A stretch of DNA of 64,000 nt from Lingula anatina (taxonomy: Eukaryota; Animalia; Brachiopoda): positions 52,864,788 through 52,928,787 of the forward strand of contig CM120640.1 in the NCBI GenBank assembly GCA_051362555.1. The letters are read 5' to 3'. Each line of letters starts with the position of its first letter. Within the stretch, counting starts at the first letter, position 1. Below are positions 1 through 64,000 of this stretch, piece after piece. The notes under the pieces were generated by a model, which worked only from the letters and a program-made list of their open reading frames with translations, was not told where the DNA came from and ran no database searches. Made by a program: the position numbers and the translations under genes.

Positions 1-1969
1 GAATATACAATTTTAGGCATCAAAACTGTGACAAAGTTAATGCAGTAAAGGGCCAGACGACACCGCACGTTGAGCTGTGATTGATCGTCTGCAAACAAAT
101 TGCGGAGGTGGACAGAAGGGCAGTTGACAATCGGTTTTATCACTCCCCTTTAAGTAAATGCAAGAGACTGGATTAAACGCTTGACCACAGGATTCTTTCT
201 AAGTAATACTAGAAAGGAATTCTAGGCAATTTCCTGTCACAATCAAAGACTTTTGCGGTCAATTTAACACCGCTGTGTTCTCTCGTTATCGCCCTCTTGT
301 TTTATCTAGCCTTGTTTTACAGCGAAAAGAGCTTTTTGTCTCAGCTATATGCTATCATAGTCTATATCAAGTAAATGCAGTGATACAAGGTCTGGTGTAC
401 ATTTACAATGGGCAACGTGGTGCAGTCCCAATATGATCCAGGTTCGTAAAACTCAATATGATCTCAAACAGAAAACAAGTTGATTGCTTTGCCTCGTGCC
501 ATGAGTAAGGAAGTAAGAAAGAGATATCCTAGGACTTTGATAAACAGTAATAGGTAAGAAGTAAACAATTCATAAATTTCTCTTCATTAAACTTCTTTTT
601 GTAAACACATAATTAAATCAGTTCAGTAATTACCCTTTGTAGAATTCCACTTAATTGCAAGCTATTCATTCTAATACTGCACACCTGGAGCTTCAGTAGC
701 GAAATATGCTTCGAACTAGTGTAAACATGTCCTTGGGGAACTCTGGCGCTAATTAGGAATTAATGCTAACTAAACATTAGGATCACGTGTAATAATCCCG
801 GTGCGTCGAGAGTGCGGAGGAGTGAATGATTTTAGGAATTCCGAGGACTTTAAACGTCTCAGCTATTCCTCGAAAAAAAAAGCTCCCAGACAGCTAGAAA
901 TATACTACTAGAATTATTTAACCAAAAAAGAAGATATTAACTTGATGACGTGTAGAAGGCGCAGAGTATAAATATTTCTTATATCTAACCCACAGTGCAA
1001 CTTTCAGAAGGTACATTGTAACAGTTCGTATTCACCGATTGATGGACTTCTTGTTTGTTCGGTCATTACAAACATCTTGGGGAAAGTGTTTAGAGGAGCG
1101 AAAAGGGATTGTCAGGTAAGAAACCTTTTGCAATGAATACGCAAGTAAAAGCTTTTGTATATCACTTACACTGTGTGAATGTCGCTATTACCGAAGAATG
1201 GATCTTCAAGGACCCCAGCTTGCACTCGGACCGAATTGTTTTGGTGGTTTTTACACACCTCACTACCGTGCGGAAAACATCGGTTAGAATTGTGTGCCCT
1301 GTTTTCAGCAAAAACAAAAATATTTTATGTACAATAGGTTTGACGTGGAAGGATGAGCGGCACGTGTAGGTTGGACAAAAATACATCTTTAGGTATTTAT
1401 TGCTCTTACGTTTCCACATCTGCATAACTATTGTTTTTCCTGGTTGCTGAAGTGGGAAGGTGCCTTGTTTTTGTGTTTTTGACACCCTCTGTGTAGAAGG
1501 CGCAATTTCGAATGTTTTTAAAGTACCAAGAAGAAACAGTTACTTTAAATTAAAGTGGTAAGCATTAGTAATCCCCATCATGGTATATATACACAAATAT
1601 AACGCACAACTTGACAGGATAAATTATACTCAACCTTGGGATTCGATAAAGAATTTCGTAACAGCTGATCGATTTGACTTAGGAACTGTATTAAGCAGAC
1701 TGGTCTCGGGTCCAAGACCTATACACAAAACAAGGTATGTTTTATGCAGTTCCAACTCCTGACAACACTTAGTGAAATGTAAGCTTATTTTGGTACGTGC
1801 TATCGCATATTAATCGTTTATATTGAAAAGTAAAATATAATGATAGATAAAGATTCAATTACACTTATCCCTCCCTGTTTTCTTTTCAAAATAGCCAAAT
1901 TATGTGGTCGAATGGTAATTAAAAATTGCGCACGATCAATGATTTTGATTCTAAAAAGAAAATTACTTT

Positions 1970-2011
<42 letters not shown>

Positions 2012-5000
2012 AAGGTAATTACAAACATCAGAGGTTGCACAAATGTTGATTGTAAGGTCGACAGTTGCGTTAAAGTCAGATCTTCAAATACATTTTTATT
2101 TAAACAGATTGTTAGATCACCTTCGCAAATTGTCTGTTATTTAAAGGGAAATATGTTAATCAGTTTGAAGTCTATACTTTGAGATTTGTGACATATTGAA
2201 TAATTTTTTCAAATATGAGATTAGTCAAAGAATAGAAAATATGGAAAATGTTACCATTAATGTACATACATATTTTACTGCATCTAAGAGTCATAAGAAC
2301 GACACTTAACCAAGGGAGTTCGAGTGTCGGTCAAGGTAAATTACGGTATGGGTCGAGTGTCCAGGGCAAGAGAGAGGGGTGTGAAATGCCCACTTTTCCC
2401 ATCTACTCAGGAATACACAGGAATATGGTTTCTTTAAAAATGTAGACCTGTTATCTGTTTATTCATTTATTTATTTATTTATTGCAAATTGAGCATCAGT
2501 CGCAGGATCTCGCTAATTTCTACAATCTCACTGTAACTTACTATGAAGGAATAGAAAACTATGACAGACGCATAGACCACTTAACTAAAGGTCAAGGGGT
2601 GAACCGCAAACTCGGATATTTCATACATGACACCGGTTTGTGTATAACACACCTGATATATTAAGCGATGTTTTTGTTGAGTCTAGCTTGGTATGGATAT
2701 CTTCCGCACTGGATACAAAAAGGGTCAGTTTAACGAACCGAAAGTCTTACATCAATTTTAAGTTAGTTTGAATAGTATACTACTGCAGACCTGCTGTCTT
2801 ACACGATCACATAGTGTATCCAGTTTTCTTAGTAGTAAAATAAAACTGTTTATAAAGCAATGTGCAATAATCCTGCCTAGGTTACCGATGTTAGCAGCAA
2901 TTTATAATTTGGAAAATTAAGAAAAATTTGCATCAAACAACTCAGTTGTTTTTCTACGTGCGAATGACGTAACTGTTGTGAACGACATGTCTTATACATT
3001 TGCCGATTTCCATGAACAACGGATAAGCAGACGAATCACCGCTTGCCTTCCAGACGATCGATCATACGTACCGTTGCACTTCGGGTATCAAAAGCAAGGA
3101 AGGGTGACAGGTTTACTTTAGAAAAATGCCACATCCATTAATATTTTCAAATTAAAACCATTTCATTTAAACTACGATGCACTTTGTAATTGCAGAGATT
3201 TACGTTGGTATTCCTAAAGTTTAATCAAGTTTGTAATAGGGAAAAATGTAATGTCAGTGTTGCAGAGCCTAAAAATATTAACCTAACTTTTGTTCGGAAT
3301 TTTGTGCGGACAGAGTATTGAAGCCACGATACGAAAACATAAAACGCCCAGTTCCAGTTTGGGAGACAGTTCCCCCACGAAGACAGGCGTGGGCAAACTT
3401 TACTTGTTAAAAAAACGAGAAAAAAATTATTTAACGTCCCTCCCTCACCCTATTATAATGCCTACGCGTATTGTTCCAGAGTAGGGGATAAATCTCAACG
3501 TAATTTATTCCCCCTTAAATATGGCTCTATCATCTTAGTTGTATCCATAATGAAAACAGTTAAACCAGTAGCTGAAGGTGTCTTATTTATAACAATAGCC
3601 TGACATTCCGCTCCATTTCATTATAGGAGTGTCTTTTTCCGATTTCTGAAATCAGTGGTGATGATCTTTGATAGGGCTCATCATGGCCTGGTTCACAGTG
3701 CCGCTTCCAAGATTTTTGGATTTGTAAAACTGTTATCAACTTTGCACGCTGCGTGCGTTGAATGGTATGATTCCTTTCCTTATCATGCCTACATTGTATT
3801 GTTAGGGCAACAGAGCCTCTTTTACAGACTGCAAAAAATCCTCATATTACATTTCACCAGCAAGTACTTAGTTCTTTCCCGATATATGCTTCCCTCAGAA
3901 AATTGAGAAGAATCTGTATTGGGACTACGGCCATCATTTTTGCCAAAGATGGTACTCTACAAATATTTCTTTGTGTCGCCTTCGCACAAAGCGCCTATAC
4001 ATATAGTAGGCCTACTATAATACAGTGTTCTGGACGTTGCCTAGATAAGAGCTGGCCTATTGTTTTTATCCCTACATCACAACAAGGCAACCCCCATATC
4101 TGCACCCGGTGACCCGAGTACTGAACATGTGGTTCCCAAATTTTTTTGGATATGCACGTACGTATTCCTACTTCCCTATTTACATTTGGTAGATAAAGCT
4201 TCCTTGTCTTCTTCTGGCTTTGGCTGATTTGAATTGGACAATTGTGACAGACAAACGATGTTGGCAACTTGGAAGCGGGTGGTGTTTTTTCCCAGGAGTA
4301 AATCTAAAACACAACGGTAAGAAAAATTGCACATCCATTAAGAATTATAATTGCGTGATTATCAAATTCAACACGTCAGGAAGGATAAAAGATACGAATG
4401 GATAGCCGTGAGTGTTATGATCACGTAAATCTAAGGCACAGATCTGTTAGTTACATACGCTATCGGAAGATAGGTGAGAAAAATTGTGTTAAGTTGAAAA
4501 GGAAATGCTTAAACGCCGAGCGTACTTCATAATGTATTTCAGTATGATATTGCTAAACTAGATTATACTTATTCTATAGATTTAATGTCAGATAATTAAG
4601 CAGGTACATGTAGAAAAAAAATTTATAAATCGAAATTCATGAAAAATATATTTATATAAAACGCAGGTTCTGTTAGCGTTTTATTGTTATTATTTTTTGT
4701 GTGTGACCTAATTAGAACATTAGCATGGCTTTTTTTAATTCCTCGGCCACGGAAACATTGGACTTGATCCAAACCAAAATCCTTTGACCGCAACTTAAAA
4801 GAATTTAGTTATTGCACACGACTTGTACTAAAATCGCACCTGGAATACAGGGTACGGAGGTATGTGGGCCACGTGGATAAATTTCATGCGAAAACTGGAC
4901 AATTAGTTCCTTGTGGAGAAAATATACACAAGCACGCATGTAACAAGCTCCATATAAAATAATAGATAAATATAGTAACGGTAAACTGGCATTAAGGGCA

Positions 5001-8000
5001 AGAATAAACTGCAGGATGTCTATCCATGGAAGAAAAGCGGCGATAGATCTGTTACGTATTTTGCTGAAGCTGGGCTTCTTGTGCTGAGTTAGATGAAATC
5101 CCTCTTTGCAACAACTCGGGTTTTGTCGATAGGTCTCTGTCATTTCTTACTGAGAAGAATTACAGTCTATAGCATGCTACATTTTTGTTTGATGAGTTGT
5201 CTGTTTATTGTACATTTTGGGTTCTGTGTAGATATTTGGTGATACAGAATGGTATAGAACTGCAGCAAACTTGTATGATTTCACGCACTTAACACTTGTT
5301 TTTAGTTGCAGTTTTGAGTGGTCGATATTTTGGCCTCTAATCCCTAAGGTCGTTTTTGAAAAACAACTGTTCTTGTTGATATACTGTAAGCCCATTTCAT
5401 CAATTTGTTATTTCGACTCAGCACAGAGTTAAATTGACGTTTTTTCATAAACAAGGGAGTTAAAGCACATGTTTAACGTTTTAACGATTTTCATTCTAAT
5501 TAACTTGTCTAATAAACAGACAGGTATTGACCCCATTGAAAAGTTGTAGACGCTGAAAAAATGTATTGGTGATTAACACTATACGCACATATCGTTAAAT
5601 GTCTGTTATGTTTTTCACCTTGAGCACAAGCGTCATAAATCAAGGCGAATTTTTTTTTGTCATACATCATTAATTTTCTTTATTGCACATGGGTTGCTCT
5701 CTTTTCTATTTGGGTGAACATCCGTTCTTAAATGCTGATTCCATTGCACTGACGACGATTCCTAAGCAGGTATTGATCCAGGTTGTTATTGTGCGCCGTA
5801 AGTTCAAGCAGTCATCCAGAAGCTGTTGAATTTTTAAGTTATTTTTTCCTGATCTTAATCAATGAAAGTTAACGTTGCGACTTATTATCCCAATCAAAAT
5901 CAAAATTGTATCTTTCCGGTCTCATTTCACAGTGAGTGAGTTTCTGTAATTAAATATACCTATCTTTGGTTTATCACTTACAAATTTCATTAAAAATAGT
6001 TGATAATAAGATGATGAAAATCAATTTTAGTGTTTAGAATATTAATAAAAGTCAAACAACCTAATCATTGACTCAATATCAATGCTATCAATATCCCCGC
6101 CCAGTAATTTAATGTCTCGATGTTTACAATCTGTTGCTACGCTTGTATGAAAAAATAATGACCCGCCAGATGTCCCTAGTGTCGTTTACACTCTTGGCTA
6201 TCACCGTTTGACGTGATACCAGTTATTTTCCCTCTTGATCCCTGTTTTGCTAATATTATAGTGATTCTAACTTGAAATTTTTTTTGCCAATTTTTGGTCA
6301 TCTTTGACTTTCTTGTAATCTTTTTTAAAAGACTCAAATTCAAAGCGATTTGAAGTCAAGAATAAAAGTTTGTCGTCCGTGAGATTGGTTCATTAAAGGT
6401 ATAAAGTTGGTCAGAAATTCCATCGAGGGCACGAGTACTTCCATCGAAACCATATTACGAAAATAATCGTAACCAGTAAAGGTCTTCCCCTCCGGAAACG
6501 TTTTGATTAAAGATGTGTTGTTTTTTGTATTGTTTTGAAAGTGGCACGCGCTTCAAATAAACGATAGGAATTTCTTGTGATGTATTTTTTGCCAAAGAAA
6601 GTATATCTTGAACACAAAATATTTTGTATTTCTTGTTCATTTATTGAAAAAATGGTGACATTTAATTGTCTTTATATTACTATTTAAACTAACAAAACAC
6701 TGATAGATCATAACCACTGTTACCAACAATTGCAAAAGATAGAATCTCAAATAACTTAAATTGAATTAATCTTTTAATACTAATACTGTATTCATAAATG
6801 TTTCCGTCAGGTAAGAATGGAAAGAGGCTATCACAAGAGCTGGCCTTAAATTCCACAGAGTCTCCAGATGACCCTTACGCTAAAACTATTTCTATGGGGC
6901 CTGATGCTTGGTTACATGTATCAAAGGAGAGTTGAAATAGACTTAAAATTAGGTATGCTGTGTCAATTTAAAACAACATTATTTTGACCCTGTCAGAATG
7001 GTTGCTCTATAATCCACTTTGTTCCGTTCCTCGGATAATATTTGTCCTATGTATATGTGTTTTTTCTTCATGTTTGTTGTTTTGGTTAGTATTGTTGCTA
7101 TAGCTACTGCTGTCAATTACCAGTTATTCATTTCCTCAAAAAGCACACCCACACGCGCAAAACACATTTAAACTCTCAAACATTACATGTACAAGATTGC
7201 AGCCACGCACACAGTCAGATATACACACACATCTTATAAGTTGCAAATAAAACTGAAAGAACTCTTATTTAAAGAAATGAAGTAATTATGCAAGTCTAAA
7301 TACACCTATCAACGATGTGATTGATCACCAATACATCAACCGACAATAGAAACAGACGTAAATAAACAAACGATATTTTTGCGTCTACATTTCGACACCT
7401 TATAGTTTTTCGAAGAATTTTGCCTCGGGTTACCGTTATGGGTACCCGCTGTAGTAATTATTTTGCCAATTACGTTGAAAAGTGACTATTAGTCTAGTAT
7501 TAAGATCATACATCTATTGTTTTGCCCAATGAACTATTGTTTTATGCAGTAGGCCTAAGCATTTGATGTATGTTTGAACACTCTGTTTAAAACACTTCAT
7601 ATAATCCAATAAATAGTTGGCAAGAAACTTCGGCAATGACATCTGTTCTAGCTTTTCTGATTTAGGAGCGTTTGGTAAAATCGTAATATTCATTTGACTG
7701 CTGTTTCTCTTGTGCACTTTCCATTAATTTGATCTCAAAAACAAGAAATCAAAGCGCCCCAGGCTGTCTGTACTGTAGTAACATTTTTGCAACTTTTTGC
7801 CACCAACGTCGTGCTTTTGGAAGGCTATTTCTACTCCCTGGCAACTAAATTTCATGCACGATTCAAGGTGTGTTCGATTCGGAGAAAGGGAATAGCAAAA
7901 CATGAACGTTACATGGTAACACAGTGGTCGGATTTGCTGCTAGGAAAAAAAGAGATGCACATGTAAAGCTGGAGTCATAAAAGTGAGTTTGATCTCTTTT

Positions 8001-8189
8001 GTTTTTGCCAAAGTGTTTGTGTTTCATATTAGGTAGTTATGCGCTTTGACACGCGTGGAACGCAGTGCACGCAGCTGCAGTAAGTAACTGTTAATGTAGT
8101 GTAGATCTACACTTCATAGGTAGGTACATTACGTAAGAACATCACACGCTGCGTGTATATATACACGTGCTGCATTCTGCATTCAAACG

Positions 8190-8431
8190 TAGGGGAGACT
8201 GGGGCTAGTTGGACCTCGGGGTAAGTTGGCCCCCCATCAATTTATGACAAAGTAACTATGGGGTATAAGAATTGATCACATCATTTTGTAAAGTGACTGT
8301 ATCCAATAGTGCCAAGAAAGCGTCGGCAGTGAGTCCAAATGAAAAAATTTAGCATCTTAAAGTAACTTTATTAAAGAGACTTGATGGAGGGCCAACTTAC
8401 CCCGGGGTCCAACCAGCCCCGGTTTTCCCTA
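8190..8431. mobile_element. MITE of about 240 bp with about 45-bp terminal inverted repeats, flanked by TA (Tc1/mariner/pogo-like)
   Basis: The left end taggggagactggggctagttggacctcggggtaagttggcccc is the near-perfect reverse complement of the right end gggccaacttaccccggggtccaaccagccccggttttcccta. TA lies at both ends and there is no ORF. Confidence 0.75.
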
Positions 8432-9171
8432 AATGCAGTAGGCACGTATACAAGTTACCATTGAAATGTTCGTACGCAGTATGTGCGTGTACAGTGTATA
8501 TAGTGGGCACTGAAAGTCTATTGAGCGTTCGTTAGTGTAGGACAATACGTGGTAGCTGTATATGAGTTTATTTCACCATGCTGCCATTGTTTTAAGTAGA
8601 GTAGGCCCTACTTTGACGCTGCGAAAACAATATTAAGAGGATGCCGTTTGATCCTATATCATCGTCTTTCGTAAAATAATTTCGAGTATCAACTGGATAA
8701 CGCACTGATTTTCTAGCTTAAGTAATCACAATCAACATGCCAGGCTTTCATACCGTCAATCTGACTTTTCAAATGTATATTGAACCGTGCCAATTATCTC
8801 AATGGTTATTATCCAAGTAAATTGATCAAATGACCAATAACGGAGATTACATATTATTACTTTTCTCAACATGTGCATTTCTCTTTTTTGCCGATGACAA
8901 TAATACCTTCCGTGCAATCTAACTAAGTGGGGTTTGCCATTTAGTCCGTCCTTATCAGTGTGTCGTTTTCCACCAACATCAAACTGCCGAAAAGTAAAAA
9001 ACAACGATGGTAATTTATCAAAGATCAATGGCATATCCATATTCATTCACAGCAGAACAACGATCGAACGACCTATCAATATCTCAAGTTACTTACACTT
9101 TGTGTTAATTGTCCAAATGAAAAACCTATACCATGTTGTTTAATTGTTTTATGGTCGAAGTTGTGGCATAC

Positions 9172-9301
9172 TATAAAAGTCAAACTGCCGTGGGTGCTTA
9201 TCATTGAGAACACGGCGGAAGAAGCTCGAAGAATTTGGTGTCCGTCTCCAGTGCTGTCCGTGACGTTAGTGTGACGTGGGAAATTGACTTCAGCCCCTTA
9301 G
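9172..9301 (+). promoter_or_regulatory. Candidate distal TATA/Inr promoter and non-coding first exon, possibly of the CRH/DH44-like gene
   Basis: TATAAAA at 9172-9178, Inr-like TCATT with its A at 9203 (31 nt downstream), and donor-like TTAG|GTAAAG after 9301. Confidence 0.35.
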
Positions 9302-12300
9302 GTAAAGTTAAAAATATGGTGATAAGATTTGAGTCTAGAATAACAAGTTAAGTGAACAGACGAGAGATGTCCTCTTTGATTGCTGTTTATGTTTTATTTA
9401 GAGAAATGTAAAGAATGAAACGGTATGCCATCTTCCAAGTTAATTGCCAAGATTATTGTTTTTGGTGTTTAACTGATCGTCAACATTGAACCCTACTGCC
9501 ATACTTAACGTAATATAAAGTGCAGACTACTTAAGGTCGAACTTGTGATGAAGGGTTACCCGTTGTGTCTAATTGAAATATTTTAAAAAGATCCGTCTGA
9601 ACAAAACAGCAAGTCTGAAAAGCATTTGATGTACTTCTTTCCTCCTAGAAACTTTGGAAAATCATGTTCCTGACCTCTTAGGAATGCTATTTTCATTCAT
9701 TGACTCAGGCCTCGATATATTTGAATCATATCTTTTTCTCCACAAGTTAAATAAATGACGTCTTTTTGTGATTCGGATTTAAAATAATCTAAACATAATG
9801 AAGGAATTTAAATAGCATACTTATATGCAATATATAAATCGACCAATAATACCATTGTTTACAGTAAGTTTTAAAAAATCATACAACGCTGGTCCCCGTT
9901 TTATTGTGAAGCGTGTATGCCACCGATTTTCAGCATAAAGCTTATAGCGCCCTGCTACCATAAGTAAAGGCTATTAATAGAATATGCCTACTAAATATAG
10001 ACATGCGATAATAGACCCAGCAGTTTGTCTCGCCTTTATTTTTCTTTTTCATATTTTATTGTCTGTTTGAGAGGCATTCTAAGGTGAACTTCCCTGCAGA
10101 CTGTGATAACAACAAGTTTGAAATCGAAACCGACATGAAAATCGGCCATTTTGAACATTGAAGTTCAAGAAACATTATCGCAATAAGTGTCCTGTAATAT
10201 TTCACCTTTGTCATGCTGACAACTGATATTAATGACATCTTCCCGTTTTATAGATTCAAAGCAATAACTAATTGCACTTGTGGTTAAGGCGCACGTACGC
10301 AGTGCTTTTTATTTTACTCTGACTTATTCTGAGGTTATCGTTAACAGTCCTCTTTCCGGTAATTCTTTTGCTTTTCTCTCTCTCACACACAGAGGTTCTT
10401 GTAAATGCGAGGGTTACGGCTCACTGTTCACCAATAAAAACAAGAATTCAGGATCTACTTGTGCATGGGTCGATCATGTACACATCATCGGTCCGGAAAA
10501 AGTAAAAAGTGGCATTTCTTAGTACTAGATGCTGGCATTTTATTTTATTTTTTCTTTGAGGGCATTCGTTTTCCTCCAAAGAACTAGAACTAGAAATAGC
10601 AAGTTTTATTTTTTTCACATCATTTAAATATATGCAAGACTTAAAAGGACCCAAAGTGTTCTTCAGTAAACATGCCAATTGGTTGTTAGCCAGAGAAAAT
10701 GCAATGATGGTAAAATTTTGCGGCATGTCACTTATTAGTAAAATAAAGTCACCAGATGACGCAACACTCAAGAAAGCTCGCTTTAAAACCGATCGGCGAA
10801 AGGACATGTGGGTTATCAGCTAGGATACTGGTAGTCTCTTTTGTGTAAAAGAAAATATACAAAATACTTTTTAAATACGGACGTTCTGAAGTCAGGTGCG
10901 CATAGGAATCCCGATGCTTGATCACAATGCATTGAAAACACCGCAATGCTGCTGTTGTTTCTGTCAGCGCTAGCTCTCGACACTCATTTCGTGGTTGCCG
11001 AGTCTAGAATTGTGCCAAAAGAATAGAAAACGCACTAATTAAGTGAAGCAATAGGAAATCAATAGAAAATCAAGGGTTTGCTAGTGGTTTTGAGAATGGT
11101 GTTTTATGTCTAACCTAAACCCTTTGAAATTAATGGCCATTTCGTTGAAAGTAACTGTGACAGAGGCAAGTTTTAACAAAGCAGTAGGTCAGGCCTAAGT
11201 CAACGTTTCAGTAGTGCGTCGCGGCATTGAGTGCATAACGGTTTAGGGGTCTTTACATGTAGCTCGCGCATGTGTATAGGTGATAAAGAATGATAACATC
11301 TTCGGGACAGCCCCGAGTAAAGTGCTCTTCAAAAGCAATAAGAGGTTCAAAGGGAGTAAAATCAGATGAGTTAAACACACGCATGTCGGTAATGGATGTG
11401 TCAATGATTTGCGGTTGAGTAGACAAGCAAATTTCCATGATATGTGGATGTATAAAACGTTTTATCTGGTATTTGGCTATGAAATTGTATTTAACAATGG
11501 AGCAAAATTGCTGAATTACATGTCATCATTTATTGTTATATATATGTTATATATTCAAAAATAACACCGTGCGACTTTGTGAAAAAGAACGAGGATAAAT
11601 TGCTGTCAAAAATATATGTTATTTTCAGAACAATTTTCAATAATGTTCAATTATTGAGAAAAAGACAAGAATGTGAAAAATATTAAAGTTTAGTCGATGA
11701 GATTTTAATCGAGCTAATGATTTAATTTAGGAAAGTAATCTCACACACTCATCTGAAGCAACACCTGCAGGTCGTTTTGAATTAAATTAGCTACGCCCAG
11801 TTTTAAAAACGGTAATAAGCCTATCTTAGAAGCGCACTCAGGGACCTATGGCTTTCAGTTGAAAGATTTTGGTACACATAAAGCGTTTTCACAGAGATGG
11901 AAGATGAAATTAGCTTGTTTATTATCCTAATTCCCTTCCTGGGCACAGGTACATAAGAAGAATGAAAACCACTGTTTTCATAGAGCAGGAGAGGACATCA
12001 ACCCATGATATACAATATAAAACGATTTTGGTCGGTTTACATTGGGGGAGGGATTGCAGCTCTCTTCCTCATGTCTCAATAGGAATGCTAGCCCGATATG
12101 TCTCATCCTAGCAGAAAAGCGATGATTTTTATAAACCGTTGCACAAGGGTGCACTTGGCCTGCTTCTGCCGGTTGCGTGCAGACTTAGTACACAGTTAAA
12201 TATAGGAGACCAAGGTTTACTGCAGTGAAAGAAGGAAAAAGTCGAGAAAATTATAGTCTGTCAAAATTCTAAATATAGCAACAGTCACTACACATTAGAT

Positions 12301-13241
12301 CATTGATAAACAGGGAACAATCAAAGTTCGTAGTTTTACCGCTGTGATAACGGTTTGAAAATAAATATCATCTCTACTTATTGCTGTTTTATGCCACTAT
12401 TCATTTAATTTATTTCTGTTGATATATCAATTTTATCGATTTTTCTTTCTTTTTTTCGTTGGTTTAGTTATATACATGTAGCAAGGTTCTAGGAGGCTAA
12501 TAGTGAAGTTTTCTTGCGTAAAATTCTAATCAAGCGAGATTGAGCTGCTAAAAACGCAATTTTAACTAATTTTTGCTTCCATTTATGAAAGTTCCAAAGA
12601 TTTTTACTTCTGCCAGCACCTTCTGACGCAGTCCTCTTTATAGAAACAAAAAAAAAAATATTTTCCTGTTTAATGGATTTTTATTCTGAAATGAGAATGA
12701 CGCCAATACAAGATGTAAAAAAAGAAGTTATATTTGAGACTTTGAACGTTAATTCGCTTTCATCTGATCATTTTGAATTGCTGTTACGTGTTTTAATTTA
12801 GGCATGGACATTTTTGTGCGTTTATTCCTTTTCCGTACTTAACGCCCCCCAGTGGCAGAAGGACGTGGAGTCGAAATCAGCCCATACCTCTCACAGCTGC
12901 CCTCTGCTCCGAAGCGTGACCGTTCACTTTTCTTTTATAGCATACTCATCACTCAAACACGTGTTGTACGTTCTTTTTAGCAGTTAATTAATAGGTGGAC
13001 CTCACAACAATTATGATAAGACCACTAAACAGAGCTTTATTTCCTCCCTTAACCATACGATACAGCCAGGGTGTTGTCTAGTATTAACTTCGCCCATGTT
13101 CACTTACCCCATCATTAAAAGTGAGATTTGGAAATGGAATTTGATTGGTCATTTAATTTGGATAAAATACGAAAAGAACATTTTTGTTTGTTTTTTGAGC
13201 ACAGTATCTGTTTGCACGCAACATTGACGTTTTTGTTTAGG

Positions 13242-13427
13242 TCACTTGCAATCCATACGTCAAACTAGTTTTAAAAAAGTGGTCGTTAACTCAACTATTC
13301 TGATTGCGTATGGCAATGACACTTTTCCTTTTCCTTTTCACTTGCAATTCATACGTCAAACTAGTTAGAAGAAAGTGGTCTATAACTCAACTATTCTGAT
13401 TGTGTATGGCAATGACACTTTTCCTTT
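13242..13427. repeat. Tandem duplication, 2 copies, period 96 bp
   Basis: tcacttgcaat(c/t)catacgtcaaactagtt...ggcaatgacacttttccttt starts at both 13242 and 13338. Confidence 0.85.
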
Positions 13428-14143
13428 GGGAACTTAAAGTTTGACAAATCCAATGCTGTCATTGTCCATTTACTCCAAAATTAGGCGTAATGCAATTAAT
13501 TGTTTTCTTGCCCACATCACCAAATAGAACATCTAGTATACAACTGCTGTGTTTAATCGGTTCGAAACCTGTAGGGACAGAAAATATATGAAAACATCGG
13601 GTTGTCGGAAGAAAAAAAAACTACCAGTATCTGACGCAGTTAAAAATGGATGGTTGTCTGTGGACTCGCGTTACAGAGGACACAATAACTTTTCCGGTTT
13701 TTATACCTGAATTAAGTCGTATTTCTGTGCGATTAATCTCCATAATTATCTGCCTTGTTTTTTATCTGCACCGCACACCTTTTTCCCACAGATGAGGTAT
13801 TTGTTCATTGGACACAGGCTTGCAGATTTTCAAGGATTTCGAAAATGTTTTTTCTTATCAGAAGCTCTTTGAAAAACGTCTTAGCTCTAATCTTGCCGCC
13901 TCATTTATCAGTGGTTAAGTAGGCTAGAAAATGTCATTAGTAACATACAGAGATTTCCATGAATGGAGCGACGAACAATTGCGAACGGTTGTTTTGCCCC
14001 ATGTAACAATAAAAACGAATTAGCAATTTCCGCAGATAATCATAGTACGGGATGATTTTAATGCTGTGTCGCTTAATCGCTGCAAATGCACGGTGTGTGA
14101 CTTTTACTAAGGTATGAGGTGGGATAAGATCAGAAAATGAGGC

Positions 14144-14177
14144 TATAAAAGCTCGTGGGCTATGTGAGTGATCAGTT
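14144..14177 (+). promoter_or_regulatory. Proximal TATA box plus initiator of the CRH/DH44-like gene
   Basis: TATAAAA at 14144-14150 and TCAGTT Inr with its A at 14174, exactly 30 nt downstream. A donor follows at 14557|GTAAGT and an acceptor tttccag| at 14655 lies just upstream of the ATG at 14672. Confidence 0.6.
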
Positions 14178-14671
14178 AGTTGAGTGCACGTTGAGCTGAG
14201 CACACCGCAGGAGCGGTGCACCACTCATAAGATCGATTTTACTGCGTGCTTCTCATACAGATATTATATTGCAATGAAACCAGTCAGGAATAAGTTTCAA
14301 TTGATACTATAAGTTAATCAAGGAGCTGTCAATAGAAAACTTGCTGTTTTTTCTTTTGCCTCAGGTGGGTGTTCTCAGCGGTGCAAGGAGCTATTAATTC
14401 AACTGATGACTTATTGCTTGCCAAGTGTGTAGAGGTTATTTATTTAAAAAGCTGTCGAGCAGCGCGTGAGACATCATTTCAAGCTGTGTCGCTTAGTGAA
14501 GATGGCCAAGTTAAACTGTATCTTAATTTTCTTTTTTAGATCATTTGGTTTTACTTGGTAAGTTTAATTAAACAGAGCTTTTCAATTAGCTAATTTTTAA
14601 AAAAATTTTCCGCATCTATATACACTGCTTATTTTTGATTTGTTTTTCTTTCCAGGTTTGAACCAAAGATT

Positions 14672-17600
14672 ATGACGACGTCACAAACAGCGTGGTCAAT
14701 CGTGCTCCGATTATTTTTACTACTAACTGTAGCCTCTCTACTCATACCATCCGCCCGAGGATACGTTCTGCCAAATTTAGACACAGTCCCAGAGGAATCG
14801 ATGCTTCCGGAGGTTCAAGACAGTGACTACAAAGCCAACAGAGTAGCCGACAAAATAGTACAAGTTTTATTAGAATCCAGAAAGGTCCACCACAGGGTTA
14901 AAAGACCGAGTAAGCACCATTCCCCTTCATCTCGTTATCAATTTAAACCGAGTAAGTACCCCTCCCTGTTAACCAGTTACTAACCTGGTGTGTGGTATCA
15001 CTGATCATTTACTGCGGCAACCACTTCCTAGAGTCGTCAGCAGCAAATTGAATATTTCACGTGTTATTGTTGAAATTGTTTTTTTTTCTTTATAGAACGA
15101 TGCTCAGCAGTTGACTTCGTTCAAATCTGCGCTAAAATTATATTGACAAGGTTAGCATCGATGCATTATTGTCAGCTTGTGTCTGCCTACATGTGACAAA
15201 AGTTGAGAACAATCATCGTTTCTTTTTTATTCAAAGAAAAAAGTAATGCAATTTTCAGATGCCTTGCTGACAGTAAATCATTTGTGATGAGGATTGTTTA
15301 TAATCCTACTTATCATACCTTTTATCCTTCCTCCTTCTTTCCATCCATGCCTCCTTACAGTAGCTTTCAACAGTAAAAGAATTTTTATTTTCAAAGCAAA
15401 TCTAATATTTTTTATGGTACACAATCTAATTATATAACATATTAAGTGTGTGTTTAATTGTATGACGTATTTAATCCATCCACCCGTGTGCTTGTGGTAT
15501 TGTATCCTCCATTTTTCGTTTTTATATTAATCTTGTTTCATTTTTCGTTATACTATATTGGATGTTTACGGTGAAATGCAAATTCTATAACAAACCCCTA
15601 CATTTATGGTACTTATAACATTTACCCCGTACGCATAATAACCTTGGACTTTAACATAAATTATGGAAACATGAAAATGAAAATAGCAGGTCAAGCTGGC
15701 AAATGAACTTGTCAAGTTTGCCCGTATGATAATTATAACTTAATGAGCGTAATACGTGTGGATATAATGGCAATGAAATATACGTTAATTATACGCCTAT
15801 TCGTTACTAAGCGTCTAAGTGCATAGAACGTACTGACACTGGGGCTCGCATGTCAGTGATGTCCGAGTACGTGATTGTCTAAACCGTATAAGTTGACCTT
15901 AGCGGTGACATCCGAGAACATGGTACAGAAAGGCACTAACTATGGTGTCACCCCCGTGTCCTCTTCATGTCGGACACGGATCTCTGATATCAGCACATAA
16001 CTAAAGCACCTGGCAATGTGGTATTCAATACCCCTGCATCATTTTGTCACTCTTATTGTCCTTAATTTCTTTTCATAAACCAACGTAGTCTGAATGGGTG
16101 CAGACCGTGGCTTGCACCTAGTCTTGCTTTGGCTTGCGGTCCACCCCCGACCACGTCCTGACTCCGGAACTGAGTAGATATTGTGCAACAATGTCGCCGA
16201 TTCTTGTTTACTCTCCATGAAAAATTGTGTTTTGGCTATTTCTGTTAATTTGTTCTTAACTTCGCGTTCAAATGCCATTCACATTCAGCCTATTGACATA
16301 ATCGATTGCCTTCCGGTTATATCTCGCTTTTGGAGACTTGTTCCTTCATACGGAATGATATATCACTTTGTAATTATAGACAACCGTGTACATAAGTTGC
16401 AATACAAAATGTCATGACATACTCATTGTGTGCAAAATTTATTAGCCTTTCTTTTATCCATTCAAAGTCATTGAGAAGATCCTGTAAAACACAACTGTAC
16501 AAAGAAACGCCTTTTTTTATAAGTCGATTGGTAACTATTCTTGCCGGTAGCGTTGCTTTATGTCTTTTATCGTCATTTGCCTTGAAGGGTCTCTATCGTT
16601 TATCATGACAACAATGTTTTTTAAGAAAACAATGTCGAAGGTTTGGAACTTGACTTAAAAGGGAGGCGTCTCTTGTGTTAAATAATACTTGTGAAGATTA
16701 GGTCATAACCTGATCACGACAAAGTATGCCTTTGAAACTCTAAAGGCCATAAAGTATCTTGATCTTATACAGTACCCTAGTATACTCTTTATGAATCAGA
16801 TTGATCTCCACGCTCATTTAAAGAAGCCAATTGGGAACAGTGTAAACGATTTTCTTTGAGTAAGCTATTAAATTTCAAAAATAACATACCTAAGCCGTAA
16901 CAAACCAGTGAGCATGTTTTCGTCGATACTTAATTAACTCCGACTTTTGCGTAGAATTGTTCTAACTTATCGATCCAAAGTTTCAAATTTTGTTTACTTA
17001 TCTATTAACACTTTATTCTCGGGCGCTATAGCTAATTTACGCTAGATTACCTCTTCGTTAACTATTACGAATTTCAAAGGAGCACCTTTTCCATAGATGT
17101 GTTTTCTTCGCTTACTAATTAGTTTCCTTCCTTGTGTGTTATGGGTGTCCTAGTACGTTGCCTTTGCAGTTGCATGTTTCCAATAGTGTTTATTGGTTTA
17201 AGGCTGACATATAGATATTTTTGGTGACTTTTAACTCCAGTAACCGACCCACCTGTCCCCCCATTGTGTCTTGCTCAAAGATTCTCACCTTCCGTGCTCT
17301 TAATGAAATATAAGACGTTTGAGAAGTCGATACTGTGTCATTAGGAACATATAGTGAACGCCATTGCGAGTAGGTTGTCATTAAGTAGACTTAATTATAA
17401 AAGACGCAAATCTTTGAAGTGTATTCAAAGGATTGTGCAGGATTTGAACACACTTCTTTGAACTGCAATACTTTTTTAGACTTGCAAAAGTTCTTTACTG
17501 GAAGGTCAGATTTTTTTCTAAAACTTAACGTGTACTTGTTGGTTTTTCATTTAATCTCACAGTTTATGTTCACTTAAGTGTGACGTCACAGTGGTCAGAT

Positions 17601-17847
17601 GATCAATATGAGCCAATCATAGCCTTCCATTTATGAACTTTATTCACAACGCACGTGTCTGAGAAATTTTCTGAATTTGCTTATTTCTTGATGTTTTATA
17701 GGTATAGCCGGACTTGACAACATCGATGTTGCTATAAGTACTTTAGAAAGAGCTAGAGGAAGTCGGCATCGTGAACCCGTGCTTGCTCTGGGAGGTATGA
17801 GTTTTGCAGATTTCAGGAAACTTTTTGAAAGCGGAAAACGAAGATAA
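14672..17847 (+). CDS. Secreted neuropeptide precursor, CRH/DH44 (ELH)-like; 127 aa; coding exons 14672-14909 and 17702-17847
   Basis: Exon 1 encodes a hydrophobic signal peptide (MTTSQTAWSIVLRLFLLLTVASLLIPSARG), an acidic pro-region and an RVKR site. A phase-1 GT-AG intron joins it in frame to give RVKR-PSIAGLDNIDVAISTLERARGSRHREPVLALGGMSFADFRKLFES-GKRR-stop, a 45-aa peptide with an amidation signal. Its N-terminus PSIxxxxxIDV parallels insect DH44 PSLSIVNPLDV. The family call is by eye. Confidence 0.75.
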
Positions 17848-20800
17848 CATAGACTTCCGGACGATGCGAATTGGGTTCGTCTTCTAACCTTACTTCGCGG
17901 ATGATATAAAAGAGACTGGTTGGAGAGTAATTTATTTTCGTACCATATTTTATCAGTGAGACCCTCAGATAAAGTATTTGTATATTTTGCTCTTTCACTA
18001 TATTTATTAAGTTATTCACTTTATGTAAGCACAATTGAACCCAAGACATGTAATATCTCAATATTATATAGACGATGGCGCAGTATGCCATTGTGAGAAA
18101 CATTCCTGCAGTTTTGAACAATTTTTCGTATCATATCAACGCCAGCATGTATGCCGTATGCGCACGTCCAGGAACACCTACATTTAGAAGAAGAGGCCCA
18201 CCTCTCCTACATCCTGCTGCACCCGACAGTTTCTCATAGGAAACAAACTGACACTTATCTCTTTACTGAAAGGTTCAATTGTTTAATGTGAAAGTCCCAT
18301 GATTTGACAAATACTGAACAGATCAAGATTCAAGCGCAATTAGTTGAACCAAATCCCAAAGGAGAAATGACTCTGGTATAGCAAAAACCAAAGAATAGCT
18401 ATTCCGAATGCTTGACTCGGTCAAACCGATACAATAGTGCTTGCACAAGTATGCTAAGTACTTTTACCACTTGCTGGTCATGAACTGATCTACCCAAAGA
18501 TACTTAAGTCGAGCTTTAGTTCATGTTTTAGTTTGTTTTGCGTTTTATTTATAGTAGGCTAAGCCTTATTGTGTCATATTGAGGAGTAAAGGTACTCCAA
18601 ATTTCAGTCCCAGTTTTAGATGAAGCCAGGGTTGCCTGAGCATTGTTATGTACAAAACGTTTGTATATATAAGATGTGCATTGAAAATATAGAAAGATAC
18701 TAATATTACCATTTTATTCCTGTGTTGTTCTTTTGTGAAATGAATCGAAGGTCGTTACTGGCGTTCTTACACTGTATAGAGAACTGGTTAGTGAAACATG
18801 TTGATCTACTTTTCTATTACTACGAGTATCAAATGGTTATGTATATAAAATATGGTAATGTTTTATCGCGCAAAAAATTGTTCTGGAAAACACTTTCCAT
18901 AAAAAAAAAACACAGTTGCACTACCTAGCAGCTGCTTTGATCAGCCAATATTGAAAAGGCAACATAAAAAGTGTACCCGGAAACAAACTACATGTAGATT
19001 TTAAAGTGTCTGAGCAAACGCTACTAAAACGTGTACGTTTGCCAACAGACCGTTCTCAAGAGAATTTGCAAGCTCTTTCAAATTCCAAGAAGTGAATGAC
19101 TCGCCTTTCAAGGCGGTGCAGACACATTAAACAGTGAGTGACTCGGAAAAGTGATGTTATGGTTACTTACGCATGTTCATTTAGTTTTAGGTCACAGAGA
19201 AACGCAATGTTTGTTTAAACAGTCTCTGGGGTTGATTTTACAATGAAAAATACAACGAGGGAGACCTGAGTCTAACTTACCACTGAGAAAACCCACGGGT
19301 TTCCTGAATACAAACCAATTTATTCAATACACACTGAATATTCTTAATCTGACCTATAGGGCGATCAAACTACGTATATTTTTGCTGTGTAAGAAGAACG
19401 CCTAAACGACTGAAATTGACCCGCCGCCCAGTAGCATTTAAATTTCACCGAGGTATCATGTTTTGGCGATACCAAAAGAGAAAAAGTAGACTCAAAACAC
19501 TTGAGTGCTTTAAAATATTACTCATACCTACGTGTAGTATGAAACATTATCATGTTAAACTAGGGTGTTACCATGTACATAAAACACAAAAGAAGAGCAA
19601 AACCAGACTACTAAACTCTCGACCACCTCAGAGAATTACTCATATCAACATGTTATTGCGCTGGGATATTTTGTTTGAGTGCCAATATTTAACAAAAGTA
19701 GATTACCAAACACTTGACAATCACAATGTGAGAAAAGTGCCTTTACTTTGCTTCAATCAGAATCAGTCAATTTATTCGTTAAAATTGGGCATCCTGTGAT
19801 CTATGCACGGCAGTAGAGTCTCACTGTGCTTTGTGAGTCACCAATGGAAATTGTGAAAATCGGCCAGTGAGTAAGTGTTACAATGCCTTACAATTTGAAT
19901 CAAAAATATCCGTCTGGTTCTCTGTGAGCACGCGTTTGAAATCATCATTCTGCTTGAGTCAGCTTCAAAATTTTACAAACCGTTCATCCCACTGGGTTTC
20001 TCGACTACACAATTATATTCAACAAGTTCAGTTACGATGGTCAATTGATATCAGCCAAAAAGCTATAATAGGAAATGATCACGACGCCCAAATGTGACGA
20101 TTCACCGTTATGTTTCTTTAACAACATGAGAAAATTAAACTTAGTGCCGAGAGGATGTATGATTATAGTCCTCAAAATAACACCATTTATTTTGCGTATT
20201 CTAACTTAAATTCGTGCAAAGATATGCATATCTTAGGAGACCATTTGGCCTTGACGGTTAGATACTGCACATCACGCCCATAATCTACAAGTACGTTAAC
20301 CCGTGTTACTATTGTGTGCGCTATAAACCCACTGATGAAACTGATTAAAGCAATCTAATAGCTTAGGATTAAAAAAAGGACCGCTGTCTGGAGACACTGA
20401 ATTGAAAATGAACTACAAAAATATATGGCTATAAGTTCTAAAAATGAATCACAAGGGTGAACGCTTTTATAACGTACAGGTCGTAGCTGTGCCCACTCGC
20501 ACAAGTGAGCACACTTATAAAATTGAAATTATCAATTCAACTGTTAGTGCATTGTATCAAGATATTAAGGACAAATCCATTATGCTGCAGCAAGCAATTG
20601 TACTGCATCTTATCTGGACTTTATTATAATAAGATAATCTCTTAGATGAACTAGGTAATGACCAGACCGGTGTTGTCTTCATTAAGCCCACTCGTCAAAG
20701 GCCAGTCTAATCATACATAGTATATATGATATAATGTAGAACGCAGTTTGTAATTAAAGAAATACCCGTTTAAGTTTCTACTAGTACACCTTCCACGATT

Positions 20801-21725
20801 ACTAGATAGTAATTAGTTTCATTGTAAATAACAGTCTTCACTCACACATGTACAAGGGGACACACTCTAAAGAAAATTGAAATGATCTGGGACCTTTTAT
20901 ACTTTTGTGGTCGGTCCTGAATGCTTTAAGTATTTTTCAGAAAATTTCTAAGGTCCAAGAGCAATGTGGTCATTGAAAACCCATTTTGCTGTTATAAATA
21001 TTTGACGTTCTGCGAATACGTGATGTCGCTTCAACTAGGCGACCTTGACATTAAGTTGACCTTAATTATAACGACCTCCGTGCCCATAGGCATTAGGCTA
21101 ATGGATTTATCTCCAGAGCAGATATGTATTTTCACCTCTTACCTCAACATTAAAAGTGAATAATAATTTAATTCCTTCAAAGGATTTTGAAATGAAATAA
21201 AACTCCGTAAATGGTCATAATATGGCTAACTGTTCGACAGTCAATAATTGCATCTTATCAAACAAACAAGTACAGTGTACTTGGAGAAGTATTTTTTCTG
21301 GTTTTTATCCACTATGTGCTTTTCCCGTATTAGTCTAGCATAACTATATATTTACTACTGTACACTGATTGCTAAGTAGTAGTGGGCAAGGCAAGGGTAT
21401 GTGCATTTTAGGGTCCTCCTCAGACCATTGCCTTATCCGCATCAATCTTATATATGTTTGGTTAAGTGTCAAAAAAGGGTAACCAATTAACTAGGTATCA
21501 TTAAGCTACTCTCTTCGTAAACAGTCCGATAAGCACAGAACCAAATACTGTTTAACAAAACATATTACAAAACTGTTTATCATAGTTTCTTATCCTACAT
21601 GAGATTCTAAAGACGGGTCAGACTTTATATATTTTTTGTGCATCAAAACTGAAATAAAGTGTTCTTATTTTGCAATTAACACTTGACGTGAGGCGTGTTA
21701 AATCTCTTTTCTCCGCGAGGATAAC

Positions 21726-21807
21726 CAGGCCTACCCAACTACCAGACTCGGCACCGAAAGATTCTGAATTCACCGGTATATCGGACCACACTAACCGTTT
21801 TCAAGGT
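21726..21807 (+). mobile_element. Solo terminal fragment of the MITE family seen intact at 40989-41542
   Basis: caggcctacccaactaccagactcggcacc...accggtatatcggaccacactaaccgttttcaaggt matches the TIR of the 41 kb element. Confidence 0.75.
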
Positions 21808-22118
21808 TTGACTATACTAGGAGTCGTTTATCAGCAACATTGAAGGGCTACCTGAAATGTAACTAGTCGGCTTAAATTCGTAAATGTAAATTGGAACAAT
21901 GCTAATCTATGATATCAAACATCAAAATTATTGAAAATTATTGAATGACCTTTAACACCCTTTTCTCTGATTTAGCTTTATTCGTACTATGGATGGTGTC
22001 ATTGAAAATGCAGTAGATAAGCGGAGCCATATATGCTAATACCGAATGCTTTTGGCGGTGCCAAGTCTGTCGCCTCTATCAAATCCTCCAATATACGGCC
22101 ATAGAAACGGTCTTGAAA

Positions 22119-22554
22119 TCCCCCTTTACACTGGACGGCGTCCTTTCTATTTGTATGGCCATGAAACTGACATCGCTGTGGTCGTAGAAAGGAGGCACAA
22201 GCATCGCTTTGGTTGCAGGATGAATGCTCAATGATCGGTCAGTTGTCGGCACGTAAAGTATTATTTTGGCCATTGTTTTGCTCTTTGCCAACATTTTGCT
22301 CCTTTGTATGGGGGATGTATGTCTGATCATTTAATTTGATTTTGTTACTATCCCCCGTCTTGTAACTTCATATGATATTACATTTCGTCATATTAATAAA
22401 TGGCAACTTTCAGTCATATTTCTTATTTAATTTTGAACAAAAACCTAGCTCCGTTTCACTTGTGAACATTTAGCTACATAAATCATTATTTCTTACTCAC
22501 AAACGGGGTCGTACTACGGGACGCAGAAAGGATGCCGTCCAGTGTAAAGGGGGC
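22119..22554. mobile_element. Degenerate MITE of about 435 bp with about 30-bp TIRs (Harbinger-like ends)
   Basis: ccccctttacactggacggcgtcctttct (about 22120) is inverted relative to agaaaggatgccgtccagtgtaaaggggg (about 22525-22553). The right flank is TTAA. Confidence 0.6.
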
Positions 22555-24315
22555 TTAATCAGTTTCTCACGGCTAATGTTCAAACAATGGTTGGGTCTGT
22601 CTCCTGATATCCAAGAAAACATCTTGATCTTACGATCATTTTTTCAGTTTAACTGTCAATTTTAAAGATCATTAAAACACTGGAAACCATGATATCTTTA
22701 TTTATCATAAAGCATTAAAAGGTGCTTCTGTTTCGTGCTAGATTATATATCTTCCAATCAGCTGTATGCATACAGCCTATAATGGTGATACATTCTTAAT
22801 ATAGCTAATGTCTGTCAGACTTTATACCAACACGTTAAATTGCACTGGAGGAGAGTGAATGTGTAAAAGAGGAGGGTTAAAGAAATCGATCAGTCATTTT
22901 GGCGACATTTTGGGTAAATTTGTAAAGAAATCATATTGTAGTTATCACCAGAGTAGCGCATTTCCTACAATATTGCCAATTACATCTTATTGTACTAAAT
23001 TGTTCCGTTGATTCAAATGGCAATGTTGCGAAATTGTCTTCATTGTCACATGTATGTCACTCATTGAAAGTTTAAGCTTTCTCGTAACATCCAAACAGTA
23101 CTTTGTGGAACAGAAGGATCTTTACCCAGTATTGTTTGTTTCAAATGGTCCGGAAGGTTGTTGAAATTTTTAGAGTAAGAAAATTATCTTGTAACGTGTT
23201 TTTCGCCATTCAAATAATTTGACAGAACACTTTGATTCACATTGTTCTAGGGTTTTCTAGGGAATATAGCTTCGTTCTTGAAATTTCTTTTGTACTCAAG
23301 CCGAAAACGCATTAACCTTGGAGTGTTAAAGGTTTTTCCAAGATTATCCACAAAGCTTCTAAGACTTACAGTGGAAACCGGCCATTCTGTAAGCACATCT
23401 CATTTTATATTCATTACTTTTTCACGTGTGTCAACACGCGAAAGTACTGTCAAGGAAACTTTCATTATTCAACTTTGCTTGACTTTTTTTGCATAACTTC
23501 AATATTTTTCAATGGCGATCGATGAAAACGGACTTTTATAAAATTGGCCAATCAGCCGCACGCTCGGCTGTTGCTTTGATGTGTTGACGTTTCTAAATAC
23601 CACAAAAACATTGACAGTGTTTGAATTGCCGAGTTTTGCGACATCAAGTTGGACAATAAGTTCAGTTTACAGGTGCCTCGATGTTCCTTTCACAAATACA
23701 TGTATAGATGTATCAAGACAAACACAGTATGCGATTACTTCATCCCAATTGCTTTTCATTTCAGTCTTTTCAAATTTGACATATTCTCCGTTACAAGGCT
23801 ATGCTTTCATAAGTATTTCAGAAGTTGCATGTAACACGTAAGCAATATTTTTCATATGCGTGACGAGGCCTGTATCCTAATTTCCTTAATGATGTACATA
23901 TATGTGAAGCCTATGACATAACAGCTGTTTATCTCTATCTCTCAAAAGTACGTCATTTCTCAAAACTTATGGCAATTTCTTACTGGAGACTGTTCCTTCG
24001 TACAACAGCCTGGCGCTCCTCAGTATTACTGGAATAGCACCTAAACGCACTTCCGACGAACGTGCTTTTACGGCCATTTTTATGTCGTGAACACTAATGT
24101 GAACTTCCTTCTTTGACCAATACAATTTGATTTAATATCCACGATGTGCTTGCCACATGTTTCTTAGAAACCTTATTAACCAGTATCTGACACAGGAATT
24201 GCAGAAGGGGTGCAGGGGAAGATGATTCGTTAGATGACCGTTTTGCCATTGCATTGACGTCAATACTTCATAAAAGTTAGGCCCCCACAGTTCAAGCATT
24301 CAAGTCCATTCTCAC

Positions 24316-24319
<4 letters not shown>

Positions 24320-24353
<34 letters not shown>
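24320..24353. repeat. (GA)n microsatellite
   Basis: Uninterrupted dinucleotide run. Confidence 0.9.
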
Positions 24354-24357
<4 letters not shown>

Positions 24358-27300
24358 GGGGGGAGGATTTGTCCCAATATGAAATTGTAAAAAGTGACTG
24401 AGTCAGATCCTTCAAATTGGGCCATTAAAAAGCTTTAAAATACCGCCAACAAACTCTTTGTATAGATTAAACTTAAAGAGATATTTTAGATTGCCTCCAA
24501 ATGAAAATTTATCCGAAAAATAGTAGGTTGTCTTAGATAAATTTACTTGTCTGGTTTAGGCTCCTAAGCGTGAATAAAAAAGGAAATGTCAAAAGAATTA
24601 ACTCCATTACCGTTATTTCAATTTCATTCTTAGAGGAATTTCCCAACAGACCTTTTCCGCTTTCACGACGGAGTTTTAAACTATACTTTAGAAAATCCAG
24701 CATGCCTGCAAGGGCACATACAGATATTAAACTCCAGCATAAAATCACAAGAGATTAAATTATTTAAGAAACATGATAAGAGAGTGAAAAAAGACTGGAT
24801 TAGGACGTGATTTAAGGTAATACAGATCACTGCACACCTATTAATACCCCTTGGGTTCCCGGCACAGACACGGAGCAGATGCTCAATAGTTCTTAAAAGA
24901 TGTAGCTTCTCCCAAAGGATTGTCAATAAAATCAAACGAAATGCAATTGAATTCTCAAGAGTTTTTAATCGTTTTCTAAAATAACCGTATTCTTCGGTGC
25001 ATAAACATGTTAAAATCTACTTTGTGATGACTTAATAATGATATTATATCCGGTTTATGCTATTTGTTTCGTCTGCGTCACCAGAATCGTGCCTATCAGT
25101 CTCGGACAAAATTTCCGTTTCTATTCTTATTCGTTAAAAATGTATGAAGTATTGATCTGTTCAGCATTTTTTGGGTTGCGTTGAAAAGCATTCAGGTAGA
25201 TTCCATTTAATTTCATTTCTCTCGTACTACAAGGGGAAGTTGTACTAATAAATGCATCTGCCAGCGGTATTGAAATGTATATGTACCGATCGAATTACTT
25301 CATGATAGTCTATTAACCCAATCAGTTTAGTTCACGCAGAGTCCATTAGTCGGTATATTGGCACAAACAGGTGGGTTTTGCAAACTTTTGCTTATGGATT
25401 TATCTAAACATAATGACTAATGAATCGATGCTCAGGTGCGCTAGTCATTAACATACTGTCCCCTGTTACGTCGATTAGTGTTTCATTGGTTTGTATAAAT
25501 CTGACAGGCGACACTAGTGATCTACTGGTAACGTGATTGTGCAGCAGACGACAAGTCAATAAGTGAACTTTTGCGCAAAGGATTCCGCTTTCAGATAAAT
25601 TGGTATGTATTTTTCGTATATTTGACTTTAGAAAAGGACGAATCGGTAACTTTTGTTAATTTGTATCAATCAAATAGGCTTCATACAAAAAGGTATGTCC
25701 ACTGTTTTCTGTATGAATACCATTAGTTGAGAATAGGTGTTATTAAAATAACATTTCCTATCATAAAGCTAGATTTATATAATAATTATTCAAAGAATAA
25801 CATGACTTTAACATTCCTTCTGCCTTTGGGTGCTAGGGTGTTCATCTGACACAACTTCAAGGCAAAAATAATTCAGTTAAGAAAGTTTGACAAGTTGTTT
25901 CTAATTCGTGTTACCTATAACAAATCTTGGCCAGTCACAGGTATTTCCATGTTTCGTTAGCTTAAAAAGCTATAACTGTATACATAACGGAGCCATAGAA
26001 AGATAGAAAACAGTATTCTACTGCCGAAGTCGTGACCGCATGGATTAAATGACCCAGTGCCAGATGATCTGATTTGATTATTTAACGATGCCTTCTTAGC
26101 GTGATCATTTGCAGATGGTATCAGATATGGGTAGTCAAACGAGAACCCATTAGACAACTTCAGAATCACGCAAGACAAGACGGTAATCTCAGTTGATAAG
26201 ATATGTATTCTCCTAACTCAAGGTCTGCTATAGATTTCTGGCGTCTGTCAAGTCTCTTTTGTTTTGTGTGTATTTTATTTATTTACATAGCGTGCTGGTG
26301 AAAGGTACATAGACGTATTTAGATTCATCATTAGCAACTGAACTCGTACATCTACTGACAATGTGCATATAAAGTATAAGGAGTATGTGTCACATACATT
26401 AAGACAGGAAAATACTTAAAACAGCGTTTAGAAATTTTGAAAAACTCGATTTTACCAAGTGTAGTTACAAAGTTATTGACGCATACTTGCGAATTGTCAA
26501 GTAATTTCGCTTCGCACATAAATCAATCAATTCTTTAATACCTTTTAAGGTGGACTGTTTTTTTTTTTTTTTTTTTTGGGGGGGGGCTGCTTGTTTGTTT
26601 ACCATGTTTCAAATCGCAGAGCTGTTTGACTTCCAATGCTCTGTGTTTGTTTCAAATGACAGAAAAATGCTCAAAATTAATCAAACGTTTATATAATACA
26701 AGTTACCTACAGTGTATCAATGTAAAGTGATTATGAGTTACTAAGCTTTAATATCATAGGGCGATATGTATAATAAACCCCATGGATTTTCTTAATTAAC
26801 GCCCGCGCCTTTAATAAACGGTGTGAAAATAAGTCACCTCAGTGCAGGAGTGAATCTCCAGAGACGCTTCCTGTAAACATGCCCTGCAATAAGAAAAAGG
26901 AGAGACATTTTGAAACTGCGTATTCTGTCGATGTCATTTATCGATAGTTTCTAGATCTACTAAAATCATAAAATAAATGCGTGGGTAGGTCTGGTTTTGG
27001 TGGAAAGGAATCAAACGATGATCTGTAAGTCATTGACACGGAAAGTAGCATTATCAGTAAATTATAGAAAAGCATTATAGAGAAGCAATTAATGGACAAA
27101 TGGTTACACGACAAGGAAATGATCCAATTACTAGTATAAAAGCACATGAACTTGCAAAGAAGAGAAGTAAATAGTATGACCATAGTCTGTGGAATGTGTA
27201 CTGAGTGCACTTATGAGAAGGGGAATTCGTGCAACCATAACACTACCATTTATCTTGTGTAATAACAAGATATTTTTCGAAAAAAAAAATGTAGAAAAAT

Positions 27301-29234
27301 GATAAACTCGAAGTAGGCCTATTGCATTTTGCATTTACATGCTGTCCTACATATAAGAACAATATAACATCAGCTACTGTAAAAGAGACCAACTATACCA
27401 ATCGTTTACATTTTTAATAACTCCTCGTGCATTTGCTTGCAACGGCTAGCATCTTTAAAAATATGGAAAATTTGGAGATCTCCCTTTTACTTGTTCATAA
27501 AGTAACTATGTTCCCGGTCTATGTCCAATCGAAATCACCCAAGATTGGCCAAAGTCTGGAAATCAAGCGAGATTTCGGGCGATTTGGAGGAGAGCGTGTC
27601 AGAAATTATGACTGGCCAGCAAGTGCGATGGGGTAACGAATAAAATCTGACATAATTGATCCAACAATACAGCCTATTGCATAACAGCATTGTTTTAAAA
27701 AAAGACATAGAGTTTCGCCCTTATTATTAAAAAGTGGTTGAAAAGTTTACCCCCCTTCTCGCGAGTTTTTGCACTTTTTCAAGTATCCTGTGACGCCACA
27801 CAGTGCAAGGGCTTCGCCTTGCCTATATGATTTCCAAAATGGACTCTGTCTTGTCAGAAAGAAACCAATTTCGACCTCACCGGGCGACGAGGCAGTTTGG
27901 GCACCATCCAATATTTATTTCATACAACGTTAAAACCATTTTACCCCAACTTTCCTTATCGATATATATAAACCAGACGCATCTTTTCGGGAAATAAAAA
28001 ATCAACAATGCATTATTTACAACGATGATGTTTTGGTATACTTTGCCATATTCGCAGAAATCTCCTGAGGCTCGAAATTGGAAAAGTAATTCATTTAGCA
28101 AGTAAATGGAAAGTGTCTCTATGAATCAATTCTATTTTTTGATATTTGAATAAAATTTTGATGAAAGACTTATAGATAAGGACGTGTGAGATGACAGACA
28201 AGAAAATACGTGAGAAACAAAAGAGACAGTGACGTTTCCTCTAATTGTCGATAACAAAATTTAAGTCATCATAAATCTTGTCAACTTTACTCATTTTCTT
28301 TTTACTGCTTGTAATATTCTAAAACTGAATGTTTGTGTGGTAAGAAGGTTCATGCTTTGAGCAGATTGCATTATTTCTTAAAAACATACCTCTCTCAACC
28401 TTTAATTGATATTCAAGATAGTCATATTTATGTGATTATTGCGGTTTCAATACACCAAAATGTGCAAAGGAAAAATGCACGAAACATTCCTGTTAGTCAT
28501 TTAAAGACAGAAATTATTTGTACCATGTATTTTAGGTACTTATTTCAAACCATATATTTGAAGACATAAATAAACTGAAATATAGTACAACTGAGCTTAC
28601 TAAAAGCTGAGCTAAGTATTACATTAAGTATTGTGGCCCGGCAAAGGGACGTGAAGGGCGTATTCTACCTTAAAAGAATCTGTGTTAAGAATTCTCTTAC
28701 TGCATTTTCTTACTGCAATTCTCTTACTTAATTTTATACTCCAATGTACATATGAAATATCTTTGATAAGAATAACAAAAATTCTATGGATTGCTTTAAA
28801 ACTACCTTTGATATCGCTTTAACTCTGGACCCTGACTAAGGTAGTTTCTGACATAAAAACAACTACTTTAACTAAGTGTTAAAGCTACAGCTTTCAGCTT
28901 GCGACGTCAATTCGGACCAATTTTCTCATTTATTACAATATATTTGGCGAAACTTTTAGAATGCACTATGACAAAGAATCATTTCGTTAAGTGCAAAAAC
29001 TAAACGAGAGATTTGAAACCTAGGGAATGGAAGGAAACCATTTCTGTGTTTGTTGCCAATGTACAGGAAGGCACCTGAATTTCTCTGCCCATCTCCAGTG
29101 ACACACTTAGCTATGCTTCACTGATCAAACCGTTAGATCATTCCTGGGTCTGGATATGGTTTTTCAATACAGTTATACTATCGGTGTTTATCCAACATGT
29201 ATGATGACCATGCTTATACTAGAGAAAACTGGAC

Positions 29235-29297
29235 TATAATATAATATAATATAATATAATATAATATAATATAATATAATATAATATAATATAATAT
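29235..29297. repeat. (TATAA)n pentanucleotide microsatellite
   Basis: About 12 tandem copies. Confidence 0.9.
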
Positions 29298-29761
29298 TTA
29301 AATTTACTATTTCATATCACGGAGAGTGCCAGGTAGTTACGCCCGACAGGGGCATCATTATACTTCTTTAAAATACAGATAAGGTTAAATTCAGTTAACA
29401 TTCCTGGTTGTTGGCACACAAATCGCCCGGCCCTTAGGTCGACTTCACATAAAGTGGTTCACCCATCGTGAACGCGCCACGTGACATGAAACTGTTGTTT
29501 TAGGAAGATCCGGATGCAGTTGGCGGACATGAAATTGTTGTTTCAGAAACCCCTTTTTGACAGTAATAGCTTTCTAGTCTTCAGTGAAAGTAACTGTAGC
29601 AATCTGTCCAAAAAATCAATGAAACTCTCGACAAAAACCAGCAAAGTACACTTGGGTATTACCATTTCTACAATGCCGAATTGTTCCGCTTTCTCATTTC
29701 ATATTGGGGTGTTGTCCACTTAAAATGCCGTTATGCCCTCTTAAAACACTCGTGTTTAATC

Positions 29762-29841
29762 TTGGTGTTGGTGTTGGTGTTGGTGGTGGTGGTGGTGGTG
29801 GTGTGTGTGTGTGTGTGTGTGTATGTGTGTGAGACAGTGTT

Positions 29842-29874
<33 letters not shown>

Positions 29875-29890
29875 GTGGGTGTGTTGGGGG
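29762..29890. repeat. Compound (TTGGTG)n/(GGT)n/(GT)n simple repeat
   Basis: Seen directly. It explains the spurious ORFs 29681..29941 and 29731..29916. Confidence 0.9.
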
Positions 29891-31318
29891 TGGGGGAGAC
29901 TAATTAATATATACACGAATTCTCTTTTGAGCAGGGGTTAAGAGTGAGTATCCAAAAAGGAAACACCAAGCCTTTGGAATTCAATGTTAAGCACAGGTCA
30001 TAAGAAAAGAACAGAAAAATTACAGACAGCAAACCCTGTTGTTAGAAGACTAACTTTTGCATGCGCTTTTGGAGGCATGCTTTTTCTGCTACTCTGCGTT
30101 CGGAACAGCGTGAAAATATTAAATGGGTGATACCAACGTCATTGGTTGGAATTATGAAATGCGTGTTTTCCTGTTTTTCACCCACATCTGATATATATAT
30201 ATTAGCGGTTAGCTGTTTTGTTCATTGTGCGTGATTGGCGACATTATCCGATGATGTGATTGTTGGTGCATAATAATATATCTGGGCATATGTACGCTGA
30301 ACTTTTCTAAGATATAAACGTTAATTACAGTATAAAGATAATATTTTGTTTATCGAAATGATTATGCCATACGTTGTGTGTGTGGCTCTTTGTTCACAAT
30401 TTGGACATGGTACTTCAACTGCTTAAGTACTTTTGGCTAATTGGAATACTTTGTTGATATTTTTCGTTTAAAAGTACATACCCACTGCCCAATGAAAGTT
30501 TAGTAAGACACAAATGAGCAATAGTACTGTAGAATGTAGATATCACATTTTGCACACCCCAGTGCTACACAGATGGCAAGTGTCATGTTCTTTTTATTAG
30601 GCCTACTTATAAACTCATAAGTGTAGACGTTGAAAAAACTTTTAGTTTAATGCATCTGTTCTTAGATACGTAGCATTTCACAACAGCTGAAATAAAATCG
30701 AAAATTCGAGGAAGGAAGTATATGTCTGTAAAAATTGCTTTTCTCCAGGCTGAAATGAATGTTGTTGACCAAGAACGTTACCAAATAAACTGCATTTGCA
30801 GATATTACCCAAAAAAACCATGTCAAAAAGTACCGATATTCCACATGGATTGCTATTGCTAAACGTTCGAAATGTCTTGTTAGTATTCTCTCTCTCTCTC
30901 TCTCGAGCACTTTTTCCACTCACTTTTTCAACAACCTAATGCCAAAACTGAAATCAGCGATTTTGGACACAAAATTACATTCCACAGAGGTGTCACAAAC
31001 CCCATGAGCACACCGCATGAGACATCATGTTTACAAAAATATCCATGGTATTCAAAACCCAGCACCATGTTTGTCGGTGACAGAGCCAATTGGCTATCAA
31101 TACTCCCCATGGAAATGGTCTTTATGAATCGACATCGACTAAGTTAGTTGCAACTGCTTTTTTTCATCCTATCGAAAGAGTTTAAGACCACTTTAAAAAT
31201 CAAGTGAAACAAAAACGAAATTAATAATTTGCATGTAGGGAGAAATGTCACTTGAATGATTTTTTTTCTGAAAGTGCGCATGTCAGGTTCGGTATGATGG
31301 GCATGATTGTTCATTTAA

Positions 31319-31904
31319 TGCCCCTATTTCACACAGACCACGAATCCCACGAAAGGCCATGAATTGACAAATTTCACGATTCGTGGTTGAATCGTAATCA
31401 GGTCGTGAAGTTCTTAACAGATTCGTATATATTCGTAGTCAGTTCTTGCACTTTTTGATCAACATGAATTGGTAGCAAAAACTTTGATGCCCCTATTTCA
31501 CACAGACCACGAATCCCACGAATCGCCAGGAATTGAAAATTTCAGGATTCGTGGTTGAATCGTAATCAGGTCGTGAAGTTCTTAACAGATTCGTATATAA
31601 TCGTAGTCAGTTCTTGCAATTCTTGATCAATCGGGAATTCGTGGCAAAATTTTTGAGCTGTTCAAAGTTCTGGCCACGAACTCCTGATTCCAAAAAATCG
31701 CAGTGAATTTCTGGACAATATTCTTGCGATTCCAGCCGAATCCCACGAATATTCGTAACACTATCGCACCTGTATCGTAACTGAATCGTAGAGCGCGTCG
31801 AATTAGACCAGAAAATTGGCAAAATCTCACGAATCCTCACGAATCCTAAAATTTGTCAATTCCTGGCGATTCGTGGGATTCGTGGTCTGTGTGAAATAGG
31901 GGCC
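31319..31904. mobile_element. PIF/Harbinger-like MITE with TAA target-site duplication and a tandemly duplicated left end
   Basis: gcccctatttcacacagaccacgaatcccacgaa occurs at 31320 and again at 31489 (period 169), and its reverse complement ends at 31903. TAA flanks both sides (31316-31318 and 31905-31907). cacgaat/attcgtg subrepeats occur internally. Confidence 0.8.
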
Positions 31905-33106
31905 TAAGCAAACAATGCATCAAATTAGTGGAATAGAAAGCTCATTAAGGCGGGTCCTTCAAATTTGATGTCCAATAGTTTCCCTTTTTCCGTGTTTCGA
32001 TATTTAGGTATGCGGCAGTGTAGATCATAGTTAACTCATGACATTACTAATGTATTTTGTTACCAAAAAGTCTTGTTGAAGTATTATAGGACAATTTAAG
32101 CCCACATGCCAGATTTAAGTACACTAGCAGCCTACGTGTAAATGTGATTTAGTAACCTACGTGCGGCTTGTAAAGTGCGCTAAACTTATTTAAAGGTAAA
32201 GATGGGAACTTGTTGACGAGAAATGCTTTATAAAAAGCAATTTCCGGGAGTTTTTTGGTACTTTTTTCCCCTAAAATCCATTTCCAAATTCACAATTTTA
32301 TGCCTTGATTTTTTTCTGTGGTTTGCATTAAGATCATCAATTGATAATGATCGAGGCGACCACAACCTGCCACTAAGTGCCATTTCCTGCAATTCGTGAA
32401 ACGCTTATATATACATGTATATACTGTATATATTTATCAATCCATCTATCAAAAGCACATCAATTGTTTATATGGTTTTTATGCGTATGTTTGTGCTCCC
32501 CTTTTTTCTTGCGACTTTTTCTATATTGTTCAAATTTCCGCTTGACATCTGAAGGACTTCATTTTCCGACCTACGAAGGTGGATGCAGTTGGTTCCTTAA
32601 AAGTTATGTAGCAAGGGAACAATTTAAAATAATCAGTTCTTCAAGACCATAATGACAGTAATGCCTTGACCCAAAAAATTGAAAGTCAAATAATTAGAAT
32701 ATTGTACAAGGAGCAGGAAAAACACTTAATTATTTAAATCATTATTTAATGTAAGCTAAAGGAATCATACTTTTTCTCAAAGGCTAAATATAAGATTTAT
32801 CGATAATGATCCCTAGAGGTCTCTCGAAATTTGATCGTCTAAAGAAACACTCCCTTACAGTATTTGCTTCCCTGCATAATTACCCCATAGTTCAGTTACA
32901 GGTAACCACAAATACAATTTTAACGTGACGTGACGCGAGATAAAGCAAGGACGCGTGGGAAGCTTTCTTTACATTTCTTTTTTATGTTCCGTCTTCTTTA
33001 GCTGATCGGTCTTATAAGGGGTGAGGTTGGAACGCAGTCTGGAGAGGCTACATTTGACTTAACAATTTTTATTAAAGGAACCTGCTTATTTTACAGCACA
33101 TTGAAA

Positions 33107-33600
33107 ATGAAGAAACCAATGGTAGTTCAAGTATACGCATCATTATTTTGCGTACTCCTCATATGTTTGACAGTTACAGAAGCATACTCATATATAAATG
33201 GGTAAGTTTTGCTACAGGATTTTTGTAAGTTGTATAGTTTATTTACCCTAAAGCGGTTCCTGTATCGCCTTTTCTCTACCGAAATACAAGAAAATGAAAG
33301 TTAAGATATATGATCATTTTCTCATTAAGTAAAACGGTTAACCCCTAAAAACATCAGCAATGTATGTTTGCCTTTTTTCGATTTAGATGAAACCGTAGCA
33401 TAAGATAGATAAATTTATAGGCCATTTTGCACTTGTGCATTCTTATGTTTTCAGCTTAGAAGATCAGGTCACGGATTTAGATAAAGAAGTAGATGTACTA
33501 TCAAATTTGGTCAGGTATCTAAAATCAAGAACGACTAACGGGTAAGAATGATGAACTTATTAGGCTTAATTTTGAAGTCTAACATATTGTATGAATGGAA

Positions 33601-33654
<54 letters not shown>

Positions 33655-36600
33655 TTGCTTGATGGGTATCTAAACCTCATATGTCAGACATATGTTTGAT
33701 AACAAGAACAAGAAGAGTTCAAAACAAAACAAAATGTCATAAAAATAATGAATTAAATACCCTGTTTAGAAGTGGCTAGTTTAGTCTTTGAAGGTTGCAT
33801 TTACCGTTACTATTCCTAAAGGGAAATGGAAGGCTATGCGTATGAGCAATTCAGCCTCTTAAAATCTAGAACCCAAACCCACAACTTTTAAGTCAATGGC
33901 CATTACTCAGCAATTATGAACGAGCATGTAATCATGAAAAAGTGATTTAAAAACATGACAGTGTAAGAAATGACAGTCTCGAGCTCACTAAGGATACACT
34001 AGATATCGCATGGGTGTATTTGTCAATTGCATATGTCATCAATTCAGGTAAGACAACTGTGGATGGACCAGGGAGGTTATTAAAGATCACACACACCCCT
34101 ACCGGATTCAGGAACGGCTATTATGTTCCTTGTAAGCGTGTTTTATTTGCCTGGCTCATTCAGATGTCACAGATTGCACTTACATACATCATTTGCCAAC
34201 AACTAATGTTTGTTTATTTTGCCTCAAAGTCTACCGACTTGACACATGATGACTGCTAATCGTTCAATAGCCCATCGATATGAGTTACGTCCATTCGGGG
34301 GGATTTACAACATGTTTTATTTGCTTAAGAAGCCATTAATGTCAGTTAATACATAGACGTCACCATTATCATTTAAAGATGTGCCTAATGGCCGATAAGG
34401 CACCCAATGAAGTGGCTTAATGCCATTGTTTTCATTATTGCAGTGTTAAAGCTATGAGTAGTGACATTTCCCTCAGCTGTCTTCACATTGTGCATTTCTA
34501 CTGATTTTGTACAGCTGGTTATTTGCATAGACGAAGAACGGTATGACTAATTCAAAAATTGGTGGGCGTTCACGTTTACACGTGCTTAAATCAGTTAAGA
34601 TAGCGACCAATTAAAGATGTTTTCAGGATAAAAATAGATGCTGCATTTTTAAAATAGACTGTCATAAAGTTGAGGGACAGTGAAGCATAAAAAATTGTAC
34701 TCGTGTCTGTATGTTTGTGTTTGTGGTGTTGTTAAATATTACTGACTTCAATAGCAAGATATTTATTGCAAAGTTAATCATGTTTTTGACCCTTAGTATT
34801 GGGGTAAAATTTCAATTTCACTTATTACATAACATCTTTGCAATTACAATCATCACTAATCACTTGTCATTTTACATGTGATAAATTATTTTTCAGACAC
34901 ATTCGAAAGATCTTGAAAGTAACGATGATCACTTACTATATCAAAGATTGTAAACTCTTAAAGATCCATTAAAAAGAATTTAGAATTATCAGTCAATTGT
35001 TCATCATTGTCTTTTATAGTCGCAAACGGCAGATAGACGCAGGCTTTGGCTCGAGAAACACGTTGGCACAGGATATTAGCAGACTAGTGCTAGGTAAGCA
35101 TATACGTATATGTAAATGTAAATTGAAAGCACGCGATAACTGCATCGGTAGATGACAGCTTCGTATGTTACAAGACTTGTATATTCATTAAAACGTTTCT
35201 CCAGGAAGTGATTGTGTTTTGAAAGACAATCCCATTCTAGGCTGAATAATAACATTAAAATGCACCTCGGCCGCGCCCCGTGGCTGTCTATTGGGTTCCC
35301 AAGTCTGGTTTTACAAACCTCAAATCAATGGCACCAGCATTCCGTTTCAAAACTGCCAATTCTACTGTAGACGCTTCAAAGAGGCGAATGAGCAATATAA
35401 TTCAGAGTTACTCTTTGAGTTGTGAAGCGAAGTACCAACAAAAACTGATTCTTTTTCACTGCAAAAATTCACACAAACTTAATCTCTACTGGGAATAATT
35501 AACCGACGGTATGAGTCGCTCTATGGCATCACTGTTATTTCCATACAAATGTATTATTTATAAAGTCTTTGAAATGTATGTTGCATCGATTTTCATGCCA
35601 ATCAAACGTTCGTCTTTTATAAGAAATTAGAAAATTTTGTGTTCATGAAATATTTGACAATCAGTGCCAGAAAAAAATTGACTTCTCAAACAGATAGCCC
35701 TACATTTTCTGGTTACCACACTTCACGTTCAAAAGTGAATTCTCAGCTATCAAAATGTATATGATGTTCAAAAACCCAATTCAGTATGTATGTATGTATG
35801 TAATACCATAATGTGACCCTAGCATTATTTTGAGCCTAAAAGCATTATAATTGGGATTTTGTATGTACATAATTGGTAAATGGACTAAGTAGCTTATGGA
35901 CATTTGCGTAAAATTTTTATATGACGGATGGAAAAATAATGTTCACTAAAAGCAAAATCTTTGATGCAGAATAATATTCTTGCGACCCCAATTACGCAGC
36001 GCAATAAAGTCATTATTTTTCGATGTTGCCTTTTGCGAGGGTGGGGGGTGCAGGGGGTGGAGGGTGTCACTTTCCTCCCTTTTCCTCATCTAGCATCCGT
36101 ACCATGCCAACAACCATTTGACCATTCCTTCACCAGAACACACGTTCTCGAAAAAGTTTTCTCGCATCACATATCCTCAAATACTGGACCTAATTAACCT
36201 CAAGAAAACACATTTACAAAACCTGTTGAATGTTTTTCGACAATTTGGTTCGTACCAAGTATCAAATATATTTGCATATCAAACATGGAGACGAAAAATT
36301 AGTATTTTAACATTTTTATGCACATTTATGTGTTCGGGCGCCTGTATTTCAAAACTGCCTTATCAATATCGCTTGCAATGAGGTATTTTTTATTTTATTA
36401 GATCATAAAATCACATCGGTGTTATGGGCACGATTTACGTATTGTTGTTGGTGCTGAAACGTTCGAATACCAGCGCGAAATAACTTATGTGAAATCGTTT
36501 TAATCCATTTACTGAAATGAACAATGCTTCCCACGCATTTTACGAAAGTCTTTAAAAGGAACCAATCACAGGTTTATATATTATTAGGGATTTTTTCCAC

Positions 36601-36829
36601 GGGTGGAATAATAGGTTGGCTAGCACAAGCCGCAAGAGCCACTGTTCGACATTTCTGTGCATAACTGTAGCATGTGACTGTAGTCCAATCATTGAAGCAT
36701 CCATATACCAAATATTTATTCTTTTTAAAGAAAATTTTCTCACTTTTAGCCCAACACAAAGCCCAGAGCTACAACAGTCCCGGAAGAAGACGAAGGAGCA
36801 TCAATACAAATAGTCAGCTGAGGCACTGA
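33107..36829 (+). CDS. DH31: DH31-type (Cys-free calcitonin-family) neuropeptide precursor; 111 aa; coding exons 33107-33201, 33455-33541, 35020-35093, 36750-36829
   Basis: The spliced product is MKKPMVVQVYASLFCVLLICLTVTEAYSYINGLEDQVTDLDKEVDVLSNLVRYLKSRTTNG-RKR-QIDAGFGSRNTLAQDISRLVLAQHKAQSYNSP-GRRRR-SINTNSQLRH*. All three introns are GTAAG...AG with matching phases (2,2,1). The 32-aa peptide ends in Pro-Gly-basic and carries the xIDAG(Y/F)GSR motif of annelid-type DH31. Confidence 0.85.
33604..33650. repeat. (TC)n microsatellite in a DH31 intron
   Basis: Uninterrupted dinucleotide run. Confidence 0.9.
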
Positions 36830-37596
36830 GTGCCTGGAAAAAGATCCATCGTGCACATTTAAGACTGGTCATTAACACGGACATTATAACATTATATTAC
36901 AAGAGAAAAAACGTATTGCATAATGCTTAAATATCATATGAATATACATATTACCAAGCTTTGAACTCCACGGATGTCAGTTGTTTCCACCATGGACATG
37001 TAAAACTTTATTAACAAAGTTCTGAATTTAACATAAACGTCTTATATGAATGCATCTTTTTACTATTACAATGAATACGTGCCGTGCAACATATCATCAA
37101 TATAAATCTAATAATGTCGTAAATTTTGGCACTGAGAGGTATTAAATCACCCTTCTCTCACTATATACATGTAAAGAATATGTGAGTTCAAATTTGTCCA
37201 TCTCAAACATGTTCCTGAAAAAGAAATGCTTTTAAAAATATAATGTAGGCTATTTCATATTGCGGAACTTACAATTCCGATACCAACTCTTAAAGATTAA
37301 CCAGATAGTCATTAATCAGCTCTGATACCGGGTCACAATGGGACACTACACGTCCTTTGAGCTGCATCAGAAAAAAATTTGGTCTGCCAACAACAACGCA
37401 ATAAAATCAAGGACCCGGTACACTGGGTTATTTATTATTATTATTATTCTATTTATTATTTTATATTATTTTATATATTTATTTTATATTTGTATTTACC
37501 TATTTGATAAAAGTATTTGCAAAAGAAATGGGAAAGTATATATCTACGTCGTAGCAACATTAATTTTTGGGAAATCTTGACTGATCGAAAATGAAC

Positions 37597-37648
37597 GGCA
37601 GCCTCCGTGTACATTACCAACTGGCAGCCTCCGTGTACATTACCAACT
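37597..37648. repeat. Perfect 26-bp tandem duplication
   Basis: ggcagcctccgtgtacattaccaact occurs twice. Confidence 0.9.
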
Positions 37649-38171
37649 TGACCAGGGTTAATATGCAGTGCAGTTGATTGTCTTGTTTTGACAAATGTAG
37701 GCCCCTACCTCTTATTTTGCATTTACCGGGACCAGTGCAAGCCTGCTGTTGGCTATGCTTTCCCTTTTGTTTTTCCATCTTGTCCTTTGTTTGTCCAATT
37801 TATTTATTTGAGACTGAAAAACGCCCATGGACATGTTACGGATGTAATCCTGTTTATAAGTATAAGGTCACAGCTTGCCCTGCTACGCCATACATGTCGA
37901 GACAAACAAGAGGTGAGTGCACGTGAATGCGCTTAGTGAATCTCTAGGTAAAAAGGCCAAAGCCACAGATGTGAAATCAGTTTGATATGTGCAATTGCAT
38001 GTGTACAGGAAGATAATATGCTGGTCAATATAGGTGAATATGTGGAAAGATGTCAAATGAACACGACGTCTATAAAGTCCATTTACTTACTACCGGTAAT
38101 TTTGCACCAAAAACACTATGGATGGCGTTTGTGAAACAATGATCACTATAATGTCTATATGTCAAGTGGGG

Positions 38172-38338
38172 CAGGGGCGGGTCCAGAGCTATTTACTGAC
38201 AGTCTTCCAAATATCTTTGTTGATTCATCCTCAAATTTTGACCGTCTTCCAACAGAAAAAATTAGACACCCGTCAATGTAAACTTGAAAATCTGACCGTC
38301 TTCCGGAAGACCCAGAAGACGGCTTAAATCCGTCCCTG
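38172..38338. mobile_element. hAT-type MITE, 167 bp, with a perfect 8-bp target-site duplication
   Basis: The ends caggggcgg and ccgtccctg are inverted. aagtgggg flanks both sides (38164-38171 and 38339-38346). An internal tgac(c/a)gtcttcc motif occurs three times. Confidence 0.85.
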
Positions 38339-40988
38339 AAGTGGGGTCACTTCGATTATGATCTTTTGTGGTAGTGACACAGGCTATAGTCAGGGACCAG
38401 AATTACATTTTACGTTTTCTAATTCCTCTTCGCAAAATCAACGTTCAGGATATCTGAAAACCGGGTTTTTCTATAAAGGTATCAGATACCGAGTCAAATA
38501 TGGTCAGTTTCAAGCGTCAGTGTACTCAGTCTGCTTTATCAACTGCGTATTTGGATGGCTTTCATTCTCTAGAAATCGAATTATTAGGAACCCATTTAAT
38601 TGTTGACTTGCAACTGGATGGAAATTTCGTTGTAATAACTGCCCCATATTGTGGCATAGAACTTAATCTCCAAAAAGAATGGCATCTTTTCAGATGTCAA
38701 GACAATAATCGCCTGAAACAGTGTTTTGATAATTATCAAAGTAAGAAACAAAGACGAAAATAATTTAGGTTACAGTGTAATCAGCATATTTATTGGCTTG
38801 GATCATATCGAAACGCTGCGTTTGATACAGCAATTAGATAACACTAATTGACTGTGATTCTAATGATGAAATCAATTTGCACCGCCCTTATCATGTATGA
38901 CGATTTCTTGGTGTTTGCTTGAAGTATACCTCAAACCTACAAATAACATCTCACGCAAAAGAAAAATAGAAAAGCTCAATTCCAATAATATCAATCTTTC
39001 AAGACTTAATTTCAACTTACTTCGATTTGGGAAAGAATGCAAACCAATAGGGATCCCATCTTATCGGTCTTAGCCAACAAAACTATAACAATTACTGAAG
39101 GTAACAATACGTCAAGATTCCAAATTCAATAATGAACCTTAAATATAAGCGTGATACTTCGCGTGACTGCCTTCCTGGTGAGTAAGGAAGTGAAAACTGA
39201 TGTCTCTTTTTTTCGCTTCTCCAGCAACTACCTTCGGGCATAAGGGCATATTTTCCATTCATCATCTGAAACGTGATCCACGTGAATCAACTCATTACGA
39301 GAAAAACAATATTGGAAGAGTTGAGATAGGGTCTTTAAATCTACTCAAGATACCACTTTGATATTTGCTCTTGTTCTGATAATTTTTTTTATTATCAAAA
39401 GCAATAAGACGTGTAAGAGGTTAAATTTTATGATGAAATGAAAACCTATCCTTTTCTATGAAAATTTGACTAGCAAAACATTGTACATGCATGTATATTA
39501 GCTAAAGCTAGGCTGGGGACTACGGAGAACATAATTAGAAAACAGTTCATGCTGTTGCAAAAAAGTATCAAAAATTGTCATGACCTGATTGTCAAATTGT
39601 CAAACCTGATACCCTCCCCCCCCCCCTTTTCACTCTCCCTCAAGTTAGGCTCTACAAGACCCAAAAAGTAAATAATCGGTAGATCGTAGGCCCTTTGACT
39701 GTAGCATCTACCGCATAATTTCACTACTCGGCATTGTTGGAAAGGCATTTAGCGATTTTAAAAGGTTTACAGACACCGCCTAGCGTGTGCACCAAGAATC
39801 ATAGGGTGGTTTTTGAACCAAAAGATCAACATGATATTTTCTGTTCAGGAAAAATGCCGAGAGCAGAAATAGTTGACGCTTTATTAGCTACTAAATGCTA
39901 CTAAAGCATTCGATTTTGTTGGCAGAAATTAACTTTTCACCTTGCTACAGAGAGTCGGATTGCCTCTCAAACTCCAACAAGGATTGAGAGCAACCCATGA
40001 GGATAGGACAGGCAACGTTTAATTTGATGGCATAAACAGTGGTAAAAAACAAAGCCGCGTTCTTTTTTCTTCAGTTATACGCCCCTGAGACGCCATCCAA
40101 AGTCATCCTTGTACAAAAAAGTGCTTAAACGCGTAATCATTAAAATGTGTGTGTGTGTGTGTGTGTGCACACGTGCTCTTAATCAATCACACTGGCACCA
40201 ACAAATGCAAGCGAGGGCTCTATATTGTGTTAGTTGCACCTATATGAAGTGTGCAATATTCCGTCACAAAAAGCACATCAGCATATTGTACGCTGACTTG
40301 CCTATACGAACATTTTCAAAATCTGCAAAATTTTGCTGTTATTTATAGACATAACAGAGATTTGTGCACGATAGCAAATAAAAGAAAGATATTTTAATTT
40401 CAATTATAATTTTCTCGGTATTGAGACCATCAGTACATCTAGAACCAAGCTGATCTGCGCTACTCAAAAACAAGATCAGATTATACACTCAACTTAAGAG
40501 GACAAAAGAAAATAATATATTGACAAAGTCACTGTAAAAAGAAGTGGGGGAATGAAAATAAGGAAAGAATGAAACAGACCCAACTAAACTTAACATAATG
40601 CTAATAAATAACTAACCAAATAATTGCACTCCTTACATTTTCAGTACGCTTAGTTCCGATCTATGAATCCCACGAACACTTTTTCTAGCTATTAGAAAGA
40701 AGATGCATGTTTTAAGGCATTTTATTATATAGGTTTCCCGGGGAATTCGATTTTCAGACCATTCAATTAAAATTCATACAACAATGGGTCATTCAGTATT
40801 TCCTCGATTCATTAGGAGATAGGGATTACAAAGGATGCTGTTTTGCCTGCATTTATACTTACCTTTTCATGAAGTATATAATGCATTTAGCTTTGGGATT
40901 ACATGTATAACACAAGAGCTAAAACACCGAGTTTTGGACTAGGATTGCAGGTGATTTTGAATCTCTGGTTTATGGCAGCTTGCTATAT

Positions 40989-41542
40989 CAGGCCTTCCCA
41001 ACTACCAGACTCGGCACCTAAGGATCCTGAATTAACCGGTATATCATCGGACCACGCTACCCGTTTTCAAGGTGTGTGTCAGATCGCATTTCGGAGTATC
41101 ATACCCCAGAACAAATTTTGTAGCACGACTGCGGGCTCATCCACGCTCGGCTGAACAACCTTAAACTGTACTCTAACTTTAGAGTACTCTATTTTATTGT
41201 CTCTATGGGGATATATGGGGACTTTATGACATTCGGTTTGAATGTTTTAACCACTTTTGATAGGGCTTTTTTGCATTGTATTAGATTAATGTGGCAGTCT
41301 AAGGTTCAGCTAGGTGGCTTTCAAATTTATGCATCCGGTTTTAAAATCATATAGCGATTTTACGACAATCGTTTACTATCCAATCAAGGTGACAGCCGAG
41401 CATGCCAGGGCTCATCCTGTCGGTGTTCTGGCTGATACTCCGAAATGCGATCTGACACACACCTTGAAAACGGGTAGTGTGGTCCGATATACCGGTTAAT
41501 TCAGGATCCTTAGGTGCCGAGTCTGGTAGTTGGGTAGGCCTG
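40989..41542. mobile_element. Foldback MITE, 554 bp, with about 110-bp TIRs
   Basis: caggccttcccaactaccagactcggcacctaaggatcctgaattaaccggtatatc...gatcgcatttcggagtatca is near-perfectly inverted at about 41432-41542. tatat flanks both ends. Confidence 0.85.
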
Positions 41543-42147
41543 TATATACGTGGGATTCGTTAAGACCGGGTTGAACACTTTTTACTGAATTGATATATGA
41601 CTGATTGGAATAGGCAGTGAAAAGTTGTTCGTTCACAGTGATCCTACTACTAGAGATAAGGATGTAGGTCCACATACAGTGGATATTACTCTAGAAACCA
41701 AAAATCACATTTTTTCTTGAACTCGTGCAATCACCGCCTCAACACAAAATTACCTATTTGATTCGATCAAGTCGTGTCTTAAGAACAATTGTTTGCACAC
41801 ATAGCATAATCTTAACCACAATTTCCGTGAAAATCAATAGCAATTGTTGCTGATCTAATTATCTTAAGTGTTTTCATAATGATAACAGAGGAAATTGAGA
41901 AACAAGGCAGAGCCTACTAAGATGGTATTCTTGTATAACAGGTGGGATTTTTGACATGAAATAGGAGTGGAATACTACGTCATGTCTTCGAACGAGTTCT
42001 CAATAAGACATTGCGGATTTAATAAATTGCGCCCTCTGTCGCCAGAGAGAAACATAGTGTCGCTTAGTATCGAGTGCGGGGGTGAGGAATTCCGCATCCA
42101 TCACAAAAAGGTGGTCAATCAAAAGTAAAAAAATGTGATTAACGCTT

Positions 42148-42151
<4 letters not shown>

Positions 42152-42194
<43 letters not shown>

Positions 42195-42228
42195 CCAGAC
42201 ACGCACACACACACACACACACACACAC
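42152..42228. repeat. Compound (CT)n-(CA)n microsatellite upstream of the calcitonin-type gene promoter
   Basis: Seen directly. Confidence 0.9.
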
Positions 42229-42579
42229 GTGCACGCACGCGCTTCTTTATACCAGTTGTCTCTCCAAAAGTCTTCCAAAACCAAACACAGCCTCACACTC
42301 CGCCCCGATCCTGAACATTTTTAAACTTCGTGTTTCCACTTCTTTCCACACTATTGATAGCACTTAACAAGGTTTGGATCACACGTAATATTTATATGCA
42401 CGAACTTTGTTAACTTTGCAATACACATTTAATAATTTTTCGAGAACACTAAGGTGGACAATATCCCTCGCTTAATTTTCATGAACTTTACTCTTCCCTT
42501 GCTCATTAAGATATATTGACATTACACTGTGACAATATTTGAAATAATCTTGTCACATTTATTAGAATTACAAAGGCAA

Positions 42580-42647
42580 TATAAAAGAGAGGGTATGCTC
42601 GATCGTTACTGGTCCTCTGAGCAATAAACCAACCAAGAACTAGAAAG
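42580..42647 (+). promoter_or_regulatory. TATA box and short non-coding first exon of the calcitonin-type gene
   Basis: TATAAAA at 42580-42586, donor AAG|GTGAGG after 42647, and acceptor tttag| at 43004, 23 nt before the ATG at 43028. Confidence 0.55.
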
Positions 42648-43027
42648 GTGAGGATTTTATGAATAGTTTATCACAGAGAGGTACTTTTTCATTCCCGTTT
42701 ATCAGTTTATAGTTCACTAACTATAAGATAAAACAGTTCGTCCAGCAAATTTAAGTGTCATTTACACAATTATATGGGTTTCTTAGGAGCACTCTTTGAT
42801 CGTTAATAGTGCTGATCAATTATAGTTAATATTTTCTAATAGGAGAGGACTAAGGTTTCAAAGACAAAGAGACTAATTTAGACGAATTATGGTTCATATT
42901 CTGCGAGCGTCGTGATAGAAAATTTCACAAGGCCATTACATCCTAGGCAGTAATGGCCATCTATTATTCCGACATTATAAATATTCTTCATTTTCCAAAT
43001 TTAGGACATAAATAGAAAACTGGGAAA

Positions 43028-45126
43028 ATGTTGCCAGAATGGAGAAGTTTAGCTCACTGGGGTATGACTATTGTATTTTTCCATATCCTTGTTCTGAATC
43101 TAACAGGTGCCTCAAAACTGGAAGCCCTCAGGTGAGTTGTGTCATTTTAAAAGTCAGGATACATTAGAAAACTAATTACAGAAAATGTTGTGAACAGTTA
43201 CATACATTCCAGAGTAAGCAGAACTCGCAGAAAGAAAATCAGGTATTATTGCAAAACGCTGGGACGAAAGGTTATTTTGTTTAAATGACGTTTTCTTGGT
43301 CAAATGAACAAAAAATTGTAAATGAAAACATATATTTTGTGTCCTTTAGTGTTGATAAATGAGCTTGCCAGTGTCATGAAGGACCGCAGGTCTGGAAGTC
43401 TATTTATGATGTTGTCGGTCGACTGCAGTCAGTATGATGATGATGATGATTAGTATTGATACATTCATTGATTTGGGCCTTTGGAAAATTGTCTGTTTTA
43501 CATTCTTTAGAAGTATTAGAAACCTAAAACGCCAACGCAGCCAATTTTCTGAAATGAAGCGAGTATTAGAAGAAATCGACGCCGATTTATTGAAGCAACA
43601 GTAAGTATATCGAAACGATTTATTTTTGTGACACTCTTTGGTAGGGCCTATGTAACAATGAGCGCTTCTTCAGCGCATTGTTTACCCTTGGGCTTTTCTG
43701 CTGTTTTCATTTCTTCAAATAATTGCCCATACAATGTATTTCATATGAATCATATGGTGTCGTAATTCATTTTTTTGGTATAAATTTGAGTTTCAAGGTT
43801 GAAATTCACACGAATATTTGATAATAATATAGAACATTACGGATTACAGAAGAAAATGTCTTCTCGTATGGTATTTGTAAAGGTTTGAGTACAGCACAGC
43901 GTGTATATTTTCAGGAAACGGACATGTGCACTGAACGGGGGCATGAGCACTTTCTGTTTTGGAGAAAACATCCATGATAAAATGAACGCATATGAGTATT
44001 TGGGTAGCCACAAGAGTCCTGGCAGAAGAACCATCAGATCCACAGGAGATCTTCATGCTTGGCGGTAAGTTTTATATTTGGATTTCATCTGTTTTCTATA
44101 GGCTACCATACAAGTGTTTGCTCAAGTGTTGACTTACTGAAAGAATGGAAACCCCAACCAAGCCCTCTAAATGTGCCATTTGGATATGCAGCTTTTTTCA
44201 AGCAGTAATTTTATGTATATGGCTTTTCTTCATTTATTAAACGGAGACAATTTAAAAAAAAATTTTTTTAATACTGTAGACATTTCTTTTTATAGATTTG
44301 CAATTGAATTAGTTCTCACTTAAGGTATACAATATAGCACTTTCCGCACTCTTTTTAATCACTTTAGCACCACCGATGACGCATTTGCTGCAAATGCCTT
44401 GCGAAAAAATCTTAACAAAATTCTTTTCACGTCATTAATTGCTAGATGAACATAAGCATGTGTTAACATGGCGCAAAAACTTTTTTCTGGAAATATCAGA
44501 TCACAGATTACTGCAACTCAAGGACCATACAATGTGTTTGACCAGACAATCAACTTGTCATTTGAGTGCAAATTTGTTATGAAATGAAGTTGATATGGTG
44601 TCTACCTTTCACATTCCAATGTTGTGGGTTCACAAAATAGCTGTCTCGCGTTCTCAGAAACTGCACTGTAATGAAGTTAAGTTTGACGTTGTCCGTTGCA
44701 TGGCAAGATTACTTTTCCCGTGATAAGATTACTTAATGATTTTAATAAATACAACGCATCGCTGGTTCAACAGCTTTCATGATCATCGATCATTTCAGAA
44801 CCACACAATAGCGTTTTAAAGGAAGAAGGCCTACTTCTTAACAGGAAAATATCACGCTCCTGCCTCTTATATTTTGGCTTTGATAAATGATATTTGATAT
44901 TTTTTTCCCTCTGTTGAAGGCGAAAGTCGAATTTGCAAGATTTAGATAATATAACATAAAAGTTTACATATATATATATAGCATTGGTAAAAGCAACAAT
45001 CAAACACCCATTGTCAGAGACATCACATTGAGTCTTTATGACATCGCTTAACAACCAAAATAAACAAACAAGATGCAATGAAACCGGTCGGGGCAAAATA
45101 ACTGCTCTTCTTTATGTCTTTTTATC

Positions 45127-45157
<31 letters not shown>

Positions 45158-47153
45158 TAACAAATTAATATTATAATGTTCACTCAGATGAATATATGTT
45201 ATGCCATATCCTCGTCATTTAAGGCTTATCTATTTAGATTTACCATCGAGCCTTTGTCTTCCAATTTGATTTGGCACCAAAAAGACAAGATCATACTTAT
45301 AATATACGATAAATTCCTAACGTCTTCATCGAACAAATACATAAGAGTGGTTGTAGCGCATGCAGATCACGCTTATATCAAATGGCACCTTTCAAATTTA
45401 GTTAATTTCAGCAAGTCTGGTTAATTTTTTTTTTTTTTTTTTTTTTTGGTTTTCAGAAAACGAACCTGCAGCGTGAATGGAGGCATGAACCCATTTTGCC
45501 TCATCTCCGACCTTGACGCCAAGCTTAACGCCCAAGAGAAACTTGGCAGCAAATTCGGACCTGGTAAAAAACGTGACAGTAAACCGAAATCAAGGTAATA
45601 ACACAGTCATTTTCATGAGATCTCTAAATTATTTAAAGCATAGCTCTAGTCATCTGAACATAGGGTCTTAGCCTAATCTGACCGATTACTGACAGACAAC
45701 GATATTTTACAGCGGTATAAATCGAGAGAGTATTATCTTATAAAGCTTAACTTCCATATTGAAAACTTCTTAGTTTTAAATTATAAGTGTTAATATTCCT
45801 GCATTGAGACTTTCAAGTCGATATTGAAACTGTATTTTTCCACAGGAAAAGGCGTTCCATTTACTGGACTGGACCATGTCCATCAGGAACGGGCACCTGC
45901 AGTTATCCACTGGTCCCCGCCAGCCAACCGTCCCCGTCCATAGGGAATACTGGCAACATGTATGGAGTAAACACTGGCTTAGGTAAACCCAATTTTGGAG
46001 GGTTTGGTGAACCATTTAAGAGAGCCCAATCAAACAGTAACTTTTATCTTACTGATGAAAACCCCTACGCCTTCTACAAGAGAGGCAATCCAGCTGACAT
46101 GGACAGGTTCTACTTCAATGATGACGAGTCCATGTCCAACTTTTACAAGAGAGATGGCGAAGATGGAGAATTTGATATGTTTGTTCAGGGAGAAGACGTC
46201 GGTCTCGGAGAGGATTCCGAAAGGTATTTTTTCTTCACTTTTACAAATTTTCTATCGTTTTCCTTTCATACATGTAAATCTTACCATTATCTGAGCACTG
46301 TAAATGTTAAAACGATTTTTTTTGCTATAGTATCATTTTTAGTACATGTCAACCAGTTGAAATTGATAGTTGACATTGTGACATAATTACCAAAAACCCT
46401 CTTTACATTATTTCAGCGTTCTTCGCAGTATAGCGAGAAAGAGAAGTGGAATCTCGTCCTTGAAGCGTCTGCTAAGCAACTTGGATGCACGCCTTCATAA
46501 ACAACAGTAAGTTGCAACCATTTAGCTTTTAATAGTTAGCGAGATTTCTTATTTAGACAGTTAAAGAAGCAAAAATAATGAAAAAAATGTGTTCAATAAG
46601 AGCAATGCAAAAATTCATGAATAAGTGTTATATCCCTTTTCAATCATATGCTTTATAAGATCAAGGTACAGCTTCAAAAGTTACACTGATGTCTCCAAAA
46701 ATAAAATCACCATTAATAAAAAGAAAACTTCATGCCTCACTTTATCATGTTACCGACTCCAGGAAACGCGCCTGTCTCATGAATCTGGGCCACTCTTGTG
46801 ACGTGGAGAGTGCAGCGGCAGCAGCCGACACTTGGAAGTACCTGAACTCCGTCCACAGCCCAGGAAGGCGGCGCCGGGACACAAGGGCGGCCAATAAAGA
46901 TCGCAACACCGACGAAGCTGACGATAAAAGGGAGGTAACAGATGACAACTCAGCCGACGAAGAGAAGCGCGAAGAGGAGACGGCAGCTTCTGATGAATCC
47001 AAGGCGGACAAACGCGAAGAGGGTGTCAAACAAAAAGGTGGAAGCTTCTACAGTTTTTATCCATCCCGACGTAGTGAGGACTGGCAAAGTTCTGACGGTG
47101 ACGACGCTTCCCGGTTTTATTCCAAGTTTTACAAACTGGTTCCATTCTATTAA
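43028..47153 (+). CDS. Calcitonin-type neuropeptide polyprotein, about 446 aa; coding exons 43028-43131, 43511-43600, 43915-44064, 45457-45594, 45846-46223, 46417-46506, 46763-47153
   Basis: The first exon encodes the signal peptide MLPEWRSLAHWGMTIVFFHILVLNLTGA. Six GT-AG introns, all phase 2, give one open frame. It contains KR-TCALNGGMSTFCFGENIHDKMNAYEYLGSHKSP-GRR, KR-TCSVNGGMNPFCLISDLDAKLNAQEKLGSKFGP-GKKR and KR-ACLMNLGHSCDVESAAAAADTWKYLNSVHSP-GRRRR. An N-terminal Cys pair plus C-terminal Pro-amide in 31-33 aa is the calcitonin signature. Confidence 0.88.
43915..44064 (+). CDS. Exon encoding calcitonin-like peptide 1 (33 aa, C-x9-C, Pro-amide)
   Basis: ttttcag|G AAA CGG ACA TGT ... AGT CCT GGC AGA AGA ... 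TGG CG|gtaagt. The + strand frame is absent from the ORF track. Confidence 0.88.
45457..45594 (+). CDS. Exon encoding calcitonin-like peptide 2 (33 aa, C-x9-C, Pro-amide)
   Basis: Poly-T tract, then ttttcag|A AAA CGA ACC TGC ... GGA CCT GGT AAA AAA CGT ... TCA AG|gtaata. 16/33 residues are identical to peptide 1. Confidence 0.88.
46763..47153 (+). CDS. Terminal exon encoding calcitonin-like peptide 3 (31 aa, C-x7-C, Pro-amide), acidic KR-delimited spacers and an FY-rich tail
   Basis: ctccag|G AAA CGC GCC TGT within ORF 46689..47153. AATAAA lies at 47553-47558. Confidence 0.88.
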
Positions 47154-48391
47154 AATATCTCGTCACGAAACTAGATACAGTAGCTTATTACTTGTTAATG
47201 GTGGGTTAGAGGACTTTTATCATGCATTGCAAGTTGTGGCTCACTCATGCAACCTGTAAGCCCTGGAGCTATCTAGCGCTGCGTCCAACAGTGAGTTAAT
47301 ATGGCTTTGTATTTGATTCGTTCTAAACAAAAATCAAATTTTATTTGTAGATTGTCTTAAAGGCGGAGCACAAAAATGCCAGACCAAAAGCTATTTGCAA
47401 CTTGACAATGCTGAAAACAGATGGATTTGATATTTGCAAATAAGGTATGGTAGAAGTAACCGCTTCGTTATGTGCAATAATTTTTGCGCAGTCCAAAATA
47501 TTCATTGATTGCGCGACTGTAAATTACTGAAATAATTGGATAAATAAGGTTTAATAAATCTCTTACAATAAGGTAATAATTTTGATGTTTTTTTTTTATT
47601 TTTTGCTCAATTATAAATCCATATTTTTAAATAGAATGGTTTCAGATATGGTTCAACCTTAAAGCTAGGTTCTATGGCACACTTATCTATCACAGCACAG
47701 CAGTGTTGAACAGTAAAAAACATTAAGTGTATATCTCAGTGCATATATTACTTAACAATAACTCTTATAACACTATCAAATAACTGAACAATAAAATGTA
47801 AAGATATGTTACACACAGTGCACACTCCAAGATAAACTATAAAATACAAAACATGAAATATTTGCTAAAAATGTAATTAAAAATCAGTATATAAAATATG
47901 AACAATCAAATTATCAAAATCATACAACAGGTTATGAGATACACAGAAATATCCAGAAGTATTTTTCAACAAAGGCTTCAGATTTTACTAGAACTGTAAC
48001 ATTTTCTTCACCAGGACCATTTCATTTATGAAAATCTAGTCCAAATTCATGCAACACCAATATGGCAGCTTAATCATGTGACATTTCCTGATTTTCATAT
48101 GACCTGCAACAACTAAATTCTAGAATGTCTACTTTGCTGTTTTGCAGAATTTAAACTGTAGTGGATGAAAGAAATGTGGCACAGAAAGAGTTGAAAATAA
48201 AAAACATGATTTAAGAATATATCGCAAAAATTATTTCAATCAAGACAACATAATAAGTTATAAATACCAAAAAAAACTTACATCTATGCTAGTGATCATC
48301 TTGGGTCTTGAAGCAAATAAAACATTAAACTTGCTGTCTCTCATCTCTAATTTCGAGGCAAGATGGGGTAATTGTTAATTTATAATTTCAT

Positions 48392-49888
48392 TTACCCATC
48401 TTTTTCTCGCAGTTCTGCAAAATACAACTCAGGAATTTGTCCCTCTTCAACATCTGTTGAATTGGTACTTCTTGAAGTGCTTGCAAATTCAAAGGATGCA
48501 TTCCCAGATTTGACAAATTTGAGGCCATCATAGCCCTTCCTTGTTGGTAATCCGTTTATTACCACACTAAGTATATACCATACATTAGCCTCTAACTCCA
48601 CCCCAGCCATTCCCATATCAAACTGATATATATCACTCTTCATCTTCACCTTGCATATATCTTGTCGATCATAAAGACAAAGTCCATTCAAATCTGATAT
48701 TTGAAGTTTCACATTATATTCGGTGGACAAGCCTTTTTCTTCAGGCCCATATAAACCAACCCCATAGAGCAATATATTTGTATCACAGCAAAACACTATT
48801 GCATCAGTTTCCCTACCATTAACCACCCATCCTGATTCTGAATTTCTAAACCGTTTACATTTCTGCAGTTTGGAGTTTTCCTGCTTAGGCAAGCACCTCC
48901 TGCTGGTTGGAAAAGGGACATTAACTCGATTGCCAGTAATCAAATAATCAAGAACTTCCTTTGATTCTTCTTCCCGGAGGATTCCCTTTTGAACCACTTT
49001 GGAGTTGAAAAACTGTACACTTAGTAATGGAAAACGTATAAGATACAAACAATTCCCTAGTACCAATCTAAAATTAGTTCCAATGAGCTCTAAATCCTGT
49101 CTTTTGCATTCTGATTCTGCCCAATGGCAGCATGCTTCATATACACCTGACTCTGGACTACGCAGAGTATCTCGACTTAAAATAAGGGTCAAAGTTTCTT
49201 GCTTGATATGTAAAAATGACTCACACTTCAACACTGTTTCTGTATTGATATCTATATACTGCAGGCACTTGTCTAGGAGATCAGCCTCTCCAAATGACAA
49301 ACTTTGTTCCAGTATTGTGCAGACATTTTCATCGTCCATGCTCTCTTGCAAGTAACCCTGACAATGGCGAATCAGTCCTGATAAGAGGTACTTCTTGGCT
49401 GCATATAATACCGCCATTACATTGAGAGGGGTAATATTGCACTCTTCAAAATAAATATACCTGAAAATGGAAAGGGCAAGTTATTTCTTGCTGCAAAGTG
49501 CCTTTGCTCCCTGATGTGATTGTCCTTTACATATATTACTGGCATTTTCACTGTGGTCAGATTTAGATGAAAATATTTCATGGAAACCAGACCATTACCC
49601 TGAACTGTTTTCATTGCATTGCTTGTGCACTAATGGAAATGTGTTGTACCTGTGTTTTGTATGGCAAACAAAACAGAGAAAATACATTACCTGAGTACAA
49701 CCATAAAGCTTTCCTTATCTAGTTCTGGGACAACAATTTCTGGTTGCTTTTCTGCCAGTGTTCCATAGAACATTGTAAAGAACACGGAACTTCTACTGAC
49801 CAGCATATACTTGTGTGCTGGAATAGGCTCCTGCTCCTCTCCCACTATAAAACTCACATCAGAAGCAATGCCCTTCTCCAACATGTAC
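48392..49888 (-). CDS. BTB/POZ-BACK-PHR domain protein (BTBD1/2/3/6-like Cullin-3 adaptor); exons 49888-49691 and 49460-48392; 5' exon(s) not resolved
   Basis: BTB motifs SDVSFIVGEEQEPIPAHKYMLVSRSSVFFTMFYG and LRYIY...NVMAVLYAAKKY are joined across a phase-2 GT-AG intron. BACK motifs WAESEC and LYLIRFP follow. The PHR domain runs from CKRF..SGW..DAIVF..LYGVGLYG to STNSTDVEEGQIPELYF. Confidence 0.92.
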
Positions 49889-51894
49889 CTGAATAACACA
49901 TAAAAATATTTATAATGGTGTAAAGTAAATTAGAAATTAAGTGTTATAACTGGATTTAAAAGAAATGGTCCAGTGGTAAAATGAATATCATGGGAGAGCA
50001 TTTCAAGTTTTTTAAGGACAATAACTTACAGGAATTCTATACTGACCTGATCAGATCAGAAAATGTCCTAAAGTCATATTTTTATAACTAAATATCCTAC
50101 CAAATTTACTTACTTTTCCCAATTCAGACTCTAAAATAGTAAAACCCCTCAAATAAAAGCACCTGATGTTGACATTTCCTTATGAAATTCCAGGAAGACA
50201 TGAAGGTCCAAATGAACCCTGATTCATTTAAAATGAAGTTTTCTTAACATTACAAAACATGAATGTCAAGTGAAGGGATGGGCTGAGCCATATTTCACAA
50301 GTAGACCATTTGTCAAGTAAATCCTGCATGGAATAACTTAACAAACAAAATGAATGTTTTTTACATGACTGTTGTTTACTAGTGAGCAAATACCTAAGCT
50401 TAGCAAGGTGATTGTTGCAGTGCGCAAGGGTAAAATGCTCTGATTAATTAATAAAAATATACTATATTTGTTTGAAAATACCCTTAAGGCATTTTAATGT
50501 CTAAAACCTAGCAAAGCTACCTGTCTGTAACTATTCAAACCTTAAAAATGATAAACTAATCAAATTAAAGTACCTGATGTTGATATTCCTTTCTTAAAAT
50601 AATATTATAATTAATTTTGAACAAATTAAATTAATTAGAATAAGTACAAAACATAAGGGACACTGGTCAAGCACTGATTTGTGAGTAGGAAAAGATTGAA
50701 TGTATAGAATTAGACTTGGCACAAAAACCCTGCAGAGGATACCTCTAAACATGATTAATTAGCTATAGCTGATATTCATTGAATCATATTGGTCAAAGCT
50801 GAGCAAACATTAGACTATTATATCACTGGCCAATGCTTAATCACTGCTTTTCCTTTTGAATTTGGATAAACTAAACAATAACAGAGCAGAACATACAAGT
50901 CCACCAATTCAAAATTGATTGGATTTTGGAAGTCAAAAGCCACTTTCAACCGATAAAATAGCCAGGATACAAAGGCATAAACATTTCATTTCTGAAGTGT
51001 TATGCAAGATCCCTGTAGTAAATATTTCAGGGAATATAAGTGCAAGCTTGGGTTTGTCAAGTCCAACTATCTTCAAATATTTTAGTTTGTGGGCCATCTT
51101 ACTTTATGCTTATACATCTGTACAACTTTTCCCCACTTCCAATTAGCCAACACGGTTAATAAGCTTTAAGATAAGGAACAATAACTCTCTTTTTTCTAAG
51201 GCCACACTTTTTTATTTTTATGGATGACATCCTCTGAGTACCCCAAAATCGGTGCGAGAGGGCGAAAAAAAAAAAAAACAGTCCAAAAAAAAAAAACTGC
51301 TTAAGTAAAGGAATGCTGTCAGTACACAGCTGGAAACACAAATTTAACCACAGAAACACGTATCAAACTAACAATATGTCTTTATCCATGCTCTCAAAAT
51401 ATTAAAGCATTGTGAATACGTCGTAGAAATGTAAAAAAAGTCATGAATTGATATACTTCATATTACCAAATCTATTTAAGGTTATTTCATGCATTCATTT
51501 GGTATAGCAATCAATAAAACAAATATCAATCAAACAGTGTGTCTTTATTTGTATTCTCAGAATATTAAAACATTTTGAACACTTCACAGAAATGTTTAAA
51601 AAATGATGCAAAGAATGCTTAATACTACCAAATCTATTAAAGGTCATTTCAGACGATGCCATTTTGTCAACTTCAACTCACACGAAGCAGCTAAACTGTC
51701 AGGTGGCCTGTCCGACCTTCAGCCCACCAAATACCTCGACGCCCTTGTTGACCCTTTTTTCGCTACAGAAAACCTGGTATTAATGTGCTGCTTTATACAG
51801 AATGTCACAGAAATGTTTCGGCCGCCGCCAGCCTTTCGCACAATTGTAAAAAGGTGATATCTCCATGCCTTATATCAATGGCATACCAATCCAA

Positions 51895-52011
51895 AACGAT
51901 GGCGCCCGTTCTCTTTATGACTTTTATTGTTGTGTAATTTGAAAGTAATCCTAGAGATGAATTTGACAGCAAAGTAGCCGCATTTCCACGTGGCGAAAAT
52001 ACGCATGCGCA
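51895..52011. promoter_or_regulatory. CpG-containing candidate housekeeping promoter between the BTB gene and NCKAP1
   Basis: A YY1-like GATGGCG (about 51898), an E-box CCACGTGG (51986-51993) and an NRF1-like CGCATGCGCA (52002-52011) cluster in otherwise CpG-poor DNA. Confidence 0.4.
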
Positions 52012-53892
52012 GAAAGCTCATTTCCTTGCAAATTCAATAACAACGTTTGCGACAACCGACTTCGTTGGGGGCTGGGGGGGTTTTTTTTTTTTTTTTTTTT
52101 TTTGGAGAACGGGCGAAAATCCGTGCGAGCGCAGGATGTCATCCATAAAATTAAAAAAGTGTGGCCTAAAGGATATAAAAAACAGGTAAGGACAGAAATT
52201 CTGAAAATATAAACAAGAAGAAAATTGTGCACTGATCAGCATACATTCATTGGTGTGATGAATGTACATTTTCTTGGAAATATAAGAAATGCCTCACAAT
52301 ACAAAAATATATGCAGATTGCCAAAATAGGTACATCTCAGATAAGACATGTATTCTTCTGATAATCACCAAATTCAATTAGGCTTCCTTCATTTTTTTTT
52401 TTTTTCAAAAATTGATAAGGTATGATACCTCAGAAGGTATGATGTTGATGACAATTTCTTCAATGTGGAGCAGTTATTTGTATGACTGTCACAGTGAATC
52501 TCATGAATCTAACATTAAAATCATTTTTATGAGTCAACACCTCCTTCCTTTTACTAGTATTTCCCTTGAAGTTTTAATAATCTCTAAATTCATTTATATC
52601 ATTTAATGTTTTTTTAATCAGAACTTTGCAGAATATACTCAAAATTTGCTGCTTTTCATTTTTGTTAATTGCCAGATGTACCTTTTTTACCAGATGTACT
52701 GGGTACCTATAATATTTTGGCATAACATACCAGTATGTACAGGGTAGTACTTGTACAAGCCCTGAGCATGTTTCAAAAAGGAGTTCTGAAGAAAAAATGG
52801 TCTGTTGAATGCAGAACTGAGAAAGTTACAAATTTCTTTATATCCATACCAACCTATTGCATTCCAGGATGCCACAGTTTTTCCTCCAATCATCTGGTGT
52901 TGAATCCATGCCTACTAATTGTTTATTCCCAAAGTGAAACTGAAAATCATCAAATCAAGTTACTAGTAGAAAATGAACTACTGTAAATATGAAACATAAG
53001 TTACATGTATATAATTTTATATTGATATCATACAATTCACAGAAATTATTTGGTCAGAATAATATCTATTATATAAAAATTCTTTACTGATAACTCTGTT
53101 ATTCTATAAATTGAAACACACGGTCAATTTCTGCACAACATCTACCAAGATACTGGTAAATAATTACATGCAATGTGGTAAACAAATGCAAAAAATCTGC
53201 CATCAAACGTTGATCACATTTTACTTATATATCAAGAATTACTTAAAGTAGGCTTAATTGTATCTATAGGTATATATAACGTCCTACAAGTTACTTAAGT
53301 TTACTGTACCTGTGAAACTTCCCGACTTTCTTTTCTACACGTAAAGTACAGTACTCTACAGGTCAAAATATCTCACATTTCAGCTGCCCTCGTTCTACTT
53401 GATTTCAATGCATGTGTGTGACCAAACTTTTACAAATATAAGTTTAAGTTCCATCGTTTGATTAAACACCCCAGTGCATATCTAAACACTGCGAGGACTG
53501 GGATTGTTTTCTGGCTTTTTGACGATCACTACAGCGGTACATTGTCAATAAACACTCTCCATTCAAGGCCTCGTTTTGGATAGTGTTGTTAATTAGGTGA
53601 AATGATTTCATAGTGAGGTTTCTGTAACAAATTCCTGAACCGTTGATTTATGGAAATATTGAATTTGGTTATTTGAAAGCAAATTAAATGTTTTATAAAA
53701 TTTTGAAGACTAAATCGCATTGTTTATTCTCATTGTTTTTAGTTACTATTTATAAGAACATTGCGCTTTTCCTAATTTTCGAAACTAAACGTCATATATC
53801 AAACTACAACATCGGCATTGATTACTTCCTCCATTGAACATAATGGGCGGAGAACAAGGGTGAAGAATTTTTGTCCATTTCTGCTAATAAAA

Positions 53893-56800
53893 ATGGCTCG
53901 ATCGATAACACCCAGCCAGCAAAAGCTGGCGGAAAAGCTAACGATCCTTAATGACAGGGGGATCGGGATGCTTACCCGGATTTACAACATAAAAAAGGTA
54001 AGTATGTGTGCTCTCTGACTCACTTTTCAGGTGCCAATGCAATGATGGGAATGCCAAGTTCTGCCAACTTTGCTGAAGTTGACATGTTATTGTTACTTTA
54101 TACTACTATTCGTTATCACATTTGCCAAGAACATAGATATCACTTTATAATCGCAAAGTGTGCCAAAGATTTCATGGAAAATCTGAAATTTAATTGCTTT
54201 CCGCCTTCAGTTTGTGCACTTCGTTTGAGCATAAATCATTATTATTTTTTCCCCATTTGGTCATTGATCTTTTTAAAGTTATATTATAACAGGGGGATTT
54301 GAAACTCATAATTTTTAGTCCAGATGATGGCCATTTTCACTTCCACTGCAATTCCTTTCAGTTTTACCTTACCTCCCCCTCCAATGCTCCAATGAACGTT
54401 ACTGAAAAGTTTCTTTTCTTTTGATGTTAACTGAGATTAGTTTTGAGAAAATGGTGTTAACCTATTTTTCAATTGGCCTTCTAATACAGCTTTACAAAAC
54501 CCTTGTTTTTAATGATTTTACTGATTGTATATAAATCACAAATTTGAGCATGTGTACTGTGGTAGTTTTTATATTATAGACCCTAGCACACTCAGTAAGT
54601 TTTTAAGTACAAAAATAAATGTTATAAAGATGGGGAACTTTGGACTATATTTTATGAATAAGTTGTCAGATCAACCCTAGATATTTTCTGTTAAGCCTAG
54701 GTTAATGAAATAGATGGTCTTGTAGCATGGATCGTTAAATATGGTGCTGTATGCCAAATCTTAATGCCTTAAATTCAATTTTGGTTTGAAATCTCCAGTG
54801 AATGCTCCTATTTAATGAATGTGTTTTGTTATTTTGGCCTATCATTTATTATATAACACATTATTATATCCCAAGACCAGCATGGTGAGTTTAATTTTGA
54901 TGTAAAGCTGTGTGTGCTTAAAATAGTATTGATTTACTTTTGGTTATGCCCTGTTATTTATTTATTTATTTATTTATTTTTTAATATAAATGTTGATTTT
55001 ATTTGCAGACATTTGTCAATAATTCTTGAACTCAGTGAAAATGTAATTTTGCCTCATTGCTTTTTTCCTATAATCTAATTTCTTTCAAAATGTTTAAGAT
55101 TTAAAGAAGGGTTGACATAGAGGAATTGCAATGTTATGTTTGTGCCAGAATGAAATAAAAAAACAGACATAAGCACTAAACAAGCAATTTTCTTCTTTTC
55201 CAAATGTAATGTATCAGATTTCAGTAAGTTAAAGTTGCTGGCAAAACTGTATAATGTTGTTTAGTTAATGTTTCCTATCATTCCTCTCATTTTTTCTTTA
55301 TACCTTTGCATATACTTAGATGTGATTGTTTGAAAAGGCAATCTCCACATGTTTATTTTCTGATAGAAATCCTATTAGACCTTAAAGAATATACTTGTAG
55401 TTGTCATTGTCCATAGATGTGCTTAATTAGAATGTGCTTATTTAGTTGAAATATATAGTTACCCATTAGCAATGATTTATGTGGATTTCATAATAAAGAC
55501 GTTGATAGCCTGCTTTATAATGTCTCCCCTAAGGTGTAGTCTTCAACAGTCCATCTTTAAAATTGGTACTAGTATGGGTGTCAAGGGAAATGTTTCATAT
55601 TCTGCTCTTATCTGGGAAAAGTCTTCCTTGCGGCAATTTCTTTATGTCATCTATGTATTGTCACTCCTTGTAAAGTTAAACTAATACATGTAGTATTGTG
55701 TTGTTCTGTAATAGTCTGACAAACTTATTAGAATGAGGATGGGTAAAACAGATGTGTTGAGTTTGCTGAATATAATAAAATGGTAAAAACTTTTTTGATT
55801 TGCTAGATGCAATACATATAAGAAAATTGACTTGTAATTTATCTGCCTGTTTATATTTAACAGTTAGTGCAAATCTTGATATTGTCACATGTCAGTTTTC
55901 TTTATAGTTTGAAAAACATTAAAAGTCAATAAAAGTATTAAAGCAGGTATTTTAGAAATCTTGCTAGGCTGATGAAATCAAAGTCTGTTCCTTTAATTTT
56001 ACAGATGTTGAGTAATCCAGAGTCCAAGCCATCATTTCTCACAGACAAAGCATTGGAGGCTGCCATCAAAACAGTCTCTAGGAAGTTCCCATTGCTAGAT
56101 ACAAAAAGCTTTGGTGTAAGTTGGATTCTGTGCAACTTTGAACTTTTAAATACTAAGAGCTTTTTAGAAATATTAACTTAAGTTGCAAAGTTCTCAGAGA
56201 TTAAGAAATTGAACAGGTGGCTGAAATACCTCTTTTTTATGGAGTGTAAATATTGAAAAGCTAAGTATGATTTTTGTCACCAATTTCTGAGAGGGGCTGT
56301 TCCTTCATTATAGAACCTGAACTCACATAGTTTGCCAAATGCTTACCAAATGATAACATTTTAACCTTCATAACAAAACAAAATAATGCCATTAATCCTC
56401 ATCAAGGGAGCTACTTCCATAATTATTTATACAGCTATAATATACACAGTGACTATTTTAAACACAATTTTTATTGAGGAGAAACAGTTTTTCTTTCCAC
56501 ACTTTAAATGGTTACCATTCCATTTTTTCAGAACCAAGTGGCTCCAGTGAGTCATTTTAAGACAGAGATCATCAGGTCACTGTCCTTGTACTATTACACA
56601 TTTGTGGACATACTGGACTTCAGGGTGAGTTATAATGTTAGATAAAGGTTTATTACCTAATTTACCTTTATGCCTGTGAGTGTGAAAATGAATATAATCA
56701 ATATTTAAAAATTTTTACCTTTTCTCTTGTAACAATTGAAGCATTTTATAGTCCTGTGGAATTTGTTTTATTTGTTTATAAGATGGATGACCTATATGTT

Positions 56801-59800
56801 TTAGTAATGCTGAAAAAATTCAATCTGGCATTTACTGTAATTTTTAGGATCATGTGTCTGAAGTTCTTACTACGATGGATGCACACCAAGTGCGCTTGGA
56901 TATTGTAAGTATCTTATCATTTAGAAATATTTGGAATGTGTACTTGTTAGAAAAGAGAACAAACTATAAGATGCCACTTCCTGGTTAGTGTGATCTGCCC
57001 TGAATTTTCATTATATATTCCTATCAAACATAGATAAGATAACATTTCCAATGAGAGCTAAGTGGGGCAGCTTGTGTAAACCTTGATAAAGAAATGAACT
57101 CCAAGTAGAAAAACTATTTGACATCTAAATATTGTATTGCTTTGAGAAAAATAACATTACGATTTATGTGCATAAAATGTAAATGTCTGTGAGACATAAC
57201 AACTTGCAATTAAACAATTGCAATTAGGCATATTTACAAGAAGCTTAAATTTTGTTTTCTAATAAAATTGCCATTTTTAACATTTTTGCTGATATATGAA
57301 AGAAGATTAGAGTCAATTTGTTAGCGTGGAATTTTACTATATATCCCCTCTTCTATTTCATCTTGATTGCTATTTTCTAGGGAGCAAACTTTGACCTGAC
57401 CAAGAACTATCTGGATCTGATTGTAACATTTGTAGCTATCATGATATTGGTGTCCAGAGTGGAAGACAGAAAGGCAATATTGGGTCTCTTTTATGTTGCT
57501 CATGAAATGCATCAGAATGGACAAGGGTAAGTCATAGACATCAGAGACAAGGATACAATTAGTTGATAACTAAGTATCACTTTCAAACCTAATCTTTCAT
57601 CATTTGGTTGAAATAAATACAATAAACACTTGATTTGTTGTGGATTGTAAACCTAATTGAATAAATTCTAAATATTATTTTTCAGGGACCCTTCTTTTCC
57701 CAGACTTGGTCAGATGATTCTGGACTATGACCCACCATTGAAAAAGCTCAGTGAAGAGTTTGTACCACATGCAAAAGTTAGTGCTGTTACAATATTATTA
57801 ATGTATTATTAACATTTGGGTATATTTAGATATTGATATGTAAATTATATAAATATACATGTTTTTGTAGTATTTTGTAAAATGTTATTGGTGTAAAGTG
57901 TAATAATTATTTTTTAATTAACCTTGTAACTTTTCTAAAAACTTTTAAATGAATTATCAGGAAGTGGTGAAATCATTCACATGCATTATAAAGTGCTGAT
58001 TTTATTTCCTCACACTAGATGGTGACACTTGCCCTACTGTCATTAAACGACATATACCACAGGAGGAGCATGCAGGCTCACCAGTGGAGATCTGCTCAAA
58101 TGCTCAGCCTCATCGCGGAACCTGCTAAGATCATGAACACAGCACAGGAAGATATGGTGAGGAAAGATGATGACATGAAACAGATTAGTGTGATGCATTG
58201 ATATTATTAGTTATACATTTCTTTATACAAATGGGTTTTATAACTTTGCGTAAATTATGAATTAATAAAATTAGGTTTTTGTAAATTATGTATAATAGTA
58301 ATAATAATAATTAGGACAAATTGTATATGAAATTTAAAATAAGTTTTGAACTGCATGTTCTCACCTTTCACAACCTTTGTTTGTATTGACTTATTGCAAG
58401 TTATTTTGGATTCTTAAGTGGTACTTTGCAAGTGTTTTAAAATCTGACCGAAAAAATTTTATCTGAAAAACCATTGTTCATATTTTAGATGCCTTGCGAA
58501 TATGTATCATTAGATGTGATGGAGAGATGGATTCAGCGTAAGTATTTCAATGAAAGATCAAATCATTTTGTAATATGTAGAAAGTTCTGTGCAGGTAGTG
58601 AAATATTATGTCAGTAGAGTACATTTAAAAGAAATTAGTCCATGCCATGTCTGATTCACCATCAGACTGAGTGTCTTCTGTGAGATTGAGTCAAGTACAT
58701 TATCATTTTAACATCAGAAGATGACAAAACTGTATTTGTGCATTTTTCCAGTTGGTTTCCTACTGTGTCACCAGCAGTTAGCTCACCAGGATGCGCTGGA
58801 GTTGTGGAAACAGTCTCTGCATGGTGGTTATGTTGTCACACTGTTCAGGGACGAGGTACTACATATCCACAGTTATGCACAGAATTACTTTGAAAACATA
58901 AAAGGGTGAGTTTTGTCTTTTAACTGTCATTTGGATTTTTTATCAATGATGACTAACCATTAAGTAGATATTATATAAACTCTCTGTACAAGCTAAAAGA
59001 ATTGATTAGCTAGGGCCTGAAAAGAGATAAGAAATTAGACACTACAGTGGACATCATTGTTAAGCAGGAAACTGTAAAATGTCAAAATGTATTGTCACTT
59101 TATTATAAGCAAATCAAAGTGTGTAATCCTTTGAAATATTTTCTGGCAGTAACCTGAATATTTAGATTTCTTTACATGTTATTTACAATATGTGTTAATT
59201 ATCTTAACATTTTCACAGGTAGATCTTGATGTTATTTGATGCAAAAGTTATCTTTCCCTTTTAGATATGGTAAAAGAGTAACTGAAGTCAAGGATTGGTA
59301 CAACCAGTGTTTACACCAGGCGTGAGTATCAGAAGTTTAGAGATTCTTAATAAGATTATTATTTTATTTTGTTAGATTTTAGTACCATGCATTTTGAAAC
59401 ATGTCAATTTGATACACTTTACTGTGTAAGATGTTGACTTTAATTTAACTGAATTTAATCCATATTTGTTAAACTTTTGTTATGTTTATATACAGATCTG
59501 TCTTTCACAATTTTTAGATTAATTTTAGAAGTTTAATTTAGTTGAATGTGTCCCATGTTTACTGTCAAATGCATGTCACAATTTGCTTAAGTTTGGATAG
59601 ATTATGGTTGTATCATTTTAAAAATTAATTTTTCTATTTAAAGATTTTGTAAAGCATTATACTTTCACATTTACTTCACAGTCCAGCAATTCACAAAGAC
59701 AAGAGGAAATTCCTGAGGTCTGCTCTGAAAGAACTGGCCCTTGTCTTCACAGACCAGCCTGGACTGCTAGGACCAAAGGTAAGACAGAGACATGAATAAT

Positions 59801-62800
59801 GCACTGATAATGTCCAGGCACTCAACTGATATTAATCTTTGGTATGGTTGTAAATTTTGCCAAAGGTATATTTTATTAAGTTGAAAGAAGAGCTTGTAAA
59901 AAGATGTCATTATTTGTCATTAAAAACTTTGTCATTTACATTTAAGTATTTAGCAATACAGTATTCAACAGAATAGAGATGTGCATTTTTTTCATCCTCT
60001 GTGATATTTATTAATTACTACCACCAGTGTCTACGCTGGCGGTACTCATGGTTTTAGTCCCGACCCGTCTCGTACAGCTCCGCCGGCTCCTGCAGCTCCG
60101 CTGGCTCTGCAGGATGGCATGGGATACAAGTCACCGCTTCTCCTCCTAGACCGCAAGGACTTGTGACCCCATCTCTTGGATTTAGGTCACATATAATCTC
60201 AACTTGAACCCCCTGAAAATTCAATGCTAAATATCTCCCAAACTGAAGGAATTATGGGAAAAATTTCTACAGAAGCTTGACCGAAAGTCATATGTGGAGA
60301 TTCCAAATATGCCCTTGGATTTGACTTTTGACCTTTATTTCAAGGTCAAACAGGCCAAAATTTTCTAAAAATGGGAATTTTCTGCAAAAAAAAATATTTG
60401 TTTGTGCCAATTTTCAGAAACTACACAGACCTAAGTTCTCGTATCATAATGAGAACCTTGAAATTGACCTTTGACCTACTTTTCACCACGAACTGAACTT
60501 TGCAAATCTAGCCCTTATATCTCGTTTATTTTGATACCATTTAAATGTCTTTGCTATATATTTCTATGCCTATGCAATTTCAGGCCCTGTATGTATTTCA
60601 AGCACTTTCCTTTGCACGTGATGAGATCCTTTGGCTCCTGCGCCATGTGGACAATCCACCCCCCAAGAAGGGTGGGGTCAAGGTGGCATTGGAGGACTTT
60701 GTAGACAGGTGCAGAAATTTTATATTCTTCCTTGAAATTTATTTACATGCTTGCTTATGGAATGACAAATAATTTTTACTTTTCCAATGAAATGGATATT
60801 GATAAATTAAATTAAAAAAATTGCTTTTAGAATAACCACATTTAAGTCATCAGTATATGTGTAATCTGGCTGCAAATTTATGTTGATGATAAAATTATCA
60901 AAATAATTTTCAGACAAATACCAGAATTATTATTCCACATGGAAGAGTTGAGAGGTGGGTATATTTCAACCCTAGAAATGATCATCTTATAATTTATTAC
61001 AAATGGCACACATTTGTCCTCCCAGTTATACTGTAAACAAGTTTGTCTTGGTTCTCATTCAATTTGGTCAGGTAGTCCATGTCATCTTTATATATGATTT
61101 ATACGTACCTATAGTTTTATTGTCTTACTCTGTTACCCCAGCTTTGGTGAAGAAGTACAGTCAGGTGATGCAGAGGTACTATGTGCAGTTCCTGTCGGGA
61201 TATGATGCTGTTGTCCTTAATGGCCTCATACAGGTATGTCTTCCTTTCTCAACCCACAAAAATGAGTGTGTTAATACAGAATGTTAATTTTTGACAATAA
61301 CTTTCATGATAACAAGATCTATAAAGAATGGTAGAAATTCTTTTAGCTGGAATGTAAATTGATAGTTTGCCAGCCAATATTACGTCTGATAACAATTGGA
61401 CTTCATCAGGGGGTAATGTACGTTCATAAATACTGTAGATAGGTATGAATATTAGATTATGATATTTGTATTTAAATTGCAGACCTTGTCAGTTTGTCCA
61501 GAAGATGAGTCCATGATTTTGTCTTCATTTTACAATACTATGACCAGCATATCTGTAAAACAAGGTGAGTTGGAAGTTTGAAATATTCTTTATTCCAACA
61601 TTCATAGCTTGATGTAGAGGTTACTCCATAAAAAATTCTCTTAGGCTTTTGTTAAACTTTGAGCCATATTGATTGCAAGACTTCAGCACAGGGTCATCTG
61701 TTTTATTCGATTTTAGTGGAAGAAAATGAACTGTTTGACTTCAGGGGACTGAGACTTGACTGGTTTAGATTACAGGTACGTTTTCTTATATAACAGTTGA
61801 TACATTGGGAAAATAATATCAGAAATACTTCTAAATAAAAAGTTTTCATAATCATTTTTGTGCACAATTCTCATTTCACTCTAAAATATTTCCACAATAG
61901 AGGCCATTCATTATAGTATTGGCATTTCTGTTAGCTGTTTTATGTCAGTTTGTTTTAAGTAACAGCAGGTAAATATGTTTTATTAATTTTCTCCTGTAGG
62001 CCTACACTAGTATTGGGAAGGCAGGCTTCAACCTTTTAGAACACAGGAATCTGGCCAGACATATGAATACTGTCATCTTCCATTCCAAGATGGTAGACTA
62101 CTTAGATGAGATGCTGATAGAAACATCTGATCTATCCACTTATTGGTGAGTGTGATCTCACTGGTGCCACTTTTAAGTTTTGTGGGTTTACATGTGAAAA
62201 TTATTGATGTAGTCAAATCACTTAATTGGTTTTTCTGTCAATTGAAGCATATTGTAGGGATTTTACACGCTAGTCTAAGCCTAGAATTGTGTAAAATAGT
62301 CTCTTTAAAGCTGTAAATTCATTTTAAATTATGAATACATGCCAATAAGATTAAACTGCTTTCTAACCGTTAATAAAACATACCTGTCATATTTTCCATG
62401 GTCAGTTTTCATACCACCATATTTGAGCTCCAGTTCAAGCAATGTATGGAGCTGCCAGCCCAGCACAGGTTCAGCATTGCCTTCCCCCTGGTCTGTGCTC
62501 ACTTCATGAATGCTACACACGAACTTTGTCCAGAAGAGGTGAGTAAAATCAGATTTAGTGAGTCACTGGGTTTTGTATGTTTAATATATATATATATATT
62601 TGAAAAATGTTAATGTTAGCTACACTGCATTTGTCTTTTATGAGGAAGTAAAGATATTGAAATTTTTATTTCATAAGCTCAATATTAGTATGATGTTTAA
62701 TTGGATCATCCAATACATAAAGAGAAATTATGCTCTTTTAGCACTATACTGAATACTGAATACCAGAGACTTTTGTAGAAAATAATTTAAAACATCTTGC

Positions 62801-63031
62801 CTTTAAAAAGAAAATATAAATAGCAAAATGATCATATATCCTTTTAAAAAATTCAAAAATTTAACATTTAAAATATAATTTGAAATAAGCGCCACTCCAT
62901 TGGCACAACCAGCATCCAGTACGCCAACTGGTTCCTGAAGGAAATGTCTGAGGAGGTGAACCAGATCATCACCTTTATATGTGAGGAACAGTGCATGCTA
63001 GCTGACAAGGTAAGCAGTGATATTTTTATTG

Positions 63032-63062
<31 letters not shown>

Positions 63063-63882
63063 GGGGGGGGTGCATATCTTCTTTCTAAGTGCAAGCAGTA
63101 TTGGTAGCACGGACACTGAAGTTTATCTGTCTTGCTTAAATTGTCTCTCAAATTTAATGGCTCCATATGTTGCATTAGCCAGTTGAAGCTCTAAATGCTC
63201 AAAAGATGTAAAGATGTTTGGATACAGACCATTAGTTGTGCTGGAGTTTTTACAAGATACCAGAATAATATATAGTGAAATTATTTGTGTTTCAGCTTCT
63301 TCCCAAGAATTGTGCTGCCCAGCTGGCCCAGGTTTACCAGAACAAGAAGAGGAGAGACAAGAAGAAGCAGGCAGGACAGGAGATGGTCAAACCAGGAACT
63401 GAAAGCTACAGAAGGAATAGGGAAGATTTTACAAGGTCTGTTTTATCAAGTCTGGTGCTTAAACCCCAGTCATACATACATCAGTTGAACTTACCTTCAG
63501 TATGTACAGCTGATCTCCCCTGAAAAAAACTAGAATTGTAAGGTGTGTATAGAAGTGTGTGAATCTGTTGAATGGAATTCCCCTTTTATTGTTGAAATTT
63601 CTGAATCATTTTAGAAGAGTTGAATTCATTAATGAAAATGTCAATTGTTGAAAAGTATTTTACTTTTCAAAGTTAAACCAGAATTTATTATTTTGCCACA
63701 ATGAATTTTGATGTTTTCATGTATGACTAAATTACCGATTTGTTTTTTAGAATGGACAAGCTCCACATGGCCCTGACAGAGTTGTGCTATGCTCTTAACT
63801 ACTGCAGTATTATACAAGTATGGGAACATGGCTTTGTACCCAGAGAGTTCTTTATCCAACATCTAGAGACCAGATTTAATAA
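53893..63882 (+). CDS. NCKAP1: Nck-associated protein 1 (Nap1/Hem/Kette, WAVE complex subunit), 5' part; 21 coding exons; continues beyond the window
   Basis: It starts [35 protein letters not shown], with later motifs [67 protein letters not shown] and [12 protein letters not shown]. Exons: 53893-53997, 56005-56115, 56532-56624, 56848-56904, 57381-57526, 57686-57776, 58019-58156, 58489-58537, 58752-58905, 59265-59321, 59682-59778, 60584-60708, 60914-60954, 61142-61233, 61483-61564, 61717-61775, 62000-62145, 62406-62538, 62890-63009, 63296-63435, 63751-63882. Confidence 0.96.
60010..60560. repeat. Probable interspersed repeat inserted in an NCKAP1 intron
   Basis: A GC-richer head (cagctccgc..ggctc twice) and recurrent tgacct(t)/aggtca motifs differ from the neighbouring AT-rich introns. 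The boundaries are uncertain. Confidence 0.4.
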
Positions 63883-63954
63883 GTAAGATCAACAACAAAC
63901 TGTGTTTCTGTTTAGATATAGGATTTAGTATTTGATTGTAAGAAGTGAGAGAAA

Positions 63955-63957
<3 letters not shown>

Positions 63958-64000
<43 letters not shown>
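63958..64000. repeat. (TA)n microsatellite running off the window
   Basis: Seen directly. Confidence 0.9.

What the first reader, a model, noticed from the sequence alone, without database searches (positions are those of the whole stretch)
14144..47558. Hidden tandem cluster of three class-B1 GPCR ligand genes: CRH/DH44-like, DH31 and calcitonin-type
Seen in sequence: three separate genes, each with a signal peptide, dibasic sites and a Gly-amidation site, lie on the same strand within about 33 kb, with no other recognisable gene between them. Established: calcitonin, DH31 and CRH/DH44/ELH peptides all act on secretin-type GPCRs, and DH31 and calcitonin are considered protostome paralogues. 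Inference: the physical linkage may preserve the ancestral tandem duplications that produced these hormone families, including the much older CRH versus calcitonin split. I am not aware of such a three-gene cluster being described, but I could not search.
Basis: partly seen in the sequence, partly recalled or inferred. Interest (0 to 1): 0.92.

Follow-up and report, generated by a model that had tools for sequence, protein, structure and literature searches.

The report
Brachiopod CRH–DH31–calcitonin hormone gene trio
In a lamp shell, the known DH31 and calcitonin hormone genes sit side by side, directly behind an unnamed gene that likely encodes the missing brachiopod member of the stress-hormone (CRH/DH44) family, an arrangement that may be a relic of the duplications that created these hormones.

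Summary
The three genes are real and lie head-to-tail on the + strand. The animal is the brachiopod Lingula anatina. Gene 2 matches the published Lingula DH31 and gene 3 the published three-peptide calcitonin precursor. They lie 6.2 kb apart and share two phase-2 introns, which fits tandem duplication. Gene 1 is NCBI's 'uncharacterized' LOC106163843. It encodes a predicted 45-residue amidated peptide whose start, middle and end match motifs of published DH44/ELH/CRH peptides (patterns chosen after seeing it). Pfam, PDB, the ESM Atlas and 1.84 billion proteins gave no family hit, so the CRH label is about 80% likely. A 2021 survey found the DH44 receptor but no ligand in brachiopods. Chance adjacency is about 1 in 10,000. 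Against an ancient cluster: accession numbers suggest no adjacency in 4 of 4 other species, and gene 1 shares neither sequence nor intron position with its neighbours. Verdict: real cluster, not found in my literature searches; ancient CRH-calcitonin linkage plausible (about 0.5) but untested.

The parts
1042..1116 (+). Gene 1 alternative first exon (coding part of NCBI isoforms X1, X5)
   Evidence: followed by a GT donor
4258..4317 (+). Gene 1 alternative first exon (isoform X2)
14144..14151 (+). TATA-box-like element, candidate proximal promoter of gene 1
   Evidence: motif only
14502..14558 (+). Gene 1 alternative upstream exon (isoform X3)
14672..14909 (+). Gene 1 coding exon: signal peptide, propeptide, KR site, first residue of the mature peptide; phase-1 donor
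   Evidence: RNA depth 1.57 (X4) and 0.45 (X7) in bin 14564-15227
14910..14951 (+). 42-base extension to a second, near-identical donor; adds 14 residues to the peptide's N-terminus (45 vs 59 aa)
   Evidence: 4 of 5 NCBI isoforms carry it
17702..17847 (+). Gene 1 last coding exon: rest of the CRH/DH44-like peptide, Gly-Lys-Arg-Arg, stop
   Evidence: 3' UTR reads in bin 17884-18547, depth 1.55 (X4) and 1.93 (X7)
33107..36829 (+). DH31 gene, four coding exons (33107-33201, 33455-33541, 35020-35093, 36750-36829), intron phases 2,2,1; 32-residue Pro-amide peptide without Cys
   Evidence: XP_013397000, LOC106163849
43028..47153 (+). Calcitonin gene, seven coding exons (43028-43131, 43511-43600, 43915-44064, 45457-45594, 45846-46223, 46417-46506, 46763-47153), all introns phase 2; three Cys-ring Pro-amide peptides of 33, 33 and 31 aa
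   Evidence: XP_013397049, LOC106163882
47553..47558 (+). Polyadenylation signal of the calcitonin gene
48395..52909 (-). Neighbour: BTB-BACK-PHR gene (BTBD6-like), three coding exons, tail-to-tail with calcitonin
53870..64000 (+). Neighbour: NCKAP1, head-to-head with the BTB gene; start approximate, runs off the window
   Evidence: 4 of 5 exon pieces tested hit Pfam Nckap1

Best explanation
Three peptide-hormone precursor genes lie head-to-tail in Lingula: DH31 and calcitonin are adjacent, likely tandem duplicates, and the gene in front of them likely encodes the brachiopod CRH/DH44/ELH-type peptide, so the trio is probably a surviving piece of an old array of secretin-receptor ligand genes. 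Shown: the gene models, their order, the shared phase-2 introns of DH31 and calcitonin, and internal exon duplication in the calcitonin gene. Inferred from established neuropeptide processing: secretion, cleavage at dibasic sites, C-terminal amidation and, for calcitonin, a disulfide ring. Inferred: the gene 1 peptide acts on the brachiopod DH44/ELH receptor, and DH31 and the calcitonins on the two DH31/calcitonin receptor groups, most likely through cAMP. Inferred history: DH31 split from calcitonin by local duplication in a protostome ancestor (about 0.9 that the adjacency is that relic); gene 1 is CRH-type (about 0.8); its position is ancestral rather than secondary (about 0.65 if it is CRH-type).
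For: DH31/calcitonin: 6,199 bases from stop to start. Both have a phase-2 intron after the signal-peptide exon, an 87- or 90-base propeptide exon, and a phase-2 intron just before the dibasic site. PMC3890597 (passages) proposes this duplication in stem protostomes. Within calcitonin the two 90-base exons align (score 64; 0 of 2000 shuffles reach it), as do peptides 1/2 and 1/3 (0 of 2000 each). Gene 1: its 45-residue amide matches three patterns read from the DH44/ELH/CRH sequences in the supplement of PMC8557429. These are an N-terminal S-I..L-D-x-I..hydrophobic motif (914 of 1,000,000 shuffles), L-E-x-A-R at the spacing of human urocortin and fly DH44 (110), and C-terminal [RK]-L-[LF]-x-x-amide in the register of Aplysia and oyster ELH (2,465). 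N and C together: 1; all three: 0; the window's four DH31/calcitonin peptides match none. PMC8557429 lists DH44/ELH precursors only from nemerteans but its receptor in brachiopods, which leaves a vacancy this gene would fill. The Atlas's nearest clusters to the precursor are mostly peptide-hormone precursors. Chance that one of about four class-B1 ligand genes sits next to the pair on the same strand: 1-2 in 10,000 for 20,000-35,000 genes (assumed numbers).
Against: No unbiased method put gene 1 in the CRF family: Pfam 0 families for the peptide exon and two full isoforms, PDB 0, only itself plus three unrelated repeat proteins among 1.84 billion representatives, and no CRF cluster among the Atlas rows shown, where DH31 clusters ranked 2 and 3. 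The motif patterns were written after seeing the peptide, so the shuffle counts overstate significance. The peptide has a Pro/Gly stretch; a single-sequence model gives two helices with a break (pLDDT 68). Gene 1 has a phase-1 intron inside the peptide, unlike its neighbours, and no significant similarity to them (163-1661 of 2000 shuffles reach the scores). DH31-to-calcitonin sequence similarity is itself weak (best 56 of 2000). Accession numbers suggest no adjacency in 4 of 4 species compared: Capitella DH31 ELU08670 vs calcitonin ELT87883; Dinophilus DgyrP15681 vs DgyrP10954; Lottia ELH 169597 vs calcitonins 151867 and 166645; Branchiostoma CRH GI 260786674 vs calcitonins GI 260826567-73 and 260812099. 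That such numbers follow scaffold order is my assumption. No junction-spanning reads for gene 1 were listed.
Confidence: 0.5

Rival explanations
1. Gene 1 is the CRH/DH44 orthologue, but it came to lie next to the DH31-calcitonin pair secondarily (translocation, or gathering of neuroendocrine genes in one domain). Only the DH31-calcitonin tandem is ancestral.
For: No adjacency inferred in 4 of 4 other species; different intron phase and position; vertebrate CRH genes sit in the opioid and opsin paralogons with no conserved neighbourhood found in amphioxus or tunicates (PMC7406891 passages); a large scan will meet some chance neighbours.
Against: Chance adjacency on the same strand is about 1e-4 per genome (assumed gene numbers). 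The region has evidently kept an old DH31-calcitonin tandem that appears broken in two annelids.
Confidence: 0.27
2. Gene 1 is not CRH-type: it is a strongly diverged local duplicate of DH31/calcitonin, or a separate peptide family, possibly the ligand of an orphan secretin-type receptor such as the 'PDF-like (unc4)' group.
For: No profile hit to CRF; DH31 clusters rank 2 and 3 for the precursor in the Atlas (scores 0.91, below the shared-feature level of true family members); adjacency would follow naturally; an unassigned PDF-like receptor group exists in brachiopods.
Against: No Pro-amide, no Cys, no phase-2 intron before the dibasic site, no significant similarity to DH31 or calcitonin; three CRH/DH44/ELH motifs occur in the right order and register.
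Confidence: 0.18
3. Gene 1 is a weakly expressed, non-functional or mis-modelled unit, or the adjacency is an assembly artefact.
For: Read depth is under 2 in two of four runs and next to none in the other two, with no junction listed; no homologue found.
Confidence: 0.05

Closest known systems
Lingula DH31 and calcitonin precursors (PMC8557429, supplement)
   Same: The same two proteins; the paper notes both ligands and both receptor types in L. anatina.
   Different: Taken from transcripts; the passages read say nothing on genomic linkage. Gene 1 is absent from its supplement (0 hits for three gene 1 motifs) and DH44/ELH is listed for nemerteans only.
Lophotrochozoan DH44/ELH (nemertean, Platynereis, oyster, Lottia, Aplysia), insect DH44, vertebrate CRH/urocortin
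   Same: Amidated peptide of about 40-47 residues after a dibasic site; N-terminal S-I..L-D-x-L/I motif; L-E-x-A-R as in insects and vertebrates; C-terminal basic-L-L/F-x-x-amide. By eye the propeptide also resembles that of Tubulanus DH44.
   Different: One residue shorter between S-I and L-D than protostome members; lacks the hydrophobic residue before S; Pro/Gly linker; intron inside the peptide, whereas beetle DH37/47 exons hold the whole peptide (PMC6585902 passage); two N-terminal splice forms; no profile hit.
Local duplication of neuropeptide genes before the vertebrate genome doublings (Hwang et al. 2013, seen only as cited in PMC5207463)
   Same: The idea that related ligand and receptor families arose by tandem duplication; CRH and calcitonin receptors map to one ancestral chromosome.
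   Different: That is chromosome-scale linkage reconstructed for vertebrates; here the ligand genes are direct neighbours in a living protostome.
Amphioxus calcitonin-type genes; amphioxus vasopressin/NPS pair; bilaterian insulin-like and GPA2/GPB5 clusters
   Same: Tandem neuropeptide genes kept from old duplications. Three amphioxus calcitonins have near-consecutive GI numbers; the other examples are recalled, not from a call.
   Different: The amphioxus CRH gene is numbered far from its calcitonins; I found no case of CRH-type next to calcitonin-type.

Membership tests
CRH/DH44/ELH (gene 1) | Secreted precursor with an amidated peptide of about 35-47 residues between basic sites | tested here: met
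   45 residues, KR before, G-KRR after
CRH/DH44/ELH (gene 1) | N-terminal S-[IVLF]..L-x-x-[LIM]...hydrophobic motif | tested here: met
   pattern post hoc, spacing falls between vertebrate and protostome forms
CRH/DH44/ELH (gene 1) | C-terminal basic-L-[LF]-x-x-amide | tested here: met
   the only such motif before G-basic in six frames of the window
CRH/DH44/ELH (gene 1) | Match to the family profile (Pfam CRF) or to a known member | tested here: not met
   these searches also missed the true calcitonin peptides, so they are weak for short peptides
CRH/DH44/ELH (gene 1) | Long amphipathic helix (recalled for vertebrate CRH) | tested here: inconclusive
   amphipathic stretches at both ends; two helices with a break in a low-confidence single-sequence model
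CRH/DH44/ELH (gene 1) | Activates a CRH/DH44-type receptor | not testable with these tools
Calcitonin/DH31 (gene 1 as a paralogue) | C-terminal Pro-amide; phase-2 intron before the dibasic site; similarity to neighbours | tested here: not met
DH31 (gene 2) | About 31 residues, Pro-amide, no Cys; matches published Lingula DH31 | tested here: met
   features from PMC6002491 passages
Calcitonin-type (gene 3) | N-terminal Cys pair and C-terminal Pro-amide | tested here: met
   3 of 3 peptides
Ancestral ligand cluster | Adjacency or linkage conserved in other phyla | tested here: inconclusive
   0 of 4 species adjacent by accession numbering only; chromosome-scale linkage not testable here

The most novel reading that the evidence does not exclude
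Lingula keeps a pre-bilaterian tandem array in which the CRH-type and calcitonin-type hormone genes are still neighbours, followed by the younger DH31/calcitonin duplication and internal exon duplications: physical evidence that two hormone families with no detectable sequence similarity descend from one gene, plus the first brachiopod CRH/DH44 ligand.
Probability: 0.5. Interest if true: 0.8.

Novelty: new variant of a known kind. Interest (0 to 1): 0.6.

Why it matters
The receptors for CRH, calcitonin and their kin are clearly related, but the peptides have diverged too far for sequence to show a common origin; PMC3961327 calls the origin of the invertebrate ligands undescribed. Gene order is one of the few independent lines of evidence. 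The DH31-calcitonin tandem gives direct support to the proposed stem-protostome duplication. If gene 1 is CRH-type it fills a reported gap in brachiopods, gives a ready ligand for a receptor without one, and turns 'did CRH and calcitonin arise by tandem duplication?' into a synteny question that existing chromosome-level genomes can answer.

Tried and rejected
No whole genome was held, so other DH44-like genes in Lingula could not be excluded. No RNA holder was listed; raw-read runs of the same species label were offered. Reads were laid only on 13900-33800, so I did not check junctions of the DH31 3' half or of calcitonin with reads; published transcripts stand in. My first guess that gene 1 ended in exons near 25.5-26.2 kb was dropped: there are no reads there and the 17.7 kb exon runs to G-KRR-stop. 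A possible exon at 43350-43400 is not in the published or NCBI protein. Hits P0033-P0035 are a zinc-finger, an RCC1-repeat and a fucosyltransferase-like protein, rejected. The metagenome hit L001 is a bacterial-looking contig whose match is one 8-residue word and reads through stops, rejected. A calcitonin alignment found only the Lingula protein (1 of 117 candidates) and nothing among 294 metagenome stretches, so no foreign locus could be compared. No complex was predicted, for lack of a receptor sequence. Earlier scan findings held nothing on this locus. Literature: ten searches; I saw no report of this linkage in the listings or in the passages read, and no main text cites six of the accessions. 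Not held: Mirabeau and Joly 2013, the starfish CRH paper, Sekiguchi 2016. Hwang 2013 and Cardoso 2024 were seen only as citations; any of these could mention linkage or a Lingula CRH. Supplementary Figure 5 of PMC7200681 (calcitonin synteny) is a picture and only its legend was read; supplements of PMC6425005 and PMC12638048 were not seen.
Full report
Setting. The window is AT-rich animal DNA without N. The BTB-BACK-PHR exon at 48398-49480 is 99% identical to an NCBI protein of the brachiopod Lingula anatina; NCKAP1 follows head-to-head. No whole genome was held.

Observation. Reading the sequence and joining exons by coordinates gives three complete precursors on the + strand. Gene 1 has two coding exons (14672-14909, 17702-17847; 127 aa) and a second donor at 14951 that adds 14 residues. 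Gene 2 has four (33107-36829; 111 aa) and gene 3 seven (43028-47153; 446 aa). Stop-to-start distances are 15,260 and 6,199 bases. No other recognisable gene lies between them, and reads between 19.2 and 32.5 kb fall on dispersed repeats only. CpG observed/expected is 0.78-0.88 from base 1 to 47,600 and 0.27-0.32 over BTB and NCKAP1, which suggests an unmethylated tissue-specific domain beside methylated housekeeping genes (inference).

Genes 2 and 3 are known. The supplement of PMC8557429 holds both as Lingula DH31 and calcitonin transcripts. NCBI has them as XP_013397000 and XP_013397049, both 'uncharacterized'; the window's calcitonin differs from the latter at 5 of 446 residues, so this is probably another individual or haplotype. 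Both genes have a phase-2 intron after the signal-peptide exon, a propeptide exon of 87 or 90 bases, and a phase-2 intron just before the dibasic site. Calcitonin repeats the module internally: its two 90-base exons align with score 64 (0 of 2000 shuffles), and peptides 1/2 and 1/3 align likewise, though 2/3 does not (315 of 2000). Similarity between DH31 and calcitonin is at best marginal (56, 462 and 1107 of 2000 for the peptides; 489 and 881 for the propeptide exons), so their homology rests on the Pro-amide, the introns, adjacency and the literature. PMC3890597 and PMC4772807 (passages; section 24 of the latter) propose a duplication in stem protostomes. The adjacency seen here is what that predicts.

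Gene 1 is the open question. It is NCBI LOC106163843, five isoforms, unnamed, identical to my models, with alternative first exons as far upstream as 1042. Low read depth covers its coding exon and 3' UTR in runs X4 and X7; X1 and X2 show next to none, and no junction was listed. The predicted product is a 45-residue amide, or 59 in the extended form. PMC8557429 found DH44/ELH precursors in nemerteans only, yet the receptor group in brachiopods too (passages and section 8), and three gene 1 motifs have 0 hits in its supplement. I compared the peptide by eye with the DH44, ELH, CRH and urocortin sequences printed there. It starts with S-I and then G-L-D-x-I-x-x-A-I, much like the Platynereis DH44 repeats. 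It has L-E-x-A-R fifteen residues after the first Pro, as in urocortin, and ends in K-L-F-x-x-amide, in the register of oyster and Aplysia ELH. In 1,000,000 shuffles these patterns occurred 914, 110 and 2,465 times, the first and last together once, all three never; the window's four other peptides match none. The patterns were written with the peptide in view, so this is support, not a P-value. Unbiased searches were blank: Pfam, PDB, 1.84 billion representatives (three unrelated hits) and the Atlas, which sees a hormone precursor and ranks DH31 clusters second and third but lists no CRF cluster. The same kinds of search also missed the true calcitonins, so the blanks weigh little. A single-sequence model gives two helices with a break. 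I put CRH/DH44 membership at about 0.8. Gene 1 is not a recognisable DH31/calcitonin paralogue: no Pro-amide, a phase-1 intron inside the peptide, no significant similarity.

Is the linkage old? Gene 1, calcitonin and BTB are each recorded on a 471,628-base NCBI contig, and the DH31 accession falls between theirs, so the order is probably shared by the reference assembly. With assumed gene numbers of 20,000-35,000, the chance that one of four class-B1 ligand genes lies beside the pair on the same strand is 1-2 in 10,000; for any of 80 neuropeptide genes it is 2-4 in 1,000. I could not search other animal genomes; metagenome scans gave nothing usable. Identifiers in papers gave an indirect test on four species, and none looks adjacent: Capitella, Dinophilus, Lottia and Branchiostoma. 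Oyster, Pinctada and Notospermus were dropped because their identifiers came from different annotations or a partner was missing. This reading assumes that numbers follow scaffold order, and it cannot see chromosome-scale linkage. Neighbours shared by mollusc and human calcitonin loci (PIK3C2A, TRAF6, FAR1, CPSF7, SMTNL1; legend in PMC7200681) were not recognised in this window. So the trio is not a widely conserved block; if ancestral, it survives in few lineages.

How it likely works. Each precursor would be secreted, cut at basic sites and amidated (established neuropeptide processing). The gene 1 peptide would act on the DH44/ELH receptor, DH31 and the three calcitonins on the two DH31/calcitonin receptor groups that Lingula has. 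Since the N-terminus of such ligands engages the receptor core (PMC3961327 passage), the 14-residue splice extension could alter activity (speculation). Nothing here shows co-regulation.

Literature seen. PMC8557429: passages, section 8, part of the references, supplement parts 8, 9, 10, 251, 252, 253 of 387 and term searches. PMC7200681: passages, supplement part 3 of 4 and a term search. PMC5207463 and PMC4772807: passages and one section each. PMC6425005, PMC12638048, PMC4237046, PMC6585902, PMC5818035, PMC3890597, PMC3961327, PMC7406891, PMC6002491, PMC7251081: passages. None of what I read reports this linkage or a brachiopod CRH/DH44. Several key papers were not held, so absence from print is not established.

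Verdict. Observation confirmed. Two genes are known, their tandem position and the third gene appear unreported. The CRH label is likely, and an ancestral CRH-calcitonin linkage is an even bet that public genomes can settle. Interest 0.6; 0.8 if the linkage proves old.

Noticed in passing
window 14896-14960: Two near-identical splice donors 42 bases apart, both ending on a Pro codon, give a 45- or 59-residue peptide; 4 of 5 NCBI isoforms use the longer form.
   Followed up: partly
window 43511-46875: The calcitonin gene holds two propeptide-plus-peptide modules in one precursor; phoronid, other brachiopod, nemertean, Capitella and several mollusc precursors show the same two-module layout, so the internal duplication looks old.
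   Followed up: partly
window 45846-46223: A 378-base exon inside calcitonin encodes non-calcitonin segments between basic sites: a Cys-pair, Pro/Gly-rich stretch and two short pieces ending in F-Y before KR. Novocrania has only a short spacer here. Possible extra peptides.
   Followed up: no
window 1042-14558: Gene 1 has at least four alternative upstream exons spread over 13 kb, suggesting several promoters.
   Followed up: partly
window near 47600: Sharp fall of CpG observed/expected from about 0.8 to about 0.3 between the hormone genes and BTB/NCKAP1.
   Followed up: no
window 21726-21810, 40984-41548, 31314-31903, 8190-8431: Small inverted-repeat (MITE-like) elements; copies elsewhere are transcribed and dominate the reads laid.
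   Followed up: no
window 52909-53870: BTB-PHR and NCKAP1 start about 1 kb apart, head-to-head; a shared promoter is possible.
   Followed up: no

Follow-up and report, generated by a model that had tools for sequence, protein, structure and literature searches.

Class-B1 receptors are engaged by their peptide ligands in two steps: the C-terminal helix of the peptide binds the ectodomain and the N-terminus activates the receptor. Chordate CRH and urocortin and the insect hormones DH44, DH37 and DH47 are ligands of such receptors. Like the gene described below, they carry one long amidated peptide, placed at the end of the precursor or close to it. The oyster peptides of this family measure 38-42 aa and that of starfish 41 aa, and conservation in the DH44/ELH family sits at both ends of the peptide (PMC6425005 and PMC4200219). 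Echinoderm peptides initially called CRH-type turned out to be PDF-type; hence, by-eye assignment among class-B1 ligands can fail.

In brachiopods, the receptors of this family have been described ahead of a ligand. In PMC8557429, DH44/ELH precursors are reported in nemerteans only, with none in six brachiopods and none in four phoronids, and CRH/DH44 receptors are reported in five of the six brachiopods, including four in Lingula. The number of Lingula CRH-type receptors is given as five, arising as species-specific duplicates, in PMC7200681. PMC8557429 also assigns the Lingula calcitonin, DH31, cerebrin/PDF and QSGamide/iPTH precursors to other genes, and lists one uncharacterised PDF-like receptor and a single PTH-like receptor. 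No paper title or abstract opening in the literature searched pointed to a brachiopod CRH/DH44 ligand.

Here we describe a gene located in a 64,000-nucleotide stretch of Lingula anatina DNA, hereafter the window, whose C-terminal peptide we read, from its sequence and with a probability of about 0.65, as a divergent ligand of the CRH/DH44/ELH type, the group of stress and egg-laying hormones. A search with the last exon gave 100% identity to XP_013396994.1, which identifies the gene as LOC106163843, annotated as "uncharacterized" by NCBI. Its locus and protein identifiers drew no mention in the open literature searched, subscription papers, figures and bioRxiv supplements being outside reach. 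Two motifs of the gene had no match in the PMC8557429 supplement, where two motifs of the neighbouring calcitonin gene had four each, and one motif had none in the portions searched of the PMC6425005 supplements.

Five RefSeq models are available for the gene, isoforms X1-X5, and beyond the choice of donor they differ just in upstream exons within 1042-14558. XP_013396994.1 corresponds to isoform X5 and carries exactly the junction 14909 to 17702, so the splice that a preliminary description of this DNA had proposed from the letters, yielding a 45-residue peptide, is identical to an annotated one. The hydrophobic leader, the RVKR site, the donor CGA/GTAAGC at 14910, the acceptor at 17702 and the terminal GKRR-stop on which that proposal rested are all present in the sequence. 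The acceptor reads TTTTATAG/G and, when the isoforms are mapped to the window, it is common to the five NCBI models, as is the GKRR end. Translation of the ORF spliced in this way gives 127 aa terminating in GKRR-stop, with a hydrophobic N-terminus after ATG 14672 (hydropathy 2.0-2.8 in windows beginning at residues 7-17). The precursor reads as a predicted signal peptide, an acidic spacer, RVKR and one 45-mer with an amidation signal at the C-terminus (Table 1).

Table 1. Features of the LOC106163843 locus and of the neighbouring peptide genes (window positions)
Feature	Position	Strand	Basis
Alternative upstream exon, partly translated in isoforms X1 and X5	1042..1116	+	NCBI models
Upstream exon of isoform X4	1353-1382	+	NCBI models
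Upstream exon of isoform X2	4258-4317	+	NCBI models
TATA-like box TATAAAA of the likely proximal promoter	14144..14150	+	sequence; RNA depth onset, bin 14148-14321, RNA run X9
Upstream exon segment, isoform X3	14502..14558	+	NCBI models
Main coding exon: ATG 14672, predicted signal peptide, propeptide, RVKR; 3' end at 14909 in isoform X5, 14951 in X1-X4	14656..14951	+	models; RNA depth
Predicted signal peptide, 30 aa, putative cleavage after A-R-G	14672..14761	+	hydropathy
RVKR furin/convertase-type site, putative cleavage	14894..14905	+	sequence
42-bp tandem duplication with both 5' splice sites (GT at 14910, 14952)	14905..14988	+	sequence identity
Phase-1 intron within a Ser codon; 5' end 14910 in isoform X5	14952..17701	+	NCBI models
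Last coding exon: remainder of mature peptide, GKRR (17833-17844), stop	17702..17847	+	NCBI models; RNA depth
3' UTR, approximate end	17848..18700	+	RNA depth up to bin 18672-18845
DH31 gene, coding exons 33107-33201, 33455-33541, 35020-35093, 36750-36829	33107..36829	+	joined exons
Calcitonin gene, three calcitonin-type Cys-ring peptides	43028..47153	+	amidation-signal scan of the window

The four alternative upstream exons of the NCBI models span 13 kb (1042-14558), and their in-frame ATGs place 24-31 residues ahead of the signal peptide. These residues are probably over-extended annotation. Because the signal peptide begins at ATG 14672, the upstream exons are probably 5' UTR in vivo.

LOC106163843 is a real, transcribed gene. 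Eight of nine raw-read RNA runs carrying the same species label were covered, over 13800-19000 in four of them (0, 20, 12 and 9 reads) and over 14100-18000 in the other four (0, 18, 4 and 0 reads). The total of 63 reads comes from five runs, the three at zero (RNA runs X1, X2 and X5) constituting no test. Depth lies on both coding exons, 5' of them and along the 3' UTR to about 18.7 kb; the main coding exon is covered in five of the eight runs. At a threshold of three reads, no splice joint was found in the eight runs. In one mate direction of RNA run X8, depths of 0.17, 0.50 and 0.47 in three 131-base bins amount to 22 + 66 + 62 = 150 letters, from which we infer one read spanning 14951/17702. 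It was assigned to donor 14951 because the 66 letters in the bin fit that donor, and 14909 would leave 24. A read across 14909/17702 was seen in none of the eight runs.

An internal donor-like site, 17794/GTATGA, had been singled out in the preliminary description as one whose use would remove the GKRR end. It appears unused: all five models keep the GKRR end, and the bin 17768-17898 lies wholly within two X8 reads, so that the site is read through. Near it, position 17790 shows G>A in three of three reads of RNA run X8, a synonymous change (Leu) and likely an allele. Intronic reads occur at 16410-16757 and 17375-17636, about two in RNA run X4 near 16.5 kb and four in X6 near 17.5 kb; they are probably unspliced RNA, an unannotated exon being the alternative reading. 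The low read counts would fit a secreted protein that yields no signalling peptide from its C-terminal piece. We regard this as extremely improbable, since RVKR and the terminal G-KRR-stop are kept in five of five models and the gene stands in a neuropeptide-gene neighbourhood.

The main coding exon has a second in-frame donor, CGA/GTAAGT at 14952, located 42 nt downstream of the first and used by four of the five isoforms (X1-X4). Its use adds 14 residues between RVKR and the 45-mer, giving a 59-mer. Hence, the 45-mer put forward earlier as the mature peptide is encoded in one of the five NCBI models (X5), whereas the other four encode the 59-mer; likewise, the proposal that the peptide is split by the intron after its first residue holds for X5 but not for X1-X4, where the intron follows residue 15. 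The two donors lie in a direct repeat: 14905-14946 and 14947-14988 are identical at 27 of 42 positions, and at 22 of 37 outside the GTAAG core (binomial p 3.5e-5, for one offset chosen post hoc). A window-wide background contained 24 regions at the level of this repeat, but simple repeats were left unfiltered in it, and the binomial test was preferred for that reason. The repeat unit is made up of five exon bases and 37 intron bases, and its tandem duplication therefore accounts for the distance of exactly 14 codons between the donors. The added stretch of 14 residues is likely former intron turned exonic by duplication of the donor, which makes the 45-mer probably the older of the two forms, although most models carry the longer one. 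The duplicated donor would then be a tidy, small-scale example of intron sequence joining the activating end of a hormone. By the usual rule for monobasic processing, the only Arg of the extension, whose positions -6 and -8 are His and Lys, is a possible cleavage site, and trimming there could shorten the 59-mer to a 49-mer. The predicted monoisotopic masses of the amidated 45-, 49- and 59-mers are 4897.6, 5463.9 and 6564.4 Da.

Which family the peptide belongs to was judged mainly from its two ends. Family peptides are dibasic-flanked, amidated and about 25-47 aa long; the 45-mer predicted from X5 lies within these bounds, and the 59-mer is longer than usual. The N-terminal register used in the preliminary description is that of insect DH44. 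From lophotrochozoan members we derived the N-terminal motif S-[IVLF]-x3-[LM]-x2-[LI]-x3-hydrophobic. The strict spacing S-[IVLF]-x3-L is absent from the Lingula peptide, which matches after deletion of one residue; the loosened pattern occurs in 883 of 500,000 shuffles. The C-terminal pattern [RKQH]-L-[LFYM]-x-x-amide is present as K-L-F-E-S-G (1,666 of 500,000 shuffles), which puts Leu at -4 from the amide, the place it occupies in the family peptides compared by eye; the last residue, Ser, is atypical, most listed members being hydrophobic there. The loosened N-terminal and the C-terminal pattern were found jointly in 2 of 500,000 shuffles, a post hoc figure, as the patterns were loosened after the peptide had been seen. 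With gaps placed by eye, both ends are one residue short relative to lophotrochozoan DH44/ELH. Also by eye, the N-terminus shares 5 of 13 residues with a Platynereis DH44 repeat and 6 of 14 with nemertean DH44 (one gap), the C-terminus 6 of 12 with Aplysia ELH (one gap, the amide-donor Gly counted), and the C-terminal two thirds 10 residues with Pinctada ELH1, the mid-peptide P-V included (three gaps).

By eye, the closest known peptide is bivalve ELH1, the first peptide of the precursor in Pinctada fucata and Crassostrea gigas. It is amidated and 40-42 aa long, and has, as here, L-x-R or L-E-x-x-R after the N-terminal motif, a mid-peptide Pro and an aromatic-x-x-hydrophobic-R-K..L-aromatic-x-x-amide end. 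In the Lingula peptide each end motif is one residue shorter and the middle about 5 longer, and its precursor carries one peptide, against two in bivalves. Nemertean and Platynereis DH44 share the start S-[IV]-x-(x)-G/S-L-D-x-[LI] and Leu at -4. A Gly/Pro-rich middle and, in the repeats, KR-Pro boundaries recall Platynereis in particular, and a single copy behind an acidic spacer recalls Tubulanus. In contrast to nemertean and Platynereis DH44, the S-I to L spacing is one shorter, the last residue is Ser rather than Leu/Met, and nothing extends past GKRR. Aplysia ELH has a similar C-terminal A-D-[LF]-R..L-[LF]-E-x-amide, but it is continuous, 36 aa long and released from a precursor that includes bag-cell peptides. 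Gene structures differ as well: chordate CRH is encoded by one coding exon, and beetle DH37/47 has the whole peptide and its cleavage site on the last exon, unlike the Lingula gene, whose intron lies inside the mature peptide. The preliminary description had taken mid-peptide helix breakers as the mark of a distinct subfamily; this idea loses ground, as Pro/Gly also occur mid-peptide in bivalve ELH1 and Platynereis DH44.

Database searches returned the gene itself. With the first exon, the full precursor or the last exon as query, protein searches retrieved Lingula isoforms alone and no homologue outside Lingula; three non-self entries among the four matches of one last-exon search were unrelated repeat proteins and were set aside as chance. 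No match was found in PDB sequences or the ESM Atlas, a single PDB match at E 0.58 being dismissed as it falls in the spacer, and tblastn detected no paralogue of the gene within the 64-kb window. Neither the five isoforms nor the two translated exons gave a match in Pfam, but this says little, because three of three calcitonin/DH31 control stretches of the window were missed too. The CRH/DH44 identity proposed earlier consequently stands as the best reading, with by-eye matches at both ends and CRH-type receptors without a listed ligand, but it lacks a statistical match. With the strict N-terminal spacing failing and a profile match absent, membership in the CRH/DH44/ELH family is not established and, the strict motif having been tested and having failed, the gene is filed as a variant rather than a confirmed member. 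The same negative results would suit an amidated peptide that is specific to the lineage and belongs to a different family or to none known, for instance one acting on the orphan PDF-like class-B1 receptor of Lingula (PMC8557429), its likeness to DH44/ELH being convergent, and the earlier CRH/PDF confusion in echinoderms is a precedent. We nevertheless hold this to be unlikely, since both ends resemble one and the same family, the CRH-type receptors of Lingula have otherwise no listed ligand in the accessible literature, and the Pfam blank is uninformative.

If the peptide is a CRH/DH44/ELH-type ligand, as we favour, the precursor would be exported via its predicted signal peptide, cleaved at RVKR and after G-KRR, and amidated to ...KLFES-amide. 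A single-sequence structure model (pLDDT 67.6) has two helices, spanning 5-19 and 34-45 in the residue numbering of the last exon, with a 14-residue break between them, so the mature peptide may adopt a helix-break-helix fold. Donor choice would yield the 45-mer (X5) or the 59-mer (X1-X4), the latter possibly trimmed at its single Arg, and the product may activate one or more of the 4-5 Lingula CRH-type class-B1 receptors through Gs/cAMP. The peptide is thus a concrete, synthesisable candidate for brachiopod CRH/DH44 receptors that have no listed hormone, which makes the ligand-receptor pairing directly testable, and the gene may serve as a seed for finding the CRH/DH44 ligand in other lophophorates.

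LOC106163843, DH31 and calcitonin stand in tandem on the same strand within 47 kb. The joined DH31 exons correspond to the Lingula DH31 precursor printed in the PMC8557429 supplement. No further gene was recognised between the three, among listed ORFs of at least 100 aa and with no Pfam match for the three ORFs of the gap that were scanned. This adjacency, together with the class-B1 ligand type, raises the possibility that LOC106163843 is a third tandem paralogue beside the DH31/calcitonin genes, strongly diverged from them and acting on calcitonin/DH31-type receptors; GGMS is common to the gene and the first calcitonin peptide, and the propeptide bears a loose likeness to that of DH31. The peptide itself speaks otherwise, having no cysteines and hence no Cys ring, and ending in F-E-S-G where its neighbours, with their C-terminal Pro-amide, end in P-G. 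The position of introns differs too: the inspected DH31/calcitonin junctions are in phase 2 just ahead of the dibasic site, that of LOC106163843 is in phase 1 after it, and the latter gene has no intron behind the signal peptide. None of 27 alignments reached significance (221 of 3000 shuffles equalled the best one), although this is a weak test, as the DH31-calcitonin pair also failed (139 and 308 of 3000); the peptide slices were offset by one residue, with little effect on local scores expected. Altogether we find such a paralogy improbable.

A further identity considered was that of an iPTH/PXXXamide/QSGamide-type ligand of the PTH-like (cluster B) receptor. In its favour are the R-x-K-R site, a similar length and the S-G-K-R end, the last as in several QSGamides (PMC7224569), but the gene has neither the conserved N-terminal SD, nor Pro at -4, nor the QS-type cysteines, nor a C-terminal extension past GKR. 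As these hallmarks are absent and the iPTH gene of Lingula, which has two transcripts, is a known and different locus, this very improbable identity was dropped.

Under the CRH/DH44/ELH reading, the three-gene row allows a synteny test of a shared tandem origin of CRH-type and calcitonin-type ligands. In its boldest form, which we consider quite unlikely, the gene would be the brachiopod CRH/DH44 ligand, the 47-kb row a relic of an ancestral class-B1 ligand cluster in which one tandem duplication gave rise to the CRH and calcitonin families, and the duplicated donor a splice switch tuning the activating N-terminus among expanded CRH receptors. Published linkage of these class-B1 ligand genes was not found in the accessible portions of the literature searched.

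Several observations concern the neighbouring genes themselves. DH31 and calcitonin, described as paralogues, adjoin each other in the window. One DH31 intron is in phase 1 within the mature peptide and two are in phase 2. In the calcitonin gene, two helical spacer exons resemble each other (0 of 3000 shuffles reached their score), which suggests an internal exon duplication, and its region 45850-46221 encodes a 2-Cys segment and Tyr/Phe-rich dibasic-flanked peptides. Tail to tail with it lies a BTB-BACK-PHR gene (48392-49480, minus strand; Pfam PHR E 4e-30, BACK 1.6e-12), a usable synteny marker. Finally, in Table S1 of PMC7224569, the "Sepia officinalis gene 2" placed among iPTH entries resembles a calcitonin precursor, with a Cys ring and a Pro-amide, and is similar to the last calcitonin peptide of the window.

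Follow-up and report, generated by a model that had tools for sequence, protein, structure and literature searches.

The brachiopod Lingula anatina carries a true DH31 gene of four coding exons, and this gene lies head to tail with a calcitonin gene. Both are encoded on the same strand of the 64,000-nucleotide stretch of DNA that we analysed (hereafter the window). DH31 lies directly upstream, with 6,198 nt between its stop codon and the calcitonin start codon at position 43028. We are confident of the overall reading: a spliced DH31 neuropeptide-precursor gene, a predicted 32-residue, cysteine-free, amidated peptide that is likely to act through a class B receptor of the calcitonin/DH31 type, and a place upstream of calcitonin that is likely to be a relic of tandem duplication. 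The gene and its peptide are genuine, of an ordinary kind, and have been published before. The head-to-tail linkage and an old intron are modest additions to a known gene, and probably unreported ones.

The four coding exons (Table 1) join through GT-AG introns in a spliced translation of the window. The introns measure 253, 1,478 and 1,656 bp and fall in phases 2, 2 and 1; the joined open reading frame of 336 nt comprises 111 codons and a stop. Intron 3 interrupts the mature peptide itself, cutting the alanine codon of residue 22. The first-pass annotation had proposed exactly this four-exon model, with a phase-1 intron splitting the mature peptide, and the spliced translation reproduced both. 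It had also described the gene as missed by the track of open reading frames. That is true of a scan faced with exons of only 74–95 nt, but the gene itself is annotated in RefSeq.

The spliced translation is identical to the L. anatina RefSeq protein XP_013397000.1 (P0006, LOC106163849), whose RefSeq name is 'uncharacterized'. The frame of exon 3, used as a query in word-indexed protein searches, returned this protein and no other. In the available part of the supplement to Thiel et al. (2021; PMC8557429), the same protein is filed as DH31, both as transcriptome contig comp150897 and by its XP accession; a comparison by eye shows the supplement entry and our translation to be the same. The available text of that paper describes neither a gene structure nor a genomic neighbour for it. 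Because the transcriptome-contig protein equals the spliced translation, it spans all three junctions, and the exon model is therefore not a product of chance. The match to XP_013397000.1 and to the supplement entry bears out the initial DH31 call.

The transcript also extends upstream. P0007, the second member of the same protein cluster, is 14 residues longer, and the addition maps to a 5' exon 7.5 kb upstream. This exon has its GT donor at 25603, followed by a 7.5-kb intron with its acceptor at 33096. Raw reads were searched for exons 3 and 4 in four (X1, X2, X4 and X7) of nine runs chosen by species label. There were none in X1, X2 and X4 and three in X7, too thin to count either way: one fits exon 3 partly, and two cover the final exon and the 3' UTR (bins 36785–37034). 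At the listing threshold, no joint at the 35093/36750 junction was found in the four runs (three reads in total).

Table 1. Positions of DH31 and calcitonin gene features, numbered from the first letter of the window
Feature	Position	Strand	Remarks
Non-coding 5' exon of DH31, 3' end	25571..25602	+	14 extra N-terminal residues of P0007 reproduced by joining to 33097; exon start undefined
DH31 coding exon 1	33107..33201	+	predicted signal peptide; phase-2 donor
DH31 coding exon 2	33455..33541	+	spacer (pro) region; phase-2 donor
DH31 coding exon 3	35020..35093	+	RKR site 35021–35029; mature residues 1–21 from 35030; phase-1 donor
DH31 intron 3	35094..36749	+	1,656 bp, phase 1, within mature peptide; position common to annelid-type DH31 genes
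DH31 coding exon 4	36750..36829	+	remaining mature peptide; Pro codon 36779–36781; Gly that donates the amide, then RRRR, a short tail and the stop codon
Putative polyadenylation signals: ATTAAA (37141), AATAAA (37400)	37141..37405	+	inferred from sequence
TATA box (42580) and likely first exon (non-coding) of calcitonin gene	42580..42647	+	inferred from sequence only
Calcitonin precursor gene	43028..47153	+	446 residues; seven coding exons separated by six phase-2 GT-AG introns
Calcitonin coding exons	43028–43131, 43511–43600, 43915–44064, 45457–45594, 45846–46223, 46417–46506, 46763–47153	+	

The predicted mature peptide has 32 residues, where DH31s have about 31, and no cysteine. It begins with a glutamine after RKR and ends with a proline before G-RRRR, so that pyroglutamate formation and amidation are both predicted. 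It is the one peptide in the 111-residue precursor, as is usual for DH31 precursors, which carry a single peptide near the C-terminus. At the other end of the precursor, hydropathy peaks at 3.2 over residues 13–23, and the putative signal peptide is judged by hydropathy only. By general prohormone biology, the signal peptide would be removed, a convertase would cut at RKR and at G-RRRR, a carboxypeptidase would trim the product, PAM would amidate the C-terminal proline, and the N-terminal glutamine would cyclise. Mass spectrometry in the available text of PMC8557429 covers the nemertean Lineus longissimus only. The N-terminal cysteine pair of the Cys-type calcitonins is absent from 33107–36829 and present in all three calcitonins of the neighbouring gene; its absence is given as a defining feature of DH31 in the parts of PMC3890597 and PMC6002491 available to us.

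Is the peptide a DH31, or a calcitonin without its cysteines? With the precursor as query, five non-self proteins among 1.84 billion representatives matched at E < 0.001. The best two, P0008 and P0009 (E 5e-9 and 1e-4), are DH31-type precursors. P0010–P0012 are long proteins that match the spacer alone, and were set aside as probable coiled-coil noise. The nearest Atlas clusters are those of arthropod DH31 (PF27927, DH2-like), which fill the three top places (scores 0.93–0.94); three of the ten best family matches share the DH31 family, a result flagged as weak. Structure comparison in the Atlas was uninformative (model pLDDT 0.59, every TM < 0.5). Our local copy of Pfam, which may not include PF27927, gave no DH31 or calcitonin match for any of eight queries, P0008 and P0009 among them, and returned only unrelated, sub-threshold matches.

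In sequence, the mature peptide resembles other DH31s far more than it does the calcitonins beside it. Aligned with the peptides of P0008 and P0009, it scores z 10.4 and 11.6 (0 of 5,000 shuffles in each case), and 12 of its 32 residues are identical in P0009. Against the three neighbouring calcitonins, z is 2.4, 3.5 and -0.6 (5,000 shuffles). Judged by this closeness, the Lingula peptide is an old DH31 orthologue and not a recent cysteine-free copy of calcitonin.

In the available sequences, the DH31s of annelids and nemerteans (Capitella ELU08670.1, Platynereis and the nemertean entries of the PMC8557429 supplement) open with the same D-[AG]-G-[FY]-G-S-R start as the Lingula peptide. They also share with it the lack of cysteine, the Pro-Gly-basic end and the single C-terminal peptide. 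The middle of the Lingula peptide, however, has diverged from theirs. The beetle DH31 gene has a similar plan of signal exon, conserved spacer exon and DH31 exon (PMC6585902, available text). Unlike the Lingula gene, the basic beetle gene holds DH31 in one coding exon, and that text describes no intron within the mature peptide.

Two of the intron positions in the Lingula gene recur elsewhere. A scan of metagenome contigs yielded 32 loci from 283 pattern matches; we call them annelid-type for the likeness of their peptides to the Capitella DH31 entry in the available part of the PMC8557429 supplement. Of the 22 loci that contain the first half, 21 have an AG at the Lingula offset before KR, together with a GT that follows the codon of residue 21 and one further base. 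For the second half, the matching AG is present in 19 of 20. The background rates for such matches are 5.5% and 6%. Ten loci hold both halves, nine with introns of 722–3,202 bp and one (L001) without. A phase-2 donor lies at the place that matches the end of exon 2 in four of the seven annelid-type loci examined; the other three lack the motif that was searched for. The loci repeat one another (the two halves yield 15 and 13 different exon sequences, and 18 of 22 share one peptide), and so represent few independent lineages. Since Lingula and the annelid-type loci have these positions in common, introns 2 and 3 are older than the split between brachiopods and the animals from which the loci come. 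As DH31 occupies one exon in the basic beetle gene, intron 3 could have been gained in lophotrochozoans or lost in beetles. The intron-free stretch of L001 (237–356), the sole such case among the ten, perhaps stems from a transcript or reflects loss of the intron.

The neighbouring gene encodes three calcitonins (33, 33 and 31 residues), each with a cysteine pair and a Pro-Gly-dibasic end. Its translation differs by three residues from the displayed part of the Lingula calcitonin in the PMC8557429 supplement, compared by eye. Like its paralogue DH31, it has a Pro-amide end and, immediately ahead of the dibasic site, an intron in phase 2. Unlike DH31, it has the N-terminal cysteine pair, three peptide copies and peptides uninterrupted by introns. 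Exons 2 and 6 are both 90-nt spacers and are paralogous (z 10.5), which gives the precursor the look of two fused modules, one with two NGGM-type peptides and the other with an NLGH-type peptide. By eye, a similar layout can be seen in the calcitonin entries of another brachiopod and of a nemertean in the available part of the PMC8557429 supplement. Exon 5 opens with KRR and a cysteine pair, has no Pro-Gly-basic end at calcitonin spacing, contains several KR-flanked acidic stretches and has no Pfam match; it is possibly a decayed fourth calcitonin.

We propose that the protostome duplication that produced the two families probably left the DH31–calcitonin linkage as a relic, because DH31 is an old orthologue and tandem events leave head-to-tail pairs. 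The first-pass annotation had described the genes as direct neighbours about 6.2 kb apart and had suggested a tandem origin; the spacing is confirmed, and a tandem event best explains why the genes adjoin. In the published model, as given in the available text of PMC3890597 and PMC6002491, a duplication in the protostome stem was followed by loss of the cysteines from DH31. The case for that split has so far rested on how the sequences cluster and how the genes are distributed among species (PMC3890597, same text). Both lineages are found in annelids, nemerteans, brachiopods and chitons (PMC8557429, available text). A comparison of mollusc calcitonin neighbourhoods with that of fly DH31 found no genes in common, according to the accessible part of PMC7200681. 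Neither the linkage nor the intron within the mature peptide was reported in the literature that we searched, including the accessible parts of PMC7200681, PMC12638048 and PMC4237046, and their novelty is provisional.

Exon architecture alone is weak support for a common origin. Both genes have a signal exon, a spacer exon and a peptide exon with phase-2 introns. However, no sequence similarity is detectable between the two genes in their signal and spacer exons (z 0.5–0.7), the intron before KR lies one codon further upstream in DH31 than in calcitonin, and the calcitonin exons have no counterpart of intron 3.

A true DH31 gene might have come to lie beside calcitonin by later rearrangement or by chance. 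Against this stand the common strand of the two genes and their shared three-part exon plan. With a gene count of about 30,000, the chance of finding these two paralogues next to each other is about 1 in 10,000. In its favour are the lack of similarity between the genes at the DNA level (best blastn E 0.2) and the fact that the linkage is known from one assembly of one species.

The annelid-type loci bear on the same explanation. A calcitonin-exon pattern, widened so that it recovered three of three calcitonin exons in the window (a narrower version recovered one of three), found no calcitonin exon in the 32 loci: it gave four matches, none of them calcitonin-like. A tblastn search of the same loci for calcitonin exons gave nothing under E 0.3 among the matches listed. 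Only L004 extends more than 7 kb downstream of DH31 (8.9 kb). The absence of a calcitonin exon from that flank is a point for later rearrangement or chance, but in Lingula the calcitonin peptide exons begin 7.1 to 9.9 kb past the DH31 stop, against a flank of at most 8.9 kb in the loci. On balance we regard later rearrangement or chance as improbable, and retain a tandem duplication as the source of the linkage.

Could the two genes instead form one transcription unit, with the first two coding exons of DH31 (signal and spacer) joined by splicing to calcitonin exons, as in vertebrate calcitonin/CGRP? Introns 1 and 2 of DH31 and all six calcitonin introns are in phase 2, so such cross-splicing would stay in frame. 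Yet each gene has its own signal exon, spacer exon and 5' exon, and the published transcripts are separate (PMC8557429 supplement, available part). The polyadenylation signals after the DH31 stop and the TATA box before calcitonin, as read from the DNA, likewise point to two units. DH31 and calcitonin thus appear to be separate transcription units, and we consider a single one very unlikely.

It is more doubtful still that the adjacency is an artefact of assembly. Microsatellites and an inverted-repeat element lie between the genes; these, and the reliance on a single assembly, could arouse suspicion. No convincing open reading frame was seen in that stretch. But positions 25000–48000 contain no N, and no long repeat is common to both genes that could have drawn them together. 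Least probable of all is that the gene is a young, brachiopod-specific calcitonin copy without cysteines that merely resembles DH31: its adjacency to calcitonin, a weak likeness to calcitonin 2 (z 3.5, reached in 19 of 5,000 shuffles) and the cysteine-free calcitonin copies of beetles (PMC6585902, available text) would suit such an origin, but z exceeds 10 to other DH31s, and two intron positions are common to annelid-type DH31, one of them missing from the calcitonin exons, which refutes it unless those positions arose twice.

A bolder version of the tandem-duplication reading can be framed. Lingula would retain an intact ancestral protostome array, in which DH31 is followed by a two-module calcitonin gene (spacer plus peptide exons, twice). 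The linkage would then be an unreported trace of the stem-protostome tandem duplication, and should recur in other phyla where both have survived. We hold this to be evenly balanced between right and wrong.

The window contains several further features. MITE-like elements lie between the genes (40989–41542) and in the 5' intron of DH31 (31320–31903), with long terminal inverted repeats that are 98% and 92% complementary, respectively. A gene for a BTB/BACK/PHR protein (RefSeq name BTBD6; 48392–49929, minus strand) converges on the calcitonin gene and offers a synteny marker. Its BTB-domain reading frame (48395–49480, minus strand) is 99% identical to a L. anatina RefSeq protein, and the next of five matches is 36% identical, which assigns the window to a brachiopod and rules out a mollusc. 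On the plus strand at 14672–14951, an exon with a good acceptor, a signal-peptide-like start and a KR site precedes the 5' exon of DH31 by 10 kb. It resembles the beginning of a further secreted precursor; we could not extend it into a gene, and it has no Pfam match and no entry in the available part of the PMC8557429 supplement. A frame at about 53900–54000 (plus strand) has what we take to be a resemblance to the N-terminus of NCKAP1/Hem proteins, and there are more probable exons near 62900–63500.

Calcitonin/DH31 class B receptors couple to Gs/cAMP. Platynereis DH31 activates an L-DCc1 receptor (PMC8557429, available text). By analogy with the Platynereis pairing, Lingula DH31 may act on a receptor of the L-DCc1 group, and the three neighbouring calcitonins would act on L-DCc2.

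The presence of DH31 together with calcitonin had struck the first-pass annotation as surprising. DH31 is indeed patchy in molluscs, where a chiton is the only species with DH31 among those surveyed (PMC6425005, available text). The host here, however, is the brachiopod L. anatina, for which the pair had already been reported (PMC8557429, available part). The Lingula pair refines a known story and is not a new system. Nevertheless, a head-to-tail pair with dated introns would add genomic evidence on how the calcitonin/DH31 duplication happened. Preserved linkage would also give a place in which to seek remnants of DH31 in the molluscs that have lost it. Finally, both peptides and both receptor groups are found in L. 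anatina, and such a combination is the setting that PMC8557429, in its available text, names as needed for settling which ligand pairs with which receptor.

Follow-up and report, generated by a model that had tools for sequence, protein, structure and literature searches.

Does a calcitonin-type gene in which every intron has the same phase choose among its peptides by splicing, and if so, which of its exons can be left out? The question is raised by a locus in a 64,000-nt stretch of the Lingula anatina genome (the window, in the following), for which a first-pass annotation had proposed that (i) each peptide of a calcitonin polyprotein is a skippable cassette; (ii) any combination of these cassettes can be spliced in frame; and (iii) tissue-specific peptide sets could be delivered in this way, as by vertebrate CALCA.

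The exon map underlying this proposal was confirmed in the window sequence: the gene comprises seven coding exons and six introns, all with GT-AG sites and all in phase 2, and the joined frame of the exon model is open over 446 codons (Table 1). All five internal exons are symmetric and divisible by three (90, 150, 138, 378, and 90 nt), and each of the 21 possible forward pairings of donors and acceptors yields a sense codon. At the start of exons 3, 4, 5, and 7, a single base precedes AAA and a codon for Arg; exons 2 and 6 encode propeptides, not peptides. In exon 7, the peptide is followed by a long acidic tail that becomes rich in Phe/Tyr at its end. Among the six acceptors, that of exon 3 has the weakest polypyrimidine tract (0.52); a single TGCATG motif lies in intron 3, at 44697.

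Table 1. Features of the calcitonin gene and the upstream DH31 gene, in window coordinates
Feature	Position	Strand	Support
Calcitonin promoter, predicted TATA box	42580	+	inferred, sequence only
Predicted short non-coding first exon, then GTGAG donor	end 42647	+	sequence only
Calcitonin exon 1: acceptor 43005, ATG 43028, predicted signal peptide, phase-2 donor	43005..43131	+	a few sense reads, run X4
Calcitonin exon 2: propeptide 1, 90 nt, exon 6 paralogue	43511..43600	+	reads in X4, X7
Calcitonin exon 3: 33-aa calcitonin-type peptide (43922-44020), C-x9-C, Pro-Gly-Arg-Arg end	43915..44064	+	partial read, X7
Calcitonin exon 4: 33-aa calcitonin-type peptide (45464-45562), C-x9-C, Pro-Gly-Lys-Lys end	45457..45594	+	
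Calcitonin exon 5: non-calcitonin; 54-aa C-x6-C piece, two acidic peptides (46024-46077, 46084-46146), acidic spacer	45846..46223	+	
Calcitonin exon 6: propeptide 2, 90 nt	46417..46506	+	read in X7
Calcitonin exon 7, terminal: 31-aa calcitonin-type peptide (46770-46862), C-x7-C, Pro-Gly-Arg4; stop 47151-47153	46763..47153	+	reads in X7
DH31 coding exon 1: predicted signal peptide (hydrophobic core), phase-2 donor	33107..33201	+	
DH31 exon 2: propeptide, 87 nt, symmetric 2-2	33455..33541	+	
DH31 exon 3: one base, Arg-Lys-Arg, first peptide part, phase-1 donor	35020..35093	+	
DH31 exon 4: end of Cys-free peptide, Pro-Gly-Arg-Arg, stop	36750..36829	+	

The gene and its precursor are already known. 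The exon model is identical to the unnamed RefSeq entry XP_013397049.1 (LOC106163882, 446 aa) at 441 of 446 residues, with five substitutions, and the supplement of Thiel et al. 2021 (PMC8557429) gives the label calcitonin to a Lingula Trinity contig in which all exons are present (comp157085_c0_seq1). These records bear out the earlier assignment to the calcitonin family, with one gene and one 446-aa precursor; the window holds the same gene as the recorded precursor, as another allele or in another assembly. The main text of PMC8557429, as covered by a term search, does not discuss exon phases, splicing, or a DH31 neighbour for Lingula calcitonin.

Membership in the family is also evident from the peptides. 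Those of exons 3, 4, and 7 follow Lys-Arg, are 33, 33, and 31 aa long (mussel calcitonin peptides have 31–33 aa), and close with Pro-Gly-basic, an amide donor. Their cysteines form C-x9-C, C-x9-C, and C-x7-C pairs, which upholds the earlier count of two ring types and lies within the protostome calcitonin-type range of 7–9 residues (PMC6002491). Near the N-terminus of the precursor, 11 residues starting at position 13 make up a hydrophobic core (Kyte-Doolittle mean 2.6). Scallop and tubeworm proteins were matched with E values of 2e-15 to 5e-12, and the peptides of these proteins agree, by eye, with those of the scallop precursors that PMC7200681 names CALC. None of the seven single-exon translations, which are short pieces only, reached the curated cut-off in a Pfam scan, a result that speaks neither for nor against membership. 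A protein search with exon 7 alone, at 70–226 aa, gave no match. When further peptide exons were sought across the 64-kb window, just the three calcitonin-type matches and the end of DH31 were found. Both groups of calcitonin/DH31-type receptors have been reported for L. anatina.

The first-pass annotation had counted four peptide exons, which is right as to the shared AAA-Arg start and wrong as to exon 5. This exon encodes a fourth Cys pair, C-x6-C, within a piece that ends in Pro-Phe-Lys-Arg and has no calcitonin-type end, and both of its acidic peptides end in Phe-Tyr before Lys-Arg. It does not align significantly with exons 3, 4, or 7 (387, 495, and 151 of 500 shuffles, respectively, reach the score), and its scores against the scallop and tubeworm peptides are 17–20. 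The predicted exon 5 product is not a calcitonin-type peptide, and the calcitonin exons number three, not four. Among 1.84 billion representatives, exon 5 matched, besides the Lingula protein itself, just two proteins, both repetitive and seemingly unrelated; nothing usable came from the ESM Atlas, a result that shows neither absence nor novelty. By eye only, the start of exon 5 resembles nemertean and phoronid middle peptides that contain Trp, a likeness for which we make no claim.

What, then, does the uniform phase mean? Six phase-2 introns have a probability of p = 0.0014 if phases are taken to be independent and equally likely, but the phases are not independent: exons 2 and 6, as well as exons 3, 4, and 7, are duplicates, and the first two phases of DH31 are the same. 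Exons 2 and 6 share 46% identity and exons 3 and 4 share 50% over 38 aa; for the pairs 2/6, 3/4, 3/7, and 4/7, none of 500 shuffles each reached the score. The DH31 gene ends 6199 nt upstream of the calcitonin ATG, head-to-tail on the same strand. Its 111-aa model includes a signal peptide and a single peptide without a Cys pair but with a Pro-Gly-basic end, and is identical, by eye, to the Lingula DH31 of the PMC8557429 supplement. Its intron phases are 2, 2, and 1, the first two matching those of the calcitonin gene; since its propeptide exon is not significantly similar to calcitonin exons 2 and 6 (444 and 252 of 1000 shuffles), the correspondence of the introns is one of position and phase alone. 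Because the exons are duplicated and DH31, with its one peptide, shares two phase-2 introns, uniform phase 2 is no evidence of splicing design, contrary to the use that had been made of it. The locust calcitonin A gene likewise has splice-compatible exon boundaries, and no alternative transcripts of it were found. In the passages considered from PMC9793003 and PMC13542836, we found nothing on calcitonin intron phase.

The arrangement may have arisen as follows. Phase 2 would be ancestral in the calcitonin/DH31 gene, with introns after the signal exon and just before the Lys-Arg cleavage site; early in lophotrochozoan history, a unit of propeptide and peptide would have doubled, followed in brachiopods by a further duplication of the first peptide exon. 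Such duplications would have put every intron in phase 2 without selection for skipping, and skipping of the middle exons would then have been free of cost and, among relatives, taken into use.

The locus as a whole follows the usual lophotrochozoan plan of signal peptide, propeptide 1, variable block, propeptide 2, and last peptide. Of the two scallop peptides, the first has its highest score with exon 4 (67) and the second with exon 7 (62–63), exons 2 and 6 each match two propeptide windows in the scallop proteins, and, by eye, the same twin-module plan is present in mussel, pearl oyster, limpet, and Capitella precursors.

It is in the middle of this plan that the transcripts of relatives vary. 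The PMC8557429 supplement contains 22 calcitonin entries from 15 species, nine of which have only one entry. In five of the six species with more than one, the entries, compared by eye, agree at the end of propeptide 1 but diverge in the block before propeptide 2: the brachiopod Novocrania, Phoronis australis, P. ijimai, Tubulanus, and Lineus lacteus. The transcript pairs of Novocrania, P. australis, and P. ijimai show a Gln/His switch at the junction residue, which fits a phase-2 splice because the codons of these residues differ in the third base only. The two Novocrania forms bear names from two different assemblies. The sixth species, Cerebratulus marginatus, is represented by two fragments that differ in the last peptide; the last exon may therefore not be invariant everywhere. 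Skipping and swapping of middle exons stands uncommented in the published transcript lists of five lophotrochozoan species. On the Lingula exon map, the junctions for which relatives offer a precedent are 43600-45457 (without exon 3), 43600-46417 (without the entire block), 44064-46417, and 45594-46417 (without exon 5).

For Lingula itself, a skipped form is not on record: RefSeq has one protein with no isoform label, in a cluster of one, and the PMC8557429 supplement has a single Lingula calcitonin contig, versus three for another Lingula precursor. Four of nine RNA runs (Lingula by species label) mapped to the window gave 43 reads, too few for a junction, and none of the listed junctions was seen; most lie beyond 47526, and those of X1, X3, and X4 there have the orientation of a minus-strand neighbour. 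Of the roughly three to four sense fragments on the calcitonin gene, no read falls on exons 4–5; were all mRNAs to contain every exon, the simulated chance of this would be 0.008–0.13, a weak, post hoc figure that ignores missing mates.

On this evidence we favour, with some confidence, a single Lingula calcitonin gene from which some transcripts leave out middle exons (3–5) but retain exons 1, 2, 6, and 7. Exon skipping is mechanically possible in this gene and probably happens for some exons. From the full transcript, cleavage at paired basic residues is predicted to release three calcitonin-type peptides, each amidated and with a disulphide ring; from what is known of the family, one would expect cleavage by convertases, amidation, and signalling via class B calcitonin-type receptors.

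The principal alternative, which we find plausible but not probable, is constitutive splicing, in which all peptides are released together from one 446-aa precursor and the symmetry of the exons is no more than a relic of their duplication. That the all-exon form alone is recorded for Lingula agrees with this account, as do the locust precedent, a Capitella gene model with three peptides in one chain, and introns without a hidden alternative peptide exon; the middle-block variants in five of 15 related species, a brachiopod included, and, weakly, the bare exons 4–5 speak against it. In the intron search, one weak candidate for a hidden symmetric exon was rejected, as it has no cleavage site. 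At the other extreme, tissues might choose any exon combination and drop even propeptide exons (junctions 43131-46417 and 43600-46763). In-frame pairing throughout permits this, and to that extent the cassette proposal stands, but exon 7, with the stop codon in it, is a terminal exon rather than a cassette; in all five species with middle-block pairs, the variation is confined between the propeptides and no form lacking a propeptide is listed; the single-peptide precursors of Malacobdella and Lamellibrachia retain both propeptides (equivalent to junction 43600-46417); and duplication accounts for the uniform phase. We regard so free a choice as very unlikely.

A choice of 3' ends in the manner of CALCA, with some transcripts ending past exon 3 or 4 by intron read-through and polyadenylation and the ring types on different mRNAs, is unlikely as well. 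Intron 3 contains AATAAA at 44744 and 45059, but this hexamer is frequent in DNA of 36% GC; sense-orientation coverage from run X7 (about 133 nt) falls in the bin 44913-45113, but run X3 covers the same bin in the opposite orientation; and termite calcitonins A and B do come from different transcripts of one gene, but the alternative forms in relatives continue into propeptide 2. At five of six donors, read-through meets a stop one codon on. We rejected these stops as evidence for alternative 3' ends, since they are a consequence of the donor consensus and arise automatically wherever TAA or TGA comes after a phase-2 donor; the two phase-2 donors of DH31 show them too. Least probable, and already close to refuted, is that exons 1–5 and exons 6–7 are two independent genes or transcripts. 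The layout of exons 2–3 is indeed repeated in exons 6–7, and one Argopecten RefSeq protein begins just before propeptide 2, though without a signal peptide. However, intron 5 is only 193 nt long, no ATG-started exon with a phase-2 donor was found in any calcitonin intron, the transcript contig covers all seven exons, and relatives carry both modules on one chain.

The most interesting point of the locus is the DH31-calcitonin tandem. DH31 is held to be a Cys-free calcitonin duplicate that arose in stem protostomes (PMC3890597), and the head-to-tail arrangement of the two genes, at a distance of 6.2 kb and with matching phases, directly supports a tandem origin at the genomic level. No report of this tandem was found in the article texts searched. 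We tentatively suggest, as a possibility that we would not yet call likely, both that Lingula keeps the stem-protostome calcitonin/DH31 tandem on a phase-2 skeleton and that the slot between the two propeptides of the calcitonin gene in brachiopods, phoronids, and nemerteans is a splice-controlled site of peptide swapping that has given rise to new peptides other than calcitonins; in Lingula, these would be the C-x6-C piece and both Phe-Tyr-ending peptides of exon 5. The splicing idea will not surprise specialists, because the gene has been recorded before and vertebrates, echinoderms, and insects have calcitonin genes with known splicing. The skipping and swapping in the five species would make lophotrochozoans the fourth such lineage and would bear on how the peptides are matched to the two receptor groups.

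Vertebrate CALCA, like the Lingula gene, belongs to the calcitonin family and has its peptides on separate exons; its splicing is tissue-dependent. CALCA picks between alternative 3' ends, with one peptide per mRNA, unlike the Lingula gene, whose peptides stand in tandem in one frame. The parallel drawn to CALCA is less apt than cassette skipping in the sea-cucumber AjCTP1/AjCTP2 and brittle-star calcitonin genes, where a peptide exon is skipped in frame and the last peptide exon is kept (PMC12638048, PMC6586643, PMC5627052). These too are single genes with one peptide per exon, and in Lingula the symmetric exons are divisible by three. However, these echinoderm genes have two peptides and one propeptide region, while Lingula has three calcitonin exons, a second propeptide exon, and a non-calcitonin exon; the rings span 4–5 residues versus 7–9 in Lingula; and skipping is demonstrated for the echinoderm genes, whereas for Lingula we infer it.

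Arthropod calcitonin A/B resembles the Lingula gene in that a single protostome gene encodes two types of peptide, each on an exon of its own; it is alternatively spliced in termite, cockroach, and decapods, with A in the nervous system and B in the gut (PMC4237046; bioRxiv 10.1101/2021.07.28.454216). There, A and B lie on mutually exclusive transcripts, whereas the Lingula transcript on record carries both ring types, so that exclusivity is at most partial. Similar in plan are molluscan CALCI/CALCII and the Capitella precursor (PMC7200681), which share with Lingula the order of signal peptide, propeptide, peptide, propeptide, and C-x7-C peptide, as well as peptides of 31–33 aa with a Pro-amide end, three of them in Capitella. 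Molluscs differ in having two calcitonin genes and shorter precursors (about 200 aa), and, unlike Lingula, no molluscan or Capitella precursor listed in PMC7200681 has an exon-5-like block or a long Phe/Tyr-rich tail.

Mapping of the exons confirmed in full the coordinates, phases and internal lengths that the first-pass annotation had given for a seven-exon calcitonin gene. All six introns are GT-AG and all six are phase 2, the joined frame comprises 446 codons, and a sense codon is formed at 21/21 forward donor–acceptor pairings. One base followed by AAA and an Arg codon opens exons 3, 4, 5 and 7, which had been read as four peptide exons; that reading holds for exons 3, 4 and 7, whose calcitonin-type peptides have a Pro-Gly-basic end, but exon 5 is without such a peptide. 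Sequence signals suggest that a short non-coding exon precedes coding exon 1.

Features of the calcitonin gene and its neighbours (window coordinates)
Feature	Position	Strand	Description
Predicted short non-coding first exon	TATA box 42580, donor after 42647, acceptor 43005	+	sequence signals
Coding exon 1	43028-43131	+	predicted signal peptide; exon map, sequence analysis
Exon 2	43511-43600	+	90 nt, propeptide
Exon 3	43915-44064	+	150 nt, calcitonin-type peptide of 33 residues, ring C-x9-C
Exon 4	45457-45594	+	138 nt, calcitonin-type peptide of 33 residues, ring C-x9-C
Exon 5	45846-46223	+	378 nt, no calcitonin-type peptide
Exon 6	46417-46506	+	90 nt, propeptide
Exon 7	46763-47153	+	calcitonin-type peptide of 31 residues, ring C-x7-C
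DH31 gene	33107-36829	+	four coding exons, phases 2, 2, 1; 111-aa product is the Lingula DH31 of the PMC8557429 supplement
Secreted-peptide-like gene	14143-14980	+	18 kb upstream of DH31; sequence signals
BTB-BACK-PHR gene	48392-49929	-	Pfam BTB, BACK, PHR; tail-to-tail with calcitonin gene

A protein search with exon 3 returned one match out of two candidates, RefSeq XP_013397049.1 of Lingula anatina ('uncharacterized protein LOC106163882', 446 aa, a single-member cluster), from which the window model differs at 5 of 446 positions. The all-exon precursor is also contig comp157085_c0_seq1, listed under 'Calcitonin' with a stated length of 446 in the supplementary precursor lists of Thiel et al. 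2021 (PMC8557429). Because both records match, the gene is already known, with one transcript, and the recorded form is the all-exon one. The precursor has the sequence-level features that define protostome calcitonins in the passages of PMC6002491.

Six phase-2 introns would arise by chance with a probability of 0.0014, assuming independence and equal phase odds; this figure is inapplicable, since the six introns are copies of two. The two propeptide exons, 2 and 6, are paralogues of each other (46% identity, 0/500 shuffles reaching the score). So are the peptide exons 3, 4 and 7 (0/500 shuffles for every pairing), with 50% identity between exons 3 and 4. Exon 4 gives the top score for the first peptide of scallop proteins and exon 7 for the second; the propeptide exons 2 and 6 both match two windows in these proteins, the weaker of which scores near the shuffle maximum. 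The order signal, propeptide, peptide, propeptide, C-x7-C peptide, compared by eye, recurs in the mussel, pearl oyster, limpet and Capitella precursors presented by Cardoso et al. 2020 (PMC7200681), and this twin plan is general among these relatives. The upstream gene for DH31, a Cys-free calcitonin-like hormone, serves as an internal control for phase 2, because it encodes one peptide only and has no choice to splice: phase 2 is nonetheless found in its first two introns, of which one follows the signal exon and the other immediately precedes the basic cleavage site, and phase 1 in its third, within the peptide. The DH31 and calcitonin introns were matched by position and phase, their propeptide sequences being no longer alignable. 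We infer that the two phase-2 introns are ancestral and were spread by duplication. Locust calcitonin has compatible exon boundaries, yet alternative transcripts were not found (Veenstra, bioRxiv 10.1101/2021.07.28.454216), a warning against reading such boundaries as alternative splicing.

The DH31 stop codon lies 6199 nt from the calcitonin ATG, on the same strand and head-to-tail, in this single genome window. DH31 is held to be a product of the duplication of calcitonin in the protostome stem (PMC3890597), and both are reported as retained in brachiopods (PMC8557429) and one chiton (PMC6425005); the tandem is possibly a relic of that duplication. Between the two genes, an element at 40984-41548 looks like a miniature transposon; its inverted arms are 130 nt long and share 92% identity, and a related piece lies at 21726-21810. 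Upstream of DH31, a duplicated and inverted block seen by eye (31320-31905) is probably another repeat element. The secreted-peptide-like gene has a TATA-like box near 14143, an acceptor immediately before ATG 14672, a strong signal-like core and a basic site; positions 14909 and 14951 are each followed by a phase-1 donor. It has no Pfam match, two of its motifs do not occur in the PMC8557429 lists, and most of its atlas leads (below 0.9) are precursors of peptide hormones, including DH31.

Exon 5 encodes two acidic peptides with Phe-Tyr ends directly before Lys-Arg, as well as a 54-residue piece that contains a C-x6-C. It aligned with no other exon of the gene, and among 1.84 billion representatives had no relative besides the Lingula protein itself. 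The exon 7 tail (47030-47153, +) ends in Phe/Tyr-rich stretches that recall the Phe-Tyr-ending peptides (46024-46146, +); their alignment was not significant, no relative was found, and the tail is missing from the Novocrania precursors in the PMC8557429 supplement.

The same supplement, whose main text, in the passages available, makes no mention of splicing, holds 22 calcitonin entries from 15 species, six of them with more than one. Forms were compared by eye from protein sequences alone. In five of the six, the end of propeptide 1 is common to the entries and the block before propeptide 2 differs. One form of the brachiopod Novocrania has an extra peptide; where that peptide is present the junction residue is His, and where it is absent, Gln. 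The entries of Phoronis australis share their N-terminus and continue with His and one peptide or with Gln and another, a pattern shared by P. ijimai, where one form is a fragment. The third base alone separates the codons for Gln from those for His, and the switch fits a phase-2 splice, since the next exon supplies that base. Tubulanus and Lineus lacteus have two different middle blocks between identical flanks, one with a non-standard Cys ring. Such a block replaces the usual peptide in several nemertean entries, and both kinds are alternative contigs in two species. In the sixth species, Cerebratulus marginatus, two fragments differ in the last peptide. A Malacobdella entry and a Lamellibrachia gene model lead from propeptide 1 straight into propeptide 2.

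Because these middle-block variants never drop a propeptide (0/5 species), we reject the earlier idea that the exons are joined in any combination, and consider it rather likely that skipping occurs in Lingula, within exons 3–5. The relatives' transcript pairs are better evidence than the Lingula reads. Recorded Lingula forms comprise one RefSeq protein without an isoform label and one contig in the PMC8557429 supplement. Four of nine RNA runs (X1, X3, X4, X7) mapped on 42300-48300 gave 43 reads and no splice junction at a threshold of three reads; most reads at 47526-48300 come from the 3' end of the BTB-BACK-PHR gene, and coverage was counted toward the calcitonin gene in the orientation opposite to that neighbour's reads. 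Expression is low in these runs. Coverage in X4 (about 76+52 and 62 nt on exons 1 and 2) and X7 (66 and 82 nt on exons 2 and 3, summing to one read length; 92 and 199 nt on exons 6 and 7) fits joins 1-2, 2-3 and 6-7, short of proof. In X1 the coverage of exon 7 has the opposite orientation, and intron 3 has some coverage in both X7 and X3. No mapped read of the four runs falls on exons 4-5, a weak, post hoc hint (simulated chance 0.008-0.13 for 3-4 fragments given all-exon mRNA). Exon 3 is a first candidate for skipping, as its acceptor tract is the weakest of the gene (0.52 pyrimidines).

The mechanism we propose starts from the gene structure, exon paralogy, all-exon transcript and DH31 neighbour, all of them observed. 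By analogy with the family, the precursor would be secreted and cut at Lys-Arg and Arg-Arg, terminal Gly converted to amide and the Cys ring closed, and the peptides would act on class B receptors, both lophotrochozoan groups of which are reported for L. anatina (PMC8557429). Judging from the relatives, exons 1, 2, 6 and 7 may form a constant frame that always delivers the C-x7-C peptide, and the optional block may alter the dose or kind of C-x9-C peptides and exon-5 products.

In search listings and abstracts, and for the tandem also in passages of PMC12638048, PMC7200681, PMC8557429, PMC4237046 and PMC6002491 (most subscription papers and figures lying outside this scope), we found no earlier report of the DH31–calcitonin tandem, of lophophorate or nemertean calcitonin splice variants, or of the intron phases of the calcitonin gene; all three are to be called 'not found' in the literature, not 'unpublished'. 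In-frame skipping of calcitonin exons is described for Apostichopus and brittle stars (PMC12638048, PMC6586643, PMC5627052), calcitonins A and B on separate transcripts for a termite and other arthropods (PMC4237046; bioRxiv 10.1101/2021.07.28.454216), calcitonin/CGRP splicing for vertebrates (PMC6283891), and three-peptide precursors for Capitella (PMC7200681). The Lingula gene itself is not new, and alternative splicing as proposed here would be a further case of a known phenomenon.
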